In this document: positions 1 through 64,000 of the stretch, piece by piece
How positions within the stretch are numbered: position 1 is the first letter of the stretch
How the letters are laid out: the number at the start of each line of letters is the position of its first letter
Assembly (NCBI GenBank): GCA_963789615.1
Contig: CAWBLI010000008.1
Coordinates: 832,197-896,196 of the forward strand
Length of the DNA stretch: 64,000 bases
Direction: 5' to 3'
DNA from: an uncultured Actinomycetota bacterium
GTDB lineage: Bacteria > Actinomycetota > Actinomycetes > JAFAQI01
Translations under genes and position numbers: made by a program
Notes under the pieces: generated by a model
Databases searched by the model: none
Told to the model about the DNA's origin: nothing
What the model saw: the letters and a program-made list of their open reading frames with translations, nothing else

Positions 1-570
1 GCCGACCGCTGCCACCGCGGCCACTCCGCTCGCTTCACCCAACATCTCGCCGATCGGCCACAGGCACATCGCGACGCCAGCCCACGCCGGCACCTGACGA
101 GACCGAATAAGCGCGACCCCGAGCATGACGAATCCGACCAGGTGCCCCACCAGGTAGACCACTACCACGATGTCCACGGCCGTCGAGTTCGCGAACGCCT
201 TGACCACGCTCGTCGCCACCGAGGGATCGGCGTTATGCGCGGCGGCGGCGACCACCACATCCTGCGCCAGCAGATACCCCGCACCAAGAACACTGACGAA
301 GCAGATAGCGGTGCCAGCTGTCGCGAGTCGAGAGCGTCCGAATCCCGCTACTGCACCAGCGAAAAGCACCGCGGGAATGATCAACAACAGAGGCAGGTCG
401 AGGACTTGCGCCCACGCCATTGCGGTCGGATGCGCCAATGCCGCGGTCACCTGCGCACCGGCGTTGTCACCTTCTTTCATCGGGGACACGAGAAACTGCA
501 GCAGTTGGCAGACCGATCCGCCCAACAGGCACAGCACGCCAACCCTCACCAGCCACTTGGTCGAAATCAT
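1..570 (-). CDS. hypothetical integral membrane protein, C-terminus beyond the left window edge
   Basis: Minus-strand frame is open from ATG at 570 (AGGAG 5 nt upstream) to position 1. It is absent from the ORF track because there is no stop in the window. Translation MISTKWLVRVGVLCLLGG...AVDIVVVVYLVGHLVGFVMLGVALIRS... has several hydrophobic helices and strong G/C at third codon positions. Confidence 0.55.
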   Translation of the reverse strand, partial: MISTKWLVRVGVLCLLGGSVCQLLQFLVSPMKEGDNAGAQVTAALAHPTAMAWAQVLDLPLLLIIPAVLFAGAVAGFGRSRLATAGTAICFVSVLGAGYLLAQDVVVAAAAHNADPSVATSVVKAFANSTAVDIVVVVYLVGHLVGFVMLGVALIRSRQVPAWAGVAMCLWPIGEMLGEASGVAAVAAVG

Positions 571-762
571 CGCTGCTCCTGATCTGCTAACGACCGCCGC
601 CGTGACGGCCAGTGGCAGCGTCGTGCCTGACGACATCCCGGTTCTAGAGGCGGGTGTCCCGGCTCGCCAGGATCTTCGGTCGAGATGAAGCCAGCGGAAG
701 ATATCTGCGCAGGGCGCTGACTTTTTGACCGCAGGTGGCGGATCGACAAGTCTGCGTTGGCA

Positions 763-809
763 CCTGGAGTGTTCACGGCGAACCCGGGCTGACCTTTGAT
801 CTTGGCCCG
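763..809. repeat. short copy (B1) of a palindrome-containing intergenic repeat; longer copies at 40691-40907 and 50927-51129
   Basis: cctggagtgttcacggcgaacccgggctgacctttgatcttggcccg aligns with cctggagtgttcacggtgaacccaggctgaactcatgatcttggtcc at 51009-51055. Confidence 0.6.
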
Positions 810-828
810 CAGACCGCAGGTGAGCGGT

Positions 829-1683
829 TCAGAGATGAGATGTCAGCCAGGCGTGGACGTCGCTGACGCGACGCTCGCGCAGGCCGTGGTCCTCGCCGTC
901 GATCAGCCAGGCCTCAACACCGGGAATGTGCGCTGCAAGCCACTGACCGTGGCTGAACGGCACCGCCTTGTCCTCGCTGCCGTGAACGACGAGCACCGGG
1001 ACATTGATGTCGGTCATGTCGAAGCCCCAGGGAGTGATCTGCGCGACGCAATCGTCCCATCCACCTTCGATCCCCGGTTCGACTGCCTGCTGCATGCATC
1101 CCACCTCGTCAATAAGGACCTGCAGCTCCGTGCGGGACCCGGCGGCCTTCATCTGCTCGGCCTGCTCGACCGCGGGCGTGATGAGCAGCTCGTCACGCCC
1201 TCGCCGGAACAGGTCTCGCGCCGCGGCCATGTCCGACTGCATGAGTCGCACCTCGTCGACCGCGTCCTGACTGAACCCGTGCAGCCAGTCGAGCCCGTCA
1301 GCGTCGTACGGAGCCAGCGAGCACAAAGCAGCCGCGGCGACCACCAGGTCCGGCAGCAGAGCAGCGCACGCCAACACATGCGGTCCACCACCCGACAGAC
1401 CCCACATCGCGAGCCGGTCGACGCCAAGCTCATCGCAAATGAGCCGCACGTCCGCTGCACAGTCGGCCGTTGACCGACCAGGACTCGGTGTCGAGTCACC
1501 GTAGCCAGGCCGGTCATAGCTGATGAGCCGAAGGCCTCGACTTGCTGCATCCGCCACTGTTCTGCCATATAGCCGGCGACAGCCAGGCGTCCCAACATGG
1601 ACCATGACCGGGTAGCCACCACGATCGCCAGCGTCCTCAACCGCCAGCGTCCTGCCATCAGGCGTCGGAACAAGGAAAGTCAA
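829..1683 (-). CDS. alpha/beta-fold hydrolase
   Basis: C-terminal 285 codons of ORF 829..2226. It has a nucleophile-elbow-like WGLSGGG, ISYDRPGYGDS and VVHGSEDKAVP motifs typical of the fold. Start moved to the in-frame TTG at 1683, which has GGGAGG 6 nt upstream. The upstream 180 codons are Arg/Gly-rich and look non-coding. Confidence 0.8.
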   Translation of the reverse strand: MTFLVPTPDGRTLAVEDAGDRGGYPVMVHVGTPGCRRLYGRTVADAASRGLRLISYDRPGYGDSTPSPGRSTADCAADVRLICDELGVDRLAMWGLSGGGPHVLACAALLPDLVVAAAALCSLAPYDADGLDWLHGFSQDAVDEVRLMQSDMAAARDLFRRGRDELLITPAVEQAEQMKAAGSRTELQVLIDEVGCMQQAVEPGIEGGWDDCVAQITPWGFDMTDINVPVLVVHGSEDKAVPFSHGQWLAAHIPGVEAWLIDGEDHGLRERRVSDVHAWLTSHL

Positions 1684-1788
1684 GACCCACCTCCCGCTCG
1701 CCCATCCCAACAACCACGCCCCTGCTCCGCCGGCACGCTCGCCGCTACCGGCAACGGCAGGCACGATCTTCGCACGCGTCAATGATCC

Positions 1789-1815
1789 AGAACGCCGGCT
1801 CTGCGCGGTACCGCC
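1789..1815. repeat. copy of a ~27-nt GC-rich intergenic repeat (REP-like)
   Basis: agaacgccggctctgcgcggtaccgcc matches agagcgccggctctgcgcgctggcgcc (5585-5611) at 23 of 27 positions. Confidence 0.5.
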
Positions 1816-2730
1816 GATTTGTTGTCTGGAAGGCGTGCCTTGAGCGATACGCAATGATCGCCTAGTGCAACCCGGGGCAGGGCGAGGTCGTCCAACGGAT
1901 ATGTTGTTCCCGCGCGCCAGGCCCATCCAGTTGATCGCTGCCTGCGCATTGGTCTCCGCGACCGCCAGCTGCTCGGAGCATCGGCGCCCTATCGACCCAC
2001 TGCCCATGCGTCGGTGATGGCGCCATCCAGCGCGGCGAGCACCGATCGCGTTGGTCGAGCAGATCCGTGTCGAGCTGAAGTGAGGGGTAACCGGCTCGTG
2101 GCTCGCCTGGCCTACGGAGGGGACGTGTTCCTTCCGCCCAACGGGATCTCCCCACGAACCTCCCCTGCGGCGGCGAGAGCAACGCTGCTGGCCGATCCGA
2201 GCGCAAGTCTCCTCGGTCACCGTCACCAGCAGGAGATATTCGCGATCTATCAGAACTTCGAGGGTCGTCGACCAGTATGGCTTCTCCTAGAGCACCACAT
2301 TCCGTCATCCGGATCGCTTAGCAACAAGATCGTTAATCACGATCTTGTCGATGTCCTCAACGACCACGCCCGGCGACCCGTTGCAATACTCGACGCTCTC
2401 CCAGGCGGCTGTCGACAACCTCAGCCCACTGATCGTTCAACCTCGACCGCCCTGGCTGCTCGCTGCAGCCCTGTCGGGCTGTCAGTCTCGACAAGCACCG
2501 GTCAGACCACGCTGGTCCTCCATGAGGTTCCCGGATGGGGGGCGCCGGTGAACTCCGAGTCGACGGCAACCCCCGCGTCGATCCATGGGTGCGGGAACTC
2601 GACTACCGGCTCGATGCTCGGGCGTAGCGTGCCGGCGGCGACTATGACGGCTGAAATCGGCGCTCATTTCGTTAGTCTGCCCCTGCGAACGTCGACGTTC
2701 GCGAAATCTGTTTCGGGAGGGGAGCAGGAC

Positions 2731-3096
2731 ATGAGCAACAAAGCGGTGGTAAGCCTCACGACAGGACTCGAGGACGGCGAGCGGGTCACGGTCGCGTTTC
2801 TGGTCGCCGTCGGCGCGGCCGAGTCCGGACGGCCGACATTGATGTTCCTGACCAAGGAGGCAGTCCGGCTTGCCCTCCCTGGGTTCGCGCACGCTGTCGC
2901 CTGCGACGGCTGCCCGCCGCTCGCGGAGCTCGTCGAGCGTTACGCGGCGGCCGGAGGGGAACTGTTGGTCTGCCCCATCTGCCTGAACTCTCGCCACCTG
3001 CAGGACGAGTCGCTGCTGTCCAACGCCCGCGTCGGGGGGACCGTCCCGATGTGGGAGTGGATCGGCGACGAGGCAGCAACAACCTTCAGCTATTGA
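2731..3096 (+). CDS. DsrE/DsrF-like family protein
   Basis: ATG at 2731 is preceded by GGGAGGGGAG. The 121-aa product MSNKAVVSLTTGLEDGERVTVAFLVAVGAAESGRPTLMFLTKEAV...LLVCPICLNS... resembles the DsrE-like sulfur-relay fold family. The upstream part of ORF 2014..3096 looks non-coding. Confidence 0.75.
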   Translation: MSNKAVVSLTTGLEDGERVTVAFLVAVGAAESGRPTLMFLTKEAVRLALPGFAHAVACDGCPPLAELVERYAAAGGELLVCPICLNSRHLQDESLLSNARVGGTVPMWEWIGDEAATTFSY

Positions 3097-3180
3097 CCAT
3101 GGCGCAGATTCCGATCGATCCGATCGGTGCGACTGTGCATTGTGAGCCCGTCGAACCCCGTCACGATGGACTGACTCAAA

Positions 3181-3206
3181 GCGCGCAGAGCGCCAGCTCT
3201 GCGCGC
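3181..3206. terminator. perfect 11-bp stem / 4-nt loop hairpin between convergent genes
   Basis: gcgcgcagagc-gcca-gctctgcgcgc lies between the dsrE-like stop (3096) and the anti-sigma stop (3275). There is no U-tract, so this is hairpin evidence only. Confidence 0.45.
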
Positions 3207-3216
3207 TAGCGCCACC
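3187..3216. repeat. copy of the ~27-nt GC-rich intergenic repeat
   Basis: agagcgccagctctgcgcgctagcgccacc is near-identical to 5585-5614 and similar to 42413-42440 and 1789-1815. Confidence 0.6.
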
Positions 3217-3274
3217 CCTGAGACAAGCGCGTTCTGAAAGACGGCGGATCAGTAGCGAACGAAGGAGTATGCGG

Positions 3275-3865
3275 TCAGCTCCCGCTTCCGGCGGAGACTT
3301 CCGGCACAGCCATCGGACTCTCGAACGCGTTGATGAGCTGCTGCTGAGTCCAGGTCGGCGAGACGAGCGCGTAAAGCTGGTCACTGTTGCCATCCGAGAA
3401 CTGGACGTACAGCGCATTGTCCCCTGTGCTCGGCTCCGTGCCGATCCAGGTCTTCGCATTCGGATTGGTCGTGGCCACCGGTGTAGCACCGTCGGGGACA
3501 CTCGAGAAGCCCACTTCGGCGGAGAGCTGAACTGGCGAGCCTGCCGCTGCTTGATACGTGATAGTGAAGCCCGCCAGCCTGACCTTCCTTGTCACCAACC
3601 TCTTGTTGGCTGGATGGGGCGCCGCAGTTGAGGACGGGTGGCGGGGCGCCGGTCGCACGCTTGCGCCAACCGCGGGTGTCGAGGGGTGGCTGGTCTCGAT
3701 GGCCGCGACGGCGGCTCCGGTCAGCAACGCTCCTGCGGCCACGGCCGGCAGGACCGTGGATAGCACTTGGCGAGGGGGGCGGGTCCTTCCCATGTAGGTG
3801 AGACCTTCGGTCGCATCTTGGAAGGCGCTCCCTAGCGAGCGAGTCAGATCGTCATCAGTCAACAT
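3275..3865 (-). CDS. putative anti-sigma factor (single-pass membrane protein)
   Basis: It overlaps the stop of the upstream ECF sigma gene by 11 nt. The product has a short cytoplasmic N-terminus, one TM helix (VLPAVAAGALLTGAAVAAI) and an extracytoplasmic C-terminal domain. Confidence 0.6.
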   Translation of the reverse strand: MLTDDDLTRSLGSAFQDATEGLTYMGRTRPPRQVLSTVLPAVAAGALLTGAAVAAIETSHPSTPAVGASVRPAPRHPSSTAAPHPANKRLVTRKVRLAGFTITYQAAAGSPVQLSAEVGFSSVPDGATPVATTNPNAKTWIGTEPSTGDNALYVQFSDGNSDQLYALVSPTWTQQQLINAFESPMAVPEVSAGSGS

Positions 3866-4358
3866 GTGCGGTCTCCTGTGTGGGGGTGAGGGCAGCCCGG
3901 AGGTTGTCCAAGGCTCGCGCGGTCTGCGACTTGACGGTGCCGGTGGTGCAGCCGAGCGCGGCGGCGGTTTCCTCGACGCTCAGGTCGTCGAAGTACCGGA
4001 GCACCAGGACAGTCCGCTGCCCGAGTGAGAGCTTGCGGGCCGCCCGCAGGATCGCATCACGGTCCTCAACGCTTCCGACGTTCGGCGCGGGCATGTCGAT
4101 CGCCAGCGGTCGTTCGACGGGTCGATGGCTGAGCTCGCGCCAACGGTCCTTGGCCAGGTTGACCACCACCCGACGGGCGTACGCCTCGGGGTGATCCTGG
4201 GCTCGCCCCCACTGGCGCGCGGTGCGCATCAAAGCGGTCTGGACCAGGTCCTCAGCGTGCCCTCGATCACTGCACAGCAGGTACGCCGTACGCAGCAACC
4301 GGCTCGACGATGACAACACGAACAGGTCGAACGCGGGCCGGTCACGCCGGGAGATCAT
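3855..4358 (-). CDS. ECF (sigma-70 family) RNA polymerase sigma factor
   Basis: 167 aa with a region 2 (HAEDLVQTALMRTARQW) and a region 4 HTH (LSLGQRTVLVLRYFDDLSVEETAAALGCTTGTVKSQTARAL). Confidence 0.9.
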   Translation of the reverse strand: MISRRDRPAFDLFVLSSSSRLLRTAYLLCSDRGHAEDLVQTALMRTARQWGRAQDHPEAYARRVVVNLAKDRWRELSHRPVERPLAIDMPAPNVGSVEDRDAILRAARKLSLGQRTVLVLRYFDDLSVEETAAALGCTTGTVKSQTARALDNLRAALTPTQETAHVD

Positions 4359-4387
4359 CGGGTACCCATCGTCGTCACACCTCTACC

Positions 4388-4413
4388 AACGCCCACAATC
4401 CCAGCAAGGTTGT
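4388..4413 (-). promoter_or_regulatory. candidate ECF-type promoter upstream of the sigma gene
   Basis: On the minus strand, ACAACC - 16 nt - CGTT lies about 30 nt upstream of the ATG at 4358 and resembles the GGAAC-N16/17-CGTT class. Weak, motif-only evidence. Confidence 0.25.
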
Positions 4414-4481
4414 CACCGCACCGTGAGAACCTGTCGCGCGATGGCGCGGCCACGCACGAGTCAACCGACGCCGGCTGCCTC

Positions 4482-4823
4482 CTACAGTCCGGCGTCGGTC
4501 CAGGGGTCGATGGTGGGTCCGGCCGCCGCACAGGCCGCAGCGGCGGCCCTGTCTTTGGCGGCTTCCGATGCCCTGAGAATGAGCATGCCCGTTAATGCAG
4601 CTGCACATACCGCAGCCGCGGCCCACGCCAACCCGTCGGTTGCGCCTGCGCCGAGGGTGACATGCCAGTGCGGCGCGACCAGCCAAAGCACGACCAGTAC
4701 CAACCAGACAGAGGCGATGGCGACCATGCAGACGGTGTAGTCGCTTGCATAGAGGCGCTGCGCGCGACGAGCCTGTCGGCGGGTCGGCAGGGCAACCCCA
4801 CCGGCGGCTCGTGCTTGGTCCAC
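4482..4823 (-). CDS. small hypothetical membrane protein
   Basis: 113 aa with two hydrophobic helices (YTVCMVAIASVWLVLVVLWLVAP and GLAWAAAAVCAAALTGMLIL). The other ORFs at this locus are Arg-rich shadow frames. Confidence 0.4.
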   Translation of the reverse strand: MDQARAAGGVALPTRRQARRAQRLYASDYTVCMVAIASVWLVLVVLWLVAPHWHVTLGAGATDGLAWAAAAVCAAALTGMLILRASEAAKDRAAAAACAAAGPTIDPWTDAGL

Positions 4824-4932
4824 CGTTTCCTATCGGCGGGCGAGCCGGGACGATAAAGCGCCCCAGGGAAACCACGAGAGCACCGGTCCTGGTCGAGCGA
4901 GGCGTCACTCTGTGCGCCGCGATACGTGGAAT

Positions 4933-5565
4933 TCATCGAACGAACGAGAACAGCCGTGCCGGGATGTCGGCAGCAGGAGCGGTTGATCGCAACCGGTCTA
5001 TGCCCACGCCGTAACCCGTCGGCTCGGCGTCGAACGCGAGCTCGCTGAAGCCGGCGTCGCTAAACCACCGCCGGACCTGCAAACGTAGATCCTTACCGCT
5101 GAAGTAACCACGAGTCCAGATCACGGCCCCGCCGGCGATCACCATCGCGCGTGCAGCTTCGATCGTGACTCGAATGTCCTCTTGCGAGATGTTGCCGAAG
5201 ATGCCGCACAACAACAGAACGTCGACCGGCAGGAAATCTTGCCAGATAGCCGCCGAGCCGGCATCGCCGCGCACTACGGTCGCGGCCACACCCAGCTGCG
5301 CGGCTCGCTGCTCAGCGGCACTGGCCAGTTCGGAGTCCAACTCCACGAGCAGGACTTCCGGGCGCTGGTCGGCGGGCAGGCGAGCCACGACCGGCAGGAT
5401 GTCCCGGCCATCCCCTGCGCACAGGCTGAGAACTTTCGCTACCGGAGCCCGTCCGGACAGCAGGTCACTCAGCCGTCCCTGCACTACCGCCAGCCGGCGC
5501 GACAACGATGAGTTGCTGTCCTCGTAGTCGCGGTGCCAGGTATGCCAGTCGGTCATGACCACCAT
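4933..5565 (-). CDS. class I SAM-dependent methyltransferase
   Basis: The LSLCAGDGRD motif I-like glycine loop and overall layout fit a Rossmann methyltransferase. The start could instead be ATG 5556. Confidence 0.75.
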   Translation of the reverse strand: MVVMTDWHTWHRDYEDSNSSLSRRLAVVQGRLSDLLSGRAPVAKVLSLCAGDGRDILPVVARLPADQRPEVLLVELDSELASAAEQRAAQLGVAATVVRGDAGSAAIWQDFLPVDVLLLCGIFGNISQEDIRVTIEAARAMVIAGGAVIWTRGYFSGKDLRLQVRRWFSDAGFSELAFDAEPTGYGVGIDRLRSTAPAADIPARLFSFVR

Positions 5566-5584
5566 CTTGTTCTACAAACGATCG

Positions 5585-5614
5585 AGAGCGCCGGCTCTGC
5601 GCGCTGGCGCCACC
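5585..5614. repeat. copy of the ~27-nt GC-rich intergenic repeat
   Basis: agagcgccggctctgcgcgctggcgccacc lies between the transglutaminase-like stop and the methyltransferase start. Confidence 0.6.
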
Positions 5615-5651
5615 ACGCCTCGCCTGAGTGTTCCGGTCCGGCCGGCGAATC

Positions 5652-6566
5652 TTAGCTATCGGCGAGGGACCACGTTGGCGGTCGAAGCCGGAGATCCTCA
5701 GCCCACAGTCGGCTTATCTGTACATCAGGTTGGAGGGACTGGGTAGCCAGCGCGAGCCGATCCAGTGTCGCGAGCTCGGTCTGTCCGACAAGCGGTGGTA
5801 ACCAGTTGTCGAACGCGCCGACTTCCTGCTTACCGAGGCAAGCCGCGTCACGTAGCAGCTGGTTGCCGACGTACGCGCGGCCGGTGGTGGTCGGATCCTG
5901 TCCGTACCACCCCCACCGCGGTTGGGCGCGGCATTCCAGCCACGCGGTAGCCGCCAGGATGAGTTGGGTTCGTGGCACATCCAACGGATCGAACGTGACC
6001 CCGTGCTGAGCGCGGGTTTCGGCGTCGAGTTCGGCATCTGCCAACTGCCACCGGCTGTTGGTCTCGTTCCAGTACTCGACCACCCAATGATCTCCATAGA
6101 AGCTGCGGCCCTCGGCGTAGTACACCGAGAAGCCGCAACGGGCACGCGCGGCGACGCCTTGCTTACGGAGAAGGGCGCAGAGCAAGACACTGCTGGACCG
6201 ACAGTGCCCGATCAGGCGATGTGCTGGAACTCGTGGCGCACTCAGGGGACGGTCGTCCAACCATCGGATCCGCTCCAACATCGTGACGACACGACGCATC
6301 TGGGGCTCCGCCAGGAGCCGCTCATTCGGGATCTGTGCATCCCCGACGCGATCGCGGTGTACGACGAGACCCCGCACCAATGCGGCCAGCCCCTCGATGT
6401 CGCGCGGAAGATCAGTCAGCATCCCGTGGCGATCCTCGGGGTCGGTCACGCTGGATTGCCCGACGTACACCGTGCACACATGGCAAGGATATTGGGACAC
6501 GCGAGCCCCGCGAGTCACATCCCACCTCACAACATCGGATAGCGCGCGGGGACGTCGGGGCGTCAC
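5652..6566 (-). CDS. transglutaminase-like cysteine protease family protein
   Basis: A core Cys...His...Asp arrangement is present (GHCRSSSVLLCALLR ... GDHWVVEYW ... QLADAELD). The true start may be internal. Confidence 0.75.
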   Translation of the reverse strand: MTPRRPRALSDVVRWDVTRGARVSQYPCHVCTVYVGQSSVTDPEDRHGMLTDLPRDIEGLAALVRGLVVHRDRVGDAQIPNERLLAEPQMRRVVTMLERIRWLDDRPLSAPRVPAHRLIGHCRSSSVLLCALLRKQGVAARARCGFSVYYAEGRSFYGDHWVVEYWNETNSRWQLADAELDAETRAQHGVTFDPLDVPRTQLILAATAWLECRAQPRWGWYGQDPTTTGRAYVGNQLLRDAACLGKQEVGAFDNWLPPLVGQTELATLDRLALATQSLQPDVQISRLWAEDLRLRPPTWSLADS

Positions 6567-6648
6567 AGTCGCGAGGCTCGTGCCGCCTATGACGACATAG
6601 CTCGTCCACCGTGGGTGAACCCGACCATCGCGGGGTAGGGGAATCCTC

Positions 6649-8361
6649 GTGTGTGCTGACGCCCTGATCGCGGAGCGCTACCGCCTGGAGGCGGAGCTCG
6701 GGCGCGGCGGGATGGGCCGGGTCTGGCAGGCGTACGACGAGCTGTTGCACCGTTCCGTAGCCGTCAAGGAGGTCCACTTTCCGCCGGACCTGCCGGTCGC
6801 GGACCGCGAGCGCCTCGCCGGTCGCACCCTGCGGGAGGCGCGCGCCGTCGCGGCCATCGACAGCCATGCCGCGGTCCGGGTCTTCGACATCGTCGAGCAG
6901 GACGGCCGGCCGTGGATCGTGATGGAGCTGGTCCGCGGCGGAACGCTTACCGACCTGCTGCGGCGAAGCTCCACGCTCCCGCCGGTCGAAGTTGCGCGGA
7001 TCGGGCTTGCCGTCCTGGACGCGCTCGAGGCCGCTCACGCAGCGGGCGTGCTGCACCGCGACGTCAAGCCCAGTAACATCCTCATTGGCGACGACGGCCG
7101 GGTCGCATTGACCGACTTCGGGATTGCGACAGTCGACGGTGACGCGAGGTCCGGCGACACCTCTTCCGGGGTGATCATCGGCTCGCCGTCGTACATCGCG
7201 CCCGAACGCGCACACGGCCATCAGCCGACCGCGGCCTCCGATCTGTGGTCGCTGGGCGCGACGCTGTGGACGGCTGCCGAGGGCCGTCCGCCCTACGACG
7301 GTGCGACCGCGATCGCGGTCATGGCATCGGTGACCGCCGACGACCCACCCGAGTGTGCCCGCTGTCCGCGGCAACTCGCGGACGTGCTCCGCGCGCTCAT
7401 GGACCGGGATCCGGCCGCCCGTCCCAGCGCCGCTGAAGTGCGCCGCGCTCTCACCGAGATCCGGGTCAACGGCGCCGCCCAGCAGCAGCAGCCGGAGTTG
7501 GCGAGAAACGGCACGGCACCACTGCCGCTGTCATTCGACCGCACGACTGTGCTCGGCCAGCGTGACAGCGACGCTGCGCCCAACAGCGACGTGCCGCCCC
7601 CAACCATCGATCACCTGCCGCCTCTTCCGACTCCCGATCCCGAAGTGACCCCATCTGCTGAGCCGGCAGGTGTTGTCGAGCCGTCCTCGGGTGACGAGCC
7701 GCCCAATGCGGGGGTCGCCCGGCGCCCCCGGCTGCTCGTCATCGGTGCCTGCGCGCTCGCCCTCGCCGTGGCTGCGGCGATCGTCGTGGCGGTGGTCAGC
7801 ACCTCCGGTTCGAGCCCCACCTCCCATCCCGCCGCCGGTGCCCGACACACCGAGGTGCCGTCGCAGGCGTCGTCGAGCCCTGGGCACTCCGCCTCGACGA
7901 CGAGCACCGTGCTGCCAACAGGCTGGAGCCGCTACACCGATCCACAGCTGCACTGGAAGGTCGGCGTTCCGCCAGGTTGGACGCGTTCGACGACAGCGTC
8001 AGGGACGCAGTTCAGCGACCCGGCGGGCGGCCGCTACTTCCTGATCGCGACCCGTTATCCCGCCGGTTCCTCGGCGGTGCAGGCCTGGCGCGACTCCGAG
8101 CGCTCGTTTCGTAGCAGCCACGCCGACTACCAGCGTCTGGTGCTGCACACGATCGACATTGCGGGGGCTAAGGACGCTGCCGATTGGGAGTTCACCTACA
8201 CCGACGACGGAGCCTTGCTACACGCGCTGGACCGCGCCGAAGTGTTCGGGACCCGCGGCTACGCGATCTACGAGCAGAGCCACAGCGACCAGTGGGCGTC
8301 GTCCCAGCGGCTGTTCGACCAAGTCCAGCGCAGTTTCGTCCACGGGTCCACAGGCGCTTGA
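6649..8361 (+). CDS. Ser/Thr protein kinase with TM helix and extracytoplasmic C-terminal domain
   Basis: Hanks kinase motifs are present: GRGGMGRVW, AVK, HRDVKPSNIL, DFGIA, SPSYIAPE. A Pro-rich linker, a TM helix (LLVIGACALALAVAAAIVVAVV) and a ~170-aa C-terminal domain follow. Confidence 0.9.
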   Translation: MCADALIAERYRLEAELGRGGMGRVWQAYDELLHRSVAVKEVHFPPDLPVADRERLAGRTLREARAVAAIDSHAAVRVFDIVEQDGRPWIVMELVRGGTLTDLLRRSSTLPPVEVARIGLAVLDALEAAHAAGVLHRDVKPSNILIGDDGRVALTDFGIATVDGDARSGDTSSGVIIGSPSYIAPERAHGHQPTAASDLWSLGATLWTAAEGRPPYDGATAIAVMASVTADDPPECARCPRQLADVLRALMDRDPAARPSAAEVRRALTEIRVNGAAQQQQPELARNGTAPLPLSFDRTTVLGQRDSDAAPNSDVPPPTIDHLPPLPTPDPEVTPSAEPAGVVEPSSGDEPPNAGVARRPRLLVIGACALALAVAAAIVVAVVSTSGSSPTSHPAAGARHTEVPSQASSSPGHSASTTSTVLPTGWSRYTDPQLHWKVGVPPGWTRSTTASGTQFSDPAGGRYFLIATRYPAGSSAVQAWRDSERSFRSSHADYQRLVLHTIDIAGAKDAADWEFTYTDDGALLHALDRAEVFGTRGYAIYEQSHSDQWASSQRLFDQVQRSFVHGSTGA

Positions 8362-8529
8362 CTCCAGCGCGCGGCGTCCTGGCTCACAGGTTTCCGGCGC
8401 CGGTCAGCTACCTGACGGCCTGCGGATTGGTGATGGAGTCGCCCACATCTGGATTGGCGCGCAACGTGGCGATGGGGCGCGACGACGTGATGACAGATGG
8501 CGGCTTGAACGAACAGCACCTTCGACGGA

Positions 8530-10551
8530 TCACGGCGCACGGGTGCCGCACGCGTCCCCTACGCCGGCCGAGGAACGATGGGAGTCGCTGATGGGTCCGG
8601 GTCGGCCTAGGTGGAATCCTTGTGCGAAGTCCACGCCTTCGGCCCGTAGCAGGGTCAACGCTTGTTCGTCTTCGACGCCCTCCGCGATCGTTTTGAGCCC
8701 GAATGCGCGGGCCAGGCTGACGATCGCTTTGACGACGTGGAGGTTGTCGGGCTGAGTGACTAGGTCGCGGACGAACTCGATATCGATCTTGAGGTGGGTG
8801 ATGGGCAGCTTCTTGAGGTAAGTGAAGCTGCCGAAGCCGGTTCCGAAGTCGTCGAGGGCTAGCCCGCAGCCGAGTGCGGCCAGCCCGCGGGCGAAGGCTT
8901 CGCCGGCGGTGATGTCATGCATGAGCGCGGTCTCGGTGATCTCGAACACGAGGTTGGCGGGGTCCGCGTGCGCTTCCCGGATCTGCCGCTCGATGAAGGG
9001 CAGCAGGTCCGAGGCGCCGATCGAGGCAGCGGAGAGATTCGCCTCGATCACACCCCGCCCTGTTGCCGCAAGCCGGATGGCTTGAGTGATGACCCACCGG
9101 TCGATCTCACCGATCAGCCCGTATCTCTCCGCTACCGGCAGGAAGCTACCGGGCAGGATGACTTCGTTGTTGCGCCCGATCATGCGCAGGAGCAACTCTT
9201 CGCTGGGTCGGCCGTCGGCGAGAGGCAGGATGGGCTGGGAGTACAGGACGAACCGGTTCTCGTCGATCGCATCTCGGATGCGGCCGACCCACGTGAGCGC
9301 GTCGAGCTCTCGTTGAGCGGCGGCCTGCTCCTTCCTCTCTTCGGTGATGTCACGGAACACGACGACCACACCTTGGAGGGTCGTTCCGCTCCGTAGTGGT
9401 GCGGCGGAATAGGCAACGGGGAAGATCGAGCCATCCTTGCGAGTGAAGGCGTCGTCGAGAATCCGAATGCTCCGGCCTTGAGTACGGACCTGCACAAGAG
9501 AGCATTCCTCGGCCGGGATCTCTTTACCGTCGGCTCGCTGGAAGTGGACCGTTGGATGCATCGGTTTGCCGCGTAGGTCATCATCGGTCCACCCGAGCAT
9601 CAAGGCCGCGGCAGGGTTCATATAGGTCACGAGCCCATCGGCGTCCAGGGCGTAGAGGCCCTCCGCCATGTTGTCCATGACCACGGCGCGGAACTCTGCG
9701 GCTTCCTTGCGCTCGGTGATGTCGACCACGACGTTGCCGACACCGATGGTCTCGCCATCGATGCGCACCGGGTAGTAACTGGCCAGCCAGTGGCGCGTGC
9801 GGTGCGGGTCCTCGGCACTCGGTTTGCTCACGTCGATGTTGCTGACCGTGTCGCCTGCGAGTGCGCGTCGATAGACGTTCTCGAGCTGCGGCCAGAGGTC
9901 GGGCACGAGCTCGGCAACGGTAAGGCCGATGCACTCCTCGACAGACCGGCTGTCGATGTCGGCCAGCGTCTGATTGATTCGCACGACCCTCAGATCCCGA
10001 TCGACCAGCCCGAACCCGATCGGGGTCGCCGCCTCAATACTCTTCAAGAGCGTGATCGCTTCCGTGGCCTCCCGCTCGGTGCGGCGCAGAGCGAGCTCCA
10101 GCTGTTTTTGGGCTTCGACGTCGGTCGCAGTGCCAATCCATAGATCGATCTCACCTGCGGCATCGCGAAGGGGCGTGGCGCGGCAGGCATGCCATCTGAA
10201 GACCCCGTCGAAGCGTCGAATCCGGTACTCCATCTGGAAGTCGCTGCCGGTCGTTGTCGCGTGTAGCCAGGCTTGTGCGGCCCGGTCGACGTCCTCGGGA
10301 TGGACGAGCGTGACCCAGTTCCACTGGTAGTTGGTCTCTCGCGGGCAGCCCGTGTAGTCAGTGCCTTGCTGGTTGAAGTACGTTGTCGCGCCGTCGGGTG
10401 AGGCGGTCCACACGATGTGGGGGATCGACTCGGCGATCATTTCTGCGTACTTCCGGTCCAGGACAGCGAGGTCAAACCGCAGCGCATCGACGTCGGGTCC
10501 AGCGGTCACGGAGAGCGAGGAGATGGTCACTAATGAACTGTCGGCGCGCAC
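8530..10551 (-). CDS. PAS-PAS-PAS-EAL c-di-GMP phosphodiesterase (no GGDEF domain)
   Basis: Three PAS/PAC-like modules are followed by an EAL domain with the catalytic set E(E)LLLR, EANLS, FEITE, DDFGTG, KIDIEF, EGVED and QGFHLGRP. The start is GTG at 10551. Confidence 0.9.
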   Translation of the reverse strand: MRADSSLVTISSLSVTAGPDVDALRFDLAVLDRKYAEMIAESIPHIVWTASPDGATTYFNQQGTDYTGCPRETNYQWNWVTLVHPEDVDRAAQAWLHATTTGSDFQMEYRIRRFDGVFRWHACRATPLRDAAGEIDLWIGTATDVEAQKQLELALRRTEREATEAITLLKSIEAATPIGFGLVDRDLRVVRINQTLADIDSRSVEECIGLTVAELVPDLWPQLENVYRRALAGDTVSNIDVSKPSAEDPHRTRHWLASYYPVRIDGETIGVGNVVVDITERKEAAEFRAVVMDNMAEGLYALDADGLVTYMNPAAALMLGWTDDDLRGKPMHPTVHFQRADGKEIPAEECSLVQVRTQGRSIRILDDAFTRKDGSIFPVAYSAAPLRSGTTLQGVVVVFRDITEERKEQAAAQRELDALTWVGRIRDAIDENRFVLYSQPILPLADGRPSEELLLRMIGRNNEVILPGSFLPVAERYGLIGEIDRWVITQAIRLAATGRGVIEANLSAASIGASDLLPFIERQIREAHADPANLVFEITETALMHDITAGEAFARGLAALGCGLALDDFGTGFGSFTYLKKLPITHLKIDIEFVRDLVTQPDNLHVVKAIVSLARAFGLKTIAEGVEDEQALTLLRAEGVDFAQGFHLGRPGPISDSHRSSAGVGDACGTRAP

Positions 10552-10584
10552 CCCCGGGGTGCCTTTAGGGTCTTTCGTCCCGGT

Positions 10585-10956
10585 TCAGCCGGGACTTCTG
10601 TCATGACGCTCCGGTGCCGGCTCGTAGAGCCGGGCGGCCGCTTGTCGTGAGATCTTCATGTGCCGCGCCACGTCCGTCAGTGACAGACCACCCTCATCGA
10701 CAAGCGCGCGCACGACATCGGCACGCATTGAGGCGATGGCGCGCTCGTATTCACGAAACACGTTAGCCGCGCTCAGGCGAGTCTCCCGCCCGCCGGCCCC
10801 GATCAACTCGTCGACGACACCGACGATAGGGCGACCCGCGTTCCGTGCCTCACAACCCTCGTGCAACGCACCGACCGCCGTCTCGATCGCGAGGCAGGCC
10901 CGGCGACCAGCCTCTGCAACCCGCTCGGCCGATCCGACGAACCAGTCCTCCGTCAT
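10585..10956 (-). CDS. small helix-turn-helix protein
   Basis: 123 aa with a C-terminal HTH-like LSLTDVARHMKISRQAAARLY. It ends 33 nt upstream of the PAS-EAL gene, so the two are probably co-transcribed. Confidence 0.5.
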   Translation of the reverse strand: MTEDWFVGSAERVAEAGRRACLAIETAVGALHEGCEARNAGRPIVGVVDELIGAGGRETRLSAANVFREYERAIASMRADVVRALVDEGGLSLTDVARHMKISRQAAARLYEPAPERHDRSPG

Positions 10957-11043
10957 CGGTTACTCACAAAATGCACAAGTCCACCATCGCACGACTAGGT
11001 GAAGGCCGTACGCAACTCGTGCACGCGAGTGTGCATGCCGTGG

Positions 11044-12708
11044 TCACACATCTCGTATCGGCGGCTCGACGGCACGTATCGCCTGGATGGTGTTCCATGC
11101 GCGGGTCGCTACCTGGAGGTTGAACTGGGTCTCGGGCTCGTTCAGGTCGTACCCGGTCAACTCGCGGATGCGTCGCAACCGGTACTTCAGAGTGCTCGGA
11201 TGCACCGAAAGGCTGCGCGCGCTGCCTTCATAGTGGCGACCCGAGGCCAGATAGACGCTGAGGGTTCGAGTCAACTGTGTCTGCCGCCTTTCGTCGTACT
11301 CAAGAAGTGGTCCTAGCCACTCGTCGACGATGCTCTCGACGGCGCTAGTGTCCAGCCCGCCGAGCAGACGGTAGACGCCGAGACTCTCGAACTCCGTCAC
11401 CTGCTCGTGGCCGCCTGCTATCCGTTGGATGTTCAGTGCGAGTCGAGCCTCGTGATGCGAGCGGGGTAACTCAGGGATACCCGGGCACGGTCCACCGACA
11501 CCGACTCTGCACTCGCCGGCGGGAAGCAGCAGCATGACGCCGGCGTGAAACTCTTCCCAGGCACGATCCCGTGGACAGATTAGGACTACGTCGTCCTGCC
11601 GCGGCGTGAGTAGTCCGCCGATTCCGTGGTCGTGCGCAGCACTCCTTACCGCCTGTCGGAACACCTCGACGTCGTCGGACCTGCTTCTCCCCTCGATGAC
11701 CGCGACAACGTGAAGCTCGTCAGGGTCGCATCCCAGTGCCACCAGCCGGCCGCGGGTAGCGGATTGTGTGGTCCCGGCGAGCAGCTCGGTGAGCAGGTCG
11801 CGCCCGAGTCGCAACTCGGTGTCGACGACGCTTGCCATTCTGATCAACTCGGTAGAGACGAGGGCGGTGGCATGTTCCAATGCCATCCACTCGGGGCCGC
11901 CCGACGAGGCGGCGGGGTCGACGAGGGCGATGGTGCCGACGACATCCGGTCGAGGGCGCGCAAGGGAAATCAGGTAGTCCTTGTGCCGCAACGGATGAAC
12001 ACTTGCCTCCAGTTGGGCGAGGAGGTGCTCCCTGCCAGTGGCGGACTGCCTCGGGTATGGATCCGACCGCCCTGCCCCCGACCAAGCGAGGAGATTCCCG
12101 GCACGGTCCTCGATGGCCACTGGCAGTCCGGTGACCTCGGACAACGCCGCAGCAATACCGCTCATACCTTCTCCCCGTGCCGCTGCTGTCATCAGTCGGT
12201 CATGTGCCACTGCGTTGTTTCTGAGGGCCTGGTTGCTGCGCTGCAAGTCCTCTTCGACGCGTAAAGCCTGTGCGTGCATTCGGGAACTGGCCAACGCGAG
12301 ACCGATGTGTTGAACGAGGGATCGGAGGACAAGCTGTTCGGCATCGTCAGGTCGCGCTGCTCCACCCGCCACGCAAAAGCCGAGCGGAGCAGCCCTGGCA
12401 GTGAGCGAGAACGCCCATCCCCACCTCCGGCCAGGCACCTTGAGGGAACCACCGTTCGGCGGTAACAGCGCAACTCGACGGTCAAGGTCCCCGACCTTGC
12501 CAGTCCCAGCGATATGAGGCGACGTCGTCCGCCGCTGGCCGTCCACGTAGATCGCGTCGATCTGACAGGTCCCCAGCGAGCCGGTTTGGGCCACCGAAAG
12601 GTGAAGGATCTTCCCCTCATCGAGCTCACTACCCATGACGATCGTCAACGCCAGCAGGCTGCGAAGCGCAGCGAGCTGGGCTTTGGTGTGACCATCGGGT
12701 ATCACCAC
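11044..12708 (-). CDS. PucR/CdaR family transcriptional regulator
   Basis: The C-terminal PucR HTH is LSVHPSTLKYRLRRIRELTGYDL. The N-terminal region is GAF-like and the middle region is typical of the family. Confidence 0.85.
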   Translation of the reverse strand: MVIPDGHTKAQLAALRSLLALTIVMGSELDEGKILHLSVAQTGSLGTCQIDAIYVDGQRRTTSPHIAGTGKVGDLDRRVALLPPNGGSLKVPGRRWGWAFSLTARAAPLGFCVAGGAARPDDAEQLVLRSLVQHIGLALASSRMHAQALRVEEDLQRSNQALRNNAVAHDRLMTAAARGEGMSGIAAALSEVTGLPVAIEDRAGNLLAWSGAGRSDPYPRQSATGREHLLAQLEASVHPLRHKDYLISLARPRPDVVGTIALVDPAASSGGPEWMALEHATALVSTELIRMASVVDTELRLGRDLLTELLAGTTQSATRGRLVALGCDPDELHVVAVIEGRSRSDDVEVFRQAVRSAAHDHGIGGLLTPRQDDVVLICPRDRAWEEFHAGVMLLLPAGECRVGVGGPCPGIPELPRSHHEARLALNIQRIAGGHEQVTEFESLGVYRLLGGLDTSAVESIVDEWLGPLLEYDERRQTQLTRTLSVYLASGRHYEGSARSLSVHPSTLKYRLRRIRELTGYDLNEPETQFNLQVATRAWNTIQAIRAVEPPIRDV

Positions 12709-12975
12709 GTGAGGGTCCCAATCGCCGTCCCCCCGTCCGCCGGAGCGTGTCTAGCGGTCGAGTAATCCGAACGTTACGCTGGGTGTCCAGTTGGCCCGAG
12801 GAGGGCTCGGACGAGGCTGCCACCGCTGCGGCAAGCGGCGCGGCAGATCGAGCAAGACGGACCTAGTCGCAGAAAGACAAATCCGGACCAAATATTCGAC
12901 CGCGTGCGCCCACGACACCACGCTGCCTCCACGACAGAATTGGTTCTCCTACTCCCCAGTCCAAGGAGGTGTCCC

Positions 12976-13719
12976 GTGTCTGAGCTTCCAGCCCCTGAGC
13001 GTCGATACGAGACATATGTCCATCGCCTAGAACAACGACTCGACGAAATGGTTTTCGATCATGATGGACTCGCGGAACAGCCCGAGGCAGCAGCGTGGCT
13101 CGTCCGAGCCGCCCTCAGCTACGGGAACTTGCCGCGAGCCCGGGCCGTCGTCAAGGCGACGGAGCGGATGGCCGGGGGCGGGACCGATCCCCTGGGAGCC
13201 GCAGCCGCCCTCGAGCATGCACGAGGGTTGTTGAAACGCGACGCCGTTGCGTTGGAGCGAGCCGCGACTTCACACCGGCTCCCGCGGGCACAGGCAAGCG
13301 CGGCCGAAGACGCAGCGGTCGCTCGGATGGAACGCGGCGAGACCACCCGCGCGATCGAGCTCCTTAAGCAGTCGCGAGCGGGGTACGAATCAGTGAACGC
13401 CGAGCAGGATCTGGCGAGGATTCGCTCACGGATGCGGGGCGTCGGGGTGCGCACGCAGCACTGGACTTACGCTCAGCGACCGTCGTTCGGCTGGGGGAGC
13501 CTCACGGACACCGAGCGACGGGTCGTCGATCTGGTATCAAGCGGCCTCACCAACCGTGAGGTGGCGCAGCACTTGTTCCTCTCGCATCACACCGTCGCCT
13601 TTCACCTACGGCAGATCTTCCGAAAAGTCGACGTCTGTACGCGGGTCCAGCTCACCCGCGACTGGTTGGAGCAGCCAACAGTGATCGCGGGTGGCCGGCA
13701 TGCGGCCGCATCGCCGTGA
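12976..13719 (+). CDS. LuxR family transcriptional regulator
   Basis: The C-terminal LuxR HTH is LTDTERRVVDLVSSGLTNREVAQHLFLSHHTVAFHLRQIFRKV. Start placed at GTG 12976, which has AAGGAGG 6 nt upstream and is in frame with ORF 12904. Confidence 0.8.
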   Translation: MSELPAPERRYETYVHRLEQRLDEMVFDHDGLAEQPEAAAWLVRAALSYGNLPRARAVVKATERMAGGGTDPLGAAAALEHARGLLKRDAVALERAATSHRLPRAQASAAEDAAVARMERGETTRAIELLKQSRAGYESVNAEQDLARIRSRMRGVGVRTQHWTYAQRPSFGWGSLTDTERRVVDLVSSGLTNREVAQHLFLSHHTVAFHLRQIFRKVDVCTRVQLTRDWLEQPTVIAGGRHAAASP

Positions 13720-14087
13720 AGCTTGATGATCCGCAGCAGCCCTCCGTCATGATCAGCACTGAGATCTCGGGCGAAGACACCTGTTTCCTGGTCCGACGAA
13801 CCGGTACGGCAGCCCAAGTGCGCATCAGCGGCACTCTGCGGGCAACCGACGCGCCAGCGCTGCGGAGGTGGTTCGGTCGGATGATCGACGACGGAGTGGA
13901 CTTCCTCGATGTGGACCTGGCAGGCGTTCACGAGATCGACCGTGCCGGTCTCGCGACGCTCCTCATCGTGTCGCGTCGGCTCAGGCAGCGAGGCGGCCTT
14001 CACTTCCGAGCGCTGAGCGATGAGTGTCGAGGTGCGCTGCAGCAAGCCCACTTGTTCACCGTGGAGCTCGATGACAGGAGGTGGTGA
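13716..14087 (+). CDS. STAS-domain anti-sigma-factor antagonist
   Basis: The GTG start overlaps the LuxR stop (GTGA). The STAS layout is LDVDLAGVHEIDRAGLATLLIVSRRLRQRGGLHFRAL. Confidence 0.8.
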   Translation: MKLDDPQQPSVMISTEISGEDTCFLVRRTGTAAQVRISGTLRATDAPALRRWFGRMIDDGVDFLDVDLAGVHEIDRAGLATLLIVSRRLRQRGGLHFRALSDECRGALQQAHLFTVELDDRRW

Positions 14088-14395
14088 AGGTGCCACCCAA
14101 AGGCGTTCCGTACGACGAGCCGATCACTACATGCTGCCAAGCCCATATCAGCTGGTCCGAGCTCGCGATACACCTTCATCGTGATTTCGATGTGGAAGTC
14201 AATGGGGCCCTGGTTACAGATGAGATGGACCGGGCCAGTGACGCTCTGACCTTGTTCGGTATCAGCAGTGAGGAGGAGCGGCTGTTCATCGGTGAGCGCA
14301 TCGTGCGCCATCACCTTGAGATCCTGAGTGGACAACGCCGGCTGGCGTCTCGGCTCGACCCTGAGCGGCACACTCAGCGCGAGAACGTCCTGTAA
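14081..14395 (+). CDS. uncharacterised small protein P1 (paralog of 23323-23685)
   Basis: It overlaps the STAS stop. The start is ambiguous among GTGs at 14081, 14084 and 14090, with AGGAG at 14076. It shares CC..HI.W..LA.HL..DF ... RLDPE.H with the second copy. Confidence 0.55.
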   Translation: MVKVPPKGVPYDEPITTCCQAHISWSELAIHLHRDFDVEVNGALVTDEMDRASDALTLFGISSEEERLFIGERIVRHHLEILSGQRRLASRLDPERHTQRENVL

Positions 14396-14410
14396 GCCGC
14401 CGCCAACAAG

Positions 14411-14441
14411 TCGGGGTGGCGCCCCGTGGACGCCACCCCGA
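14411..14441. terminator. perfect 11-bp stem / 9-nt loop hairpin between convergent genes
   Basis: tcggggtggcg-ccccgtgga-cgccaccccga lies between the stops at 14395 and 14456. Confidence 0.5.
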
Positions 14442-14455
14442 TGGTGCGATGTTCG

Positions 14456-15148
14456 TCAGTCACCACCGAATGGCCGAACCTTGATCTTGTTCACTACCTC
14501 GACGACACCGGGCGCAGACCATGCGGCCCGCTCGGCCTCGCGGCGCTCGGCCCAGGACCCGACCTTGCCCTTCAGGGTGACCGTGCCGCCGGCGGTCTCC
14601 ACCTGGATTCCGTGTGCGTCAGTCTCTGCGTTACGCACCAGCGCGGCCTCGACCCTGTGCTTGAGCGTCTCAGGCGACGGTGAGACGAGGGGCCTCACGG
14701 AGATGAGGTTGCTGACGCCACGGACCCCGGTGAGACGCCGTACCGCCCGCTCAGCGCTACGTCGCTCGAACTCCCACGGCACCTCTCCACGCAGCGTCAC
14801 CCATCCCTTGGAGACGGTGACCTCGATCTTGTCTGTCGGCAGCGCCGCCTCCCACTCGAGGGCGCGAACCGCCGCCGCGGCAATGTCCGCGTCGGTGCGC
14901 TGTGCGGTTCCAGGAAGGCGTACCTCAATGTCATTTGCCACCGCGGCAACACCCTTGACTCGCAGTGCCGCCTTTTCCGCATCCCACCGCTTCGGGTAGG
15001 AGTCGACGTAGCCGGTCAGCGTGACGACGCCGCCCTTGACGGACACGCCGATCTCATTCGGCTGAACCGACGCGTCCCACTTCAGCTCCTCCATGACATC
15101 CTTCTGAACCTGTTCATCCGTTTTGGCATCTAGCACGCTGGTTGCCAC
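14456..15148 (-). CDS. BON-domain protein (three BON repeats, OsmY-like)
   Basis: It carries repeated V.V..G.VTL.G.V......R..AE.A motifs. Start set to GTG 15148 with GGAGG 5 nt upstream; the longer ORF reaches 15259. Confidence 0.85.
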
Positions 15149-15276
15149 TGCTTCCTCCTGACGTCTGACGGCACTCGGGGTGGTGCCAAACCCGACTGTC
15201 GTCGCCGACGTAAGCCAGGGCATCCCCTGTCCGGCTAGGGCATCGGATCGCCCGCTCACAGCCAGCGCGCGGGCGC

Positions 15277-15306
15277 CACGCCCATCCCTCGTTTAGGGGA
15301 TGTGTG
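15277..15306. promoter_or_regulatory. imperfect palindrome shared with the hsp20 upstream region
   Basis: cacgcccatccctcgtttaggggatgtgtg lies 29-58 nt upstream of the DUF1931 ATG. Compare cacaccatccccttctaggatgtgtg at 26095-26120. Confidence 0.35.
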
Positions 15307-15334
15307 CGCGGCCGGCACCCTTGACAGTGGCCCG

Positions 15335-15784
15335 ATGCCCGTCGCTGGAGTCCCAGAGTTCGAGCGGTTCTTCCGTGAGGCGGCCTCGCTGCGCGTCGAC
15401 AAGGACGACCTCAAACGCTATGCGGGCTTCCTCGACCGCAAGGTGTCCGACCTTCTGCTGCGTGGCACGGCGAACGCCAAGGCCAACGGTCGCGACGTTA
15501 TGGAAACCTGGGACCTTCCGGTGACCAAGGGTCTGCAGGAGTCGATTCACGACTATGACCAGATCGACGCCGAACTAGGTTTGCGCCGGTTCATCGAGCC
15601 GCTGGTGAAGCGACCACCGTTGGACGTGACGCTCAGCGAGGAAGCGGAGGCGGATCTCCCGCACGTCGCTGGTGGCCTCAGCGTCGCCTTGGCGCGAGCA
15701 CTTGTCGTCATCGACCCCGGCCTGCGTAACCCGTCCACCGAGCACTGGGATCGCGCCTTCCGGATCTTCGACCTGCTCCTCTGA
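15335..15784 (+). CDS. DUF1931-family (histone-fold-like) protein
   Basis: [29 protein letters not shown]...[13 protein letters not shown] matches my recollection of the DUF1931 family end to end. ATG at 15335. Confidence 0.7.
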
Positions 15785-15849
15785 GTGCCCCTCGGTCACT
15801 ACTCATTCTGGGGATGCGCACGGGTTCGAGCTATTTGCAGGGTGAGGTC

Positions 15850-17760
15850 ATGGCCAAAGCAGCAGGAATCGACCTCGGTACGACGAACTCTGTGATCGCC
15901 GCCGTAGAGGCCGGCCAGGCCCAGGTGATCCCCAACTCTGAGGGGGCGCGAACGACACCGTCTGTCGTCGCGTTCACTGAGTCGGGCGAGCGCCTCGTGG
16001 GTCAGCTGGCCCGTCGCCAGGGGATCCTCAACCCGAAAGGGACGATCTACTCCGCGAAACGGTTCATTGGACGCCGGTACGACGAGGTCAGGAACGAGAT
16101 CGACACCGCGACGTTCGACGTCGTACCCGGTCCGGACGATTCAGTGCGGTTCAAGGTCCGGGACAAGCTGTACGCCCCCGAGGAGATCTCTGCCCAGGTC
16201 CTGCGCAAGCTCGCCGATGACGCGTCGAAGCAGCTGGGCGAGAGGGTCACCGAGGCGGTCATCACCGTTCCGGCGTACTTCAACGACGCACAGCGGCAGG
16301 CGACGAAGGACGCCGGACGCATTGCGGGGCTCGAGGTGTTGCGCATCATCAACGAGCCAACCGCCGCGGCGCTCGCTTACGGTCTGGACAAGGCCGAGCA
16401 CGAGACGGTGCTCGTCTACGACCTCGGCGGCGGGACGTTTGACGTCAGCATCCTCGACGTCGGTGACGGTGTCGTCGAGGTCCGCTCGACGTCCGGTGAC
16501 ACCCATCTCGGTGGAGACGATTTCGATCGCCGCATCGTCGATTTCCTCGCGGATGAGTTCAAGAAGAGCAACGGCATCGACCTGCGCAATGACCCGCAGG
16601 CCTTGCAGCGGTTGTTCGAGGCCGCCGAGAGAGCGAAGGTCGAGCTGTCGTCGGTTACCCAGACGACGATCAATCTGCCGTTCGTCACGGCAGACGCGTC
16701 CGGCCCGCAGCACCTGAATGTCACGCTGATGCGGTCCACGTTCGAACAGATCACGACTGACCTGGTCGAACGGACGAGCGCACCGGTCGAGCAGGCGATG
16801 GCCGACGCGAAACTCACCGCCAGCGACATCGACGAAGTCATCCTGGTTGGCGGCTCGACGCGGATCCCGGCGGTTCAGAACTTGGTCCGCCGCCTGACGG
16901 GTGGCAAGGATCCGAACATGTCGGTCAACCCCGATGAGGTCGTCGCCATCGGGGCCGCTATCCAGGCCGGCGTGCTGAAGGGCGAGGTCAAGGACGTCCT
17001 GCTCCTTGATGTCACGCCGCTATCCCTAGGCATTGAAACGCTCGGCGGGGTCATGACCAAGGTGGTCGACCGCAACACGACGATCCCGGCACGACGCACG
17101 GAGACGTTTAGCACCGCGGAAGACAACCAGAACGCCGTCGACGTCGTCGTGCTCCAGGGTGAACGGGAGCGCGCCAGCGACAATCGCGTCCTCGGTCGGT
17201 TCCGGCTGGAGAACATCCGACCGGCACCGCGAGGTGAGCCGCAGGTCGAGGTGACGTACGACATCGACGCGAACGGCATCCTCAATGTCTCGGCGCGGGA
17301 CAAGGACACGGGCGCGGAGCAGCGCATCACCATCAGCGAGAGCAGCAACCTCGACAAAAGCGAGGTTGAGCGAATGGTTTCGGATGCTGAGGCGAACCGT
17401 TCGGATGACACCCGGTTGCGACAGGACGTGGATGCCCGCAACGAGCTCGATAGCGTTGCTTACCAGGTCGAGCGCCGACTGAACGAGCTCGGTGACGCCG
17501 TACCAGTCAACGAGAAGGCGCGCGCCGAGATGCTCGTCAACGACGCGCGACAGGCGATCAAGGACGGGGCCCCACTGGAGCGGATGCGTTCGCTCACCTC
17601 GGATCTGCAGCAGGTGAACCAGAGCCTGTCCGTGTCGGGGCAGACGCCGTACCCGGACCCGGGATCCGCCGGTGACGTAAGCGGCGGCGCGGGAGGGCGA
17701 GGGGGCGATGCCCCGTCCGAGGACGATGACGTCGTCGACGCCGAGTTCACGACCAGCTGA
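15850..17760 (+). CDS. dnaK: molecular chaperone DnaK (Hsp70)
   Basis: [38 protein letters not shown] and [14 protein letters not shown] are present. ATG at 15850 follows GGTGAGG. Confidence 0.97.
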
Positions 17761-17766
17761 GCCGCT

Positions 17767-18285
17767 ATGACCGACGACCAGAGGACGACGCAGCAGAATC
17801 CGACCGGGGCACCTACCCAGGCGGAAGACCGCTCGAACGAGGTTGCGGACCTGCAGCAGAAGGTCGCCGAGCTCGAGGGCCGATGGCGGCAGTCGCTGGC
17901 CGACCTCGACAACCTGCGCAAGCGGGTAGCGCGAGACAGTCAGCGCATCGTTGAGCAGGAGCAGGGGCGTCTCACGGAGCAGTGGCTGCCAGTGGTCGAC
18001 AATCTGGAGCTCGCGATCGCCCACGCCGACGCTGATCCAGCGACGATCGTTCCGGGGGTCAAGGCGGTCTTGTCGCTCGCGATCGACCTGCTGGCTCGAC
18101 TGGGCTACCCACGACACGACGACGTCGGCGTACCGTTCGACCCGTCACGTCACGAGGCAGTCAGCGTGGTCCACGCCTCCGACGTACCCGAGGGAACCGT
18201 CGTCGATGTGGTGCGTCCCGGCTATGGCGGGGACGATCACCCGCTCCGGCCGGCCTCGGTGGTGGTGGCGTCGAGGCCGGACTAA
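17767..18285 (+). CDS. grpE: nucleotide exchange factor GrpE
   Basis: It has the coiled-coil LADLDNLRKRVARD and the C-terminal PFDPSRHEAV...G.V..V.RPGY signature. It lies immediately after dnaK. Confidence 0.9.
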   Translation: MTDDQRTTQQNPTGAPTQAEDRSNEVADLQQKVAELEGRWRQSLADLDNLRKRVARDSQRIVEQEQGRLTEQWLPVVDNLELAIAHADADPATIVPGVKAVLSLAIDLLARLGYPRHDDVGVPFDPSRHEAVSVVHASDVPEGTVVDVVRPGYGGDDHPLRPASVVVASRPD

Positions 18286-19592
18286 TGGCCGCAACGACGA
18301 CGCGGGACTACTACGACATCATCGGGGTGTCGCGAGATGCCGACGCGAAGGACATCCAACGTGCCTATCGCAAGCTCGCGCGGCAGTACCACCCGGACGT
18401 CAACAAGGACCCTGGTGCAGAAGAGAAGTTCAAAGAGATCTCACAGGCCTACGACGTCCTGTCCGACCCGGACACTCGTCGACGGTACGACGCCTTCGGC
18501 CCGGACTTCCAACGCGTGCCGGAAGGAGTCGACCCCGAAACCTGGGCCCGCGCGCAGCACAGCGGCGGCCCGGGACGCGGAAGGACAGCCAGCGGATCTG
18601 CTGGCACGGGGTTCGAAGGCTTCGAGGAGGTGCGCTTCGGGGACTTCGGTGAGGGCATCGACATCGATGACCTGCTCGGTGGCATCTTCGGGGGCGGACG
18701 GCGTGACGGCCCTGGTCGCAGCCGACGTGGCTGGGGGACGGTCCCCGGCGCCGACCAAGCGGCCGACATCGAGATCACCCTCGACGAGGCCTACCACGGC
18801 GGCCACCGATCGCTCACCATCGGCGGTGCCGACGGACCGCGAACACTCGATGTAACGATCCCCGCGGGCGTCATCGACGGCCAGCGAATCCGACTTGCCG
18901 GTCAAGGTGGTCAGGGCACCGGCGGTGGGCCAGCCGGCGACCTGTACCTCGTTGTCCGGCTGCTCCCGAACCCGGACTACCGAGTGGAGGGTCGCGACGT
19001 GTTCGCCGACATCCCGTTGACGGCATGGGAGTCAGCCCTCGGCACGTCGGTGGCGGTGGACACACCCGGCGGCGAAGCAAAGGTGAAGGTGCCCTCTGGC
19101 ACATCTAGCGGCCGCAAGCTGCGGTTGCGTGGCCGCGGCATTCCGAACCCACGCGGGCGCGCGGGCGATTTCTACGCCGTGGCGAAAATCATGGTGCCGA
19201 AGCGCCTGTCCGCTGAAGAGCGCAGGCTGTTCGAGCAACTGGCTAGCACGTCGACCTTCGACCCGAGGCGGCGGCAAATGACCTACTCGCTGACCCGACC
19301 CGGCCGGCTCGACCTGGCGACGCTCTCGGCTGCGACCGGGCTGCATCCCGACCTGCTACGCCGGCTCGTCGACCTCGGACTGTTGGACGGCAGGCCCGGG
19401 TCCAACGACTCACTTTCCTTCGCCGTCGACCAGGTCGCACAGGTGGCCCGGTTGCAACGGCTGCGCGCCGGTTTCGCGCTGAACTACGCCGCCCTCGGCC
19501 TGGTCGTCGACCTGCTCGACCGCATCGCCGTACTCGAAGCAACCACTCCTCACCGTCGAGTTCGCCGCACTGGAGGCGCCTCATGGACATGA
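18285..19592 (+). CDS. cbpA: CbpA-type J-domain co-chaperone (no zinc finger) fused in frame to a CbpM-like MerR-type modulator module
   Basis: The J domain is DYYDIIGVSRDADAKDIQRAYRKLARQYHPD. There are no Cys residues, so it is not a type I DnaJ. The C-terminus ends ...FDPRRRQ as in CbpA. It then continues without a stop into MTYSLTRPGRLDLATLSAATGLHPDLLRRLVDLGLLD... (19278-19592), which resembles E. coli CbpM. Confidence 0.85.
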   Translation: MAATTTRDYYDIIGVSRDADAKDIQRAYRKLARQYHPDVNKDPGAEEKFKEISQAYDVLSDPDTRRRYDAFGPDFQRVPEGVDPETWARAQHSGGPGRGRTASGSAGTGFEGFEEVRFGDFGEGIDIDDLLGGIFGGGRRDGPGRSRRGWGTVPGADQAADIEITLDEAYHGGHRSLTIGGADGPRTLDVTIPAGVIDGQRIRLAGQGGQGTGGGPAGDLYLVVRLLPNPDYRVEGRDVFADIPLTAWESALGTSVAVDTPGGEAKVKVPSGTSSGRKLRLRGRGIPNPRGRAGDFYAVAKIMVPKRLSAEERRLFEQLASTSTFDPRRRQMTYSLTRPGRLDLATLSAATGLHPDLLRRLVDLGLLDGRPGSNDSLSFAVDQVAQVARLQRLRAGFALNYAALGLVVDLLDRIAVLEATTPHRRVRRTGGASWT

Positions 19593-22223
19593 ACCGGTTG
19601 ACGCAGAAGTCGCAGGAAGCTGTACACGACGCGCAGACCATCGCGCTGCGCTACGGCCACACTGAAGTTGATGGCGAGCATCTGCTGCTCGCATTGCTCG
19701 ACCAGCCCGACGGTCTGGCGTCGCGGCTCCTGGAGCAGACGGGAGCGGACGTCGGTCGCATCCGGTCGGCGATCGAGGCCGAGGTCGCGACGCCGGCCGC
19801 GGGTGAGCGGCCCGGGCGCCTCCCCGGGCCAGGTGTACGTCACACAGCGACTGTCCCGTTTGCTGGATGCCGCGGAGCGAGAGGCCAAGCGGCTCAAGGA
19901 CGAGTACGTGTCCGTGGAGCACCTGCTTGTCGCGCTGCTCGACGAAGGCGCCGAGACCGGTGCCGGCCGGGTGTTGCGGGATAACGCCGTCAGCCGCGAC
20001 AAGTTCTTGCAGGCGCTGACCACGATCCGGGGCAACCAGCGGGTTACGTCGGCGATGCCGGAGGTGGCCTACGAGGCGCTCGAGAAGTACGGTCGCGACC
20101 TCGTCGTCGACGCTCGTAACGGCAAACTGGATCCAGTGATCGGCCGTGACGCCGAGATCCGCCGTGTCATTCAGATCCTTTCACGCAAGACCAAGAACAA
20201 CCCAGTCCTGATTGGTGATCCGGGCGTCGGCAAGACCGCGATCGTCGAGGGTCTCGCCCAACGGATCACCAACGGTGACGTACCGGAGGGGCTTCGCGAC
20301 AGAACGGTCTTCGCACTGGACATGGGTTCGCTGGTGGCGGGCGCGAAATACCGCGGTGAGTTCGAGGAACGGCTCAAGGCCGTACTCAATGAGGTGAAGG
20401 CCGCTGAGGGACGCATCCTGCTCTTCGTCGACGAGCTGCACACAGTGGTCGGTGCTGGCGGCGGAGCCGAAGGGGCCATGGACGCCGGCAACATGTTGAA
20501 GCCGATGCTGGCACGCGGCGAGCTTCACATGGTCGGTGCCACCACCGTTGACGAGTACCGAAAGAACGTCGAGAAGGACGCAGCGCTCGAGCGTCGGTTC
20601 CAGCCGGTCATGGTGGACGAGCCGTCCACCGAGGACGCGATCTCCATCTTGCGTGGGTTACGCGAGCGGCTTGAGGTATTCCACGGCGTCAAGATCCAGG
20701 ACAGCGCGCTCGTCGCAGCGGTGGTGCTGAGCCAGCGGTACATCTCGGACCGGTTCCTTCCGGACAAAGCAATCGACCTCGTCGACGAGGCATGCGCGAT
20801 GCTGCGCACCGAGATTGACTCCATGCCGGCCGAGCTCGACGAGCTGACCCGTCGCGTGATGCGACTGGAGATCGAGGAGACGGCGCTCGCCAAGGAGACC
20901 GACCCAGCTAGCAGGTCCCGCCTCGAGGAGCTACGTAAGGAACTCGCCGATCTGCACGCCGAGGCCGATGCGATGCGCGCACAGTGGGACGCCGAGCGGC
21001 AGGCGCTTCGCCGGGTGCAGGAGCTTCGCCAGGAGATCGAAAGAGTCCGGCAGGAGGCCGAGCAGGCAGAGCGCAGGTACGACCTCAACCGCGCGGCCGA
21101 ACTGATGCACGGCCGGCTGCCTGATCTGGAGCGGCAGTTGCACGCTGAGGAGGAGCGACTCGCCTCACGGCAAGGCGGCCGGCGGCTGCTGCGCGAGGTC
21201 GTGAGCGACGATGAGATCGCCGCCATCGTGTCGCGCTGGACCGGTATCCCCGTCAGCCGACTGCATGAAGGTGAGCGCGAGAAGCTTCTGCGCCTGGAAG
21301 AAATCCTCCATGCGCATGTGGTGGGCCAGGATGAGGCCGTTCAGCTGGTCTCCGACGCGATCATTCGGGCTCGTTCCGGCATCAAGGACCCGCGCCGACC
21401 CGTCGGGTCGTTCATTTTCCTGGGCCCCACGGGTGTCGGGAAGACCGAGCTGGCCAAGCGGCTTGCGGGAACGTTGTTCGACACCGAGGACAACATGGTT
21501 CGCATCGACATGAGCGAGTACCAGGAACGGCACACCGTCAGCCGGCTGGTCGGAGCGCCGCCAGGCTATGTCGGGTACGACGAAGGCGGTCAGCTCACCG
21601 AGGCCGTGCGCCGCAAGCCCTACTCGGTGGTGCTGTTCGACGAGATCGAGAAGGCTCACACCGACGTCTTCAACATCCTGCTGCAGGTGCTCGACGACGG
21701 CCGGTTGACGGACGGGCAAGGTCGTACGGTCGACTTTCGGAACGCCATCGTGATCATGACATCCAACGTCGGCTCCACGTATCTCATCGAGGGCGTCTCA
21801 GCCGCTGGCGAACTGAAGCCCGAGGTTCGCGACCTCGTGATGACGGAGCTGCAACAGCAGTTCCGGCCCGAGTTCCTGAACCGCGTTGACGAGATCGTGC
21901 TCTTCAAGCCGCTCACCCAAGGCGAGATCGAGCGCATCGTCGACCTGATGCTCAACGATCTGCGCGAACGGCTCGGCGACCGCCGCATATCCCTTGAGAT
22001 CACGGCGGAGGCACGCCAGTTCGTCGCTGCTCAGGGATATGACCCCGTGTACGGCGCCCGACCGTTACGCCGATTCATCGCACGAGAGGTCGAGACCCGG
22101 ATCGGCCGAGCCCTGCTGCAAGGGAACGTTCCGGACGGCTCCACCATCCGGATTGCCGTCTCCGAAGGGGAGCTGGCCGTCACGTTCAACCCACCGTCAC
22201 CCGCAGCCCAAACTGCGGCCTGA
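19583..22223 (+). pseudogene. clpB: ClpB disaggregase, reading frame broken by a 1-nt insertion near 19790 (or sequencing error)
   Basis: The N-terminus [45 protein letters not shown]...IEAEVA is in frame 19583. The rest, [46 protein letters not shown]... through both AAA+ modules to 22223, is in frame 19668. GGAGG lies 6 nt before ATG 19583. Confidence 0.9.
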
Positions 22224-22251
22224 TCCAGCGCGTACGGATCGCGGACGAGCC

Positions 22252-23265
22252 TCACGACACTTGATCGTCGTGGTGCTCGTCGTTCTTGCCCCGGCGTCGC
22301 TGACGTTCGCCGTACGCCGCTTGCCGTACCACGTCGTCGTGTTCCAGTCCCGAACCAAGCGCGCCTCCGATCATGGCTGCTGACGTGGCAAACCAGACGA
22401 TGCCGAGGCGGCCGGCCCAGGTCGGCGCGTGCCCCAACGTCGTCTGTAGTACCTGAGGAGGCAAAACGATCACGCTGATGATGGTGAGGACGATGAACAA
22501 GCCCAGGTAGAGGCAGACGATCCCCAGCATCAACGTGACGGAGGTCGTTATGTTGTACAGCCGAGCCAGCTGCTTCGCCCGCACATCGCTCGGACGCTCC
22601 CACAGCTCGTGGTCAACGATCAACCACGTCGTTAACGCCAAGCTCGACAGAACCGCAATGCCGCCGAGTCGACCAGGACCGAGCGAGACGCCAAGTTGCC
22701 AGCCAACGTTGTCGAGCAATACGAGCGCTGCCGTGCCGAACACACCGGCAAGCGACCGCGACAGCCCGGAAAAGAGGAGCCAGGGACGGTTGGCACGCAC
22801 CATGCCCAGGAGGAGACGAAGACGAGGGCGCAGGCGTGAACTGACCGGATGTGGATGCCCCGAAGAGCCTGGCTCAAGAAGCTCAGCCACTGAGGACGCG
22901 ATGACCCGCTCTGCCCGGCGATTCAGTCGCAGAGCACCTAACGCTGGCAAGGACACCACCATGACGCGGCGATCAGCGCTCGTCTCAATCTCGACGGGGT
23001 CGGTGCCATCCCGGCGTGGCAGATCGGTCAGCAGCACCGTGATGTCCCACGTCGGCTCGATTGGGACCTCCGCAGCAGCTATGTCCGCTAGCTGCGTTTG
23101 GACCCCGGTAGCGAGCGGATGACTCCGATGGTGCACGCGCCAGTCGACTTCGCCCTGGACGAGCTGCTTCATCGCCTCGGCGAGTCGGCCGGCCACGGCA
23201 GCACCGACATCCTCCGCCAGTCCCGGGTCGCTGACGATACCGATGTCGACCGAGCGTGGGTCCAT
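22252..23265 (-). CDS. hypothetical membrane protein (soluble N-terminal domain plus 4-5 TM helices)
   Basis: 337 aa with good G/C third-position bias. TM helices include WLLFSGLSRSLAGVFGTAALVLL and VTLMLGIVCLYLGLFIVLTIISVIVL. I cannot assign a family. Confidence 0.6.
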   Translation of the reverse strand: MDPRSVDIGIVSDPGLAEDVGAAVAGRLAEAMKQLVQGEVDWRVHHRSHPLATGVQTQLADIAAAEVPIEPTWDITVLLTDLPRRDGTDPVEIETSADRRVMVVSLPALGALRLNRRAERVIASSVAELLEPGSSGHPHPVSSRLRPRLRLLLGMVRANRPWLLFSGLSRSLAGVFGTAALVLLDNVGWQLGVSLGPGRLGGIAVLSSLALTTWLIVDHELWERPSDVRAKQLARLYNITTSVTLMLGIVCLYLGLFIVLTIISVIVLPPQVLQTTLGHAPTWAGRLGIVWFATSAAMIGGALGSGLEHDDVVRQAAYGERQRRRGKNDEHHDDQVS

Positions 23266-23322
23266 TCCGCAGTTGTACCCGTGTTACTGCCGGTGCCGCA
23301 CGGGAAGCCCCAGGGAAGCGCG

Positions 23323-23685
23323 TTAGTCTTCCCGGCCGGTTCCAGGCCACTCGTGGGGGATATGCCGGGCCGCCTGCGGGAATCGTCGAGAGTGTTGCTC
23401 CGGGTCCAGCCTGGCGACATCAGCGATTCGTCCGCTCCTGAGCGCGAGTCGGTGCCGCGCGATGAGTTCGGCGATCAATAGCGCATCGTCGGCCATGGAC
23501 AGATCGACTCGTTCGGCGGCTTCCTTCGCCATCCAGACCTCCTGAAGCACCTCCTGAGTAGTCAGCTCGGAGAAGTCGACGACGAGATGAGCGGCGAGAG
23601 TCACCCAGTCAATGTGCCGAGGGCAACAACGCGGCTTGCGGCAGGTCCATGGGACAAGGCTCGTCGGAAACGCCTTGTCGCGCAT
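23323..23685 (-). CDS. uncharacterised small protein P2 (paralog of 14081-14395)
   Basis: Start placed at ATG 23685 (MRDKAFPTSLVPWTCRKPRCCPRHIDW...). It aligns with P1 along its length. The longer ORF to 23922 has an implausible Arg/Ser-rich N-terminus. Confidence 0.5.
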   Translation of the reverse strand: MRDKAFPTSLVPWTCRKPRCCPRHIDWVTLAAHLVVDFSELTTQEVLQEVWMAKEAAERVDLSMADDALLIAELIARHRLALRSGRIADVARLDPEQHSRRFPQAARHIPHEWPGTGRED

Positions 23686-23812
23686 CCCTTCAACTGCTAG
23701 CCCTTCTTGCTCACCACTCGGCAGCCAGGACAGTGATCTTCTGGGAGAGAAGGCGCACACACCATAGTCGGCGGTGCCGGAGCGTTCTCCTGGTCGGTAC
23801 CCAGCGGGTGCT

Positions 23813-24385
23813 TCACCGCCGGGCACCGACCTTCGCGGCGGCTTGAACTGCTGCCAATAGCCTCGGCAGCTCATACGAGCCGTCGTAACGGACGTCGTTG
23901 ATGAAGAACGTTGGGGTGCCATTCACCCCGCTGCGCGCTCCGCTGAGAAAGTCGGCTCGCACGCGCGGTGCATGTTCACGGTCCACGAGTTCTTGCGCGA
24001 ACCGCTGCTCGTCGAGTTCTAGGTATCGCGCATAGGCAAGGAGGTCCTCGTCATCGAGCGCATCTTGGTGGGTGTAGAGCAGGTCGTGCATCGGCCAGAA
24101 CGCGCCCTGAGCACTGGCGCACTCTGCCGCCTCCGCCGCCGGTTCCGCGCGGGGGTGGACCGTGGTTAAGGGAAAGTGCCGGAAGACGTAACGTACGTCA
24201 GGCTCGGCGCGGAGCAAGTGAGCCACGATGAGATGGGCCTGACCGCAATATGGACATTGGTAGTCGCCGTACTCCACGAGCGTCACGGGCGCATCATTGG
24301 GCCCGCGGATGTGGTCGCGGTTGGGCGAAACGGGCTCACGGAGACTGGCCGGCGCTTCTGCGTATCCATCCCAAGCCGTGCTCAT
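23813..24385 (-). CDS. DsbA-family thioredoxin-fold oxidoreductase
   Basis: MSTAWDG...LVEYGDYQCPYCGQAH contains the CPYC active site. ATG 24385 overlaps the upstream stop (ATGA), which implies translational coupling. Confidence 0.85.
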   Translation of the reverse strand: MSTAWDGYAEAPASLREPVSPNRDHIRGPNDAPVTLVEYGDYQCPYCGQAHLIVAHLLRAEPDVRYVFRHFPLTTVHPRAEPAAEAAECASAQGAFWPMHDLLYTHQDALDDEDLLAYARYLELDEQRFAQELVDREHAPRVRADFLSGARSGVNGTPTFFINDVRYDGSYELPRLLAAVQAAAKVGARR

Positions 24386-24870
24386 GCGCTCACCTTGTCT
24401 CGTTGCGACAATGACTCGAGAGCAGCCAGGACACCGTCCGCGCCGGGGTTCACTCCGACCGGTGAGAGGTAGCTCCAGTCGATGACCCCGTTGCGATCGA
24501 TAACGAAAAGCGCGCGCTGGCTGAAGCCGTCCTGGGTGCGGTAGGCGCCGTACGACTGGGCAACCTGACCCTTGGGCTCGAAATCGGACAGCAAGGGGTA
24601 TGTGATCTTGCGGTCGTGGGCGAACGCGAGATGACACCACACGCCATCGACGGAGATGCCCAGCAGCTCGGCGTGGTAGTTCCGGAACTCCGGTATGAGC
24701 TCTTGAAAAAGCACCATCTGGTCGCTACAGACGGGACTCCAGTCCGCGGGGTAGAAGGCCAGGATGACGGGATGACCGCGGAAGTCCGTCAAGGACACCC
24801 TCTGGTCCGGTGTGCTCGCTAGCGAGAACTCGGGAGCTTGGACACCTCTTTGAAGCGTTCGTCCGTCCAT
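24382..24870 (-). CDS. peroxiredoxin (AhpC/TSA family, AhpE-like)
   Basis: VILAFYPADWSPVCSDQ carries the peroxidatic Cys context. ISVDG, YPLLSDF and ALFVIDRNGVI are also present. Confidence 0.9.
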   Translation of the reverse strand: MDGRTLQRGVQAPEFSLASTPDQRVSLTDFRGHPVILAFYPADWSPVCSDQMVLFQELIPEFRNYHAELLGISVDGVWCHLAFAHDRKITYPLLSDFEPKGQVAQSYGAYRTQDGFSQRALFVIDRNGVIDWSYLSPVGVNPGADGVLAALESLSQRDKVSA

Positions 24871-24921
24871 GAGATCACTACACCAAGGTCGTCGCCGGCC
24901 GACATCGTCAATCCTGACGGG

Positions 24922-25194
24922 TCATTTCACCTCGTCACGGATGCCTGGACCACCGTCGACGTCGCCCGGTCGGCTCCACCCGCGCTTGTACCGGGCGTTG
25001 TCAGGCACCTCGCCGCTCAGCCGCATCATCTGGTATTGGGTCATCGTCTCGACGGTCGGCAGATGCTCGGCCTCGTCGAGGCCGAACGCGTCGGCTGCCT
25101 GTCGGTTCCGGGTGATGTTGTCGATGACCTCACCCGCCGCGACCTGCGGGAACTGGCTCGACCAGACGGTGAGCCAGATCGACCCAGCCGTCAT
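24922..25194 (-). CDS. hypothetical protein
   Basis: Counted from ATG 25194, third-position G/C bias is very strong. Product: MTAGSIWLTVWSSQFPQVAAGEVIDNITRNRQ... No family recognised and the start is uncertain. Confidence 0.45.
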   Translation of the reverse strand: MTAGSIWLTVWSSQFPQVAAGEVIDNITRNRQAADAFGLDEAEHLPTVETMTQYQMMRLSGEVPDNARYKRGWSRPGDVDGGPGIRDEVK

Positions 25195-25616
25195 CTTGGC
25201 GCTCTTGGCGTCGCCCGTCGGCTCACCTCGGGCAATGACGTCACCCCTCACAGCTGCCGTGCACGGTCGGGCCCCGACCATGCGCTCGCCTGCCACTGAC
25301 GACCGTTATCGGGCCGCCGGCCCGCGGGGGCGAACGCTGGCTGGACCGCGCCCGACGTCGAGAGCGTCTGGTCTCTACGCGACTGAGCGGCTGGTCGGAC
25401 GCCGTCCCCTCCCCGGTTGCCGGCGGGAGGACGGTCCCGCCGGCAGCCGGTTCCGCGGGCGGTGGGTGGCACGGTTGGCCAGCCCGCCGCGATGATGGCG
25501 TCGAACTCCGCGCGCAGCAGCTCCTCATCGGCGCAGATCAGGTCAGCGAACTCCGTCGTCCCAGGCCCGTGCGGAGGAGCGCTCTGCCAGGTATGCGGTC
25601 ATCGGCGCCACCGCGC

Positions 25617-26054
25617 TCAGACGTTGATGGCCTGACGGTCGTGGCCGTTGCTGTTGCTGCTGATCGTGATCTTGCGGGGCTTCGCCTGCTCGGCGACTGG
25701 GATCCGCAGCGTCAGGACACCGGCGTCGTAGCTCGCGGCGACGCGTTCGGTGTCGAGGGTGTCGCCGAGGATGAGCTGCCGGCTGAACACGCCGCGGGGC
25801 CGCTCGGCGGCGATGAGCTCGGTGTCGTCATCGCGGCCGGCGCGCTCTGCCTTGACGGTCAGGACGTTGCGTTCCACGTCGAGGTCGATCGAGTCCGGTG
25901 CGACGCCCGGCAGGTCGAGCTCGACGACGAACGTGTCGCCGTCGCGCCACGCGTCCATCGGCATCACGGCCGGGCGAGCGAGCGTTCCCTGGGTTCCGAA
26001 GACCTGCTGAGACAGTCGGTCCAGCTCGCGGAACGGGTCAGTGCGCATCAGCAT
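25617..26054 (-). CDS. Hsp20/alpha-crystallin small heat-shock protein
   Basis: [14 protein letters not shown]...[18 protein letters not shown]...[13 protein letters not shown]...[17 protein letters not shown] 26054 has GGAGGTGGAGCA upstream. Confidence 0.92.
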
Positions 26055-26094
26055 TGCTCCACCTCCGTCGTAGTGACTGATGCTCCCTACGAGG

Positions 26095-26120
26095 CACACC
26101 ATCCCCTTCTAGGATGTGTG
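26095..26120. promoter_or_regulatory. imperfect palindrome in the hsp20 / hspR-like divergent region, shared with 15277-15306
   Basis: cacaccatcc-ccttcta-ggatgtgtg forms 10-11 bp arms with one bulge. It lies 41-66 nt upstream of the hsp20 ATG. Confidence 0.35.
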
Positions 26121-26210
26121 CCAAACACTATAGATTTGATCTATCACAGGTAGCATACTGAGGCAAGAGCCCGGGAAGGTTCCGGACGAGAACGAGGAGA
26201 GGTGTAGGAC

Positions 26211-26585
26211 GTGGCAGGTGTGCCGGCACCGGACGCCGACCGTGGCGTGTACGGCATCACGACCGCCGCTGAGCTCGTCGGCATGGGCGTGCAGAACCTA
26301 CGTCTGTACGAGGCGCGGGGTCTGCTCGAACCGGACCGGACCGACGGCGGCACCCGCCGTTACAGCGCCCACGACCTCGACCGGTTGCGTCGCATCGGTG
26401 ACCTGCTCGACGCCGGGCTGAACCTCGCCGGCATCGGCATGGTCCTCGGCCTCGAGACCGAGAACGCGCAGCTGCGAGCTGAACGGGACGACCAAGTAGG
26501 CCTACCCACCGCCAGACTGCACCCCACCCGCAAGGCTGCATCGGATTCCGCGACCGAGGCTGCTACCCCCGGGCATCGCGGTTGA
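26211..26585 (+). CDS. MerR-family, HspR-like heat-shock regulator
   Basis: YGITTAAELVGMGVQNLRLYEARGLLEPDRTDGGTRRYSAHDLDRLRRIGDLLDAGLNLAGI parallels the HspR N-terminal HTH region. The gene is divergent from hsp20. Confidence 0.8.
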   Translation: MAGVPAPDADRGVYGITTAAELVGMGVQNLRLYEARGLLEPDRTDGGTRRYSAHDLDRLRRIGDLLDAGLNLAGIGMVLGLETENAQLRAERDDQVGLPTARLHPTRKAASDSATEAATPGHRG

Positions 26586-26626
26586 GGGGTGGGCAGTTGT
26601 GATGCCTCACAGACTGGACCGATAGA

Positions 26627-28810
26627 TCAACCCCCGGCCGGAAAGCCGGCGCGCAACGCGGCCGGCAGGCCGTCGGGGGAGAGGGCGGGTGCGAAGAACC
26701 AACCTTGTCCGGCTGTCGCCCCCGCTGTCAGGACGAAGTCGCGGACGACTTCTGTCTCGATCCCCTCGGCGATGGCCTGGAGGCCGAGCTCCTTGGTGAG
26801 CCCTAACACTGCTCGCATCAGCGCGGCGGCGCGCGGGTCGCTCACGACGTTCATGGTGAGCTGACGGTCGATCTTCAGGCCGTCGACCGGTAACGCTAGG
26901 AGGCGGGTGAGGTTGGACCAACCCGAGCCGTAGTCGTCTAGGACGGACAACGTCCCTCTGTCCCGCAGCGACTCGAGTTCGGCTCGTACGACGGCGAGGT
27001 CGGGCAGTTCGCTGGACTCGACCAGCTCGACGACGAGGTCGGCGCCGGACAAGCCATGCCGCTCGACCGCCCGCTCGATCGAGTATGCCAATCCTGGTGT
27101 CGCCAGTTCGATGGGCGCAACGTTCAGGGCCATCCGAACCCGCGGTCCGACGTGGCCAGAGCTCCGGAGCCGGGCAAGCGTCGCGCAAGCCTGGTCACGT
27201 ATCGCCCGCCCGATGGGCACCATGAGGCTGCTGCTCTCGACCGCCGGGAGAAAGGCGGCGGGGCCGAGGACGCCGGCCTCAGGGTGTTCCCAGCGAAGCA
27301 GCGCCTCCAACTCGAGAAGCTCGCCTGTGCCTAACGCCAGGATGGGCTGGTAGTACGCGACGAACTCGCCTTGGTCGAGAGCCGCTCGAAGCCGTTCCGG
27401 ATCCCTCGCGGAGGGATGAAGCTGATCACCAATCACTCCGCCTCGGATATCCGCGCGTCGCAGCTCCAGCAGCGCCATCACCTGCTGGGCAATGCCACGT
27501 AAGGTGCTCACATCGGTGTCCGAGAACGTCCGAGGTCGGTTGTCGAGGACGCAAAGGGCTCCGATCGGAAGGCCATCGCGTCCAGACAGCGGCACTCCGG
27601 CGTAAGCCTTCACCTCGGGTCGGCGCCGGAGGAACGGATGCCCTGCATAGCGGGGATCGTCGTGCAGTGCTGGCACCACGACCGGCTGCCCGGTAACAAC
27701 CACCTCCCCACAAAGCGACTCGCCTCGAGGTATCTCGGCGCCAGCCTCACCGAAGCAGGCCAACGGCCGCTGCAGACTCGCATCCACCAGGTTGACGACC
27801 GCGCCCGAAGCGCGACAGGCCGAGGCCGCCAAGCGGCACAGCAAGCTGAACGACTCGTCGGCCGGTTCGTCAAACAGCCGGTAGGAACGGAGTGACTCCA
27901 ACCGGTCGGATTCACTGTCCGGCCTTCTGCCGGCGATATCCGTCTCCGCCCGCTCGGCGATCTCCGCGGGGCCTCCCTCTCCCTTGTTGAGCAGGCCGAG
28001 GGTGATGATGCGGGCGAAGATGCCGTACCAGCGGGCGGATGTCACGGCAAGCGACACCTCCTGCGGTAGTGAACATGCCCCGTTCTCGTAGGTTGCCTTG
28101 TCGTGCCACGAGCGGAGCCGGTCGATCTCCGCTTGCTGGTCGGTGTCCAGCGACCGGCCGCTGAGGAACTGGAGCTCTGCGAGCCACCCGTGGGTAGAGC
28201 TGTGCTGCGGCGTGTCCGACTCACCGGTGCCCGGTCGCTGCCGCTGCTGACCGACCGCCCACTGCGTGACGGCGGCAAACGCCTTGTCCGCATATTGATT
28301 GGCGGTGCGCGTATCGCCCGCACGCAGAGCGGAGAGCCCATCGAGCAGGTCGAGCTCCCCGGGCACGCCAGCCACGATCGCGACGTCGCAGGATGGTTCG
28401 TCCGTCGTGACGTCAATGGGGCACACCACGAGGGTCCGGTCGACGCCGTCCCTCTTGACCCGCCAGGTGCGAATGTCGCTGGGCGTGACCAAGCGGGCCG
28501 CTACATCGTGCGTCGCGAGTCGATACCGTTGGATGGCCTGGTTCAGGATCGGCAGCTGTGCGGTGCAGAAACGCGCCCAGTCCACGCTTTCCGGCGGATC
28601 CGGGCTTGCCAGTCGGATTCGGGCCAACGTGGACCCCTCGCCGATGGCGGCAAACGACGCCTCGACCTCGCCCGAGGCGTTCGTCACGCCAACGATGTTG
28701 CGCTTCGTCGAGATCGCGAAAGGCAGCTCGACGGAGAGCTCGACCTGAGGCTCACCGCATCCCGTCTCATTCATGCCGTCGTAATCGACGGGCTGCGGGG
28801 TTCCTTGCAT
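26627..28810 (-). CDS. unknown N-terminal domain - GAF - EAL c-di-GMP phosphodiesterase
   Basis: The GAF region is VVNLVDASLQ...AYAGVPL...GALCVLDNRPRTF. The EAL domain has EALLRW, NVAP, ELVES, DDYGSG, KIDRQL, EGIET and QGWFF. I cannot assign the first ~330 aa. Confidence 0.85.
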   Translation of the reverse strand: MQGTPQPVDYDGMNETGCGEPQVELSVELPFAISTKRNIVGVTNASGEVEASFAAIGEGSTLARIRLASPDPPESVDWARFCTAQLPILNQAIQRYRLATHDVAARLVTPSDIRTWRVKRDGVDRTLVVCPIDVTTDEPSCDVAIVAGVPGELDLLDGLSALRAGDTRTANQYADKAFAAVTQWAVGQQRQRPGTGESDTPQHSSTHGWLAELQFLSGRSLDTDQQAEIDRLRSWHDKATYENGACSLPQEVSLAVTSARWYGIFARIITLGLLNKGEGGPAEIAERAETDIAGRRPDSESDRLESLRSYRLFDEPADESFSLLCRLAASACRASGAVVNLVDASLQRPLACFGEAGAEIPRGESLCGEVVVTGQPVVVPALHDDPRYAGHPFLRRRPEVKAYAGVPLSGRDGLPIGALCVLDNRPRTFSDTDVSTLRGIAQQVMALLELRRADIRGGVIGDQLHPSARDPERLRAALDQGEFVAYYQPILALGTGELLELEALLRWEHPEAGVLGPAAFLPAVESSSLMVPIGRAIRDQACATLARLRSSGHVGPRVRMALNVAPIELATPGLAYSIERAVERHGLSGADLVVELVESSELPDLAVVRAELESLRDRGTLSVLDDYGSGWSNLTRLLALPVDGLKIDRQLTMNVVSDPRAAALMRAVLGLTKELGLQAIAEGIETEVVRDFVLTAGATAGQGWFFAPALSPDGLPAALRAGFPAGG

Positions 28811-28828
28811 AGGCGCAATATCACCGTT

Positions 28829-29479
28829 TCACCTCCGAATGTCCGTGTCGCGGAACAAGTCGAGGAGTTCCTGCTGCGAGTGCACGCCCAGCTTGCGGAA
28901 GGTCGAGGACAGGTAGTTGCGGACTGTGCTCTGTGCCAAGTACATCGAGCGAGCGATAGCGGGGACCCGATCGCCGCGGAGCAGCCGGCGAGCGACGTCA
29001 CGCTCACGATCGGAGAGCGCAGAGAGATCCGGGGTGACGGGCAGAACGGAGGCAGCGTTAGTGCCGGCCTGGTACAGGCCGACGGCCCGGGCAACTACGC
29101 GCAGGAAGGTGTCGGGAAAGGGGCCACCCCCGGCGCCCGCATCGATCGCGGAATGTCGAACGAGAGCGAAGGCGCAGCTGGGTGCCGGGAGCAGGGGCGC
29201 GACGATGAGGGAGGCGGGGACCAGCCGTCGACCGCGATAGCGAAGGTGGACGCGCAGGGCACCGCCGGTTGGGCTGCTCGCCAGGACCCGCAGCAGGGGA
29301 CCGGTGTCGCTCTGGCTGATCAAAGTCAACAGCGAGGTGCCCAACACCTCGTCGTGCCGTGAACCAAGCAGGACCTCGACATCGCGGCCGATCCGATCGA
29401 CGATGAAGTTGGAGTCGACGGACCCCACGACAACGCACGGACCTGGCTGGTTGTCGTCGATCAGCGTGGCTCCAGCCAC
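28829..29479 (-). CDS. PAS-like / LuxR-HTH transcriptional regulator
   Basis: The C-terminal HTH is LSDRERDVARRLLRGDRVPAIARSMYLAQSTVRNYLSSTFRKLGVHSQQELLDL. It ends 18 nt upstream of the GAF-EAL gene. Confidence 0.8.
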   Translation of the reverse strand: MAGATLIDDNQPGPCVVVGSVDSNFIVDRIGRDVEVLLGSRHDEVLGTSLLTLISQSDTGPLLRVLASSPTGGALRVHLRYRGRRLVPASLIVAPLLPAPSCAFALVRHSAIDAGAGGGPFPDTFLRVVARAVGLYQAGTNAASVLPVTPDLSALSDRERDVARRLLRGDRVPAIARSMYLAQSTVRNYLSSTFRKLGVHSQQELLDLFRDTDIRR

Positions 29480-29593
29480 CGCATGCCCCGGAGCGACGCT
29501 CCCGGCAGGAGTCGGCCGCGAGATAGGTCAGGCGCCGACGCAGACATGGTGTCCACCATCGGATGCTGGTCCCATAGTGACAACGACGAAACG

Positions 29594-30640
29594 TCACGGG
29601 TGTGAAGGCGGTCTGTCCTTTTTGCGCAGTAGATCGAGCAGTTCTTGCTGCGAACTTACGCCGAGCTCGCGGAAAACTGACGATAGGTGGTTGCGGACCG
29701 TGCTGGGGCTGAGGTACAGGTCGCGGGCGATGGCCGGCACCCGATCGCCCGAGAGCAACCGCTCGACGATCTGCAGTTCGCGGGTTGACAGTCCCGTGAT
29801 CCCCGGGATGTCGCGACGAATATCAGCCAGATTGCGGGACACAGACGTCAGTCCCGCCGCATCGACAAACCGCTGGAGCAGGTCCTCGAGGTCGCTGCGG
29901 GCGGATGTGGACAGGTCAATGGACGGATCGCTGACCAGTGCGAACGCGATGCTGGGAGACGGGACCAGCGGCCACAGCGCTACCAGGGTCGACACGGGAC
30001 CCCCGTCTTGGGTCCGCAACCCGATCCGGGTCATGCCACCGATACCCGTCGCGACGGTCTGGGCCAACGCGGACAGCAGGTCCGCGGCGTCTGGCGCATC
30101 GACGAGCCAGAGCAGCGGCTTCCCCAGAACCTCATCCGCGCCGAAGCCGAGCAGCCGCTCGACCTCGCCCGAGATCCGATCAATGACCAGCCCGCGGTCC
30201 GCGGAGCCCACCGCTACCACTCCCCGTGCGTCGGTGGGTTGGGCTCGCGGCGGAAGATAGTGCGGACGTGTCGGTTCCAAGATGACGGCAAATGCCAGGC
30301 GTACCTCCGGCCCTTGGTCCGCCGGGCGGACCCACATGTCATAGGGAACGCGCTGGCCGCCGACGCGTACCTGGCGGGTCGTCTGGTACCCGGAGATACG
30401 GCCGGTGCGAAGTAGCGGCAGACCCCCCGATGGCGAATCCTCAGTGAAGTCTTCGAGGTTGTGGCCCACTACGTCGCCGGAGTCGTTGGACAGCAGGTGG
30501 ACGGCCGACGGGCTCGCCGCCACGATCGTCTCGCTCTCGACGTCCAGCAGCAGGGTCGGAACGGGACATGCCTCGGTCGCCCGGATCGCGGCGACGGATC
30601 GGCTCGACGTCGGTCGGGAACGGCCGCGGGATCCCGCCAC
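29594..30640 (-). CDS. double PAS-like / LuxR-HTH transcriptional regulator (paralog of 28829-29479)
   Basis: The C-terminal HTH is LSTRELQIVERLLSGDRVPAIARDLYLSPSTVRNHLSSVFRELGVSSQQELLDL. Two sensor modules, the second resembling that of the neighbouring gene. Confidence 0.8.
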   Translation of the reverse strand: MAGSRGRSRPTSSRSVAAIRATEACPVPTLLLDVESETIVAASPSAVHLLSNDSGDVVGHNLEDFTEDSPSGGLPLLRTGRISGYQTTRQVRVGGQRVPYDMWVRPADQGPEVRLAFAVILEPTRPHYLPPRAQPTDARGVVAVGSADRGLVIDRISGEVERLLGFGADEVLGKPLLWLVDAPDAADLLSALAQTVATGIGGMTRIGLRTQDGGPVSTLVALWPLVPSPSIAFALVSDPSIDLSTSARSDLEDLLQRFVDAAGLTSVSRNLADIRRDIPGITGLSTRELQIVERLLSGDRVPAIARDLYLSPSTVRNHLSSVFRELGVSSQQELLDLLRKKDRPPSHP

Positions 30641-30729
30641 CGGCTCACCTCCCGCTCGGCGATTACCGAGCTCCCGTTTGTTCGGGACAGATAGGAGTAT
30701 GCGCGCCGCCTCGGATTAGCGCTAAGGGT

Positions 30730-30951
30730 GACGACCTCCTGCCGCCGACCGGGGCCAATCGGAGCCATGGCTTCGCCGCTCGCGCCGCGCAGGGGGCTCG
30801 GAGCCGCGATCGTCTCGCCGACCGCGCTGTCGATCCTCACGACCCCTTCTCCGGGGGCGCCGAGCGCAACCGAGCGCTCGGCATCTGGGGTGCCGTCGCC
30901 GGCGCTGGAGGCGCAGCCGGGGTCCTGCTCGGTGGCATCCTTACCAGCGGA
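30730..30951 (+). pseudogene. relic of an MFS (DHA2-type) transporter, about 70 codons with two frameshifts
   Basis: Joining frames gives ...GFAARAAQG | LGAAIVSPTALSILTT | PFSGGAERNRALGIWGAVAGAGGAAGVLLGGILTS, the conserved TM4-TM6 region of drug-efflux MFS proteins. The indels fall in a G5 run (30792-96) and a C4 run (30843-46). I see no N- or C-terminal remainder. Confidence 0.5.
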
Positions 30952-31155
30952 CCGAATCGTCGGCGCGGCTTTCGACCAGCATCTGGGGCGCGAGCGCTGT
31001 CGGAATGACGCGCCTTCTCATTGGCCTCGGCGACGCCAGCCTCGTTGAGCGAATAGAAGTTGAGCGAATAGAAAGGGACGCTGACCTGCTCTGCAACTGG
31101 GATCGCTTCTTTGGTCCCGCCACCTGTCTCCCGGCTGCCTCATCTCGAGTTCGGG

Positions 31156-31806
31156 TCAACTGCGGATCGCGGTAGTTTCGCGGGTGAACTGGCGGTGGCC
31201 GATCAGCTTGTAGGCCAGGCGAGCGGGGGCCGGCACGATCTGCAGGAACCTCTGCCGTTCCGCGTCGTCGGTTTCTTCGGTGATGTGGCCGAGGATGACC
31301 AGCCGTCGCTTCACTGGAATCGCGTTCATGCCGTGCTTGCCGAGCGCGTCCCATTCGTTTTGTGTCAGCGTGATCGAGACGATCGGGAGCAGTTTGTGCT
31401 CTTCCTCGGCCAGGTGGGCGATCAGTGTCGGCATCGTGGCGTCTAGCACGGCGGCCATTCGCTCGCCGGCGGCGGCGTCGGCGCTCGTTGTCCACGCCGG
31501 TAGCTCCGAGCCGACGGCCGCGACGGCGTCGTTGACCTGCGCGTGCTGCGCATCCATCCGGTCCATCAGCTCCGGGTCGAGCGCCGCCCGCTCCCGCAGC
31601 AAGGGGAAGAGCAGCTCGTCCTCGCCGGTGTGGTGCGTGTGGAGGAAGTGCAGCATCTCTCGTGCGTGCGCGCCGATCACCTTGGATCGCGCACGGTCAT
31701 TGGCCGCGGCGCGGAACAGTCGCGGAAGCTGACCGAACTCGCGCCGGATGACGCGGTGGATCAGAACCATCTCGTGGGTGTCGACGGCGGGCCCGGAGGT
31801 GCTCAC
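31156..31806 (-). CDS. hemerythrin HHE cation-binding domain protein
   Basis: THEMVLIHRVIRREF ... HFLHTHHTGEDELLFP ... LIAHLAEEEHKLLP are His/Glu motifs of the hemerythrin-like fold. Confidence 0.8.
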   Translation of the reverse strand: MSTSGPAVDTHEMVLIHRVIRREFGQLPRLFRAAANDRARSKVIGAHAREMLHFLHTHHTGEDELLFPLLRERAALDPELMDRMDAQHAQVNDAVAAVGSELPAWTTSADAAAGERMAAVLDATMPTLIAHLAEEEHKLLPIVSITLTQNEWDALGKHGMNAIPVKRRLVILGHITEETDDAERQRFLQIVPAPARLAYKLIGHRQFTRETTAIRS

Positions 31807-32672
31807 CGTGACACCTCGATGGTTGCGGCGTTCTGGACGGCTTCGCGTGCGGTGGTTGCTGGTCGGCCGATGAGCTTCACCAGGTCGTCGCTAGCGGTAA
31901 ACAACTCTCCGCGGGCCAGGCCGGCATCAGCGTCGGCGACGGCTGCGGCCATCGCGGGGGGCACCCCCGCAGCTGTCAGAGCACCGGTGTAGTCAGTGAC
32001 CGACATGTCCCGGTAGGGGATGTGGGTGCCGAGGACGTCGCTGATCGTGGCGGCGAGTTCGGTCAGGGTGAATGGCGTTCCGCCGAGCTCGTAGGTCGCG
32101 CCGAGATGCCCGTCCTGCGTCAGCACCGCGGCAGCGGCGGCCGCGTAGTCGCGGCGGCTGGCCGCGCTGACGAGACCGTCCTGCGCGCTGCCCGACAATG
32201 CGTGGTACTCGGCGATCCTCGGGAGCTGGTCGGTGTAGTTCTCCACGTACCACCCGTTGCGCAGGATGACGAACGCCGAACCGCTGCCACGCAGGTAGTC
32301 CTCGGTGCGGCGATGCTCGTCGGCGAGCGTCATGCGCGCCGTCGAGGCGTTGACGATGCTGGTGTACGCGATCCGGGACACGCCCGCTCGGGTCGCCGCG
32401 TCGATGGCGTTGCGGGCGTTGTCGAACCGCTCCCCGACCGTCGTCGTCGAGACCAACAGCATCGCGTCGGCGCCCATGAAAGCGTCGTCGAGGGTGATTG
32501 GGTTAGCGAAGTCCGCCCGCCGCACCGTGACCCCATGGTGTGCGAGGTCGGCCAGATTGTCGATGTCTCGGCCGGTCGCCACGATGTGCGCCGGCGATGT
32601 TCCGGTGGCGAGGAGTTGTTGTACGACGAGCCGGCCGAGGTGACCTGATGCGCCGGTGATGACAGTGGACAC
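31803..32672 (-). CDS. NmrA/SDR-family NAD(P)H-binding oxidoreductase (quinone reductase-like)
   Basis: MSTVITGASGHLGRLVV is the Rossmann motif, and it has the YtfG/QOR2-like overall layout. Its stop overlaps the hemerythrin start (GTGA). Confidence 0.85.
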   Translation of the reverse strand: MSTVITGASGHLGRLVVQQLLATGTSPAHIVATGRDIDNLADLAHHGVTVRRADFANPITLDDAFMGADAMLLVSTTTVGERFDNARNAIDAATRAGVSRIAYTSIVNASTARMTLADEHRRTEDYLRGSGSAFVILRNGWYVENYTDQLPRIAEYHALSGSAQDGLVSAASRRDYAAAAAAVLTQDGHLGATYELGGTPFTLTELAATISDVLGTHIPYRDMSVTDYTGALTAAGVPPAMAAAVADADAGLARGELFTASDDLVKLIGRPATTAREAVQNAATIEVSR

Positions 32673-32886
32673 GTGTTGCCTCTCGATCAGGAAGTGCGGC
32701 GTGAGCGAATACCGTCGGTGACGTGGGCCGCGATCGCTCGGAGCACCGGGAAGGTCGTCAGGATCATTGACGAATGTAGTCAGTAGCGCTGACCAATGTC
32801 AAGACGGAGTCGAAGGCTGCCGGCGGTGGCTGGCCGCGGCGGCCTGGGCGAACGCGAACCGCGGCGGACGGCTCGTCGCCGGCGGG

Positions 32887-33330
32887 TCACCGCGCGTAGG
32901 GGTCGGTGATCTCGCGAAGCTGATCCAGGATCTGCTGCAACAGCGTGAAGTTGCGGCTGCCCAGATAGGCCTCCCACTCCGAGAGGATCTCGTCGAGTGT
33001 CGCCACGGCCACCTCGACCGCGCGCCGGCCACGTGGCTCAATCACAATCAATCGAGCGCGGCCATCCGTGGGGTCAGGGACCCGTCGGACATAGCCTAGT
33101 CGTTCTAGTTGATCGACCAGCACGCCGGCGCTCTGCTTACTCATTTGCGCCTGGTCAGCGAGGTCCGTAAGGCGCGAACCGTCCGGGGCGATGCGTTGAA
33201 ACACCCGGCACTGGACGAGAGTCCAGTCGTCGAACCCAGCGTCCTGGATGGCCCGGAAAATCCGGTCCTCGGTGTACCGATACGGGATGAACAACGACAC
33301 CCCAAGATCAACCCGCTTCTCGTCGTCCAT
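32887..33330 (-). CDS. MarR family transcriptional regulator
   Basis: The winged-helix core is LTDLADQAQMSKQSAGVLVDQLERLGYVRRVPDPTDGRARLI. Start at ATG 33330. Confidence 0.85.
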   Translation of the reverse strand: MDDEKRVDLGVSLFIPYRYTEDRIFRAIQDAGFDDWTLVQCRVFQRIAPDGSRLTDLADQAQMSKQSAGVLVDQLERLGYVRRVPDPTDGRARLIVIEPRGRRAVEVAVATLDEILSEWEAYLGSRNFTLLQQILDQLREITDPYAR

Positions 33331-33774
33331 GCCGCTCCCGCTCCATTGCCCATCTGATCTAATCCCACGAGGTCCACACCGCACGTCCACACTGCCAAGC
33401 CATATCGCCGCTGGCCCCGGCCACGACTAATAGTAAGAGTATCTGACTAGTGCGAACCATGTCGCCGGTGGGACTGCGCGACCGATTTAGCACTGGACGC
33501 CCGGCCACGAGCTGCTTCATCAAACAAGGAGTCGGTTCTGGCCGTCGCAGACTCAGTTGGTTAGGAGTATCGGTTGCGGCCGGGATCCGTCGGCCGCTGA
33601 CCCAGTACGTCGAGTCGCATCCCGACCTGCGCCTCATCGACGAAGCCTTCAGCAGATCCAGCAGGCGGTCGGGACGACAAAGACTCGGAGTCGCGAGACT
33701 CGGGAGTTTCTGTCGGAGGTCGTCGAGGAGTTGCGGTCTAACGGGTTCGTCGCCGACGCCCTGCGCCGCGCCGG

Positions 33775-34569
33775 TCACCCCACCACATTGGGAGCGCGGC
33801 CCCGGGAGTAGACCACTCCTACGAAGCGCCCGCCATTGTGGTGGTGAGATGCCCGCGCAGTTCCATGGGTCCAGTCCCCGGCAAGATGAAGCACGAGCAG
33901 GCCCGTTCCCACGCTGACCGCGATGGCGAGGACGAAAATGCCGCCTCGCCAGGCGGCGCCGGGCGGTCGGTGATGTCGAGGCCGGGCACCGACGGCAATC
34001 TGGGCGGCGGGCACGGTCCGGGCGAGCGCATGAAGGCCGGTCGCGACGGCCCATATCGCGAAGCAGGCTTGATGCAGCGTCAGTGCGTCGATGCGATACC
34101 CCGCGATGGACACGATTGTGGTGAATGTGGCGCTTCCCAGGGCGATCAAGGCAAGCCCGGTGCCGAGCACAGCGAGACCGGTGAGGATGACGAAGGGGCC
34201 GAGCAAACGCAGCAGCATCGGCGGCGGTCCACCCTGGCGGTACTCGTCGGATCCTAGGTAGTAGCGGGCGATGCGCCAGCCCGTCGTTGCCGTCTTCAAC
34301 AGAACCATCGGGACTAGCGCCGCACCGAGCAGGATGTGCAAGCTCAGCATGAGGTGAAGCGAGATCAGCGTGAAGCACTCGACAAGAAACGCCACAAGCA
34401 GGACCAGTCCGGTCCACGCGGTGAGCCGCGCATTACCGGCCGGCCCTCCGGTGACTGGTGCGACGGGATCGTCGCGATGCCGGGCACCAAGGGCGGTATC
34501 CCACACGTCGCGAAGAGCGCCGTCAACTGTGGGTGCTGCGCCGCGCCCTCTGGTCTCCGACCCATTCAT
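33775..34569 (-). CDS. hypothetical polytopic membrane protein
   Basis: Starting from ATG 34569 (MNGSETRG...), there are 5-6 hydrophobic helices, e.g. LTAWTGLVLLVAFLVECFTLISLHLMLSLHILLGAALVPMVLL. Confidence 0.55.
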   Translation of the reverse strand: MNGSETRGRGAAPTVDGALRDVWDTALGARHRDDPVAPVTGGPAGNARLTAWTGLVLLVAFLVECFTLISLHLMLSLHILLGAALVPMVLLKTATTGWRIARYYLGSDEYRQGGPPPMLLRLLGPFVILTGLAVLGTGLALIALGSATFTTIVSIAGYRIDALTLHQACFAIWAVATGLHALARTVPAAQIAVGARPRHHRPPGAAWRGGIFVLAIAVSVGTGLLVLHLAGDWTHGTARASHHHNGGRFVGVVYSRGRAPNVVG

Positions 34570-34762
34570 CGCAAATCCAGGGTGGCCGGCGCCGAGCCGA
34601 GGCATCTGCTCGAGACGTCCGCAGCGGCCCGGACGACCCGCGCCGGGTTCTGGCCGGTAGCGAACGACTGCCCGCTGGCCACCTAGCCAGCATGCCGCAG
34701 TCGTGGAAAGCAGGACCACTCAGTTTGCTCTGAGTGTCCTCTGAGACAGCTCCAGTGAGAAA

Positions 34763-35132
34763 ATGACGAAGGTCAGGTCGGCGACCTCTACCGATCTGAC
34801 GCTCGTCCTCAGAGCCGGAGCACAGGTCAGCGACTCAGCCACCAGGTTGGTTGGTTGGTCAGTACCTACAGCAGGTGCTACCAGGGAACCTAGCCGCGGG
34901 TTCGGCGGCGTTGCTCGCGTGCAAGGTATCAAATGGGCCGTTTCTGACGAGAAACCGCTATCCGACAGGCTTCTGGATGTTCTGGAGCGTGTTGATCTTC
35001 AACGCAGCGGCAGCTGGACTATTGGGGCTGACTCCGGGCCAGTTCCTCGCCACGGTTGGATGCACTGTGACCCGTCTACATCAGCATCTGCTCGGTTCTG
35101 GAAGAGCGGTCGCGACGGCCGGCGGCGTTTGA
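34763..35132 (+). pseudogene. possible DUF4279-like gene with a frameshift (low confidence)
   Basis: Frame 34763 gives LTLVLRAGAQVSDSATRLVGWSVPT...GIKWAVSDEKPLSDRLLDVLERV. Frame 34851 continues LIFNAAAAGLLGLTPGQFLATVGCTV. The pattern resembles DUF4279 as I recall it. Codon bias is weak. Confidence 0.25.
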
Positions 35133-35507
35133 CGCCGCGTTCAACCTGCGGTGACCCGAGCGACGTGGGAAGGGCGAGGTGTTGCCTCATTTCGCGGTTG
35201 ACCCGGTGGCCGGCGATCGCGCGTGGAGCGTCGCCATCGTCGTTGCTCTTCTTGTGATCCTTTACGCGGGCTTGAGCGTCCGCCGACTGTCTCGGTGCGT
35301 CAGCCCGGAGTCTCGACCTGGCGATGACACGTCACTCTTTCGAATGAAAACGCCCGAGAAGCCACTACTTGAGGCTCGCGCCGTGTGAGCCGGGGATGCG
35401 GCACGATCTGATGGCGATCCGACGCGAGGCAGTCTGACTGGAATCGTTCGCTGGCAGAAGCGGTCTCAACCATGCGGTGGAGGTCGATCATGCACTGAGG
35501 AGGCATA

Positions 35508-36755
35508 GTGGGTGGTGCAGCCGACGCGCAGCCGGATTATTACGCTGCCTCCGCCGGTGGCAAGCGTGAGCGTCTAGCGCGCGCAGCCCCGACCGGGGTA
35601 GGGGAGGCCTTCCCCAAGACCCTGGTGGTGACAGCTCATTTCCCACCTCGACGAGGGGGTGTCGAACGATTCACCACTGAGCTGGTCCGCCGCCTGCCGG
35701 CCGATCGCATCGTGGTCGCCGCGCCGGGAGGTCCCGATTGCTCGGAGGCTGATAGTCAGTTGCCCTTTAGAGTGCACCGGTACGGGAGACGGCCGTTGTC
35801 CAACCCGACTCTTCCGTCGACCCTCGCGCGCTTGGTGGCCGAGCATGGCTGCCATGCAGCCTGGGTCACTTCGGGCATCCCGCTCGGAGTGGTGACTCCG
35901 TGGTTGCGTCGGGCCGGTGTTCGCCGGATCGTGGTCTCGACGCACGGCCTGGAATCCGGATGGGCTGGGTGGGCAGCAGCGGCTGTAGTGATCCGTCGAG
36001 CGACGTCGCTGGTTGACGTCGTGACCTACCTCGGGCCGTTCACCCGTGACTCCCTCAAACCGGTCTTGGCGCCCGGCGTTGAGCTGGTGCAGCTGGCTGG
36101 TGGAGTGGACGTCGGTCATTTCTCACCCGCCGTCTCGGGGGCTCGCCTGCGCGAGGAGCTGGGCCTCGCCGGCCGGCGAGTCGTAGTCAGTGCCTCGAGG
36201 CTGGTCCGCCGCAAAGGCCAAGACCGGTTGTTACGGGCCTGGCCGACATTGCTACGGCGGCACCCGGACGCGGCGTTGCTCATCATCGGTGAGGGTCACC
36301 ACCGGGGCGCGTTGCAGCGACAGGTTCACCGGTTAGGGCTGGCTCGCCATGTGCGAATGGTCGGTTCGATCTCCGACGAGCGCCTGCCTGAGTATCTAGC
36401 CGTGGGAGAGATCTTCGCCTTGCCGTGCCGCACGATGTGGTGGGGCATGCAGGTGGAAGGGCTCGGCTTGAGCATTTTGGAGGCGTCCGGAGCCGGCTTA
36501 CCGGTGGTCGTGGGACGGTCAGGCGGCGCGCCGGACGCCGTGGTTGACGGCCGAACGGGGGTGCTCATCAACGACTGGACAGCTCACGGTCTCGCCGCCA
36601 CTCTCGCTGATCAGCTTGACGACCCGGACCGGATGCGCGAGATGGGCGCGACCGGCCGCGCCTGGGTTACGGATCGCTGGTCGTGGGACGCCGCCGCTGG
36701 GCAGCTGGCTCGTTCGGTCGCTGCCACCAGCCGCCACGCTGCCATGCCGGACTGA
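35508..36755 (+). CDS. GT4-family glycosyltransferase (PimB-like mannosyltransferase type)
   Basis: LVVTAHFPPRRGGVERF is the N-terminal motif, and EGLGLSILEASGAGLPVVVGRSGGAPDAVVDGRTGVLI is the E-x7-E region. GTG 35508 has GGAGG 4 nt upstream. Confidence 0.85.
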   Translation: MGGAADAQPDYYAASAGGKRERLARAAPTGVGEAFPKTLVVTAHFPPRRGGVERFTTELVRRLPADRIVVAAPGGPDCSEADSQLPFRVHRYGRRPLSNPTLPSTLARLVAEHGCHAAWVTSGIPLGVVTPWLRRAGVRRIVVSTHGLESGWAGWAAAAVVIRRATSLVDVVTYLGPFTRDSLKPVLAPGVELVQLAGGVDVGHFSPAVSGARLREELGLAGRRVVVSASRLVRRKGQDRLLRAWPTLLRRHPDAALLIIGEGHHRGALQRQVHRLGLARHVRMVGSISDERLPEYLAVGEIFALPCRTMWWGMQVEGLGLSILEASGAGLPVVVGRSGGAPDAVVDGRTGVLINDWTAHGLAATLADQLDDPDRMREMGATGRAWVTDRWSWDAAAGQLARSVAATSRHAAMPD

Positions 36756-37879
36756 AGCCCCCTCACTTCCGTGACCGTGCCAGCCAAGGACGCCGCTCCA
36801 TCGGGTGAGCCTCCAAGAGCACGCAAGCGCCTGTAGTGGCCGACGACCGCCGCGCGCAGAGTGGCGTACTCCGTCATCGGCAGACCGGTGCGCTCGAGCG
36901 CTTCTGGCACCGCCGTCCGGTGTAGCCCGGGAAGTTCGGAGCGCACAGCGACGGGTCGCAGGTGATGCGCGAGATGGTGCGTGAGGCCACCGGTAAACCA
37001 GCGCAACGCTGTGCTGTCGGTCGCGAACGATGCGGTGGTCAGGACGAGGTTGCGAGTCCAGTCGCGACGAGCCGACGCCTCGGCCGGCTCGAGGCCCTGG
37101 TTAATGTGGCCGACCACAAGCAACACCGCGGCGAGGACACTCGCGCAGGTCATGGCGACCAGGAGCAGAACTGCTAGTGGAGTGAAGCCAAGGACCAGCC
37201 CGTAAGGCAAGAGGACGACAAGCCATAGGCCCTTCTCGAGGATAAAAGATCCGGCACGTTCCGCCGGGCTGGGGGTCGTGGTGCCGGCGACAAACCCCGT
37301 GCGAAGGTAGGTCAGCTGGCTTCTCAGCTCACCCGCCCACGCCAACCCGTATAGCGCCCAGGCATAGAGATGCTGGTAACGGTGAACGGGGCGACCAGGC
37401 GCAGCGGGATGCAGCCGCACCAGCCCGGATGATCTAGTGGACTCGTCGAGCAGGTAAACCTGCGACATCTTGTGGTGAACCCGATGCTTCAGCGTCCAGT
37501 GGGAAGTCCACAGACCGACCGGTGTGGACAGTTGTACCGCTAGGACGTTAGGCCACGCCCGCACCGAGTACATTCGGTGACCGGCGTCATGCAGGACCGT
37601 CAAGGTCCCGACTGCAAGCCCCACTGACAAGGGCACCGCGGCCAACAACAGGTTGATGCCCCGCGGGTGGAGCAGTGAGATCGCCGTCAACATGCCGTTG
37701 TTCAAGAGCGCGATGATCAACCAATCACGCCACGGCTCCCACCGCCGGCGGCGAGGCAGAACGAGTCGCCGGTGGGCGACAGGCGGAGCCTGGGCGCTCG
37801 ATTCTGGGCTGCCGGGACTTGCCGAACTCATGTGCCGGCCACGAGGGCGAAAGGGGGGATCCGGGACCGGCCCTTTCAT
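36611..37879 (-). CDS. membrane fatty-acid desaturase family protein
   Basis: Three His boxes are present: HDAGH, HRVHH and HHLAHH. Start taken as ATG 37879 (GAGGTG 8 nt upstream); ATG 37831 is the alternative. Its 3-prime end overlaps the convergent GT4 gene by 145 nt. Confidence 0.8.
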   Translation of the reverse strand: MKGPVPDPPFRPRGRHMSSASPGSPESSAQAPPVAHRRLVLPRRRRWEPWRDWLIIALLNNGMLTAISLLHPRGINLLLAAVPLSVGLAVGTLTVLHDAGHRMYSVRAWPNVLAVQLSTPVGLWTSHWTLKHRVHHKMSQVYLLDESTRSSGLVRLHPAAPGRPVHRYQHLYAWALYGLAWAGELRSQLTYLRTGFVAGTTTPSPAERAGSFILEKGLWLVVLLPYGLVLGFTPLAVLLLVAMTCASVLAAVLLVVGHINQGLEPAEASARRDWTRNLVLTTASFATDSTALRWFTGGLTHHLAHHLRPVAVRSELPGLHRTAVPEALERTGLPMTEYATLRAAVVGHYRRLRALGGSPDGAASLAGTVTEVRGLQSGMAAWRLVAATERASCPAAASHDQRSVTQARPVAPISRIRSGSSS

Positions 37880-38127
37880 CACGCTGACACCTCGGTCTCT
37901 GGCGGACGAGTGACAACCCTGTCCAGTCTCACGTAGCACGACTACGGGGGCCGCCCAACGAAACGCGACACAGCGCCGCGATGGCACGTTAGTGGCGGTC
38001 TGACTACTGCGAATCGGACAATCGGAGTAACTTCCCTGAACGCCGTAGGACGTGGGATGTAGGCCGATAGTCGTAACGAACGTCCGCTGGGTTGATGTCG
38101 CCCCCCTTCCTTTCTCACTAGCGTCGA

Positions 38128-40230
38128 GTGGTGGCCATTGAGCAGCCGATCGCGCCGTGGCGACACCGGCCCGAACTCGATGGCCTGCGGTCCGTGGCGG
38201 TCTACCTAGTCGTGCTGTTTCATAGCGGGCTCGCCATTGCCGGTGGCGGCTTCATTGGCGTCGACCTGTTCTTCGTGCTCTCCGGCTTCCTGATCACCAA
38301 CGTTCTGCTCAGTGACATCGACGTCTCTGGGCGAGTCCACTTCGGGCAGTTCTACTCCCGGCGTGCACGCCGGCTTCTGCTCCCGGCGGTCGTCGTCATC
38401 GTCGTGACGTGTGTGGTGTTCCTGCTGATCGCGAGCGTCGTGCAGCGGCTCCCACTTGTCGGCGATGCGCAAAGCGCCCTGTTGTACGTTGCCAACTGGC
38501 GGTTTCTCAGTGAGAGCAACAACTACTTCGCGACCGGTTTCGCCAAGAGTCCGTTCCTGCACTTCTGGTCGCTCGGCATCGAAGAGCAGTTCTACGTCGT
38601 GTTCCCAGTGCTTCTCCTGTTGCTGACCCGTCTGGGACGCCGGCGTCCCTGGTTGCCAGCTGTCGGTCTCGCCGTCCTGTTCGCCCTGTCGCTCACTGCC
38701 GAGGTGTATTGGTCACGCCTTGACCCGAACCACGCGTACTACGGCACGGACGCCAGGGCCTACCAGCTGCTCGCCGGCGCTCTTCTGGCGCTGGCGCTGC
38801 GGGTCCAGCGCGCCCGCCTGACACTGCGGGGGGCGCGCGCGGCCGACGCTGCGGCGATGGTCGGGATGGCAGGTCTATTGCTGCTCGGCAGCGGGCTGCT
38901 GGACTTGAGTGTGTCCCGGCGCGGTATCGCGGCCGTTGCCGCCAGCACGCTGCTGATCGCTGGCCTGAGCGCCGCCGAAGGCGGTCGTCTCGCCGCCGTC
39001 CTGTCGCACCGCACCCCGGTCTATCTCGGCAGTGTCTCCTACGCGACCTATCTGTGGCACTGGCCAATCATCATCGCGGTTACGACGCTGTTCACCGTCA
39101 GCCACCTCGAGCTGGCCCTCATCGCCGCCGCGCTGGCGACGGGTCTTGCCGCCTTGTCCGCTGTGGTTGTAGAGAACCCGGTCCGGCGCCGGTCGGTACT
39201 GGACCGCTACCGCTGGCCGACGGTGGCGGCGGGCGTGTCGTTGTGCAGCATCGTTGCCGTCGCGCTCGTGCCGCCGGTGCTCGACAGCACGCGCCGACCG
39301 GCAGTCACCACAGCGGTCTCCGAACCCAACCACTACGTTCCCGCGCGGGCAGTCCCCGTCCGACATCGAAGGTCGTACCAGGCGCAGGCCAAAGCTCGTA
39401 TCCCGAGATTGAACTGGCAGGCGCTTGCGGCGCACAATGGACCTGCCCGGACCTGCGGTGCCTCCGATCCACAAGCGTGCACTGTCGTCCGCGGCGGCCC
39501 GCTGAGCGTAGTGCTGATCGGAGATAGTCACGCCCGGATGATGGCGCCCGTGCTGACCCAGCTTGCGCGACAGCACGGCTTCACGCTCTCGATCAATGCG
39601 ATGTCGTCGTGCCCATGGCAGGCTCAGCTGACCAACCTTGTAATGACCCACGCCCAGCAAGTGCAGTGCACCGCAGCCCGGGATGGGTGGTACGGGACGG
39701 TGCTCCCTCAGCTGCATCCGAACCTGGTGATCCTGGCGTCCTATGCCCGCGACAACGTCTCGATCTACGGGCACAGTCTCCTGCGCACCGGCGGGTCCAA
39801 CGAATCGCTGCACCAACTGATCAAAGACACGACGAACGAAACACTCGCGCGCATCACGAGCACTGGGGCGCACGCACTGATGATGGACAGCATCATTGTC
39901 GGTCGCTTCGACCCACTCGAGTGCCTCTCGCGGTCGACGTACGTGCGTCAGTGCACCGTGCGCCCTCCAGCGCCACCGATCAGCGACGCTTACTATGCGG
40001 CGGCTGCGGCGGCCCACCCCGGCAAGGTGTTCACCTTCAACATCAACGGCGCGGCATGCCCCACCGCACCTGCCTGTCTGCCCATGCTCGACGGCATACC
40101 GGTATGGCGAAATATCAATCACTACAACACCCAGCTCCTTGCCCACCTACACAACCAGATCTGGAGGTCGATCGTCCGCAGTGGAGCCCTGAAAGGTCTG
40201 CCCATCCCCAATCAAGACAACAACCCGTGA
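38128..40230 (+). CDS. acyltransferase-3 family membrane protein with C-terminal SGNH-like domain (OafA/YrhL type)
   Basis: RPELDGLRSVAVYLVVLFHS...GVDLFFVLSGFLIT is the AT3 N-terminal motif. It has about 10 TM helices. The C-terminal region has VVLIGDSHA. Confidence 0.9.
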   Translation: MVAIEQPIAPWRHRPELDGLRSVAVYLVVLFHSGLAIAGGGFIGVDLFFVLSGFLITNVLLSDIDVSGRVHFGQFYSRRARRLLLPAVVVIVVTCVVFLLIASVVQRLPLVGDAQSALLYVANWRFLSESNNYFATGFAKSPFLHFWSLGIEEQFYVVFPVLLLLLTRLGRRRPWLPAVGLAVLFALSLTAEVYWSRLDPNHAYYGTDARAYQLLAGALLALALRVQRARLTLRGARAADAAAMVGMAGLLLLGSGLLDLSVSRRGIAAVAASTLLIAGLSAAEGGRLAAVLSHRTPVYLGSVSYATYLWHWPIIIAVTTLFTVSHLELALIAAALATGLAALSAVVVENPVRRRSVLDRYRWPTVAAGVSLCSIVAVALVPPVLDSTRRPAVTTAVSEPNHYVPARAVPVRHRRSYQAQAKARIPRLNWQALAAHNGPARTCGASDPQACTVVRGGPLSVVLIGDSHARMMAPVLTQLARQHGFTLSINAMSSCPWQAQLTNLVMTHAQQVQCTAARDGWYGTVLPQLHPNLVILASYARDNVSIYGHSLLRTGGSNESLHQLIKDTTNETLARITSTGAHALMMDSIIVGRFDPLECLSRSTYVRQCTVRPPAPPISDAYYAAAAAAHPGKVFTFNINGAACPTAPACLPMLDGIPVWRNINHYNTQLLAHLHNQIWRSIVRSGALKGLPIPNQDNNP

Positions 40231-40428
40231 GCTGTTGCGAAACAAAGCCTGTCCGGCGCTGCGGGCGCGCTACCGACGGGGACCGCAATCGGTATACGCG
40301 TCGTGGCGCGGGGACGCGCTCTGAACGCGACGAATGAATCAGCCCGTCTATGCGGGATGCCAAAAGAGTGTCAATGTCTCGAACTCACCGCGTACACGCG
40401 GCAGAGTGGAGCGTCCAGGAGGATGCCT

Positions 40429-40632
40429 CGATCTGCTGATCGATTTGGATATCGGGTTGTCGGTCAACCCGACGTCGAGCGTCACGAAGTGGTAGTCCGT
40501 AGCCCCGGCGAGGATCGGATGTAGGCGGCTGAACGACCGTTTGAACGGCCGTTTGAACGCGGAACGAACTTTTGATCTTGGTCCGTACGGCGCGAACGCC
40601 TCGGTCCGGAGGTAAAAGGCCAGGTCAGAGGT
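40429..40632. repeat. flank repeat A1, similar to the region 3-prime of the intact tRNA-Lys (56253-56434)
   Basis: Shared blocks: atcgg.gt.tcggtcaacccga, gtcacgaagt, ggctgaac.accgtttgaac, cgtttgaac, tgatcttggtc and aaaggccaggtcaga. Confidence 0.6.
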
Positions 40633-40677
40633 GGTGCGCCGCGAGGGACTTGAACCCCCAACCCGCTGATTACGAGT
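40633..40677 (-). repeat. copy of the 3-prime half of tRNA-Lys(CTT), att-like
   Basis: 40633-40672 is identical to 56435-56474 (discriminator, acceptor 3-prime strand, T-arm, variable loop, anticodon-stem 3-prime strand, first loop bases). One mismatch and 4 more matches follow. The 5-prime half of the tRNA is absent. Confidence 0.75.
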
Positions 40678-40690
40678 GGCCCCGACGGCT

Positions 40691-40907
40691 GTAGGCGGCT
40701 GAAGGCCAGAGCTGCCAGCAGCGTTTGTGCAGGTCAGCGCCTCGCTCCACCGCCATCGAAACCGGTTCAGTGTGTGGAGTGTTCACGGTGAACCCAGGCT
40801 GAACTCTTGATCTTGATCTTGATCTTGGTCCGGGCCGGGGCTTTCCTGTCCCAATCAGTGAGCCAGCAGCACCCCACATCTTGAACCAGTCAAGCCGAGC
40901 GATAGCC
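40691..40907. repeat. intergenic repeat B2 (~200 bp), homologous to 50927-51129
   Basis: It aligns from gtaggcggctgaaggcc... through ggagtgttcacggtgaacccaggctgaactc and tgatcttggtcc to cttgaaccagtcaagccgagcgatagcc. It contains (TGATCT)x3 where the other copies have x1. Confidence 0.7.
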
Positions 40908-40996
40908 ACTTATGCGTGTTCACTCTTTGGGCATGAGGACGTGTCGGCCCGGTGGGGTGATGCTGCTGGTGAGCCGACTGGATTCTGGAGAACCTG

Positions 40997-42385
40997 ATGC
41001 CGAGTGTCTCGTGGCCTGGCGCCTTGAGCGGGGTTCGGATGGCTGGGGAGCTGCCGGTCCGCGAGGACCTTCCGGTCGTCTTCGATGAGCTGGATTACCA
41101 GATGGCCTGTCAGGTGTACCTGTGGGCATTGCCGCTGGTGTCCTACGCACAGTGGCAGACCCAGCACAGGAACGTCTTCGGCGCGACGAACTATGACTTG
41201 GTCCAGTACCTGTCCTACCGAGACCGGCTTGGCCTGATCACGGCGAACGCGACGACGCCGTACATCCTCAACTTCATCGACCTGAGTGAGACCGGTCCAC
41301 TCGTGGTCGAGCTCCCTCCTGGCCCAACAGCTGGCGGGTTATCGGACTTCTGGCAGCGTGAGTGCGGGATCCTCGGCGAGATGGGCCCGGATCAGGGGCG
41401 TGGCGGCAGGCATCTGATCGTGCCGCCCGGAACGCCTGTCCCCGAGGTCGATGACAGCTACTACGTGCATCAGGCCAGCGGCATGAACGTCATGTTCGGG
41501 TTCCGGACCCTCGATCCCGACCGGGAGCGCTCTCGCGCCTTGGTCGACGGGGTCCGGATCTCCTCCTTCGACGGTCGCAGCTCACCTGCCACGCGGATCG
41601 TGTCTCCTGATGGCCGCAGCTGGTCCGGCGACCAGCCTCGCGGGCTGGAGTACTGGGCCCGGCTGCATGAGATCTACCAGCGGGAGATCGTCGATGAGCG
41701 GGACCGGTTCTATCTGGCGATGCTCAAGCAACTGGGCGTCGAGAAGGGAAAGCCGTTCGCGCCGGGCGATCGGCTGACCGGGATCTTGACGGCCGCTACC
41801 GCGACGGGCGAGTTGATGGCGAAGGCCAACTCGTTCGCGAAACGGTTCCCAGGTGCGACGTACTGGCCCGACCGGCAGTGGGACCTCGTCCTGCAGCTCG
41901 ATCGCTCCGACCAGCGCGGCGACAACTACGACCAGCTGCTCGAGCGAGCCGCCTGGTTCTACGAGGCGGTCAGCTTCTCCGAGGCGATGAAAAGCCAAAC
42001 TCCCGGTGCCGGTCAGGCCTACCTCGGCAGCTACACCGATGCGGACGGTGCCTGGCTCGACGGTGGCACCACCTATACGATGCATGTGCCGGCGAACCCA
42101 CCGGCGAAGCTGTTCTGGTCGTTCACGGTGTACGACGTGGACACACGTTGCCTGATCGATAATGAGCAGCAGCGCGGCGACCGAGGATCCCGCGACGCCG
42201 ACCTGGTCCCCAACCCAGACGGTTCCGTCACCCTCTACGTCGGGCCAGCCGCCCCCGAGGCCAAAGATTCCAACTGGGTGCAGACCATCCCTGGCAAACA
42301 CTGGTTTGCTTATTTCCGCTTCTACGGACCACTTGAGCCGTACTTCGACCACAGCTGGAAACTCGGCGACATCACCCCAACCTGA
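40997..42385 (+). CDS. DUF1254/DUF1214 domain-containing protein
   Basis: DELDYQMACQVYLWALPLVSY...TPYILNFIDL...GGRHLIVPPG (DUF1254-like) and ...FYEAVSFSEAMK...FWSFTVYD...NWVQTIPGKHWFAYFRFYGP (DUF1214-like). The start could be ATG 41039. Confidence 0.75.
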   Translation: MPSVSWPGALSGVRMAGELPVREDLPVVFDELDYQMACQVYLWALPLVSYAQWQTQHRNVFGATNYDLVQYLSYRDRLGLITANATTPYILNFIDLSETGPLVVELPPGPTAGGLSDFWQRECGILGEMGPDQGRGGRHLIVPPGTPVPEVDDSYYVHQASGMNVMFGFRTLDPDRERSRALVDGVRISSFDGRSSPATRIVSPDGRSWSGDQPRGLEYWARLHEIYQREIVDERDRFYLAMLKQLGVEKGKPFAPGDRLTGILTAATATGELMAKANSFAKRFPGATYWPDRQWDLVLQLDRSDQRGDNYDQLLERAAWFYEAVSFSEAMKSQTPGAGQAYLGSYTDADGAWLDGGTTYTMHVPANPPAKLFWSFTVYDVDTRCLIDNEQQRGDRGSRDADLVPNPDGSVTLYVGPAAPEAKDSNWVQTIPGKHWFAYFRFYGPLEPYFDHSWKLGDITPT

Positions 42386-42412
42386 CCGAGCCCAGGCGAA
42401 GCGAACCGCACG

Positions 42413-42440
42413 AGAGCGGGTTCTGCGCGCTAACGCCACC
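42413..42440. repeat. copy of the ~27-nt GC-rich intergenic repeat
   Basis: agagcgggttctgcgcgctaacgccacc lies just after the stop at 42385. Confidence 0.5.
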
Positions 42441-42481
42441 TACATCGGGCTCGACGCGGTCCAATCTCGTCGATTCAGGGG

Positions 42482-42835
42482 CTAGTCGACCGGAGCCGCC
42501 CCGTCCATTAGGAGTGGATTGATGCTTAGTTCGCGACACAGTGTCCACATGGGCGATGTATTCAGTTGCTCTTCGACATACCTGACGTGGTCAGCCGCAG
42601 CTTCAGGGTCGGAATGAGTGAACTCGGCCACCACCGCGTGCGTGTCGCGGCGCATGACAACAACCCTTCTCGGCATCCATGGGTCGGGCGGGATCGAGAG
42701 AGGGTTGGCGACAGCAATGGCCCACCTCAGCAGATTCTTCCCGAAGAAACGTCCCCAGCCGACATGCTCGGCACGTGAAGTCACTTCTAAAAAGCGTCCG
42801 GCCCGGTTTTCCGGCGACAAAGGCATCGTGGACAC
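42482..42835 (-). CDS. hypothetical protein (weak call)
   Basis: 117-aa ORF with a GTG start. Its codon usage is visibly less G/C-biased than its neighbours. No family recognised. Confidence 0.3.
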   Translation of the reverse strand: MSTMPLSPENRAGRFLEVTSRAEHVGWGRFFGKNLLRWAIAVANPLSIPPDPWMPRRVVVMRRDTHAVVAEFTHSDPEAAADHVRYVEEQLNTSPMWTLCRELSINPLLMDGAAPVD

Positions 42836-42973
42836 AGATCATGCTAACGAGATCGACAGGGGCATCCACGTAGGAACTGGGCGCACCACATCGCGTCACA
42901 GGTTGACGGGTCAACCGAGCGGTAGCGCCGGTTCGCATCACAGTTGACCCGGCCACGCGCACGGTAGCGCCGG

Positions 42974-43399
42974 CTAGACGGCCGCGATGGCTTCGACCTC
43001 GATGAGAAGGACGTCGAAGGCGAGCGGAGCTTGAATCGCCGTCCGAGCCGGCGGATCGTCAGGGAAGTAGCGACCGTAGATCTCGTTGAAGGTCGCGAAG
43101 TCGCGCTGGATATCAGCAAAGAACGCCGTCACCTTGACCACCTTCGCCAGCGACGATCCAGCCGCCTCGAGTACCACCTTCAAGTTCGTCAGAACCTGCT
43201 CGGCCTGTTCGGCGAATCCACCCTCAACGAGCTGACCGGTTGCCGGATCGCCTGCGATCAAGCCTGACGTGTGGATCGTGTCACCAAGGCGAACCGCGGG
43301 GGCGATGGGGAGGGTCGACCCGGTCGCGGCGTTCGGGACCCGGTCCAGGTCCAACGGCGTCCCGGTATGAATGAGCTCGCGTTCAGCTGCCACCGACAT
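42974..43399 (-). CDS. RidA/YjgF family reactive-intermediate deaminase
   Basis: IHTSGLIAGDP.TGQLV...FAEQAEQVLTNLKVVLEAAGSSLAKVVKVTAFF...F..FNEIY..YF....PARTAIQ. Confidence 0.9.
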   Translation of the reverse strand: MSVAAERELIHTGTPLDLDRVPNAATGSTLPIAPAVRLGDTIHTSGLIAGDPATGQLVEGGFAEQAEQVLTNLKVVLEAAGSSLAKVVKVTAFFADIQRDFATFNEIYGRYFPDDPPARTAIQAPLAFDVLLIEVEAIAAV

Positions 43400-43833
43400 G
43401 CCCCTTCGTGTGCGACCTGGCTGAAATCACTACCGCTTCCACGTGTCAGCATCCAATCAGTTCGCGGTGGTCTGGTTCCAGTCCACAGCTCAGTGACTGA
43501 GTCCGCTCGGCTGAGTGTGTCTTCCGACGACGGATGCGGTCGGCTTCCCTTACCGTGCCGCGGACCTGCGACATGCATCAAGCGAAGCGATCTGGTCTCA
43601 AAGGTCGACCTCTACACCGAGTTCGCACATCCCGACCTGGCAGGCCAGGGCGCACGAGAGCGCCGGCTTCACGGTAGCTCTGTCTGCGCTACCGGCGTTG
43701 ACGGCGCCACATTTCGATACGGAACCCGATCAGGTGGCACCGCCCACCGTCGTCAGGACCGTAGCCACGATCCGACCGGACTCGCCCTCGATGCTTACCA
43801 GGCGATCAAGATCAGGAGCCCGGCGAATGTCAC

Positions 43834-44455
43834 TCAAGCATCCTGCGCACTCGTGTGAGCCCAGACGGCGGCCCAACCAGTCGCACACGTGGGCTCTCTA
43901 CCCGTGATGCGGCTTATGTCATCCGCGCGCGTTCGATCCGGACCGCCACCGATGGTCGGCATGTACTGGCTCGCATCGCAGGGCCTGAACTGACTCGCGC
44001 GAGCGGGAGCCTGGCGCGGATCGGCCGCGGCCAGCTTTACGAGCGCGGTCGCATCCACGCGATGAAGCTGGCACAGGCGTGACACCGGGAGCCTGCAGTC
44101 ACATCGTCCCACGATGACCATGCCGCTGCGTAGCGGGATCCGTGGCGACCAGATCATCCGGGTCGGCTTGGCGTTCGCGACCACGATCCCGCGTAGCCAT
44201 CCCGCGACCAGCTCGAGCAACCCGACGAAGCGGCGCGGTGAAAGCATCCGCCACGGCGGCACGATCTCGCCGAGCGGCGCCAGGGCAGCAGCAACCAGGA
44301 TCGCGACGGGCGCCGACCAGCAGCACCTCGAGGGTCCGCTTCCAGGTGAGCAGCACCCAGACGCCCAGGTTCCACGCCGTCAGCCCGAGCACGCGGCGGC
44401 CGAACCGCCGGCGACCCACTGCCGGGCCGACCCGGGGGTCATCTATCGGACACAC
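43834..44455 (-). pseudogene. MnhE/MrpE-like cation antiporter subunit remnant, frameshifted; possible MnhF/G debris downstream (43560-43850)
   Basis: Frame 44099..44455 gives RVLGLTAWNLGVWVLLTWKRTLEVLLVGA. Frame 43834..44262 continues FVGLLELVAGWLRGIVVANAKPTRMIWSPRIPLRSGMVIV. Both resemble the MnhE N-terminal and central regions. Recognition is from memory only. Confidence 0.35.
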
Positions 44456-44621
44456 GAAATGGCATCACCGGAAACCGGACCCAGCAACCCCCCGGCTGGC
44501 GACGAACCCACAACGAGGCCGAGATGGCCATCCGCATCCGACGCGCCGGGCATGCTCCGCCGGTTCCGGGGCAGGACAGGGAGATCTACTGAGTCATCGG
44601 GGCAGATCGGCCGGGAGAGCC

Positions 44622-46427
44622 ATGACGACAACGGTTGCTGACTATCTACTCGAACGACTGCGCGACTGGGATGTCGGGCAGGTCTTCGCCTATCCCGGCG
44701 ATGGCATCAACGGGCTGCTGGCGGCCTGGGGACGCGCGGAGAACAAGCCGCAGTTCGTCCAGTCCCGGCACGAGGAGATGTCGGCGTTTGAGGCGGTGGG
44801 CTTCGCGAAGTTTTCGGGCAAGGTCGGGGTGTGCGCGGCGACGAGCGGGCCCGGCGCGATCCATCTGCTTAACGGCCTGTACGACGCGAAGCTCGACCAC
44901 GTGCCCGTCGTCGCCCTCGTCGGGCAGACCGAGCGCAGCGCGATGGGCGGCTCCTACCAGCAGGAGGTCGACCTGCTGAGCCTGTTCAAGGACGTGTGCA
45001 GCGACTACGTGCAGATGTGCACCGTGCCCAAGCAGCTTCCCAACCTGCTCGACCGCGCGATGCGGGTCGCGGCCTCGGAGCACGCACCCACCTGCCTCAT
45101 CTTCCCCTCCGACGTGTTCGAGCTGCCGTACGAGCCGCCGGGGCACGCGTTCAAGCAGGTTCCGTCGAGCCTCGGCATCACCACCCAGCCCATCGAGGCG
45201 CCGGATCCGGTTGGCCTGCGGGCCGCGGCAGACATCCTCAACGCCGGCGAGAAGGTCGCGATTCTCATCGGCCAGGGTGCTCGCGATGCTGCCAACGAGG
45301 TCGTCGCGGTGGCCGACGCGCTCGGCGCCGGTGTCGCGAAGGCGCTGCTCGGTAAAGACGTGCTGTCCGATGAGCTGCCGTTCGTGACCGGTTCGATCGG
45401 TCTGCTCGGCACCACGGCGAGCTATCTGATGATGCGGGACTGCGACACCCTCCTCACGGTGGGGTCCAACTTTCCCTACACCCAGTTCCTGCCTGAGCTC
45501 GACCAGGCGAAGGCGGTGCAGATCGACCGGGACGGCAAGTGGATCGGGATGCGCTACCCGTACGAGGTCAACCTCATCGGGGACTCGGGGGCGACACTGC
45601 GTGCGCTGCTGCCGCTGCTGACTCGCAAGACCGACCGGTCGTGGCGTGAGGAGATCGAAGGCAACGTCGCGGACTGGTGGCAGACCGCGGAACGCCGGGC
45701 GATGACGAGCGCCGACCCGATCAACCCGATGCGGATCGTGCACGAGCTGTCGGAACGGCTCCCCGAGAACGCGATCGTGGCTGCGGACTCCGGGTCGGCG
45801 CGCGAACTGGTACGCCCGCCACCTGAAGATCCGTGGTCGAGTGCGCGGATCGCTGTCGGGGACGCTGGCGACGATGGGGCCCGGGCGTGCCGTACGTGAT
45901 CGGCGCGAAGTGGGCTCATCCCGACCGGCCGGCCATCGCGCTGGTCGGTGACGGCGCGATGCAGATGAACGGCCTGGCCGAGCTCATCACGATCAAGCAC
46001 TACTGGCAGCAGTGGGCGGACCCTCGGCTCATCGTGGCCATCCTGCACAACAACGACCTCAACCAGGTCACCTGGGAGATGCGGGCGATGGAGGGCTCAC
46101 CGAAGTTCGCCGAGTCCCAGACACTGCCCGACGTCGACTACGCCGGCGTTCGCCCGCAGCCTCGGCCTCGGCGGGATCAATGTCGAGAAGCCCGACGACG
46201 TCGGACCGGCCTGGGAAACCGCGCTCGCCGCGGACCACCCGACGGTGCTCGACATCCGCTGCGACCCGGACGTCCCGCCGATCCCGCCGCACGCCACGTT
46301 CGCGCAGGCCAAGTCGGCCGGACTCGCCGTACTGCACGGCGACGAGGACAGGTGGGGCTTCGTGAAACAGGGTCTCAAGCAGAAGGTGCAGCAGTACCTT
46401 CCCGGCACCAAGGACGACGACCAGTGA
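44622..46427 (+). pseudogene. PoxB-like thiamine-diphosphate pyruvate oxidase/dehydrogenase, three +1 frameshifts
   Basis: MTTTVADYLLERLRDWDVGQVFAYPGDGINGLL... is intact to about 45800. NWYARHLKIRGRVRGSLSGTLATMGPG is then in frame +1, VPYVIGAKWAHPDRPAIALVGDGAMQMNG (TPP-binding GDG motif) in frame +2, and FARSLGLGGINVEKPDDVGPAWE...DDQ* in frame +3. ATG 44622 follows GGGAGAG. Confidence 0.85.
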
Positions 46428-46472
46428 GCCCAGCTCGGAACCCTCACTCGGCGTTCACCGGCGGAGTCAAGC

Positions 46473-46921
46473 GTGATCGGCATCGACCGGCTGATCCGCG
46501 ACGTGCGGACCGGCCGGTTCGAACGGACCCTGGCGGCGCTGACCGCGGCCGGCGCGGTCATCACCGACGGCGGAGATCTACACCTCGCACGACTCGGCGA
46601 GCTTCGGCAACCGGATGATGTGGTGGCCGATCGTCATCATGCCGACCCTCGTGCCGGCCGGGATCGCCGCGGTGTTCTCGCGCCGGGCCGCCAAGACCGT
46701 GCTGCCGATCGCGTCCGCCATCGTCGTCGCGAACGGCCTGCAGGGCACCTACCTGCATGCTCGCGGCATCGCGCAGAAGCCCGGCGGCTGGAAGCTCGCC
46801 GCGTACAACCTCGAGATGGGACCGCCGCTGTTCGCTCCACTGCTCGCCGCACTCGTCGGCGGGATGGGGCTGCTCGCGGCGATACTGCGCCGCGAGGGCG
46901 ACGCCCACGGTCCCGCGCTGA
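46473..46921 (+). pseudogene. small membrane protein of a GMC-dehydrogenase cluster, frameshifted at 46566
   Basis: MIGIDRLIRDVRTGRFERTLAALTAAGAVIT is in frame 0. TAEIYTSHDSASFGNRMMWWPIVIMPTLVPAGIAAVF...LLAAILRRE is in frame +1. The end is uncertain: a TGA at 46919 overlapping ATG 46921 is in yet another frame. Confidence 0.5.
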
Positions 46922-47634
46922 TGCCCTATCGCAGCCCGAACCAACGCGCCGTCACCCCGCAGGGCACAGCGGCCGCTTCCCGGGCTACGACGTGCTGGAC
47001 GAGGTCGACCGGTGGGACGACGTCACCGCCGGGGTCGTGCTCGCCCGGCTGGCGCCGGTCACGGATCTCTCGTTCTTCACGATGGCCGAGGACGCGATCG
47101 CCAGCCCGTTGTGCGATCTGCTGCTGGGCCAGGACAGCGAGCCGAAGGTGCCGGTCGTCGCGCTCATCGACTCCCGGCTGGCCACGGGCGAGACCGACGG
47201 CTGGCACTACGACGACATGCCGGAGGACGGCCAGGCGTGGCGGGACTCGCTGCGTCTACCTCGACGAGGACGCCCAGGACGCCTTCGGGGCGACGTTCGC
47301 CGCACTGACCCGGCCGCGGCAGGCTGCGCTGGTCCAGGCCGTGCAGGACCGCTCGCAGGACTCAGCGGACTGGCACGGGCTGTCCGCAGCGCACGTCTGG
47401 AGTCTGTGGACCCGATACGCCTGCACCGCGTTCTACTCCCATCCGTGGGCGTGGAACGAGATCGGATTCGGCGGCCCGGCGTACCCGCGCGGGTACAAGG
47501 CGCGCCACGTCGGTGGCCGGGAACGCTGGGAGGTCGCCGACCACGACGACGCCGACCCGGTGCCGTTCGCGGACCGGGTAGAACGTGCTCGCCGGCAACA
47601 CGCCGACCTGGTCGAGCGCGAGGAGTCGCAGTGA
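46921..47634 (+). pseudogene. gluconate 2-dehydrogenase subunit-3-family protein, frameshifted
   Basis: GRFPGYDVLDEVDRWDDVTAGVVLARL...WHYDDMPEDGQAWRDSLR is in one frame. YLDEDAQDAFGATFAALTRPRQAALVQAV...FYSHPWAWNEIGFGGPAYPRGY... is in the next; the extra base is c at 47256. The N-terminal start is unresolved. The stop overlaps the GMC start (GTGA). Confidence 0.6.
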
Positions 47635-49301
47635 GCCGGGGGCCTCTTGCCAGCGACACCGAGGTCCGTGCGCGCAACGATTCCGCCTGGCTGATCCCGA
47701 ACGACGGGTCGCGCACCAACCACCAGCTCCGCCAGGACATGCGCCGCTTCGACGACGACGACGAGGTCGACCTCGTCGTCGTCGGGGCCGGTGCCGGTGG
47801 CAGCGTGCTCACCCAACGGCTGGCGCGGGCCGGTTGGCGGGTCGTGACGCTCGACGCCGGCCCGTTCTGGGACCCGGACGCCGACTGGGTCAGCGACGAG
47901 CGCGGTTCCCACCGGTTGTACTGGACCGAGCCACGTGTCATCTGCGGCAGCGACCCGGTGCCGATGGGATCGAACAACTCCGGTCGCGGCGTCGGCGGGT
48001 CGATGGTCCACTACGCCGGCTACGTCCCACGCTTCCACCCGTCGGACTTCCACATCCACTCGGCGGACGGCGTCGGCGCGGACTGGCCGATCCGCTACGA
48101 CCAGCTCAAGGGCTATTACGAACAGATCGAAGCAGAGCTCCCAGTCGCGGGCGAGGACTGGCCGTGGGGCGACCCTCACCGTTACCCGCAACATGCCCAT
48201 CCGGTCGGCGGGAACGGCGAGGTGTTTCTCCGCGGCGCCCAGAAGCTCGGGATCCCGGCGCGGGTCGGACCGGTCGCGATCACCAATGGCCGGTTCGGAA
48301 ACCGGCCGCACTGCATCTACCGCGGCTTCTGCCTGCAGGGCTGCAAGGTCAATGCCAAGGCCAGCCCGCTCATCACTCACATTCCCGACGCGCTCGCGCA
48401 CGGCGCGGAAGTCCGAGCCCACTGCCACGTCTCACGGGTGCTCGTCGACGAGCGGACTGGCCTCGCCACGGGTGTGACCTACCTCCGCGACGGTGTCGAG
48501 CACCGGCAGCGGGCCCGGATGGTCGCTGTCGCCGGCTACTCGATCGAGACGCCTCGGCTCCTGCTGCTGTCGACATCGAAACGGTTCCCCGACGGACTCG
48601 GCAACGACCACGACCAGGTCGGGCGCTACCTCATGGTCCAGGGAGCGCCGCAGACAGCTGGACGGTTCGACGACGAGGTCCGGATGTACAAGGCACCACC
48701 CCCGGAAGTGAGCACCGAGCACTACTACGAGACCGATCCGACCAAGCCCTACAAGCGGGGCTGGTCGATCCAGACCGTCAGCCCGCTTCCAATCACGTGG
48801 GCCGAGCACGTGGCAGCCCAGGGGCATTGGGGTGAGACCCTCCGGGAATACATGCGGGACTACGTCCACTGGTCGTGTCTCGGTGCGTTGTGCGAGTTCC
48901 TCCCGCAGCCGGACAACCGAGTGACGCTCGCCGAGGAGACCGACCGTCACGGCCTGCCGGTCGCGAGCTTCGCCTACAGCCAGTGCGACAACGACAACCA
49001 GCTGATGAAAGCCGCGCAGTCGGTGATGGAGGACCTACTCCACGCGGCCGGCGCCGACGAGGTCATCACGATTAACCGGGTCGCTCACCTGGTCGGCGGC
49101 GCTCGAATGGCCGACCGACCCGAAAACGGTGTCGTCGACGCCCAGCAGAAGGTGTTCGGCGTCGACAACCTCTACCTCAGCGACGGCAGCGTGCTCCCTA
49201 CTCAGGGCTCCGCCAACCCGGCACTGACGATCATGGCGCTCGCAGCGCGGCTCGCCGACCACCTGCGCGGTGCGCGACCCACGTCGGGTGATAGCCGATG
49301 A
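47631..49301 (+). CDS. GMC-family FAD-dependent oxidoreductase
   Basis: DLVVVGAGAGGSVLTQRLARAGWRVVTLDAG is the FAD motif. The C-terminal region is GGARM...VVD...V.GVDNLYLSDGSVLPT.G.ANP.LTIMALA. GTG start at 47631. Confidence 0.9.
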   Translation: MSRGPLASDTEVRARNDSAWLIPNDGSRTNHQLRQDMRRFDDDDEVDLVVVGAGAGGSVLTQRLARAGWRVVTLDAGPFWDPDADWVSDERGSHRLYWTEPRVICGSDPVPMGSNNSGRGVGGSMVHYAGYVPRFHPSDFHIHSADGVGADWPIRYDQLKGYYEQIEAELPVAGEDWPWGDPHRYPQHAHPVGGNGEVFLRGAQKLGIPARVGPVAITNGRFGNRPHCIYRGFCLQGCKVNAKASPLITHIPDALAHGAEVRAHCHVSRVLVDERTGLATGVTYLRDGVEHRQRARMVAVAGYSIETPRLLLLSTSKRFPDGLGNDHDQVGRYLMVQGAPQTAGRFDDEVRMYKAPPPEVSTEHYYETDPTKPYKRGWSIQTVSPLPITWAEHVAAQGHWGETLREYMRDYVHWSCLGALCEFLPQPDNRVTLAEETDRHGLPVASFAYSQCDNDNQLMKAAQSVMEDLLHAAGADEVITINRVAHLVGGARMADRPENGVVDAQQKVFGVDNLYLSDGSVLPTQGSANPALTIMALAARLADHLRGARPTSGDSR

Positions 49302-50395
49302 TCGCCGCCGGCGCGATGCTGACCGCGCTGCGCGCGGAGGTGTATGAGTTCCCGACCCCGGAACCGGAAAGCGACGGCACGCTGACGTGGACGTCGACGA
49401 CCGCGGTCGTCGTGCACGCCGAAGCGGGCGGGGAGCAGGGACTCGGCTGGACGTACAGCAGTCCGGCCGCGAAGTCCGTCATCGACGCCCAGCTCACGGA
49501 CGCCGTATCGGGACGCGACGCGTTCGACGTCCCCGGCTCGTGGGAGGCCATGATCCGAGCCTGCCGGAACCTCGGCCGGCCCGGCATCGTGTCCGCTGCA
49601 ATCGCGGCCGTCGATATCGCGCTGTGGGATCTGAAGGCGCGACTGCTCGGTGTGGCGCTGCACGACCTGTTCGGTCGCGCGCAGGACAGCGTCCCGGTGT
49701 ACGGCAGTGGTGGGTTCACCAGCATGACCGACGACCAGCTCCGCGAGCAGGTCGCCGGGTGGCTTCACGCGGGCTGCACCGCCGTAAAGATCAAGGTGGG
49801 GGAAAACTGGGGGTCGAACGTTACCCGTGACCTGCATCGGGTCGCACTGCTCAAGACGCTCATCCCGGACACCACGACTGTCATGGTCGATGCGAACGGC
49901 GGCTACACCCCTGGGCAGGCGGCGCGGATAGGGGCGACGTTCGACACGCTGGGCGTCACCTGGATCGAGGAGCCGGTCAGCTCCGACGACCTCACGACGC
50001 TTTCCAGGTTGAGAACTCAGCTGCGCGCTGACGTGGCAGCGGGGGAGTACGCCGACTCCGCGCAGTACGTGCAGCGGATGTGCGCGGCTGGCGCGGTGGA
50101 CTGCTTGCAGGTCGACGTGACCCGTTGCGGCGGGTACACCGAGTGGCTGCGCTGCGCCGGCATCGCCGCGTCGTACGGATTGCAGATCAGCGGGCACTGC
50201 GCTCCGTCGCTGCACGCTCCGGTGGCGGCGGCGGTGCCGAACCTGCGGCATGTCGAATGGTTCGCTGACCACGTCCGTCTCGAGCCGCTGCTCGTCGACG
50301 GGGTGCCGCGTGTACGCCGCGGCGCGCTGCAGTTGAACGCCGGGCCGGGTCACGGCATGCGTCTCGCCGCGACCGCTGGGGACTACCGAATCTGA
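49298..50395 (+). CDS. enolase-superfamily enzyme (mandelate racemase / muconate lactonising enzyme family)
   Basis: AIAAVDIALWDLKARLLG, KIKVG, VMVDANGGY, IEEPV and a late QVDV..CGG pattern are present. The ATG overlaps the GMC stop (ATGA). Confidence 0.9.
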   Translation: MIAAGAMLTALRAEVYEFPTPEPESDGTLTWTSTTAVVVHAEAGGEQGLGWTYSSPAAKSVIDAQLTDAVSGRDAFDVPGSWEAMIRACRNLGRPGIVSAAIAAVDIALWDLKARLLGVALHDLFGRAQDSVPVYGSGGFTSMTDDQLREQVAGWLHAGCTAVKIKVGENWGSNVTRDLHRVALLKTLIPDTTTVMVDANGGYTPGQAARIGATFDTLGVTWIEEPVSSDDLTTLSRLRTQLRADVAAGEYADSAQYVQRMCAAGAVDCLQVDVTRCGGYTEWLRCAGIAASYGLQISGHCAPSLHAPVAAAVPNLRHVEWFADHVRLEPLLVDGVPRVRRGALQLNAGPGHGMRLAATAGDYRI

Positions 50396-50748
50396 TCAGC
50401 GAGCAGGTCAAAAGAGTTCCCCGCACACAGAGGGTCGCTGAAAGCGTCACAGGCCTTCGCGCCCTCCTCGTGCCAAGGTAACCATCGAAGTTGTGAAGGA
50501 ACCGCCTTTTTGTGTATGCGGTTGCGGGTATCGCGTAGCCAACCTCCGCCACCGTCCCTCACGAAACGGTGCCAAGGTTCCGCGAGGTCACGCAGCGCCC
50601 TGACCTGCGGTGCTGCGGGGACGGCAGGACGACACTGCTCGACCTGATCAGCTTCCGGGGTGGGCCTGTGGTCAAACGTGGTCAAGATCAACACCGAGGC
50701 AGTCTGCTCGGCGACCGAGAACTGCCTCTGGACTGCGATTTCACTGAG

Positions 50749-50812
50749 TGCGCCCGGCAGGATTCGAACCTGGCTACCGCCTCCGGAGGGCGATGCTGCG
50801 CCAGGCAGCGGC
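50749..50812 (-). pseudogene. tRNA-Arg(CCG)-like fragment (D-arm to 3-prime end; acceptor stem cannot pair)
   Basis: The minus strand reads GCTG-CCTGGCG-CAGC A TCGCC-CTCCGGA-GGCGG ...CCAGG-TTCGAAT-CCTGC-CGGGCGC-A. The anticodon loop carries CCG and the T-loop is canonical. There is no complementary 5-prime acceptor strand, and positions 49:65 mismatch. Confidence 0.45.
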
Positions 50813-50926
50813 GGTGCAAAGGCGATTGGCGATGAAGTCGGCCTGCTCGCTCAAGTCATATGGCGACCGCGGCACCCGCTTGCCGAAACCGTTGTGGGCA
50901 GCTGATTGGGAGTTGGTCCGGCGGCT

Positions 50927-51129
50927 GTTGATGGCTGAAGGCTCGAGACGTCAGAAGTGTTTGCGCTGATCAGAGCCTCACAACCTTCGACGAGGCAGGT
51001 GCACAGTGCCTGGAGTGTTCACGGTGAACCCAGGCTGAACTCATGATCTTGGTCCAGCGAGGACTTGCCTGTCCTCAAATCGTGACCCGGCGGCATCCTC
51101 TTCTTGAACCAGTCAAACGAGCGATAGCC
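50927..51129. repeat. intergenic repeat B3 (~200 bp), homologous to 40691-40907
   Basis: See B2. It contains the hairpin gcctgg-agt-gttca-cgg-tgaac-ccaggc at 51008-51035. Confidence 0.7.
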
Positions 51130-51172
51130 CCGCTGGTGACCAGACGGTTGCGTTGGAGGTTCGGCTCGAAAC

Positions 51173-51670
51173 TTACGTGTGACGAGTCGGGGACTTGCTC
51201 TGCGTTATCTCGGCCAGGCGATCGAGGGTGCTTTCCATGCCGGCGCGAAGGTCGGTGCGGCGGTCCTTCAGGCCGTACAGGGTGTCGATGATGAACCAGC
51301 CGATGATGGTCAGTTCCTTGGTCACGGCGTAGGACTCGGTTACGCGAGTGCCGGTGCCTTCTGGTTCGAAGCGGTAGCGCCACTCGACGGTCCCGGCGAA
51401 TGCCTCTGTGCGCGCGAACGCGAACTCCCGGCCGGGGTCGGCCGTGACGACGATCGGCTTGTTGGGCCAGTTCGGGCCTCGTCCGGCGTGGTTGATTGCT
51501 TTGAATCGGGCCCCGACCTGGGGACCGGTAGCGCCGTTGATCCATGTGCACGAGACGATCTCTGGTGAGGTCTCCGGCTGGCGGGTGACATCGGAGACGA
51601 TGTCGTAGAGGTCGTCTGGGGATGCCTCGATGTAGCGGCTGACGCTGTCGGTCGTGAGTTCCTGACGCAT
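51173..51670 (-). CDS. SRPBCC (polyketide cyclase/dehydrase-like) family protein
   Basis: SRYIEASPDDLYDIVSDVTRQPETSPE...EWRYRFEPEGTGTRVTESY. Start at ATG 51670. A paralog lies at 56992-57462. Confidence 0.8.
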   Translation of the reverse strand: MRQELTTDSVSRYIEASPDDLYDIVSDVTRQPETSPEIVSCTWINGATGPQVGARFKAINHAGRGPNWPNKPIVVTADPGREFAFARTEAFAGTVEWRYRFEPEGTGTRVTESYAVTKELTIIGWFIIDTLYGLKDRRTDLRAGMESTLDRLAEITQSKSPTRHT

Positions 51671-51677
51671 GACGGCC

Positions 51678-51977
51678 TCACACTGCCGCGCGGGTAGCGA
51701 CGCTGGAAAAGAGATCATGCATCGGGGTGACGACCATGTCCGGCTGTCCGGCCATCCCGACCTGCGCGACCGCCGGCATGATGCGAGTCTGCACGAAAGT
51801 CATGAACTGCTCCTCGGAATCCCAGATGTCGAGCATCCGCAGGATGTCGCCCTCGAAGGACGCGACATGGAACGTCATCCCGGCTGGAACGTCAACGTCC
51901 CAGCCGACGATCTCGCGGATCTGGTCGTACTGGGCCGGGGTAACCGCATCCCACCGCTGCGTGATGACTGTGGACAT
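51678..51977 (-). CDS. small dimeric alpha/beta-barrel-like (ABM-like) hypothetical protein
   Basis: 99 aa, with ATG 51977 preceded by AGGAGGCATCACC. Product: MSTVITQRWDAVTPAQYDQIREIVGWDVDVPAGMTFHVASFEGDILRMLDIWDSEEQF... Confidence 0.6.
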   Translation of the reverse strand: MSTVITQRWDAVTPAQYDQIREIVGWDVDVPAGMTFHVASFEGDILRMLDIWDSEEQFMTFVQTRIMPAVAQVGMAGQPDMVVTPMHDLFSSVATRAAV

Positions 51978-52047
51978 GGTGATGCCTCCTTGAGTGGATG
52001 GTGTTGGTATTGGTGTCGATGGTTCGGTTGGGCAAAGTGCAACGAGG

Positions 52048-52677
52048 TCAGACTGGTCGTGTCTTTCGGCGCGTTCGCGGCGGATCACCGGTCTTGACTC
52101 GCCGCCGCACGTCAGCGAGGAACATCTCAACGGTCCGGTCGGCCAGGCGAACCCAGCGAGTGCCGCCTGGGTCGTTCGCGACCTGTTGGTGAGCCAGCCC
52201 AGTGACGATCGCGGTGAACACGTCGATGTCGGCAGAGTCGTGTACGCCGGCCCGCCTGACCAGGCCACTGCCGAACTCGTAGAACTCCATCGCCACGGCG
52301 AACGATTCGGGTGATGGTTCGAAGCCAGGGATCGTTCGCTGCAGCAGCAGTTGGTGTCGCACAACATTGTCGCTGGAGAACTGCACGCACTCACCGACGA
52401 ACTGCGCCAACGCCTCGTGTGGGTCGGTCGGATACTCGTGGCGCACCGAGTCGAGGAACTGCCGCCATCCGTCGGCGAACATCGCGTCGTACAGATCTAG
52501 CTTCGAGTCGAAGTAGACGTACAACGACGGTTGGCGCAGACCCACGGCGTCGCCCAGATCGCGCAACGAGAGGGCCGCGAGCCCGTCGCGGCGGGCCAGC
52601 GTCCAGGCCGCCTCGAGGATCACCGCCAGTTTCGCCCCGCGGCGTTGTTGGCGGCGGTCAGGTGCTGGTGTCGTCAC
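52048..52677 (-). CDS. TetR/AcrR family transcriptional regulator
   Basis: The N-terminal HTH is ILEAAWTLARRDGLAALSLRDLGDAVGLRQPSLYVYFDSKLDLY. Confidence 0.9.
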   Translation of the reverse strand: MTTPAPDRRQQRRGAKLAVILEAAWTLARRDGLAALSLRDLGDAVGLRQPSLYVYFDSKLDLYDAMFADGWRQFLDSVRHEYPTDPHEALAQFVGECVQFSSDNVVRHQLLLQRTIPGFEPSPESFAVAMEFYEFGSGLVRRAGVHDSADIDVFTAIVTGLAHQQVANDPGGTRWVRLADRTVEMFLADVRRRVKTGDPPRTRRKTRPV

Positions 52678-52698
52678 CGGACCGCCTCCTCAAGTTTT

Positions 52699-52730
52699 CC
52701 TATCGCCTATAGGGAAACTATCGCCGATAG
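52699..52730. promoter_or_regulatory. two tandem palindromic boxes upstream of the TetR gene (candidate operators)
   Basis: cctatcgcctatagg (52699-52713) and ctatcgccgatag (52718-52730; perfect 6-bp arms) lie 20-50 nt upstream of the start at 52677. Confidence 0.4.
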
Positions 52731-52761
52731 GTCACCTCGTCAAGCACGGTCCCTCTGTGGG

Positions 52762-53215
52762 TCACACCTCGGGCTCGCGAGGGCGGCTCCAGCTTGGGCC
52801 AGCGTGACAGTGCGAGTTGATGAACGCCTGCGTCGGCGCTCCGGTGGGTTCGGGGTCGAGGTGCACCAGGCACACCGGCTGCGTGGCGAGCGGGTCATTA
52901 AGGCGCAGGACGCAGGTCGCCAGCTCGCGTGGCACTACGTCCGCCGCGGCACTGCGGGGCACCATCGCTACGCCGATTCCCTGGACCGCGAGGCTGGCGA
53001 TGTCGGCGGGGTTCCGCAGCTCGCAGACCACCATGCAAGGGTCAGGGGTTCGAGTCGCCACAGCTCCACAGAGACTGACCTCTATTGGCCTTACTCGAAC
53101 ACCGCGTCACTCGGCCAGATGAAGGTCGCGCCATGTAGCGCCACCCGTCGCTCGACGGCTCGGCACCGCTACTGCGAGCAACGAATCACCGGCTTGCTCC
53201 AGGCGACCCAGCCAG
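52762..53215 (-). pseudogene. LysR-type regulator relic (parts of the effector domain only)
   Basis: ORF 52762..53061 gives ...ADIASLAVQGIGVAMVPRSAA...PVCLVHLDPEPTGAPTQAFI, like a LysR substrate-domain C-terminus. 53107-53215 gives LLPLVDWLGRLEQ...LLAVAV. The HTH and most of the effector domain are missing. Confidence 0.45.
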
Positions 53216-53818
53216 TCAACGAGTGGCAAGAGCGAGGAGAGTATCGACCGCAGTTTCGAACGGACGGCTACTCCGTTGTACCTGGGCGAGTAGAAGTCCT
53301 CCTTGAAGCGTGGCGAGCAGAGTAACGGCGAGGTCGTCCGGGTCGATGTCGGACGGGAGCTTCCCCTCGGCATGGAGGGATCTGAGTCCATCGCCGATGG
53401 CGGTTAACCACTGCTCGAACGCGGCCGCGATGAGCGCTCGGGCCTCCGGGTCACTCTCGGCGAGTTGACCAACGAGCGAGCCAAGTTGGCAGCCCCCCTT
53501 TGCTTTGGTGCGTCTCGCTGCGGCGATCACCATGTTCCGCCAGGCTTCGACTCCGTTCGCGCCGCTGAGCGCGTGCCGATTGCGATTGACGATGTTGTCG
53601 GCTTGGTAGTCGATGACCGCCTGCACGAGTTCGTTCTTGTCGGGGAAGTAGTGGTACATCTGAGAGCCGCTCACTTCCGCCGCCACCTTGACGTCTTCCA
53701 AGGTGGTGCCCGTCACCCCTCGCTCATGGATCAGGGCGGCGGCCTCCTCCACTATTCGTGCCCGGGTGCGCAACCCCTTGGAGGTGAGCCTCGGCCGGTC
53801 GGTTGTCTCGTCGTTCAT
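53216..53818 (-). CDS. TetR/AcrR family transcriptional regulator
   Basis: The HTH is IVEEAAALIHERGVTGTTLEDVKVAAEVSGSQMYHYFPDKNELV. Confidence 0.9.
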   Translation of the reverse strand: MNDETTDRPRLTSKGLRTRARIVEEAAALIHERGVTGTTLEDVKVAAEVSGSQMYHYFPDKNELVQAVIDYQADNIVNRNRHALSGANGVEAWRNMVIAAARRTKAKGGCQLGSLVGQLAESDPEARALIAAAFEQWLTAIGDGLRSLHAEGKLPSDIDPDDLAVTLLATLQGGLLLAQVQRSSRPFETAVDTLLALATR

Positions 53819-53871
53819 GCACTCATATTACCAGATTTTGAGTTTGACAACCCATTCCAGGAGGGTCATAG

Positions 53872-53887
53872 TGAGTCGTGCAACTCA
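53872..53887. promoter_or_regulatory. palindrome TGAGT-N6-ACTCA in the TetR/SDR divergent region
   Basis: tgagtcgtgcaactca lies 27-42 nt upstream of the SDR ATG. A related ACTCA-N13-TGAGT lies at 53821-53843. Confidence 0.3.
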
Positions 53888-53913
53888 TTTCATAGGAGAG
53901 GGCAAGACGACGA

Positions 53914-54666
53914 ATGACTGATCTAAGAGCCAAGACAGCTCTGGTCACGGGCTCGACGAGTCGTATCGGTAGAGCTACGGCTGTAGCCCTGGCTGCCCGC
54001 GGCGCCCACGTGCTGGTGGTCGGACGAGATGAACATCGAGCCAAAGACGTGGTCGCCGAGATTGAGGGCAGCGGCGGTAGCTCGACGTTCAGGCTCACCA
54101 CGCTGCGCGATCTCGAATCGGCCCGAGAGCTGGTCGAGTGGGCTACTGAGGCTGGCGACGGTCACGTCGACATCCTCATCAACAACACCGGCGTCGCTTT
54201 GCTCGGACCAAGCAACGCAGCCACCGAAGCAGAGTTCGACGAAACCTTCGACGTCAACGTCAAGGTCCCGTTCTTTCTCGTCGCGTCACTGGCACCAGGC
54301 ATGGCAGAACGCGGATGGGGCTCGATCGTCAACGTCAGCACGATGGTCGCCAGCTTCGGGCAGGCCGGCATGGCGATGTACGGCGCGAGCCGAGCAGCCC
54401 TCGAACTGTTGACGAAGGCCTGGGCCGCCGAATACGGCCCCAGTGGTGTTCGGGTCAACGCCGTTGCGCCCGGCCCGACGCGCACCCGGATGATGGAAGC
54501 AGTGCCTGAGGAGATGGTGACCTCACTCGCACTTCTCGCCCCAGCGGGTCGCGTCGCTGAGCCCGAGGAGCTTGCTGCCGCGATCGTCTTCCTCGCCAGT
54601 GACGATTCCAGCTTCGTCCACGGCGTCACTCTTGCCGTCGATGGAGGCCGAGTAGCGGCGCCGTAA
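53914..54666 (+). CDS. SDR-family oxidoreductase
   Basis: ALVTGSTSRIGRATAVALAARGAHV is the TGxxxxxG motif. NNTG and the YGASRAAL (YxxxK-like) region are also present. Confidence 0.9.
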   Translation: MTDLRAKTALVTGSTSRIGRATAVALAARGAHVLVVGRDEHRAKDVVAEIEGSGGSSTFRLTTLRDLESARELVEWATEAGDGHVDILINNTGVALLGPSNAATEAEFDETFDVNVKVPFFLVASLAPGMAERGWGSIVNVSTMVASFGQAGMAMYGASRAALELLTKAWAAEYGPSGVRVNAVAPGPTRTRMMEAVPEEMVTSLALLAPAGRVAEPEELAAAIVFLASDDSSFVHGVTLAVDGGRVAAP

Positions 54667-54741
54667 CGCCGGTCGGCGGTGACGTTTGAGAGTGACGGCC
54701 GAGAACACCAGATCACAAGTAACAACTGGGGGAGTACCCAC

Positions 54742-55062
54742 ATGAGCGCATACGTAGTTATCGCATTCACAGTCAAGGACCCGGATGTTTATCGAGACAA
54801 ATACGCCCCCATCGCTGGCCAGACAGCCAAAGAGCATGGAGGTGAGGTAATCGCCGCCGGTAACTGGGAAGTCCTGCACGGCGATGGCTCGCTCACTTCA
54901 GGAGCACTCGTGCGGTTTACCGACCGTGAGACGGCCCTCAGTTGGTACAACTCGCCCGAATATCAGCAGCTAATCGATGTCCGAAGCGTCGCGATGGACG
55001 CCCGCTTCAGCTTGCTCGATGGCCTCCCCACGCCCACAGAAGCCGCGAGGGAGTCCGAATGA
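54742..55062 (+). CDS. DUF1330 domain-containing protein
   Basis: MSAYVVIAFTVKDPDVYRDKYAPIAGQTAKEHGGEVIAAG...FTDRETALSWYNSPEYQQL. ATG 54742 follows GGGGGAG. Confidence 0.8.
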   Translation: MSAYVVIAFTVKDPDVYRDKYAPIAGQTAKEHGGEVIAAGNWEVLHGDGSLTSGALVRFTDRETALSWYNSPEYQQLIDVRSVAMDARFSLLDGLPTPTEAARESE

Positions 55063-55979
55063 GCGCGGTCCCGAGAAAGACGGCGCTCATCACGGGCGCC
55101 AACGCCGGGCTCGGCAAGGAGGTGGCCCGGCAACTGGCCTTACGTCCCGAGTTCGCCCGGATATATCTGGCGTGCCGGAACCGAGATCGAGCGAAGGCGG
55201 CAAAGGCCGAGCTTGAGTCCGCGACCGACCGGAAGATCTTCGACACCGTCCTCATGGACGTTGCCGATCAGAACTCGGTCCGCGCCGGCCTGGCGTCCTT
55301 CGAAGGGACGATCGACGCGCTGGTCATGAACGCGGGTGTCATCGGCCCGCAGACGCTGGACCTGACGGCAGACGGGGTCACCACCGTGTTCGCTACGAAT
55401 GTCCTTGGGCACGCCATCCTTCTCGAAGGGCTCCTGGCCGAGGGCCGCCTTGGCGAGGTTGCGGTGTTCGTCGGAAGTGAAGCAGTCGCCGGAGTTCCGA
55501 AGTTGGGGATGAAGCGGCCATCGTTCGTCTCAACCTCCGCCGACGAGCTCGCCACCGTCATCGACGGCAGCTACTTCGCCAGCCGAAAGCCTGACTTCAA
55601 CCTGGCCTTCGCGCAGGCGAAGTACATCGGCGCCCTCTGGATGGCCTCCCTCGCACGCCAGCACCCCGACCGTCGATTCATCACCGTGAGCCCCGGGAAC
55701 ACCACCGGCACCGGAGCCGCCAGCGGCCTTCCCCTGCCGATGCGGGTAGCGGCAAAGTACGTTATGCCCGCCCTAGGTCTCTCCCACAAGCTCGACGTGG
55801 GCGCGAAGCGGCTCGTCGACGGTGTCACCGACCGCGCCCTGTCCAGCGGCGTGTTCTACGCCAGCCCGCCGAACAAGTTGAAGGGTCCGTTGGTCAACCA
55901 GGCGGACATCTTGCCCGATTTGGCCAACACCGCGTTTCAGGACCACGCCAACGAGGCCATCCACCGCTTCATTTCATGA
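55059..55979 (+). CDS. SDR-family oxidoreductase (atypical, long)
   Basis: ALITGANAGLGKEVARQLA is the Rossmann motif. The ATG overlaps the DUF1330 stop (ATGA). Confidence 0.8.
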   Translation: MSAVPRKTALITGANAGLGKEVARQLALRPEFARIYLACRNRDRAKAAKAELESATDRKIFDTVLMDVADQNSVRAGLASFEGTIDALVMNAGVIGPQTLDLTADGVTTVFATNVLGHAILLEGLLAEGRLGEVAVFVGSEAVAGVPKLGMKRPSFVSTSADELATVIDGSYFASRKPDFNLAFAQAKYIGALWMASLARQHPDRRFITVSPGNTTGTGAASGLPLPMRVAAKYVMPALGLSHKLDVGAKRLVDGVTDRALSSGVFYASPPNKLKGPLVNQADILPDLANTAFQDHANEAIHRFIS

Positions 55980-56252
55980 CGGCACCTCGACCCGGGGACA
56001 CGTTTCACCTTGATCTCGGCGGGACTGCGATCGCCGGCCGCTCGCGTTTCGGTAGAGCGCTCACAGATGCCGATCAGGTAGGGGCCAGGTGCCCGGTCCG
56101 CGACAGCCTGGCGCTGGACCTCCTAGAAGCCCTACGCCCAAAGGTCGAGCAGCACGTCCTCGACCTGCTCGCGACCCGCCACTTCACGACCCGGACTCTC
56201 ACAAAAGCCGGCAGCGAGCCTGGCGGATCCTCGCGCTCGGAGCGTTCGTTTT

Positions 56253-56434
56253 CGATCTGAACATCGGGGTCTCGGTCAACCCGATGCGACTGTCACGAAG
56301 TCGTGGCCCAGGCGAAGAGACGGGGTGAGACGGCTGAACAACCGTTTGAACCGTTTGAACCCAAAATAAGCTCATGATCTTGGTCGACGTCGTCGCGGAC
56401 CGCTCTTCAGGAGCTGAAAGGCCAGGTCAGAATG
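56253..56434. repeat. flank repeat A2 immediately 3-prime of tRNA-Lys, similar to 40429-40632
   Basis: See A1. It contains a tandem ccgtttgaa x2 (56342-56360) and tgatcttggtc. Confidence 0.6.
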
Positions 56435-56436
56435 GG

Positions 56437-56509
<73 letters not shown>

Positions 56510-56554
56510 GTGACGGCCAGAGTATCAGTGGGCCTTCCGTGCCAGTCTGCCTGT

Positions 56555-56986
56555 GTGCACCCCACCGACCTGGCCCAACGCTGCGCCGACGTCATGTACG
56601 CCGCAGACACCGCGTCCCAACACCTCGGCATCACGGTCCACGACGTGGCGCCCGGCCATGCCATGGTCCAGATGCAGGTCTCGGACCAGATGCTCAACGG
56701 TCACGGCATCTGCCATGGCGGCTACGTCTTCACCCTCGCCGATACGGCGTTTGCCTTTGCCTGCAACACCTACAACGACGTGACCGTCGCCGCCGGTGCC
56801 GACATCAGCTTCCTCGAGCCGGTTGTCGCGGCCACCTCACTCACGGCCACCGCCCACGAGACGCATCGCCGCGGGCGGAGCGGGCTGTACGACGTCTCCG
56901 TGCGGACCGGCGAAGGGACGGTAGTTGCAGAGTTCCGGGGCCGCAGTCGCTCGTTGGGTCGACCACTGATAGACGAGGAGGCCTGA
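56555..56986 (+). CDS. paaI: hydroxyphenylacetyl-CoA thioesterase PaaI
   Basis: MLNGHGICHGGYVFTLADTAFAFACNT is the hotdog-fold PaaI motif. The ORF opens at 56510, abutting the tRNA, so I prefer the in-frame GTG at 56555. The start remains uncertain. Confidence 0.8.
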   Translation: MHPTDLAQRCADVMYAADTASQHLGITVHDVAPGHAMVQMQVSDQMLNGHGICHGGYVFTLADTAFAFACNTYNDVTVAAGADISFLEPVVAATSLTATAHETHRRGRSGLYDVSVRTGEGTVVAEFRGRSRSLGRPLIDEEA

Positions 56987-56991
56987 GCGCC

Positions 56992-57462
56992 ATGGCGCTC
57001 AGTGTCGAAGCCCGCGAACACATTGCCGCGTCTCCCGAGGCGCTCTACGACATGATCTCCGACCTGCCGCGCATGGGGGAGTGGTCGCCGGAGAACCACG
57101 GCGGCGAGTGGATCGGCGGCGCGACTGGCGCCGCGGTTGGCGCGAAGTTCCGCGGCCGGAACGTGCTCCGTTGGCGTCGGTGGAACACGATCGCCACCAT
57201 CGAGACCGCGGATCGGGGCCAGCGCCTGGCTTTCACGATCTCGGTCGCCGGCATCACCGGCGCCCGCTGGACCTACGAGTTCACCGCCGGCGGCGACGGC
57301 ACCGACGTCGTCGAGCGGTGGGAAGACCTCCGGATCGCGCCGCTGCGGGCGATCAGCGGGCTGCTCTCCGGAGCTCAGGATCGAGGCGCCCACAACCTCG
57401 AGGGAATCAAGCAGACCCTGGCCGCCCTCAAGCGATCAGCCGAAACTCAGACCGCGTCGTAG
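56992..57462 (+). CDS. SRPBCC family protein
   Basis: MALSVEAREHIAASPEALYDMISDLPRMGEWSPEN...ARWTYEFTAGGDGTDVVERWED. ATG 56992 is in frame with ORF 56539. Confidence 0.8.
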   Translation: MALSVEAREHIAASPEALYDMISDLPRMGEWSPENHGGEWIGGATGAAVGAKFRGRNVLRWRRWNTIATIETADRGQRLAFTISVAGITGARWTYEFTAGGDGTDVVERWEDLRIAPLRAISGLLSGAQDRGAHNLEGIKQTLAALKRSAETQTAS

Positions 57463-58514
57463 TCGACCACGACAGACGGCGTCGTCGGCCGCGATTGGCA
57501 GGTCAGCACGAATCCCGCATCGAGCTCCCACTGATCCAGTGCGTAGTTGACAGCCATCTCGACCGCCCCGCTCTCGACCTTGGCCCGACAGGTCGCGCAC
57601 ACCCCGCCCTTGCACGAGAACGGCATGTCCAGCCCGCTGCGCGACGCGGCCTCGAGCACGGTCTCGCCTGGCTCCGCCTCGACCCGGGTCCGGATCCCAC
57701 CCAGCACGACCTCGACCCGCACCCTCTCGCCATCCTCGCCGATCGCGCGGGCCGGAGGCGGCGTATGCGATCCGAACAGCTCGAGATGAACCCGCTTCTC
57801 CTCGACCCCGAGCTCGACGAGCGCCTTCCGGACCTCGAGTGTCATCGGCTCGGGCCCGCACACGAACGCCTCGTCGTACCCGGTCAGGTCGATCATCGAC
57901 TCACCGAGCTGGCGCAGCTTCTCGCCGGTGATTCGGCCATTGAGCAGCGGAGTCGACTGACTCTCGCGGCTGAAGACGTGAATCACTTGGAGTCGCTGCA
58001 GATAAAGGTCCTTGAGGTCGCTCAATGCCTCGCGAAAGATGATGGACGACGGCCCGCGGTTGCCGTAGAGCAGCGTGACGCGGCTCTCGGGTTCGCGCGC
58101 GAGGATGGTCCGGATCAGCGACAGGACGGGGGTGATGCCGCTGCCCGCCGCCACCATCAGGTAAGACGCTCCGCCAGGTCGGCCGATCGTCGTCGTGAAC
58201 CGGCCCAACGGGGGCAGCACCTCGACCGAGTCACCTACCTGCAGCCGGTCGTTCGCCAATACGCCGAACACGCCACCCTCGAGCCGCTTCACTGCGACCC
58301 GCAGCTCGCCGTCGTCGAGGCCGCTGCAGATCGAGTACGACCGACGTACCGGCGTGCCCTCGGAGTCCGGCACTCGGAAGGTGAGGAACTGGCCCGCAGC
58401 GAAGCGGAACTCGGCCGCGAGCCCGGTAGGGACGTCGAACGCGACCGACACGGTGTCGTCGGTCTCTCGCCGAACGTCGGCAACCCGAAGCGGGTGGAAC
58501 GTCTGGGTCGCCAT
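57447..58514 (-). CDS. paaE: phenylacetyl-CoA epoxidase reductase subunit PaaE
   Basis: It has an FNR-like domain (RRSYSICS, AAGSGITP) and a C-terminal plant-type 2Fe-2S motif CKGGVCATCRAKV...LTCQ. Confidence 0.9.
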   Translation of the reverse strand: MATQTFHPLRVADVRRETDDTVSVAFDVPTGLAAEFRFAAGQFLTFRVPDSEGTPVRRSYSICSGLDDGELRVAVKRLEGGVFGVLANDRLQVGDSVEVLPPLGRFTTTIGRPGGASYLMVAAGSGITPVLSLIRTILAREPESRVTLLYGNRGPSSIIFREALSDLKDLYLQRLQVIHVFSRESQSTPLLNGRITGEKLRQLGESMIDLTGYDEAFVCGPEPMTLEVRKALVELGVEEKRVHLELFGSHTPPPARAIGEDGERVRVEVVLGGIRTRVEAEPGETVLEAASRSGLDMPFSCKGGVCATCRAKVESGAVEMAVNYALDQWELDAGFVLTCQSRPTTPSVVVDYDAV

Positions 58515-59011
58515 CAGTGCCGCTTGAAGTAGTCGAAGGGCTCACGGCAGGACACGCAACGCCACAGCGCCTTGCACGGCGTCGAGCCGAAGCCGGCGAG
58601 CTCCTCCACGTCACGCGAGCCGCACTGCGGACACTGCTCGGGTACGCTGATCTCCAACAGCGGCAACGAAACCCGGCTTCCGATCGAGACCGTGGCGGCG
58701 GGCGGCGCGATGCCGAAATCGTGCAGCTTGGCCCTGGCCTGGTCACTGATCCAGTCGGTCGTCCACGCCGGCGCCAGCTGAGTGATGACATCGACCTCGT
58801 CGTACACCGATTCGAGCGCCGTCCGCACATCATGTGCGATGACCTCGGTCGCCGGGCAGCCCGAGTACGTCGGGGTGAGCGTCACCGTCACCCGGCGACC
58901 GTCGGCGGACTCCACCACGTCCCGCACGATGCCGAGGTCGACGACCGACAACGCCGGGATCTCGGGGTCAGGGACGGACTCCAGCAGCTGCATCGCCGAC
59001 GAGACGGTCAC
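58514..59011 (-). CDS. paaD: phenylacetyl-CoA epoxidase assembly subunit PaaD
   Basis: VPDPEIPALSVVDLGIVRDV...TPTYSGCPA... is followed by a C-terminal CPQCGS...CVSCREPFDYFK. GTG 59011 overlaps the paaC stop, and its own stop overlaps the paaE ATG. Confidence 0.88.
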   Translation of the reverse strand: MTVSSAMQLLESVPDPEIPALSVVDLGIVRDVVESADGRRVTVTLTPTYSGCPATEVIAHDVRTALESVYDEVDVITQLAPAWTTDWISDQARAKLHDFGIAPPAATVSIGSRVSLPLLEISVPEQCPQCGSRDVEELAGFGSTPCKALWRCVSCREPFDYFKRH

Positions 59012-59679
59012 CAGGTCGCCCCGGGATGCGCGCGGGCCAGCGACTGCATCTCGGCGAGCAGGATGCTCAGGTGCTCGGTGTGGCGACCCGTCGTCCCGCC
59101 CGTCTGCGACCAGGTGTCCGCGCCCGGCGTGGCCAGCGTCGCCTCTGCGAGCACGTCGCCGACCCGGTCCTGCCAACCATCGGTTGCGAGCTCGCCGCGG
59201 TAGGGCCACAGGTCGATGACTGCCTGCTGCATCCGCTGATGCGACTCCTCGGTGCCGTCGCCGAGCCTCACCACCCAGCCGCTGGAGTGCCGCAGATGAT
59301 ATGCGTTCTCCTTCATGGCTTTCTGGGCCACGCCACGCACTACGTCGTCTTCGGCGTCGGACCACGACAGCCAGAGATCGGCGAGCCACGCGTCGACGAA
59401 CAGCTGCCGAATCATCGCATTCCCGAAGTCGCCATTCGGCAGCTCGCAGATCAGGGGGTTGCGAAACTGTGAGCTGTCCCGGAAGTAGGCGAGCTCATCC
59501 TCGTCGCCGAGCGTGGAGTACAGCCCGCGCGCTTGGCCGAGCAGGTCGAGCGCGATGTTGCCGAGTGCGACGTCCTCTTCCATGGTCGGAGCCTTCGCCA
59601 CCCACTCTGAGAGCCGGTGCGAGTGCAGCAGGCAGGCGTCCGCGACGACGAGGACGTCGTCAGAGGTTGGCGACGCCAT
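59008..59679 (-). CDS. paaC: phenylacetyl-CoA epoxidase subunit PaaC
   Basis: ADACLLHSHRLSEWVAKAPTMEEDVALGNIALDLLGQARGLY is the typical PaaC N-terminus. Confidence 0.9.
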   Translation of the reverse strand: MASPTSDDVLVVADACLLHSHRLSEWVAKAPTMEEDVALGNIALDLLGQARGLYSTLGDEDELAYFRDSSQFRNPLICELPNGDFGNAMIRQLFVDAWLADLWLSWSDAEDDVVRGVAQKAMKENAYHLRHSSGWVVRLGDGTEESHQRMQQAVIDLWPYRGELATDGWQDRVGDVLAEATLATPGADTWSQTGGTTGRHTEHLSILLAEMQSLARAHPGATW

Positions 59680-59944
59680 CAGGCACCTCGTAGAACGTGG
59701 GATGCCGGTAGATCTTGTCCATCGCCGGCTCGAACAGCTCGGAGCGATCGCCCGGGTCGCTCGCCGTGATCGCCGCCGACGGCACTACCCAGATGCTGAC
59801 GCCCTCGCCGCGGCGGGTGTAGACGTCGCGCGCGTTGTCGACCGCCATCGTCGCGTCGTCGGCGTGCAGGCTCCCGACGTGCTGGTGGTGCAACCCGTTG
59901 CGGCTGCGGATGAAGACCTCCCACAGGGGAGTGTCCGGGCTCAT
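59660..59944 (-). CDS. paaB: phenylacetyl-CoA epoxidase subunit PaaB
   Basis: [55 protein letters not shown]. The ATG overlaps the paaA stop (ATGA). Confidence 0.92.
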
Positions 59945-60873
59945 GCGACCGCCACCTGCGCGCGCTGCTTCTCGGCGTACGCCGCTGCGGCCTCGCGCAC
60001 CCAGCCGCCGTCCTCGTGCGCCTTGCGACGGTTGCCCAGTCGCTCCGCGTTGCACGGCCCGTTGCCCTTCACGACCGACATGAACTCGTCCCAGTCCGGC
60101 TCGCCGAACGACCAGTGCCCGGAGGTGTCGTCGTACCGGAGCTCGGGATCGGGCACCGTCAGCCCGAGGAAGTGCGCCTGCGGGACGGTCGCGTCGACGA
60201 AGCGCTGCCGCAGCTCGTCGTTGCTGAACCGCTTGATCCGCCACGCCATCGACTGGGCGCTGTTGGGGGAGGCGTCGTCGTTCGGGCCGAACATCATGAG
60301 CGACGGCCACCACCAGCGGTCGAGGGCGTCCTGCGCCATCGCTCGCTGCCCATCGGTGCCTCGGCACAGCGTGACGAGGATGTCGAAGCCTTGCCGCTGG
60401 TGGAAGGACTCTTCCTTGCAGATCCGCGTCATCGCCCGGGCGTAGGGGCCGTAGGAGCAGCGGCACAGCGGCACCTGGTTCATGATCGCGGCGCCGTCGA
60501 CGAGCCAACCGATCGCACCGATGTCGGCCCACGTCAGGGTCGGGTAGTTGAAGATGCTCGAGTACTTCGCCCGGCCATCGAGCAGCTGGTCGACCATCTC
60601 CTCGCGACTGGTGCCCAGGGTCTCGCCGGCCGAGTAGAGGTAGAGGCCGTGGCCCGCCTCGTCCTGGACCTTGGCAAGCAGCACTGTCTTGCGCTTGAGG
60701 CTCGGCGCGCGGGTGAGCCAGTTGCCTTCCGGCTGCATCCCGATGATCTCGGAGTGCGCGTGCTGGGAGATCTGGCGAACCAGCGTCTTGCGATAGGCCT
60801 CGGGCATCCAGTCGTTGGGCTCGACCTTCGTCTCAGCCGCGACCTTCGCCTCGAACTCCGCCTGCTGATCCAC
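59941..60873 (-). CDS. paaA: phenylacetyl-CoA epoxidase catalytic subunit PaaA
   Basis: The diiron carboxylate motifs are ...QHAHSEIIG...DEAGHG...EESFHQRQG... Confidence 0.95.
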
Positions 60874-60944
60874 CCGTCCAATGTAACGCTTCGCCGCACA
60901 TCAAGCAATCTTGTGTCACATCCGGTACGACGAGCAACGTTCGA

Positions 60945-61418
60945 TCAGTCCGAGTCGTCGACCGATAGCAGCGGCACGAACCGCAGGGGGATCTCGCTCG
61001 CCAGCACGATCACGGTCGATGCCCGAGCCACCTCCGGCGTGGAGACGACCAGGTCGATGACCCGCTGCAGGTCGGCGTTCGACCGGGCGACCAGGCGCAC
61101 GATCATGTCGGCCGCGCCGGTGATGGTGTGCGCCTCGAGCACCTCGGGGATACGACGCAGCGACGCCGCAACCGGACCGTGGCCGCGACCTTGGGTGATC
61201 TCGAGCGTCGCGAAGGCCGACACCGGGAACCCCAGCGCCGCCGGATCCACCGACGGTGCCCAGCCGGTGATCACCCCCGAGGCCTCGAGTCGGTCGAGCC
61301 GGGCCTGCACGGTGCCGCGGGCGACCCCGAGCCGGCGTGACGCCTCCAGAACACCAATGCGGGGATCGGCGGCAAACAGCAGCATGATTCGCCGGTCGAG
61401 GTCATCGAGACTGGACAT
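60945..61418 (-). CDS. Lrp/AsnC family transcriptional regulator
   Basis: MSSLDDLDRRIMLLFAADPRIGVLEASRRLGVARGTVQARLDRLEASGVI is followed by an RAM domain. The gene is divergent from hppD. Confidence 0.9.
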   Translation of the reverse strand: MSSLDDLDRRIMLLFAADPRIGVLEASRRLGVARGTVQARLDRLEASGVITGWAPSVDPAALGFPVSAFATLEITQGRGHGPVAASLRRIPEVLEAHTITGAADMIVRLVARSNADLQRVIDLVVSTPEVARASTVIVLASEIPLRFVPLLSVDDSD

Positions 61419-61432
61419 GTTGTACAGCCTAG

Positions 61433-62578
<1,146 letters not shown>

Positions 62579-62606
62579 GCCGCGCGGCACGGTAGACCTG
62601 TAGACC

Positions 62607-63662
62607 ATGAGCGTCCGTCTGCGCCCGGCCATGGGTGCGTTGCCGTCCTACGTCCCGGGCCGCAAGCATCCGGGTGCCGTCATCCTCGCCAGCAACGAGT
62701 CACCGTTCGGGCTGCTGCCCTCGGTCAAAGAGGTAATCGGCGGCCTCACCGACGGGGTCTCGCGCTACCCGGACATGGCGTCGGCGCGGCTCATCGACGC
62801 CATCGCCGCTCACCACGATGTCGACCCGTCGCGGATCGCGGTCGGTGCCGGCAGCGTCGAGGTGGTCGCCCAGCTGGCCAACGCCCTGGTCGACGCCGGT
62901 GACGAGGTCGTCTACGGCTGGCGGGCGTTCGAGGCCTACCCGATCATCACGGCAGTGGTGGGCGGCCAGTCGGTCCAGGTCCCGCTGACCGACCACACCC
63001 ACGACCTCGACGCGATGGCCGACGCAATAACGGATCGCACCCGGCTCGTTCTGGTCTGCAACCCCAACAACCCCACCGGTACGGCGGTCGGCGCCGAGGC
63101 GCTGACGACCTTCCTGGACCGGGTTCCCGACGACGTGGTCGTCGTCATCGACGAGGCCTACCGGCACTATGCCGACCCGGCTCTGATCCCGGACGCGCTG
63201 GCACTCTTCGGCGACCGCCCGAACGTCGTCGTCACTCGCACCTTCTCCAAGGCCTACGGGCTGGCGGGCCTGCGGGTCGGCTACTGCGTCGCCGCCCCCG
63301 AGCTGGCAGCGGCGGCCCGCAAGACCCAGACCCCGTTCAGCGTGAGCGGGCTCGCGCAGGAGTGCGCGATCGCCGCGCTCGGGGATGACGACGAGGTGGT
63401 ACGCCGGGCCGCGCTCACCGTCGCCGAGCGCGAGCGGGTCGCCAGCCGGCTGACCGAGCTGGGGTACGACGTGGCGCCGTCGCAGGCCAACTTCCTCTGG
63501 CTGGTGCTGGGCGATGCCGCTGTCGACCTCGCCGAGCAGGCCGCCGCGGCCGGGGTGATCGTCCGGCCGTTCCCCGGTGAAGGGGTGCGGCTCACGATCG
63601 GGCTACCGGAAGAGAACGACCGTTTTTTGGGCGTGGCGTCGGAGTGGGCAGCCGGGCGCTGA
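62607..63662 (+). CDS. class I/II (HisC-like) aromatic / histidinol-phosphate aminotransferase
   Basis: NESP, CNPNNPTG, IDEAY and TFSKAYGLAGLRVGY (PLP-Lys) are present. Its position next to hppD suggests aromatic amino-acid transamination. Confidence 0.88.
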   Translation: MSVRLRPAMGALPSYVPGRKHPGAVILASNESPFGLLPSVKEVIGGLTDGVSRYPDMASARLIDAIAAHHDVDPSRIAVGAGSVEVVAQLANALVDAGDEVVYGWRAFEAYPIITAVVGGQSVQVPLTDHTHDLDAMADAITDRTRLVLVCNPNNPTGTAVGAEALTTFLDRVPDDVVVVIDEAYRHYADPALIPDALALFGDRPNVVVTRTFSKAYGLAGLRVGYCVAAPELAAAARKTQTPFSVSGLAQECAIAALGDDDEVVRRAALTVAERERVASRLTELGYDVAPSQANFLWLVLGDAAVDLAEQAAAAGVIVRPFPGEGVRLTIGLPEENDRFLGVASEWAAGR

Positions 63663-63675
63663 CAGGCTCGTCGGC

Positions 63676-64000
63676 GTGACGATCCGAGCCCGGGCGCTGT
63701 GCACCGAGATCGTGCTCGTGTCCGGGCTGTTGGGCGCGCTGTTCCTGCTGGTCGCCGCGGTGCCCGGCTCCGGGTCGGTGACGGAGCACATCGTGCTCGG
63801 GCTGCTCGGCGCGGCGGCTGTCGTCGTCAGCCTTCGCATCGGGCGCGCCGGGGTGCACTTCGCGTCCGACAGCGTGACGATCCGCGGGCTGTCGACGACC
63901 GAGCGGCTGACCCGGGCAGGAGTCGTCGGGCTGGCGGTGCAACGGTTCTGGCGCGGCCGGCTGATGCGGCTCGCCGTCGTCCAGGTCGACGGCACCGTCT
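63676..64000 (+). CDS. hypothetical membrane protein, N-terminal part (runs off the right edge)
   Basis: Open frame from GTG 63676 to the window end. Two hydrophobic helices (IVLVSGLLGALFLLVAAV and IVLGLLGAAAVVVSL) and strong G/C third-position bias. Confidence 0.45.
   Translation, partial: MTIRARALCTEIVLVSGLLGALFLLVAAVPGSGSVTEHIVLGLLGAAAVVVSLRIGRAGVHFASDSVTIRGLSTTERLTRAGVVGLAVQRFWRGRLMRLAVVQVDGTV

What the first reader, a model, noticed from the sequence alone, without database searches (positions are those of the whole stretch)
12976..26585. Compact proteostasis/stress cluster combining a DnaK system, ClpB, sHsp, redox and osmotic-stress modules
Within 13.6 kb lie: LuxR-STAS-P1 (overlapping start/stop codons), a triple-BON protein, DUF1931, dnaK-grpE-cbpA/cbpM-clpB in one direction, an unknown membrane protein, P2, DsbA-like plus AhpE-like peroxiredoxin (ATGA-coupled), a hypothetical gene, hsp20 and a divergent HspR-like regulator. 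The J-protein is CbpA-type with a CbpM-like partner, not the DnaJ-HspR pair of the canonical actinobacterial dnaK operon. This hints that it is a second, specialised chaperone set. The gene mix (sHsp, ClpB-type disaggregase, thioredoxin-fold proteins, membrane proteins) resembles the transmissible heat-resistance / protein-quality-control loci of Gram-negative bacteria. It sits in a region with island hallmarks.
Basis: partly seen in the sequence, partly recalled or inferred. Interest (0 to 1): 0.65.

Follow-up and report, generated by a model that had tools for sequence, protein, structure and literature searches.

The report
Accessory Thermus-type DnaK–ClpB chaperone operon
This is a real stress-gene cluster built around a second, horizontally spreading copy of the DnaK–ClpB protein-rescue machinery that many soil actinobacteria carry, often on plasmids; it is a plausible transferable stress-tolerance module but belongs to a gene set already seen and annotated elsewhere.

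Summary
All the listed genes are present at 12976-26585. The core is one translationally coupled operon: dnaK, grpE, a zinc-finger-less J-protein, a CbpM/DafA-like small protein, and clpB.

This DnaK is 72-84% identical to copies on at least 21 Streptomyces, Rhodococcus, Gordonia, Nocardia and Arthrobacter plasmids. It is only 59% identical to the canonical Nocardia farcinica chromosomal DnaK, and it falls in a separate clade. Every core protein, and DUF1931, has its best solved-structure match in Thermus thermophilus.

Small heat-shock, DUF1931, thioredoxin-system, protease and membrane genes also recur around the operon in relatives. The window's own redox genes and the P1/P2 pair are specific to this lineage.

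In this sequence the J-protein and CbpM read as one ORF, and clpB is frameshifted. Each is a single extra base that is absent from relatives about 94% identical. Both are probably assembly errors.

ClpB passes the ClpB model and fails the ClpG and ClpK models, so this is not a member of the Gram-negative heat-resistance locus (tLST); the resemblance is functional only. No mobility gene lies in the window. Whether this genome has a second dnaK locus could not be checked.

The parts
11044..12708 (-). PucR-family regulator (GGDEF_2 + HTH_30).
   Evidence: Pfam. Homologues at 32-41% identity lie close upstream of dnaK, divergent in 9 of them, in L001, L004, L006, L007, L008, L011, L015, L026, L086 and L088; the near-identical L085 also has it.
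12976..13719 (+). LuxR/GerE-type regulator. The start is uncertain (the ORF opens at 12904).
   Evidence: PF00196, E = 3e-13. The close relative L085 has a 247-aa call.
13716..14087 (+). STAS-domain protein, of the anti-sigma-factor-antagonist type.
   Evidence: PF01740 and PF13466. GTGA overlap with the LuxR stop.
14081..14395 (+). P1, a small orphan protein and paralogue of P2.
   Evidence: No Pfam or NCBIfam hit. Only 8 homologues among 5.8 billion proteins. 38% identical to P2.
14456..15259 (-). Triple-BON (OsmY-like) protein. The start is uncertain; the best coding signal begins at 15094.
   Evidence: PF04972 in 3 stretches, E = 5.7e-54. OsmY and ArfA models hit below their cut-offs.
15283..15302 (.). 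Palindrome CATCCC-N8-GGGATG followed by TGTGC, just upstream of DUF1931-dnaK. Candidate shared operator.
   Evidence: It is one of only two CATCC-N5-10-GGATG sites in the 64-kb window. Read from the sequence.
15335..15784 (+). DUF1931 (histone-fold-like) protein, probably the first gene of the operon.
   Evidence: PF09123, E = 8.5e-50. Best PDB match is T. thermophilus TTHA1479, 137 bits. Found near the operon in 8 related loci.
15850..17760 (+). DnaK of the accessory ('DnaK2'/Thermus-type) clade.
   Evidence: PF00012, E = 1e-243. 72-84% identical to plasmid and island copies, 59% to the canonical N. farcinica DnaK. Tree.
17767..18285 (+). GrpE nucleotide-exchange factor.
   Evidence: PF01025. 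TAATG overlap with the next gene.
18285..19281 (+). Class B J-protein: J domain, G/F-rich region and DnaJ_C, with no zinc finger and no cysteine. In this sequence it reads through into the next gene because of one extra base.
   Evidence: Pfam. Sequence. The closest homologues (92% and 88%) are separate 331-aa proteins. Alignment.
19278..19592 (+). CbpM/DafA-like small protein (MerR_2), 104 aa.
   Evidence: PF13591. A profile of 14 orthologues hits CbpM (3UCS, E = 3.8e-12) and DafA (9DVI_S, E = 9.7e-7).
19583..22223 (+). clpB, interrupted by one extra base at about 19790. Removing that base gives an 879-aa ClpB.
   Evidence: The corrected protein scores 1337 bits on TIGR03346 (cut-off 1232). 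Best PDB match is T. thermophilus ClpB, 1QVR.
22252..23265 (-). Unknown protein with 2-3 predicted transmembrane helices in its C-terminal half.
   Evidence: Hydropathy. No family hit. Homologues at 26-53% identity lie near the operon in L009, L015, L020, L026 and L086.
23323..23685 (-). P2, paralogue of P1. The start is uncertain (the ORF opens at 23922).
   Evidence: BLASTP, E = 9e-16.
23813..24385 (-). DsbA-like thioredoxin-fold protein.
   Evidence: PF13462 and PF01323. ATGA coupling to the upstream peroxiredoxin.
24382..24870 (-). AhpC/TSA-family peroxiredoxin.
   Evidence: PF00578, E = 1.5e-36.
24922..25296 (-). Hypothetical protein with good third-position GC (GC3) and no family hit.
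   Evidence: GC3 = 0.82-0.84, depending on the start used. No hits.
25617..26054 (-). Hsp20/alpha-crystallin small heat-shock protein.
   Evidence: PF00011, E = 2.1e-22. 63-67% identical to the Hsp20 genes beside the plasmid operons in L001, L083 and L086.
26100..26116 (.). Palindrome CATCC-N7-GGATG followed by TGTGC, in the hsp20/regulator intergenic region. Second copy of the candidate operator.
26211..26585 (+). MerR_1-family, HspR-like regulator, divergent from hsp20.
   Evidence: PF13411. NCBIfam HspR at 82.7 bits, below the cut-off of 105.

Best explanation
The core is an accessory, horizontally spreading, self-contained Hsp70-ClpB disaggregation operon of the Thermus thermophilus type. 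Its gene order is (DUF1931-)dnaK, grpE, class B J-protein, CbpM/DafA-like modulator, clpB. A PucR-family regulator accompanies it. Around it sits a lineage-specific set of stress genes: an sHsp with an HspR-like regulator, a BON protein, a DsbA-like protein with a peroxiredoxin, LuxR-STAS-P1, and a membrane protein.

**Shown.** The gene content, the translational coupling, and membership of the clade carried on plasmids. The clade is distinct from the canonical actinobacterial DnaK and ClpB. sHsp, DUF1931, thioredoxin-system, protease and PucR genes recur around the operon in relatives.

**Inferred, by analogy with the Thermus and E. coli systems.**
- Under heat, desiccation or oxidative stress the sHsp holds unfolding proteins.
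- The J-protein targets the cognate DnaK to aggregates.
- DnaK recruits and activates its co-transferred ClpB, which threads out polypeptides for refolding. GrpE resets DnaK.
- The CbpM/DafA-like protein keeps the J-protein and DnaK in a resting complex until clients displace it.
- Carrying all partners on one operon makes the machine independent of the host's own DnaK. That would explain why it moves as a unit.
- The shared palindrome upstream of DUF1931-dnaK and of hsp20 suggests that the two units form one regulon. The adjacent HspR-like repressor is the candidate for controlling it.

The J-CbpM fusion and the clpB frameshift are most likely single-base assembly errors.
For: - **Operon integrity and coupling:**
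- **Conserved gene order:** the same five-gene order occurs at 72-84% DnaK identity in plasmids of Streptomyces, Rhodococcus, Gordonia, Nocardia and Arthrobacter, and in chromosomes or MAGs of several actinobacterial orders and classes.
- **Multiple copies in one strain:** Rhodococcus sp. DK17 carries the operon's dnaK on two plasmids.
- **Same species, two types:** the N. farcinica chromosomal dnaK-grpE-dnaJ...clpB locus is 59% (DnaK) and 61% (ClpB) identical to the window. The N. farcinica plasmid copy is 79.6% and 80% identical.
- **Tree:** in a neighbour-joining (NJ) tree the accessory clade is monophyletic. It is sister to dnaK-cbpA-cbpM-clpB operons of Syntrophobacterales, Desulfobacterales and Firmicutes. 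Canonical actinobacterial DnaK sits elsewhere.
- **Co-transfer:** DnaK and ClpB identities to the window co-vary across loci, r = 0.86.
- **Thermus as nearest solved relative:**
  - DnaK: 9DVI_B 745 bits, against 695 for E. coli and 683 for the chain 6W6E_I.
  - J-protein: 6PSI/9DVI.
  - ClpB: 1QVR 1036 bits, against 977 for 6DJU.
  - DUF1931: TTHA1479.
  - Small protein: its profile hits both CbpM and DafA.
  -.
- **Recurrent neighbours:** the PucR-like regulator occurs in 11 of 32 loci counting the near-identical L085, so in 10 independent ones. trxA, a UBP zinc finger and TrxR follow clpB in 17, 10 and 13 of 32 loci.
- **Literature:**
  - A strain-specific 'heat shock island' with Hsp18, DnaK, GrpE, CbpM and ClpB in P. 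freudenreichii (PMC5644110).
  - A dnaK2-grpE2-dnaJ2 operon in S. avermitilis (PMC5402319).
  - dnaK2 and dnaK3 induced about 60- to 125-fold by heat in S. incarnatus (PMC13284173).
  - The DnaK-DnaJ-DafA resting complex of Thermus (PMC3727329).
- **Frame disruptions:** each is a +1 base relative to L089 and L090, which are about 94% identical. Only 1 of 120 J-protein homologues is fused. A thiamine-pyrophosphate (TPP) enzyme gene elsewhere in the window has three +1 shifts within about 330 nt.
Against: - The rest of the genome was not available, so a canonical dnaK operon in this organism is inferred, not seen.
- There are no expression or functional data for this locus or for any close relative.
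- The window's right-flank genes (P2, DsbA-like, peroxiredoxin, hypothetical, HspR-like) have no counterparts beside the operon in the other loci. The thioredoxin module common in relatives is absent here. The 13.6 kb may therefore not be one functional unit.
- The candidate operator is not found in more distant relatives. Its half-site spacing differs between the two copies (N8 against N7). One arm is changed in the close relative L085.
- If the clpB frameshift is real, the disaggregase would lack its first N-domain repeat or be inactive.
- No mobility gene is in the window.
Confidence: 0.7

Rival explanations
1. It is this lineage's only (housekeeping) dnaK/clpB locus. A Thermus-type operon has replaced the canonical dnaK-grpE-dnaJ-hspR arrangement.
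For: In Thermus this operon type is the main chaperone system (own knowledge, plus PMC3727329). Several related copies are chromosomal: L003, L009, L015, L020. The window's right side carries ordinary core-type genes (the paa operon, hppD).
Against: The clade is carried on at least 21 actinobacterial plasmids whose hosts have canonical chromosomal loci (N. farcinica example). The neighbourhood differs in every relative and even in a 98-99.5% identical contig. As written, the operon carries two frame disruptions. That is hard to reconcile with an essential single copy unless they are errors.
Confidence: 0.08
2. It is a decaying relic. The accessory operon is being pseudogenised: clpB is frameshifted and cbpA-cbpM are fused. 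It no longer works as a disaggregase set.
For: There are two +1 insertions within 510 nt of the operon, relative to intact relatives. The clpB insertion is not in a homopolymer run. Gene remnants exist elsewhere in the window, for example a LysR fragment at 52762-53106. A DUF308 gene is lost relative to L085.
Against: All other operon genes are full length with strong coding signal. Both changes are single added bases with no further damage downstream. The window also has a cluster of three +1 shifts in another otherwise well-conserved gene, and the net frame is restored. That looks like a local assembly error. The closest relatives are intact.
Confidence: 0.2
3. Only the five-gene operon is a functional unit, perhaps with the PucR regulator and the hsp20 pair. 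LuxR-STAS-P1, BON, the membrane protein, P2, DsbA-like, peroxiredoxin and the hypothetical gene are unrelated neighbours in a regulator-rich accessory region. The 'compact proteostasis cluster' is partly an artefact of how a reader groups genes.
For: P1, P2, DsbA-like, peroxiredoxin, the hypothetical gene and the HspR-like regulator have no counterparts next to the operon in the other loci. The P1 family has only 8 members anywhere. Several transcription directions are involved. The surrounding 30 kb is dense in unrelated sensory and regulatory genes: EAL, PAS, LuxR, a kinase, an ECF sigma factor.
Against: The same functional classes recur around the operon in relatives through non-orthologous genes: sHsp, STAS, thiol-redox, membrane and BON/OsmY-type stress proteins. 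The membrane protein has homologues at five other loci. A near-identical 10-nt block and flanking arm are shared by the dnaK-side and hsp20-side promoters.
Confidence: 0.35

Closest known systems
Thermus thermophilus dnaK-grpE-dnaJ-dafA-clpB operon (the DnaK-DnaJ-DafA 'KJA' complex plus ClpB)
   Same: The gene order is the same. (For Thermus the order is from my own knowledge.) The J-protein is class B with no zinc finger (PMC3727329). A small protein homologous to DafA sits between the J-protein gene and clpB (profile E = 9.7e-7). Thermus proteins are the best solved-structure matches for DnaK, the J-protein, ClpB and DUF1931.
   Different: In Thermus it is the organism's main system. Here it belongs to a clade that in actinobacteria is additional, often plasmid-borne, and accompanied by a PucR-type regulator and variable stress genes. 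The small protein scores better against E. coli CbpM than against DafA (48.8 against 31.5 bits).
Accessory 'dnaK2' operons and 'heat shock islands' of Actinomycetota (S. avermitilis dnaK2-grpE2-dnaJ2; P. freudenreichii JS9/JS20 island; plasmid copies in Rhodococcus, Nocardia, Gordonia, Arthrobacter, Streptomyces)
   Same: Same five-gene order. DnaK is 72-84% and ClpB 73-85% identical. A PucR-like regulator, Hsp20 and DUF1931 lie nearby (PMC5644110, PMC5402319).
   Different: The window lacks the trxA, UBP zinc-finger and TrxR genes that usually follow clpB, and the 'general stress protein' that often precedes dnaK. Instead it has LuxR-STAS-P1, BON and DUF1931 between the regulator and dnaK, and a DsbA-like/peroxiredoxin pair. 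No mobile-element genes are in view. Whether the published Streptomyces dnaK2 genes fall in exactly this clade was not tested.
Canonical actinobacterial dnaK-grpE-dnaJ-hspR operon with HAIR operators (Streptomyces, Mycobacterium)
   Same: Both start dnaK-grpE-J-protein and have a MerR-superfamily protein in fourth position. An HspR-like regulator and an sHsp are close by.
   Different: The J-protein lacks the zinc finger. The fourth gene is MerR_2/CbpM-like, not HspR. clpB is inside the operon. No HAIR site is found even with 3 mismatches. DnaK and ClpB are only 59% and 61% identical to the N. farcinica chromosomal proteins and sit in a different clade.
Transmissible locus of stress tolerance / locus of heat resistance (tLST/LHR) of beta- and gamma-Proteobacteria
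   Same: Both are compact mixes of an sHsp, an AAA+ disaggregase, thiol-redox proteins and membrane proteins. Relatives of this operon add PsiE, thioredoxin, an M48 protease, HtrA-like proteases, FtsH and an HdeD-like DUF308 protein, and they sit on plasmids.
   Different: The disaggregase is a DnaK-dependent ClpB, not the stand-alone ClpG/ClpK. It comes with a complete Hsp70 system. There is no sequence relationship beyond shared superfamilies. None of the tLST accessory genes tested by tblastn is in the window.
E. coli cbpA-cbpM pair
   Same: A class B J-protein is followed by a MerR_2 protein whose start overlaps the J-protein stop in relatives. The profile hit to CbpM 3UCS has E = 3.8e-12.
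   Different: Both proteins fall below the NCBIfam equivalog cut-offs: 214.6 against 403 bits and 27.9 against 138 bits. Here they are embedded in a dnaK...clpB operon. DNA binding by this J-protein is untested.

Membership tests
Accessory Thermus-type dnaK-grpE-J-cbpM/dafA-clpB operon clade of Actinomycetota | Five genes in this order on one strand, with short gaps or overlaps | tested here: met
   The same order occurs in the fully covered accessory-clade loci: L001-L003, L005, L006, L008, L009, L011, L014, L015, L020, L026, L083, L084 and L086-L088.
Accessory Thermus-type dnaK-grpE-J-cbpM/dafA-clpB operon clade of Actinomycetota | DnaK and ClpB group with the plasmid or island copies and not with canonical actinobacterial proteins | tested here: met
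   NJ tree for DnaK only. 72-84% identity against 59-61%. ClpB was judged by identity only, not by a tree.
Accessory Thermus-type dnaK-grpE-J-cbpM/dafA-clpB operon clade of Actinomycetota | PucR-family regulator next to the operon | tested here: met
   Window 11044-12708. Homologues in 10 independent related loci. Here it is separated from dnaK by about 3 kb of inserted genes.
Accessory Thermus-type dnaK-grpE-J-cbpM/dafA-clpB operon clade of Actinomycetota | trxA, UBP zinc-finger and TrxR genes downstream of clpB (frequent, not universal) | tested here: not met
   tblastn of these proteins against the window found nothing.
Accessory Thermus-type dnaK-grpE-J-cbpM/dafA-clpB operon clade of Actinomycetota | Present in addition to a canonical dnaK locus in the same genome | not testable with these tools
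   Only 64 kb of a 960-kb contig is visible. The one genome-collection scan did not contain this genome.
Canonical actinobacterial dnaK-grpE-dnaJ-hspR operon | Class A DnaJ with a CxxCxGxG zinc-finger domain | tested here: not met
   No PF00684 hit. There is no cysteine in the J-protein.
Canonical actinobacterial dnaK-grpE-dnaJ-hspR operon | hspR as fourth gene, and HAIR (CTTGAGT-N7-ACTCAAG) operators | tested here: not met
   The fourth gene is MerR_2/CbpM-like. There are 0 HAIR matches with up to 3 mismatches in 64 kb.
tLST / LHR | Stand-alone disaggregase ClpG/ClpK flanked by sHsp genes | tested here: not met
   ClpG model 774.7 bits and ClpK model 772.3 bits, against cut-offs of 1900. ClpB model 1337 bits, against 1232.
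tLST / LHR | Accessory genes (YfdX, HdeD, KefB, Trx, PsiE, M48 protease, DegP) | tested here: not met
   PsiE, M48, trypsin-like, TrxA and DUF308 queries taken from related loci give no hit in the window. YfdX and KefB were not specifically searched.
E. coli CbpA/CbpM | Equivalog-level similarity to CbpA and CbpM | tested here: not met
   PRK10266 214.6 bits against a cut-off of 403. PRK10265 27.9 bits against 138. At family level, Pfam MerR_2 scores 40.2 bits against 29 and the profile hit to 3UCS has E = 3.8e-12, so that level is met.
HspR regulators | Score above the NCBIfam HspR equivalog cut-off | tested here: not met
   82.7 bits against a cut-off of 105. HspR is still the best-scoring model for 26211-26585.
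ClpB (TIGR03346) | Full-length match above the curated cut-off | tested here: met
   1337.2 bits against 1232.1, after removing the extra base at 19790. As written, the gene is frameshifted.

The most novel reading that the evidence does not exclude
This operon family is the actinobacterial counterpart of the proteobacterial tLST. It would be a plasmid- and island-borne, self-sufficient protein-quality-control module that confers transferable tolerance to heat, desiccation or oxidants. The module comprises:
- a PucR-regulated DnaK, GrpE, class B J-protein, CbpM/DafA-like modulator and ClpB;
- sHsp genes;
- thiol-redox genes.

The whole Hsp70 set travels with ClpB because DnaK-ClpB cooperation is partner-specific. 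In this lineage an HspR-like repressor with a new operator (CATCC-N7/8-GGATGTGTGC) would tie hsp20 and the dnaK operon into one regulon.
Probability: 0.35. Interest if true: 0.65.

Novelty: new member of a known kind. Interest (0 to 1): 0.42.

Why it matters
Transferable stress-tolerance loci are well studied in Gram-negative bacteria, where they matter for food safety and disinfection. They are essentially unstudied in actinobacteria. This locus belongs to a widespread operon family that moves a complete Hsp70-ClpB machine between soil, industrial and clinical actinobacteria, including Nocardia farcinica plasmids from human isolates.

If the operon confers tolerance, it would explain strain differences in heat or desiccation survival. 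It would also give a natural test of how partner-specific DnaK-ClpB cooperation is. The link between CbpM and Thermus DafA suggests that one conserved mechanism holds J-proteins in reserve. For this particular window the value is modest: it adds a lineage-specific variant, with no functional data.

Tried and rejected
- **HAIR operator search.** 0 hits, so canonical HspR control is rejected.
- **Promoter and terminator scan.** Nothing above shuffled expectation.
- **Shared regulatory motif upstream of dnaK across 22 accessory loci (21 related loci plus the window).** k-mer counts and inspection gave only GC-rich noise. The window's palindrome is absent from the more distant relatives.
- **Source identification.**
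  - Exact-protein look-ups for DnaK (two starts), Hsp20 (two starts), the peroxiredoxin and the membrane protein found nothing.
  - Only GrpE retrieved a near-identical metagenome contig.
  - The genome-collection scan did not contain the source (best 84% identity).
  - A distant DNA search with the right-hand 7.5 kb against plasmids was uninformative for taxonomy.
- **Natural J-CbpM fusion protein.** Rejected as the likely reading. Only 1 of 120 homologues is fused, the nearest relatives are separate, and the cause is a single extra base.
- **Programmed frameshift in clpB.** Rejected, because close relatives are in frame at the same place.
- **CbpM-like protein as a close paralogue of the HspR-like regulator.** No BLASTP similarity.
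- **The tRNA-Lys att-like repeats as the borders of the chaperone island.** Rejected, because the bounded segment is 40.6-56.5 kb.

Full report
**1. What is in the sequence**

The window is about 65% G+C with high third-position GC.
- LuxR/GerE, about 12976-13719 (+).
- STAS, 13716-14087 (+), with a GTGA stop/start overlap.
- P1, 14081-14395 (+).
- A protein with three BON domains.
- DUF1931, 15335-15784 (+).
- DnaK, 15850-17760 (+).
- GrpE, 17767-18285 (+).
- A J-protein, starting at 18285 with a TAATG overlap.
- A MerR_2 (CbpM-like) protein.
- ClpB, 19583-22223 (+).
- An unknown protein with 2-3 predicted membrane helices, 22252-23265 (-).
- P2, 23323-23685 (-).
- A DsbA-like protein, 23813-24385 (-), ATGA-coupled to an AhpC/TSA peroxiredoxin, 24382-24870 (-).
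- A hypothetical gene, 24922-25296 (-).
- Hsp20, 25617-26054 (-).
- A divergent MerR_1 regulator, 26211-26585 (+). Its best model is HspR, below the cut-off at 82.7 against 105 bits.

- The BON protein is on the minus strand (14456-15259). The overlapping plus-strand ORF has no BON signal.
- P1 and P2 are paralogues: 38% identity over 92 residues, E = 9e-16. They belong to a tiny orphan family of 8 proteins among 5.8 billion.

**2. Two frame anomalies**

The J-domain, DnaJ_C and MerR_2 domains sit in a single 435-aa ORF. The first Clp_N repeat of clpB is in a different frame from the rest of the gene.

Two metagenome contigs about 94% identical in DNA (L089, L090) have separate genes: a 331-aa J-protein, a 104-aa CbpM-like protein and an intact clpB. 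The window has exactly one extra base at each site.

Only 1 of the 120 best J-protein homologues is a fusion. The two closest (92% and 88%) are not.

A thiamine-pyrophosphate (TPP) enzyme gene at 44.6-46.4 kb shows three further +1 shifts within about 330 nt. The frame is restored, and the conserved sequence is readable in each frame in turn.

I read these as local indel errors of a long-read metagenome assembly. The contig is 960 kb, and a sister contig has a 'contig_45207'-style name and many indels. A real, very recent frameshift in clpB cannot be excluded; I put that at about 0.2. With the extra base removed, ClpB is 879 aa. It passes the ClpB equivalog model (1337 against 1232 bits) and fails ClpG and ClpK (about 775 against 1900 bits).

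**3. What the core is**

The order dnaK, grpE, class B J-protein, cbpM-like, clpB recurs with 72-84% DnaK identity in these places:
- Plasmids of Streptomyces, Rhodococcus, Gordonia, Nocardia farcinica and Arthrobacter. Several are mobilizable or conjugative, and some copies lie next to IS or Tn7-like genes.
- Chromosomes or MAGs of Streptosporangiales, Pseudonocardiales, Micrococcales, Frankiaceae, Acidimicrobiales and Solirubrobacteraceae.

Identity then drops sharply. It is 62-70% in dnaK-cbpA-cbpM-clpB operons of Syntrophobacterales, Desulfobacterales and Firmicutes. It is 66% in cyanobacterial plasmid copies. It is 60% or less for everything else.

A Nocardia farcinica chromosomal fragment carries the canonical dnaK-grpE-dnaJ...clpB arrangement. 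Its DnaK and ClpB are 59% and 61% identical to the window, against 79.6% and 80% for the N. farcinica plasmid copy.

In a neighbour-joining (NJ) tree of 90 DnaK sequences, the accessory copies form one clade that includes the window. The N. farcinica chromosomal and Coriobacteriia canonical proteins group together elsewhere. Within the clade, taxonomy is only partly respected:
- Acidimicrobiales falls among Actinomycetes.
- Two Frankiaceae MAGs sit in different places.
- The Nocardia plasmid is separate from the Rhodococcus and Gordonia plasmids.

Rhodococcus sp. DK17 has copies on two plasmids. DnaK and ClpB identities to the window co-vary across loci (r = 0.86), as expected if the operon moves as a unit.

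**4. Closest characterised system**

For every component, the best solved-structure match is from Thermus thermophilus:

| Component | Best match | Comparators |
|---|---|---|
| DnaK | 9DVI_B, 745 bits | E. coli 695; 6W6E_I 683 (M. tuberculosis chain, to my knowledge) |
| J-protein | 6PSI/9DVI and 4J80 | |
| ClpB | 1QVR, 1036 bits | 6DJU 977 |
| DUF1931 | TTHA1479, 137 bits | |

4J80 is named as T. thermophilus DnaJ in PMC8215388.

A profile built from 14 of the small proteins matches two chains over nearly their full length. One is E. coli CbpM (3UCS, E = 3.8e-12). The other is the 'Protein DafA' chain of 9DVI (E = 9.7e-7).

The J-protein has the HPD motif, a G/F-rich region and DnaJ_C, but no zinc finger and no cysteine. 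In this it resembles Thermus DnaJ (PMC3727329).

From my own knowledge, the Thermus operon is dnaK-grpE-dnaJ-dafA-clpB. The locus is therefore best described as a Thermus-type operon that serves as an additional set in actinobacteria.

In Thermus, DafA assembles DnaK and DnaJ into a resting complex from which client proteins expel it (PMC3727329). In E. coli, CbpM blocks the J-domain of CbpA (PMC8215388, PMC4063869). A similar holding role is the most likely function of the small protein here; this is an inference.

**5. The neighbourhood**

A PucR-family regulator (window 11044-12708, just outside the reported coordinates) has 32-41% identical homologues close upstream of dnaK in ten independent related loci, divergently oriented in nine of them. 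It is the best candidate for the operon's dedicated regulator. In this lineage LuxR-STAS-P1, BON and DUF1931 lie between it and dnaK.

Counts of neighbours among 32 accessory-type loci (L085 is a near-identical relative of the window, so it adds little independent weight):

| Neighbour | Loci |
|---|---|
| trxA, right after clpB | 17 |
| UBP zinc-finger protein | 10 |
| Cyclic-nucleotide-binding thioredoxin reductase | 13 |
| Hsp20 | 9 |
| DUF1931 | 8 |
| Membrane 'general stress protein' before dnaK | 9 |
| Trypsin-like protease | 6 |
| Homologue of the window's membrane protein | 5 |

Individual plasmids add an M48 protease, FtsH, PsiE, FUSC, a mechanosensitive channel, STAS or a second Hsp20.

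The window itself lacks the thioredoxin module and all of these proteases. Its DsbA-like/peroxiredoxin pair, P2, the hypothetical gene and the HspR-like regulator have no counterparts beside the operon elsewhere. The theme of chaperones plus sHsp plus thiol-redox plus envelope stress proteins is therefore recurrent, but it is filled by different genes in different lineages.

A contig 98-99.5% identical to window 8541-19000 carries an extra DUF308 (HdeD-like) gene between BON and DUF1931. The locus therefore varies even within the population.

**6. Regulation**

No HAIR site exists in the window. Sigma-70 and terminator scans are uninformative.

The pattern CATCC-N5-10-GGATG occurs exactly twice in 64 kb. 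One copy, at 15283-15302, lies just upstream of DUF1931-dnaK. The other, at 26100-26116, lies in the hsp20/regulator intergenic region. The two copies also share CCATCCC on the left and an identical GGATGTGTGC on the right.

By my own estimate, a shared 10-mer between two intergenic regions of about 240 and 156 nt is expected about 0.07 times. A correctly placed second block makes chance very unlikely.

The adjacent HspR-like protein is the natural candidate to bind both copies. That would mirror HspR control of dnaK, clpB and an sHsp gene in mycobacteria and Streptomyces (own knowledge). Three points weaken this: the spacer differs (N8 against N7), one arm is altered in the sister contig, and the motif is absent from more distant relatives. 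It stays a hypothesis.

**7. Island status**

No integrase, transposase or plasmid gene was found among the window ORFs that were scanned or read; not every ORF was put through Pfam.

Third-position GC is about 0.79-0.81 across most of 1-56 kb, except 0.86 in the 43.5-50.5 kb block. It is 0.89 to the right of a tRNA-Lys gene at 56435-56509.

The 3' 45 nt of that tRNA plus 18 nt of flank are repeated at 40615-40677 with 94% identity. This is a classic att-type signature. It bounds a 15.8-kb segment that does not contain the chaperone cluster.

The claim that the cluster sits in a region with island hallmarks is therefore only weakly supported in this window. The case for mobility rests on the relatives.

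**8. Comparison with tLST, and prior knowledge**

The resemblance to the proteobacterial transmissible locus of stress tolerance is functional and compositional, not homologous. tLST is built around the stand-alone disaggregase ClpG/ClpK. This locus carries a DnaK-dependent ClpB together with its whole Hsp70 system.

The operon family has been noticed before:
- A 'heat shock island' with an 18-kDa Hsp, DnaK, GrpE, CbpM and ClpB, unique to two Propionibacterium freudenreichii strains. It is mentioned only in a figure legend (PMC5644110).
- A dnaK2-grpE2-dnaJ2 operon in Streptomyces avermitilis (PMC5402319).
- Strongly heat-inducible dnaK2 and dnaK3 in S. incarnatus (PMC13284173).

My searches found no functional or comparative study of it. 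A 2021 Hsp70 review still describes CbpM as conserved in gamma-proteobacteria (PMC8215388).

**9. Verdict**

- The interpretation as a second, specialised chaperone set is the best-supported reading. It is not proven for this genome.
- The tLST comparison is an analogy.
- The island claim is weak for this window.

This is a new, lineage-specific member of an already annotated but uncharacterised family. Interest is moderate. The family as a whole could make the partner specificity of DnaK-ClpB cooperation, and transferable stress tolerance in Gram-positive bacteria, directly testable.

Noticed in passing
window 40615-40677 and 56417-56479 (tRNA-Lys(CTT) at 56435-56509, minus strand): The last 45 nt of the tRNA plus 18 nt of flank form a 63-nt direct repeat (94% identical). 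This att-like pair bounds a 15.8-kb segment. The segment has no integrase, and it holds a truncated LysR fragment and the frameshifted TPP-enzyme gene. Third-position GC rises to about 0.89 to the right of the tRNA.
   Followed up: partly
window about 45805, about 45885 and about 46134 (TPP-dependent enzyme gene, 44622-46427): Three single-base +1 shifts occur within about 330 nt. They restore the original frame, and conserved protein sequence is readable in each frame in turn. This probably marks a local assembly-error cluster and bears on how far to trust the clpB and cbpA/cbpM frame changes.
   Followed up: partly
L085 6758-7497 (between window 15265 and 15285): A metagenome contig 98-99.5% identical to the window has an extra 203-aa DUF308 (HdeD-like) membrane-protein gene between the BON gene and DUF1931. 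The window lacks it, and short similar sequences flank the difference.
   Followed up: partly
alignment A3; PDB 3UCS_A and 9DVI_S: A profile of the operon's small proteins matches both E. coli CbpM and the Thermus 'Protein DafA' chain over nearly full length. This implies that DafA and CbpM are one family. I did not find this stated in the papers searched.
   Followed up: partly
window 14081-14395 (P1) and 23323-23685 (P2): Two paralogous small proteins flank the operon. They share a CC..HI.W..LA.HL motif and a C-terminal RLDPE.H motif. The family has only 8 members in 5.8 billion proteins, all from close relatives. P1 is translationally coupled to the STAS gene.
   Followed up: partly
window 26130-26144: A perfect AT-rich palindrome, ATAGAT-TTG-ATCTAT, lies in the hsp20/HspR-like intergenic region. 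It is next to the CATCC...GGATG palindrome and is unusual in a 65% G+C sequence.
   Followed up: no
window 3855-12708 and 26627-30640: The cluster is embedded in a dense set of signalling genes. They include a PAS-EAL and a GAF-EAL phosphodiesterase, three LuxR-type regulators (two with PAS-like N-termini), a Ser/Thr kinase and an ECF sigma factor. A hemerythrin-domain protein lies just beyond, at 31156-31806. A link between c-di-GMP signalling and the stress genes is possible.
   Followed up: no
L002 1050-5711; L001 24284-26675: In the Rhodococcus qingshengii plasmid pLP1, the operon lies next to Tn7-like tnsA and TniQ genes. In the Streptomyces sp. NBC_01001 plasmid it lies about 10 kb from a block of paralogous ribosomal-protein genes (L32, S18, type B L31, L33, L28).
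   Followed up: no
window 52762-53106: A 114-aa ORF matches only the C-terminal part of the LysR substrate-binding domain. It is a probable gene remnant.
   Followed up: no

Follow-up and report, generated by a model that had tools for sequence, protein, structure and literature searches.

Two similar palindromes upstream of hsp20 and of an accessory DUF1931-dnaK cluster in an uncultured actinomycete may be different elements rather than one operator

Heat-shock control in Actinobacteria is usually described through three repressor systems: HspR/HAIR, HrcA/CIRCE and RheA. HspR, of the MerR family, is the heat-shock repressor that acts on the dnaK operon and on clpB in Streptomyces, Mycobacterium and Helicobacter, with DnaK as its co-repressor, and RheA is a thermosensing repressor of Streptomyces albus, divergent from the small heat-shock gene hsp18. 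Two further kinds of element are relevant to the locus described here. Stem-loops in the 5′ leader stabilise the ompA mRNA of E. coli and the aprE and ermC mRNAs of B. subtilis, and in the -10 hexamer of leaderless actinobacterial promoters the second base is A and the sixth T, the start codon following after 6-7 nt.

The window, that is, the whole stretch of 64,000 nucleotides that was analysed, contains heat-shock genes at two places. One of them is hsp20 (25617..26054, minus strand, ATG at 26054), which encodes 145 aa and is preceded by the Shine-Dalgarno sequence GGAGGTGGAG (26057-26066, minus strand); divergent from it lies the gene of an HspR-like MerR-family regulator (26211..26585, plus strand). 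The other is a cluster with the order DUF1931-dnaK-grpE-cbpA::MerR_2-clpB, whose first gene, DUF1931 (15335..15784, plus strand), is divergent from a triple-BON gene (14456-15148, minus strand). The N-termini of homologues align at ATG 15335, which is taken as the start of DUF1931, and the DnaJ and MerR_2 domains form a single reading frame, a J-protein::MerR_2 fusion. Domain searches bore out the identities previously proposed for these genes, recovering HSP20 (Pfam, E 1.6e-22), MerR_1 (Pfam, E 2.4e-17), DUF1931 (Pfam, E 8.5e-50), BON, HSP70 and GrpE. All genome-wide statistics given below refer to 3.67 Mb of scanned sequence and to gene calls from a home-made codon-usage caller, with ~85% coverage and approximate start codons.

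Neither HAIR (CTTGAGT-N7-ACTCAAG) nor CIRCE (TTAGCACTC-N9-GAGTGCTAA) has a single match at ≤3 mismatches across the whole 64-kb window; the earlier claim had concerned the two upstream regions. Elsewhere in the genome, HAIR-like repeats occur upstream of a second, housekeeping dnaK (contig C9), and CIRCE is found at four loci other than the housekeeping dnaK, which we take to be of the groEL/groES type. Since canonical HAIR and CIRCE are in use elsewhere in the genome, the chaperone cluster of the window can be regarded as accessory. DUF1931 was not found in 40 relatives, and neither was the accessory chaperone cluster.

A sequence-only reading of the window had singled out a palindromic motif shared by the upstream regions of hsp20 and DUF1931, either as the operator of a local regulator or as a hairpin in the 5′-UTR. 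The two palindromes are real and stand where they had been placed: site A, CACACCATCC-CCTTCTA-GGATGTGTG, occupies 26095-26120, 41-66 nt upstream of the hsp20 ATG, and site B, CACGCCCATCCC-TCGTTTA-GGGGATGTGTG, occupies 15277-15306, 29-58 nt upstream of the DUF1931 ATG. Both are imperfect inverted repeats, and GGGGATGCGCAC, which had been taken for something like a half-site just upstream of dnaK, lies at 15810-15821. At their full extent, site A covers 26094..26121 (minus strand) and reads GCACACATCC-TAGAAG-GGGATGGTGTGC on the hsp20 strand, and site B covers 15277..15309 and reads CACGC-CC-ATCCC-TCGTTTAG-GGGAT-GTGTG(CGC), with CCCATCCC as its left arm and its centre ~43 nt upstream of the DUF1931 ATG. 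The arms of both sites are built from two blocks, CACAC and ATCC, the bulge falls in the plus-strand left arm in both, and the loops are similar (TAGAAG vs TAAACGA). Their best alignment, GCACACATCC and then GGGATGG, is obtained with both on the minus strand, which is the sense strand for hsp20 and BON.

The pair formed by A and B is unusual inside its own genome and lacks conservation outside it. A joint profile of the two sites matches A and B alone, genome-wide. Among 200,000 random pairs of intergenic regions from the same genome, 15% have some 10-mer in common, 2.8% have a common 10-mer with at least four A/T, and just 1.8e-4 have such a 10-mer that is also hairpin-paired in both regions. 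The 10-mer that A and B themselves have in common, GGATGTGTGC, has four genome copies, approximately the expected number, two of which are sites A and B. Used as single queries, the two sites fail to recover each other (nhmmer, E > 1000), and in genome-wide blastn-short searches with either of them, different places outrank the partner. The arrangement CATCC-N5-12-GGATGTGTG has two copies in this genome and four in 37 other genomes of the order, the latter all within long open frames. A resemblance rarer than chance (~2e-4 per intergenic pair), with the bulge in the same arm and similar loops, makes a strain-specific link between A and B possible.

A single operator common to hsp20 and DUF1931-dnaK, as initially suggested, is disfavoured by two properties of the sites themselves. 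Their CATCC/GGATG cores are 7 nt apart in site A and 10 nt apart in site B, a difference that a single rigid dimer would not accommodate, and searches with one site do not return its partner. Moreover, the motif is absent upstream of 87 orthologous hsp20 loci, and the 37 other genomes of the order do not have it as a regulatory site, a lack of conservation that the sequence-only reading had itself named as evidence against the motif.

Beside the HspR-like gene, the element that has been conserved is not site A but another repeat, ATCTAT-N10-A[T/C]AGAT. It was recognised in the same sample of 87 hsp20 upstream regions (7 loci of relatives and 80 of named genomes), about half of which have the conserved layout TTGCaC-17-TGnTATAAA, two A's and then the repeat. 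Matches with ≤2 mismatches are found at 44/87 loci and with ≤3 mismatches at 55/87, for a chance expectation of ~0.01 per region; the N10 spacing is invariant, the 10-nt centre varies, and the loci come from Pseudonocardiales, Mycobacteriales, Micrococcales, Propionibacteriales and others. In the window, this 22-bp inverted repeat reads ATCTAT-AGTGTTTGGC-ACACAT (26114..26135, minus strand; half-sites H1 at 26130-26135 and H2 at 26114-26119) and is present in a single copy in the genome at ≤2 mismatches. Site A overlaps its right half alone.

The promoter that belongs to this layout is also recognisable on the minus strand, with a -35 element TTGCCT (26161..26166; family consensus TTGCaC) placed 17 nt from an extended -10, TGaTAGATC (26138..26146; family consensus TGnTATAAA, from a matrix over 44 loci). 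The left half-site and the -10 together make up an AT-rich palindrome at 26130-26144, whose right arm is the plus-strand ATCTAT. From this arrangement we infer that hsp20 transcription starts at ~26131, within the left half-site, so that a protein sitting on the repeat would cover the start, which is the usual layout of a repressor. The layout of MerR-type activators is not found here, as the spacer is 17 nt, not 19-20 bp, and the repeat comes after the -10 instead of inside the spacer. A simple scan for sigma-70 promoters and terminators returned nothing in the upstream regions of hsp20 or DUF1931.

MerR orthologues 50-82% identical (BLAST HSP) to the HspR-like regulator lie divergently upstream of hsp20 in most repeat-bearing loci. 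Over the 87 loci, 36 have both the repeat and a divergent MerR orthologue, 7 the repeat only, 13 the MerR only and 31 neither (Fisher p 4e-7, a value overstated since the loci are related); in the 13 loci with MerR only, the repeats are all degenerate. The recognition helix of this MerR is near-identical in relatives whose hsp20 leaders have no A/B motif. The 22-bp repeat is, in our view, a candidate operator for the HspR-like protein encoded divergently. In this strain, H2 has C as its fourth base (ACACAT) vs G in 42/44 relatives, and a change at such a nearly invariant position makes repressor binding less certain here than in the relatives. In a limited search of the open-access literature, we found no description of an ATCTAT-N10-ATAGAT site.

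The second option of the sequence-only reading, a hairpin in the 5′-UTR, does suit site A. On the hsp20 strand it is predicted to form a stem-loop from ~+11 to +38 of the leader (-18.6 kcal/mol as RNA, z -3.5), in which the 5′ arm, GGCACACATCC, includes the right half of the 22-bp repeat and the 3′ arm has no conserved sequence among orthologous leaders. In 18/18 close loci the stem starts at the identical position, and both the sequence of the 3′ arm and the length of the loop vary, with arms such as GCCATAGA/TCTATGGC, GGCACAG/CTGTGCC or GGGCAT/GTGCCC and predicted loops of about 4 to 15 nt. Across 15 orthologous hsp20 leaders, an alignment that excludes the strain's own genome, 82% of the cells of the 7-pair outer stem are paired, vs 29-42% when the partners are slid. 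Compensatory double changes affect three pairs of this stem (8 cells), a score reached by 1 of 500 shuffles. RNAalifold on the MAFFT alignment recovered just 3 pairs, as the inner stem is thrown out of register by bulges, and therefore the outer stem was counted instead. The strain itself offers a further instance, in that where the 5′ arm of site A has exchanged G for C, the 3′ arm has exchanged C for G; what reads GATCTGTGG in the relatives reads GGGATGGTGTGCC here, and the change is compensated in the opposite arm.

In more distant lineages, the stem is formed by the centre of the repeat and downstream bases, and the right half-site falls in the loop; nearly all the 55 repeat-bearing leaders fold more stably than shuffled sequence. 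The stems of the sense and antisense strands are equally stable, and it is the variable geometry that favours an RNA stem-loop over a DNA palindrome. One repeat that stays fixed and another that is free in sequence and spacing are the pattern expected where a protein site overlaps an RNA stem-loop. Site A is probably the form that a conserved leader stem-loop takes in this lineage, and it runs across one half of the conserved candidate repressor site. An RNA thermometer finds no backing in the position of the hairpin, which ends 28 nt before the Shine-Dalgarno sequence, or in Rfam, where neither site A nor site B gave a relevant match. A separate pairing, of 26077-26083 with 26045-51, encloses the hsp20 Shine-Dalgarno sequence and AUG.

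Site B has another setting. As RNA it reaches -26.6 kcal/mol over 51 nt with a z of -2.0, and the regions upstream of the nearest DUF1931 homologues (from Leifsonia, Pseudonocardia, Mycobacterium and metagenomes, all ≤60% identical) are unrelated and have no site B motif. Its right arm is the heptamer GGGGATG, which recurs in the neighbourhood at a set distance from a second box. At DUF1931 (15296..15328, plus strand), GGGGATG (15296-15302) is followed after 20 nt by GACAGT (15323-15328) and after 6 nt more by the ATG at 15335. At BON (15195..15227, minus strand), GGGGATG (15221-15227) and GACAGT (15195-15200) are likewise 20 nt apart. At dnaK (15810..15843, plus strand), where the supposed half-site is found, GGGGATG (15810-15816) precedes CAGGGT (15838-15843) by 21 nt, with 6 nt to the ATG at 15850. 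DUF1931 has no Shine-Dalgarno sequence, which makes its mRNA probably leaderless, and the -10-like GACAGT that ends 6 nt before its ATG has the geometry of a leaderless promoter; dnaK is also preceded by a Shine-Dalgarno-like GGTGAGG.

The combination GGGGATG-N19-21-GACAGT has three copies in the genome vs ~1 expected. Two of them face outwards within the single 175-nt BON/DUF1931 intergenic region, with unrelated spacers, and the third lies within a coding frame. A BON orthologue (73% identical, from a relative of another genus) has kept both boxes over a diverged spacer, leaving a footprint of 17 identical bases around GGGGATG and 9 around GACAGT. The other 37 genomes of the order contain five copies of the combination, one of them in genome G014: of the remaining four, three are within long open frames, and the one of the BON orthologue alone precedes a gene start without a frame running through it. 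The wider pattern GGGGATG-N19-22-NANNNT-N5-7-[AG]TG has four matches genome-wide, two of which end exactly at the starts of DUF1931 and dnaK. Considering the boxes, their spacing and the BON footprint, we take GGGGATG for a box in the promoter region of transcripts with a short leader or none, which an alternative sigma factor or an activator would contact; a gap of 20 nt is too long for a standard -35. Such a promoter-type box suits the right arm of site B, and likewise the dnaK half-site, better than an operator.

Several other identities for these boxes and arms were considered and set aside. GGGGATG is not a general promoter word, as it shows no intergenic enrichment (84/516 copies, where 15% of the DNA is intergenic). 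A DosR-type reading of CAGGGGATGCCCTG at BON was discarded, the palindrome being too short. Sigma-54, SigH/SigE/SigR, SigK and SigB/SigF readings of the arms were compared by eye, and none fits both sites; the consensus sequences are GGAAT-N18-GTT for SigH/SigE/SigR, CCATCC-N16-CCGAAT for SigK and GTTT-N14-17-GGGTAT for SigB/SigF. A GTTT 16 nt before GGGGAT is present at hsp20 only.

The preceding data can be confronted with other ways of explaining the likeness between A and B. One would be that a single protein of the strain (the HspR-like regulator, the MerR_2/CbpM-like domain fused to the J-protein or another regulator of the cluster) binds both palindromes and co-regulates hsp20 and DUF1931-dnaK. 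Two intergenic sites upstream of chaperone genes 11 kb apart, with the same bulged two-block arm, no other genome match to their joint profile and the low coincidence rate given above, speak for such a protein, and the canonical dnaK-grpE-dnaJ-hspR operon, autoregulated via an upstream repeat, would be a model for a cluster whose fourth position is here a MerR_2 domain. However, the difference in core spacing amounts to a helix turn of roughly 100 degrees, no third site exists genome-wide, and the motif is not conserved at orthologous hsp20 genes that retain the same MerR with its near-identical recognition helix, a protein for which the 22-bp repeat is a far better conserved candidate site. 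CbpM, for its part, is not known as a DNA-binding protein. PMC4063869 treats an evolutionary link only. Overall, this co-regulation seems quite unlikely to us. Hardly different in standing, and equally improbable, is the notion that both sites are RNA stem-loops of a common role on the minus strand, be it for an RNA-binding protein or as a nuclease barrier. It would place site B in a long BON leader whose promoter would overlap the DUF1931 start, where a -10-like CACTGT (15324-15329, minus strand) does lie ~15 nt upstream of site B, and it agrees with the minus-strand alignment and with the covariation of site A. Against it, site B is missing upstream of the relative's BON orthologue, whose region keeps the promoter footprint downstream of the position expected for site B; the fold of site B is modest for GC-rich sequence, stem stability shows no strand asymmetry, and Rfam holds no family for either site.

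A third possibility takes GGGGATG itself as the shared unit, a box that would serve a stress sigma factor or an activator of the acquired cluster. In this strain the 3′ arm of the hsp20 hairpin would have changed towards GGGGATG, bringing hsp20 into the regulon of that factor, and the 5′ arm would have followed so that the stem was preserved, whence the likeness to site B. The box does stand in sense orientation 33-72 nt before BON, DUF1931, dnaK and hsp20, and the compensated change from the relatives' sequence to the strain's is what this history would leave behind; but hsp20 has no -10-like NANNNT 18-22 nt after its GGGGATG, the heptamer alone is not enriched between genes, and the 10-mer common to A and B sits in site A on the arm opposite to GGGGATG. 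We consider this unlikely, if somewhat less so than the two previous ideas. Finally, site B could be functionless and its resemblance to A pure chance, a product of comparing GC-rich intergenic regions. That a common 10-mer is so frequent among random pairs, that this one has its expected number of genome copies, that searches with either site miss the other and that no orthologue supports site B are all in line with chance, yet the coincidence of hairpin and 10-mer combined is rare, and the right arm of site B is the very box footprinted at BON and repeated at dnaK; we deem chance very improbable as the whole explanation.

The reading that we prefer, to which we give about an even chance of being right, is that the two palindromes are different elements with a limited resemblance, and probably not a common operator. 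The region of site A would have been inherited with the hsp20/HspR-like pair, whose housekeeping-type promoter, TTGCCT-17-TGaTAGATC, is directly followed by the 22-bp repeat across the putative transcription start. A dimer of the divergent HspR-like MerR may bind this repeat and block initiation until stress releases it. Once transcribed, the 5′ arm of site A, with the right half-site, and the free 3′ arm would pair into a stem-loop within the leader's first 40 nt. This stem-loop could act on the stability or the processing of the mRNA; since it leaves the ribosome-binding site untouched, an effect on ribosome access is not expected. Site B, on the other side, would precede the point where a leaderless DUF1931-dnaK transcript begins, with the GGGGATG box at ~-39 to -33 of GGGGATG-N20-GACAGT-N6-ATG as its right arm. 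The same boxes would drive the divergent BON gene, with a variant of them before dnaK, and an alternative sigma factor or activator may contact GGGGATG, a role that concerns the right arm of site B only.

These observations bear on how small heat-shock genes are wired in actinomycetes. One orthologous hsp20 is connected to at least four control regions across lineages: besides the 22-bp repeat, CIRCE is present at some orthologues, a GC-rich hairpin immediately precedes the ribosome-binding site at others, and TGTCATC-N5-GATGACA occupies the same place before the hsp20 orthologues of Lentzea, Streptomyces and Saccharothrix. The commonest wiring in the sample is that of an HspR-like paralogue with its own candidate 22-bp site. 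For annotation, the lesson is that a palindrome beside a MerR-family gene need not be the operator of the encoded regulator, as a candidate operator and a leader stem-loop overlap here and were separated only via comparison with relatives. The GGGGATG/GACAGT boxes, in turn, offer a handle on how the accessory cluster (BON and DUF1931-dnaK-grpE-cbpA::MerR_2-clpB) is switched on. Two wider proposals are tentative, and we would rather doubt them than assert them: that the HspR-like/hsp20 pair, with its fixed ATCTAT-N10-ATAGAT site and a leader hairpin kept in structure only, is a new dedicated regulon for small heat-shock proteins, and that in this strain the hairpin has been re-tuned toward the site of the acquired cluster. 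If the former were true, this regulon would extend across many actinomycete orders, in parallel to HspR/HAIR, HrcA/CIRCE and RheA; if the latter, a factor of the acquired DUF1931-dnaK cluster would co-control hsp20 and DUF1931-dnaK.

Compared with the described systems, the promoter of the accessory cluster comes near to those of leaderless actinobacterial transcripts, as both GACAGT-N6-ATG of DUF1931 and CAGGGT-N6-ATG of dnaK fit their geometry. The differences are the first base of the hexamer, here G or C instead of T, and the extra conserved GGGGATG box, which at 20-21 nt upstream is more distant than a standard -35 would be. The hsp20 leader resembles those of the stabilised mRNAs in having a stable predicted hairpin near the 5′ end whose structure is kept rather than its sequence. 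If transcription starts at ~26131, however, ~10 unpaired bases would precede the stem, more than in the classical stabilisers, and the stem of site A also carries half of a candidate protein-binding site.

Among the repressor systems, HspR/HAIR is the closest one, yet operator sequence, equivalog score and operon position do not agree with it. HspR is the most similar regulator and the best family by NCBIfam, and a candidate repeat of roughly 21-22 bp also sits where a heat-shock gene has its promoter and start, in a region shared with the regulator gene. In contrast, the score against NF047375 (HspR) is 82.7 bits, for a cut-off of 105 bits, and the gene is divergent from hsp20 instead of being the last of a dnaK-grpE-dnaJ operon. 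The repeat, too, is ATCTAT-N10-ATAGAT and not CTTGAGT-N7-ACTCAAG, with a single target in this genome. With respect to RheA/hsp18, the RheA-type site TGTCATC-N5-GATGACA is absent at 26055-26210, the candidate operator is a different one, and a MerR-type neighbour stands in place of RheA. It is nevertheless this system that is closest in logic: an orthologous hsp20 has a repressor of its own in divergent position, and the (here candidate) operator of that repressor falls on the promoter.

Among the orthologous hsp20 loci examined (L050-L129), one and the same gene is found behind at least four different control regions, which vary by lineage. One of them consists of a MerR gene with the 22-bp repeat (in the window, 26211-26585 and 26114-26135, respectively), another of the RheA-type element TGTCATC-N5-GATGACA in Lentzea, Streptomyces and Saccharothrix, a third of CIRCE, at loci L112 and L090, and a fourth, in several Pseudonocardiaceae, of a GCGTCGTGACGACGC hairpin lying immediately 5′ of the ribosome-binding site.

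The leader of the hsp20 in the window (25617-26054, minus strand) offers a second pairing, wherein GCAUCAG of the leader (26077-26083) faces CUGAUGC in codons 2-4 (26045-26051), also on the minus strand, so that the Shine-Dalgarno sequence and the AUG fall inside a single potential hairpin, whose arms were recovered by a repeat search as 12 nt with 83% complementarity. The sequence GGAGCATC is found again in the leaders of close hsp20 orthologues whose start is likewise ATGCTGATGCGC. The hairpin could act as a translational thermosensor.

Upstream of BON there is a 14-bp palindrome, CAGGGGATGCCCTG (15216-15229, minus strand), which includes the BON-side GGGGATG box, and further copies of its GGGGATGCCCT occur at two positions on contig C5 of the source genome, C5:817746 and C5:1805998. 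More distant BON genes, paralogues in relatives (L145, L149 and L146), have palindromes such as TAGGGACCATCGGCCCTA in front of them; these palindromes recall DosR/DevR-type boxes and are unlike the GGGGATG/GACAGT boxes of the window.

The entire BON/DUF1931-dnaK/hsp20 cluster (12976-26585) looks accessory: DUF1931 was found in none of 40 relatives and BON in five of the 40, and hsp20, BON and DUF1931 are all missing from the same-genus genome, although its assembly is only 80% complete. Its clpB (19583-22223) is apparently split between two frames, with the start of Clp_N in 19583-19984 and the remainder in 19668-22223, as would be expected from a frameshift or from an error in sequencing. The second, housekeeping dnaK under HAIR control (contig C9:122564-124280) was matched as two pieces joining at profile position 229, suggesting a frameshift or an assembly error.

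Finally, a single frame of 435 codons (18285-19592) carries DnaJ, DnaJ_C and MerR_2/CbpM-like domains (Pfam), the CbpM match having an E value of 1.7e-6 (NCBIfam). By its predicted domains, it is a J-protein joined to its presumed modulator, and it stands in the operon position that in actinobacteria is normally filled by hspR.

What the first reader, a model, noticed from the sequence alone, without database searches (positions are those of the whole stretch)
50927..51129. Family of ~200-bp intergenic repeats with a bulged 11-bp hairpin, each lying next to a tRNA fragment
40691-40907 and 50927-51129 align over their whole length, and a short third copy lies at 763-809. The conserved core is GCCTGG-AGT-GTTCA-CGG-TGAAC-CCAGGC, a palindrome or hairpin, followed by TGAACTC and TGATCTTGGTCC. 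The far end is CTTGAACCAGTCAA.CGAGCGATAGCC. Both long copies sit 100-200 bp on the same side of a tRNA-derived fragment (Lys at 40633, Arg-like at 50749). Parts of the unit (GGCTGAAC, TGATCTTGGTC) recur in the A repeats next to tRNA-Lys. That pattern fits conserved arm regions of related integrative elements. A MITE/REP-like element or an sRNA is also possible. No ORF is conserved across the copies.
Basis: seen in the sequence. Interest (0 to 1): 0.65.

Follow-up and report, generated by a model that had tools for sequence, protein, structure and literature searches.

The report
Relic attachment-site arms at tRNA-Lys islands
The ~230-bp repeats are most likely leftover recombination-site arms from related mobile elements that inserted one after another at a tRNA-Lys gene. 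They mark the seams of a ~26-kb patchwork of acquired genes, which is a familiar kind of genome scar.

Summary
The repeats are real. Unit A (50901-51131) and unit B (40665-40909) align over their whole length, and a 47-nt core recurs at 763-808. The hairpin is complete only in A and is not kept by compensatory changes.

Unit B directly abuts a 45-nt direct repeat of the 3' end of tRNA-Lys(CTT) (gene at 56435-56509, minus strand). Unit A abuts a 13-nt vestige of the same fragment.

A close relative (L011) runs from tRNA-Lys straight into the genes found at about 30.7 kb in the window. The window therefore carries about 25.7 kb of extra DNA there, and A and B are internal seams of it.

Around the tRNA fragment, TGAAC repeats spaced 11-12 nt apart plus TGATCTTGGTC lie about 80-130 bp away on both sides. 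Two real phage attP sites for tRNA-Lys have the same layout.

No integrase or transfer gene remains.

Best reading: relic attP arms in a tandem array of decayed islands (CIME-like accretion). This is a known kind of feature in an unsampled actinobacterial lineage. No match was found in any public collection searched. Interest is low to moderate.

The parts
56435..56509 (-). Intact tRNA-Lys(CTT) gene, the integration target
   Evidence: ARAGORN; Rfam tRNA 66.3 bits
56252..56434 (.). tRNA-proximal flank, read as an element-derived arm (type I). It has a hairpin right after the tRNA 3' end and a block at 56324-56386 with TGAAC at -100/-88/-79 and GATCTTG at -59 from the tRNA end.
   Evidence: About 75% identical to 40440-40632. 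The block is also found next to tRNA-Lys in L013, L014 and L015 and is absent from L011. Motif map.
50901..51131 (.). Unit A: relic arm on the island-interior side of a decayed tRNA-Lys att core
51009..51055 (.). Conserved core of unit A: GTTCAC-G-GTGAAC palindrome, TGAAC repeats 11 nt apart, TGATCTTGGTCC. Candidate arm-type binding sites.
   Evidence: 32-nt run identical to B; similar to the tRNA-Lys flank block; motif distances +104/+112/+123/+132
51102..51129 (.). Far-end conserved block of unit A (TCTTGAACCAGTCAA-CGAGCGATAGCC)
   Evidence: 15-nt and 12-nt runs identical to B, separated by a 1-nt indel
50901..50913 (-). 13-nt vestige of the tRNA-Lys anticodon arm (ACTCCCAATCAGC in tRNA orientation), contiguous with unit A
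   Evidence: Alignment of A and B in tRNA orientation
50751..50806 (-). tRNA-Arg(CCG)-like remnant lacking the D arm: a second, unrelated att-type scar
   Evidence: Rfam tRNA 18.6 bits, E 0.52. Weak match to the annotated attP core of actinophage RP3.
40678..40909 (.). Unit B: relic arm directly abutting the displaced tRNA-Lys fragment
40773..40831 (.). Conserved core of unit B, including the (GATCTT)n expansion
40879..40907 (.). Far-end conserved block of unit B
40633..40677 (-). Displaced 3' fragment of tRNA-Lys (anticodon loop to 3' end), a direct repeat of 56435-56479
   Evidence: the repeat finder family D6, 90% over 73 nt; alignment. The same extent is the attP core of tRNA-Lys phages.
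40440..40632 (.). Second copy of the tRNA-Lys 3' flank (type II, as in L014). Block at 40519-40585 with TGAAC at -103/-91/-79 and GATCTTG at -59. Together with 40633-40909 it forms an attP-like junction.
763..808 (.). Copy C: solitary core only, just 3' of an alpha/beta-hydrolase gene (829-2226, minus strand), with no tRNA remnant nearby
30641..30711 (.). Point where synteny with the empty-site relative L011 resumes, which is the distal limit of the ~25.7 kb of extra DNA. No arm or tRNA fragment is recognisable here.

Best explanation
The units are the island-interior arms of attP-type recombination sites. They were left by related tyrosine-integrase elements that inserted serially into the 3' end of tRNA-Lys(CTT).

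How it works:
- Each insertion rebuilt the tRNA from element DNA. It placed the element's hairpin-bearing arm next to the tRNA. It pushed the previous tRNA 3' fragment outward, with the new element's other arm (the 'unit') now abutting that fragment.
- Repeating this produced tRNA-Lys, then the type I arm, then ~5 kb of cargo, then unit A with a core vestige, then ~10 kb of cargo, then unit B, the 45-nt tRNA fragment and the type II arm, then ~10 kb of cargo, then the chromosome.
- The conserved core is read as a cluster of arm-type integrase-binding sites. It comprises a GTTCAC-G-GTGAAC palindrome, TGAAC repeats one helical turn apart, and TGATCTTGGTC.
- The integrase and transfer genes have since been deleted, so the segments are now decayed, CIME-like islands.

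Shown: the repeats, the tRNA fragments, their orientation and geometry, the empty site in a relative, and the absence of mobility genes.

Inferred: site-specific integration as the origin, the binding-site function of the core, and the order of events.
For: 1. Empty site. L011 has paaABCDE, a cyclase, a 4HBT thioesterase and tRNA-Lys. These are followed after ~95 nt by the PAS-GerE, GerE and GAF-EAL genes that sit at 30640 and below in the window. The PAS-GerE proteins are 95% identical. The window therefore has ~25.7 kb extra, exactly downstream of the tRNA.

2. Displaced fragment. A 45-nt direct repeat of the tRNA-Lys 3' end lies at 40633-40677, starting at the anticodon loop. This is the displaced-fragment signature used to map islands, and it is the 'anticodon-centred' class (PMC4383910).

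3. Real attP cores. The same tRNA-Lys stretch is the attP core of cluster-K-like mycobacteriophages such as Keshu, where a tyrosine integrase gene starts 155 bp away. It is also an exact match in IMG/VR phages with an adjacent 408-aa tyrosine integrase.

4. Geometry. In region B, TGAAC lies at -103/-91/-79 and +112/+123, with an inverted copy at +104, relative to the core. Keshu has GGTACAC at -79/-67 and +97/+110/+124/+143. The IMG/VR phage has GGCTACACC at -139/-128/-88/-76 and +83/+95. All three have a hairpin right after the tRNA 3' end.

5. Register. Units A and B carry identical motif distances from the core boundary: +20, +104, +112, +120, +123, +132.

6. Blocky conservation implies constraint on sequence rather than on structure.

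7. The tRNA-proximal block exists in two allelic types. These are tRNA-proximal in different relatives and stacked in the window, as serial insertion predicts.

8. The cargo looks acquired and decaying. The DUF1254/DUF1214 protein is ~82% identical to a Rhodococcus spelaei protein, with ~75-81% hits in Nocardia and other genera. A TPP-enzyme gene is frameshifted and only a LysR fragment remains.

9. Tandem accretion followed by decay to integrase-less CIMEs is documented (PMC5704250).
Against: - No integrase, excisionase, relaxase or transfer gene, nor any detectable remnant, lies in 30.7-56.4 kb (Pfam; PHROGs; tblastn with two tRNA-Lys integrases).
- The distal end of the extra DNA (~30.7 kb) has no arm or tRNA fragment.
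- After its core vestige, unit A is not followed by the expected older arm.
- Copy C is not near any tRNA remnant.
- The unit was found nowhere else: not in phages, plasmids, IMG/VR, GTDB species representatives or metagenome contigs. No intact parent element is known.
- The flank block next to tRNA-Lys could be native chromosome rather than element DNA.
Confidence: 0.6

Rival explanations
1. The TGAAC / TGATCTTGGTC block is a native chromosomal feature of the tRNA-Lys 3' flank in this genus. Under this reading the units and the second tRNA fragment arose by segmental duplication or illegitimate or homologous recombination during ordinary rearrangement of a variable region, with no site-specific integration.
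For: The block sits next to tRNA-Lys in four genomes with different downstream genes. No integrase is present anywhere. The unit core is only a diverged paralogue of the flank block.
Against: The duplicated tRNA piece starts exactly at the anticodon loop and runs to the 3' end, as in real attP cores. Repeat clusters flank it on both sides at attP-like distances. The closest long relative lacks the block entirely and has an empty site. Two block alleles are shared across genomes and stacked here.
Confidence: 0.15
2. The conserved core is an operator or binding site for a host or island-encoded regulator or nucleoid protein. Its 13-bp palindrome GTTCAC-G-GTGAAC plus direct repeats would then be kept for transcriptional control of neighbouring genes.
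For: The constraint is on sequence, not structure. The core contains a perfect 6-bp inverted repeat. Solitary copy C lies outside any att context. Several TetR, MarR and LuxR regulators are nearby.
Against: Position relative to genes is inconsistent. B lies upstream of a plus-strand gene, while A and C lie 3' of minus-strand genes. The fixed register to a tRNA fragment is not expected for an operator. No promoter-like sites were found.
Confidence: 0.1
3. The units are copies of a non-autonomous mobile repeat (MITE- or REP-like) that happens to land in intergenic DNA.
For: There are three copies in 64 kb, all intergenic. Copy C is bracketed by a 7-nt inverted repeat, GTCTGCG/CGCAGAC. An IS30-like element has targeted the related flank block in L015.
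Against: There are no convincing terminal inverted repeats or target-site duplications at the A/B ends. Identity of 69-72% with blocky conservation does not fit recent transposition. No copies occur in about 150 kb of related loci or in any public collection.
Confidence: 0.07
4. The unit encodes a small structured RNA or a terminator hairpin.
For: Copy A can form a bulged hairpin. A and C lie just 3' of genes.
Against: There is no Rfam family match. Folding z-scores run from -0.75 to +0.85 on both strands. Substitutions in B and C break or weaken pairs without compensation. There is no U-tract and no promoter-like site. Orientation relative to genes is inconsistent.
Confidence: 0.04

Closest known systems
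attP sites of tRNA-Lys-integrating actinobacteriophages with tyrosine integrases (Mycobacterium phage Keshu KP027199; IMG/VR UViG_3300010157_000450)
   Same: The core is the same stretch of tRNA-Lys, from the anticodon loop to the 3' end. A hairpin abuts the tRNA 3' end on one side. Clusters of 2-4 short direct repeats spaced 11-14 nt apart lie about 70-145 bp from the core on both sides, with one inverted copy.
   Different: The repeat motif differs: TGAAC / TGATCTTGGTC here, GGTACAC or GGCTACACC in the phages. There is no arm sequence similarity. No integrase gene follows the arm here, and that slot holds a DUF1254/DUF1214 gene or the 3' end of an SRPBCC gene.
Tandem accretion of integrative elements and CIMEs (ICESt1-type elements in Streptococcus; Streptomyces pathogenicity islands), as reviewed in PMC5704250
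   Same: Several segments are stacked at one tRNA gene and separated by internal att-type junctions. The segments lack integration and transfer genes but keep their att sequences.
   Different: All segments here lack mobility genes and no active partner element is visible. The distal attR is missing and one internal junction is truncated. Mobilisation is untested.
Islander-type tRNA-gene genomic islands and tandem arrays (PMC4383910)
   Same: There is an intact tDNA plus a co-oriented displaced 3' fragment. The crossover is of the anticodon-centred class.
   Different: Islander requires an integrase gene in each island, and none is present here. This array would therefore be filtered out by that method.
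MITE / REP-type intergenic repeats
   Same: Short, intergenic, partly palindromic and repeated.
   Different: There are no terminal inverted repeats or target-site duplications. Copy number is low. The units sit in a fixed register to tRNA fragments, and the hairpin is not conserved.

Membership tests
tRNA-gene genomic island (Islander definition) | Intact tDNA plus a co-oriented displaced fragment of the same tDNA marking the island ends | tested here: met
   56435-56509 versus 40633-40677, same strand, 43/45 identical. A shorter vestige lies at 50901-50913.
tRNA-gene genomic island (Islander definition) | Integrase gene inside the island | tested here: not met
   Pfam on all sizeable ORFs from 30.7 to 56.4 kb, PHROGs on the unassigned ORFs, and tblastn with two tRNA-Lys tyrosine integrases gave nothing.
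tRNA-gene genomic island (Islander definition) | Absence from a related genome (empty target site) | tested here: met
   L011 goes from tRNA-Lys directly to the orthologue of window gene 29594-30640, which is 95% identical at protein level.
CIME / tandem accretion array | Internal junction with attP-like make-up: the arm of one element, the core, then the arm of the next | tested here: met
   40440-40909 consists of flank arm, 45-nt core and unit B, with repeat clusters on both sides.
CIME / tandem accretion array | Both outer att sites retained around DNA that lacks recombination and transfer genes | tested here: inconclusive
   The tRNA-proximal site is intact. The distal end at ~30.7 kb shows no arm or fragment. 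Mobility genes are absent.
CIME / tandem accretion array | Excision or mobilisation in cis or trans by a related element's integrase | not testable with these tools
   This needs the rest of the genome, read-level data or experiments.
attP arm with arm-type sites (lambda / L5-type tyrosine integrase systems) | Clusters of short repeated motifs in both arms, tens to about 150 bp from the core | tested here: met
   Motif maps for region B, unit A, the native flank and two phage attP sites.
attP arm with arm-type sites (lambda / L5-type tyrosine integrase systems) | Cognate integrase that binds these motifs | not testable with these tools
   No integrase lies in the window.
MITE | Terminal inverted repeats and target-site duplication | tested here: not met
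   Inspection of the A/B ends found neither. Only copy C has a 7-nt flanking inverted repeat.
MITE | Many dispersed, near-identical copies | tested here: inconclusive
   There are 3 copies in 64 kb at 69-90% identity. None occur in related loci or public collections. The rest of the genome is unseen.
Structured RNA / Rfam family | Match to a curated family, or a structure supported by energy and covariation | tested here: not met
   There are no Rfam hits beyond the tRNA remnants. Folding z-scores are about 0. Substitutions in B and C are non-compensatory.

The most novel reading that the evidence does not exclude
The arms may still be functional. Under this reading the tRNA-Lys locus is a gene-capture platform. 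Integrase-less cargo segments of 5-10 kb, each bounded only by a ~470-bp attP module, would be excised, stacked and exchanged in trans by a tRNA-Lys-specific tyrosine integrase encoded elsewhere in the genome or on a visiting element. The tight conservation of the binding-site core would reflect ongoing selection for mobilisability.
Probability: 0.12. Interest if true: 0.6.

Novelty: new member of a known kind. Interest (0 to 1): 0.3.

Why it matters
The units precisely mark the seams of a ~26-kb patchwork of horizontally acquired metabolic, regulatory and cell-envelope genes at tRNA-Lys, in an uncultured Mycobacteriales/Frankiales-like lineage.

They also show that integrase-based island finders would miss this array, because no integrase remains.

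If the arms are still used in trans, the locus would be an example of integrase-less cargo shuffling at a tRNA gene. Otherwise it is an ordinary, though neatly readable, record of serial integration and decay.

Tried and rejected
1. Hairpin or sRNA reading. Folding of all three copies on both strands gave z-scores of about 0. There was no Rfam family match and no promoter- or terminator-like signal. Rejected.

2. Public copies of the unit. blastn against phages and plasmids and exact or degenerate core scans of IMG/VR, GTDB genome representatives and metagenome contigs found nothing. The only hits were chance matches inside genes.

3. Synteny through the acyltransferase (38128-40230). Its homologues sit in unrelated contexts, so this was uninformative.

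4. Exact-protein look-ups of the window's own genes found nothing on record. The rest of the contig could not be reached.

5. More unit copies via DUF1254/DUF1214 homologues. The best hits are only ~82% identical and come from other genera. This is useful only as a hint of horizontal transfer.

6. The idea that the whole unit is a decayed 'tRNA-Lys plus flank' module, with the far-end block as a collapsed tRNA. Only the 30-nt core aligns significantly. Dropped.

7. A degenerate tRNA fragment at the distal boundary (~30.78 kb). It was suggestive by eye but had no Rfam support. Not claimed.

8. Integrase remnants. tblastn with two tRNA-Lys integrases was negative.

9. Short metagenome contigs of relatives mostly end at or just after tRNA-Lys. 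No intact parent element was seen.

Full report
**The observation**

Reading the three sites and aligning them confirms two full-length copies. These are unit B at 40665-40909 and unit A at 50901-51131. They are 69-72% identical (nhmmer E 1e-80 and 1e-74). A 47-nt core-only copy C lies at 763-808. The 29-nt core pattern gives 3 hits against 0 in shuffles.

Conservation is strongly uneven. There is a 32-nt identical run (TGGAGTGTTCACGGTGAACCCAGGCTGAACTC), then TGATCTTGGTCC, and a far-end block made of 15-nt and 12-nt identical runs. The spacers fall to 20-50% identity. The permutation p for the longest run is 3e-4.

Indels of 1 nt and of 12+1 nt rule out a shared reading frame.

In C the two substitutions weaken both stems without compensation. 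Folding energies on either strand are no better than shuffles.

Rfam finds only the tRNA-Lys gene at gathering threshold. At permissive thresholds it finds only tRNA-like remnants.

**Context**

The only tRNA gene in the window is tRNA-Lys(CTT) at 56435-56509 on the minus strand.

- Its last 45 nt, from the anticodon loop to the 3' end, are repeated in the same orientation at 40633-40677, together with about 190 nt of downstream flank.
- Unit B starts at the very next base, on the side where the tRNA 5' half would be.
- Unit A, in the same orientation, is contiguous with a 13-nt vestige of the same anticodon arm (ACTCCCAATCAGC).
- 94 bp further on lies a separate tRNA-Arg(CCG)-like remnant without a D arm (50751-50806). 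It weakly matches the annotated attP core of actinophage RP3.

**Comparative evidence**

The organism is an uncultured Mycobacteriales/Frankiales-like actinobacterium.

A close relative, L011, has the same paa operon, cyclase, thioesterase and tRNA-Lys. After about 95 nt it continues with the PAS-GerE, GerE and GAF-EAL genes that lie at 30640 and below in the window. The PAS-GerE proteins are 95% identical. The window therefore holds about 25.7 kb of extra DNA (about 30711-56434) exactly downstream of the tRNA. Units A and B are internal seams of this insert.

The insert encodes metabolic enzymes, TetR, MarR and LysR regulators and a cell-envelope cluster. Several genes are broken. The DUF1254/DUF1214 protein is ~82% identical to a Rhodococcus spelaei protein, with ~75-81% hits in Nocardia and other genera.

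No integrase, excisionase or transfer function was found by any of these tests:
- Pfam.
- PHROGs.
- tblastn with two tRNA-Lys tyrosine integrases.

**The tRNA flank**

Three other relatives (L013, L014, L015) carry the same kind of block next to tRNA-Lys: GACCAAGATCA..GTTCAAACGG..GTTCAGCCG. Each has different genes beyond it, and L011 lacks the block.

The block comes in two allelic types. Type I is found at the window's tRNA, in L013 and in L015. Type II is found at window 40519-40585 and in L014. The unit core is a third, significantly similar paralogue (z = 4.7).

**Comparison with real attP sites**

The tRNA-Lys fragment matches unannotated sites in mycobacteriophages such as Keshu. There the site lies 155 bp upstream of a tyrosine integrase gene. 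An exact 37-nt match occurs in IMG/VR phage contigs that have no full tRNA gene but do have an adjacent 408-aa tyrosine integrase.

In both phages a hairpin abuts the tRNA 3' end, and short direct repeats cluster on both sides of the core:
- Keshu has GGTACAC at -79/-67 and +97/+110/+124/+143.
- The IMG/VR phage has GGCTACACC at -139/-128/-88/-76 and +83/+95.

The window's region B has TGAAC at -103/-91/-79 and +112/+123 (inverted copy at +104), and GATCTTG at -59 and +132. Unit A has the same positive distances. The native flank has the same negative ones.

The unit occupies the arm that in the phages leads into the integrase gene.

**Interpretation**

The simplest account is serial site-specific integration of related elements at tRNA-Lys (tandem accretion), followed by loss of their mobility genes. 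This process is described for ICEs, IMEs and CIMEs (PMC5704250). It is also the basis of island mapping by displaced tRNA fragments (PMC4383910).

Region 40440-40909 is then an attP-like junction between two stacked islands. Unit A is a truncated equivalent. The conserved core is a set of arm-type binding sites.

These steps are inferred, not shown. No cognate integrase is available, the distal end lacks an att remnant, and copy C is unexplained.

**Rivals**

The rivals are a native flank duplicated by rearrangement, a regulator operator, a MITE/REP element and an sRNA. Each explains fewer of the observations and is weighted accordingly.

**Novelty**

The unit has no match in any collection searched. 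It is, however, a lineage-specific instance of a well-known class of feature.

The most novel reading still open is that integrase-less cargo segments are shuffled in trans at a tRNA gene-capture site. It would need genome-wide and read-level data.

Noticed in passing
window 1781-1818, 3179-3216, 5577-5614, and weaker at 42412-42440: A second small repeat family. It is a GC-rich hairpin of about 30-38 nt (GCGCGCAGAGC-GCCR-GCTCTGCGCGC followed by GCGCCACC). A 20-nt pattern gives 3 hits against 0.14 expected. The fourth, weaker copy lies just after the stop of the DUF1254/DUF1214 gene. It looks REP- or terminator-like.
   Followed up: partly
window 50751-50806 (minus strand) and 50669-50720: A tRNA-Arg(CCG)-like remnant lacks the D arm, yet its acceptor, anticodon and T arms can still pair. 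In tRNA orientation it is followed by a hairpin and by TTGACCAC twice plus TGATCTTG. That motif is in the opposite orientation to the one in the Lys-type arms. This is probably a scar of a different, Arg-specific element.
   Followed up: partly
window 40806-40826: The hexamer GATCTT is expanded to 3-4 copies in unit B, against one copy in unit A and in the tRNA flanks. This looks like slippage inside the putative binding-site cluster.
   Followed up: no
window 44142-46618, 52762-53061 and 43400-44620: There are signs of gene decay inside the insert. A TPP-enzyme gene is split by a frameshift, only the C-terminal part of a LysR-type regulator remains, and about 1.2 kb has no coding signal.
   Followed up: partly
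L015 6198-7238 (JGI Ga0634874_0006463): An IS30-like element (rve plus HTH_38 transposase) is inserted inside the conserved tRNA-Lys flank block, between GACCAAGATCATGAGCTAATTTTGGGG and GCGTTCAAACGGCTGTTCAGCC.
   Followed up: no
L013 and L022 contig ends: These two metagenome contigs of relatives stop about 70-110 nt after tRNA-Lys. This is consistent with assembly breaking at a variable or repeated spot.
   Followed up: no
window ~31045-31075: A 15-nt tandem duplication (TTCTATTCGCTCAAC, two copies) lies in the non-coding stretch at the distal edge of the extra DNA.
   Followed up: no
window 33775-40230 compared with L007 7539-12076: The cell-envelope cluster in the oldest segment comprises a membrane protein, a GT4 glycosyltransferase, a fatty-acid desaturase and an Acyl_transf_3-SGNH acyltransferase. 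It resembles an LPG-synthase-TM, GT4 and acyltransferase cluster in a Mycobacteriales MAG, so it may move as a unit.
   Followed up: no
window 28840-28987 versus 29614-29761: A 148-nt direct repeat at 71% identity falls inside two adjacent GerE/LuxR-family genes. It reflects paralogous domains, not a mobile repeat.
   Followed up: no
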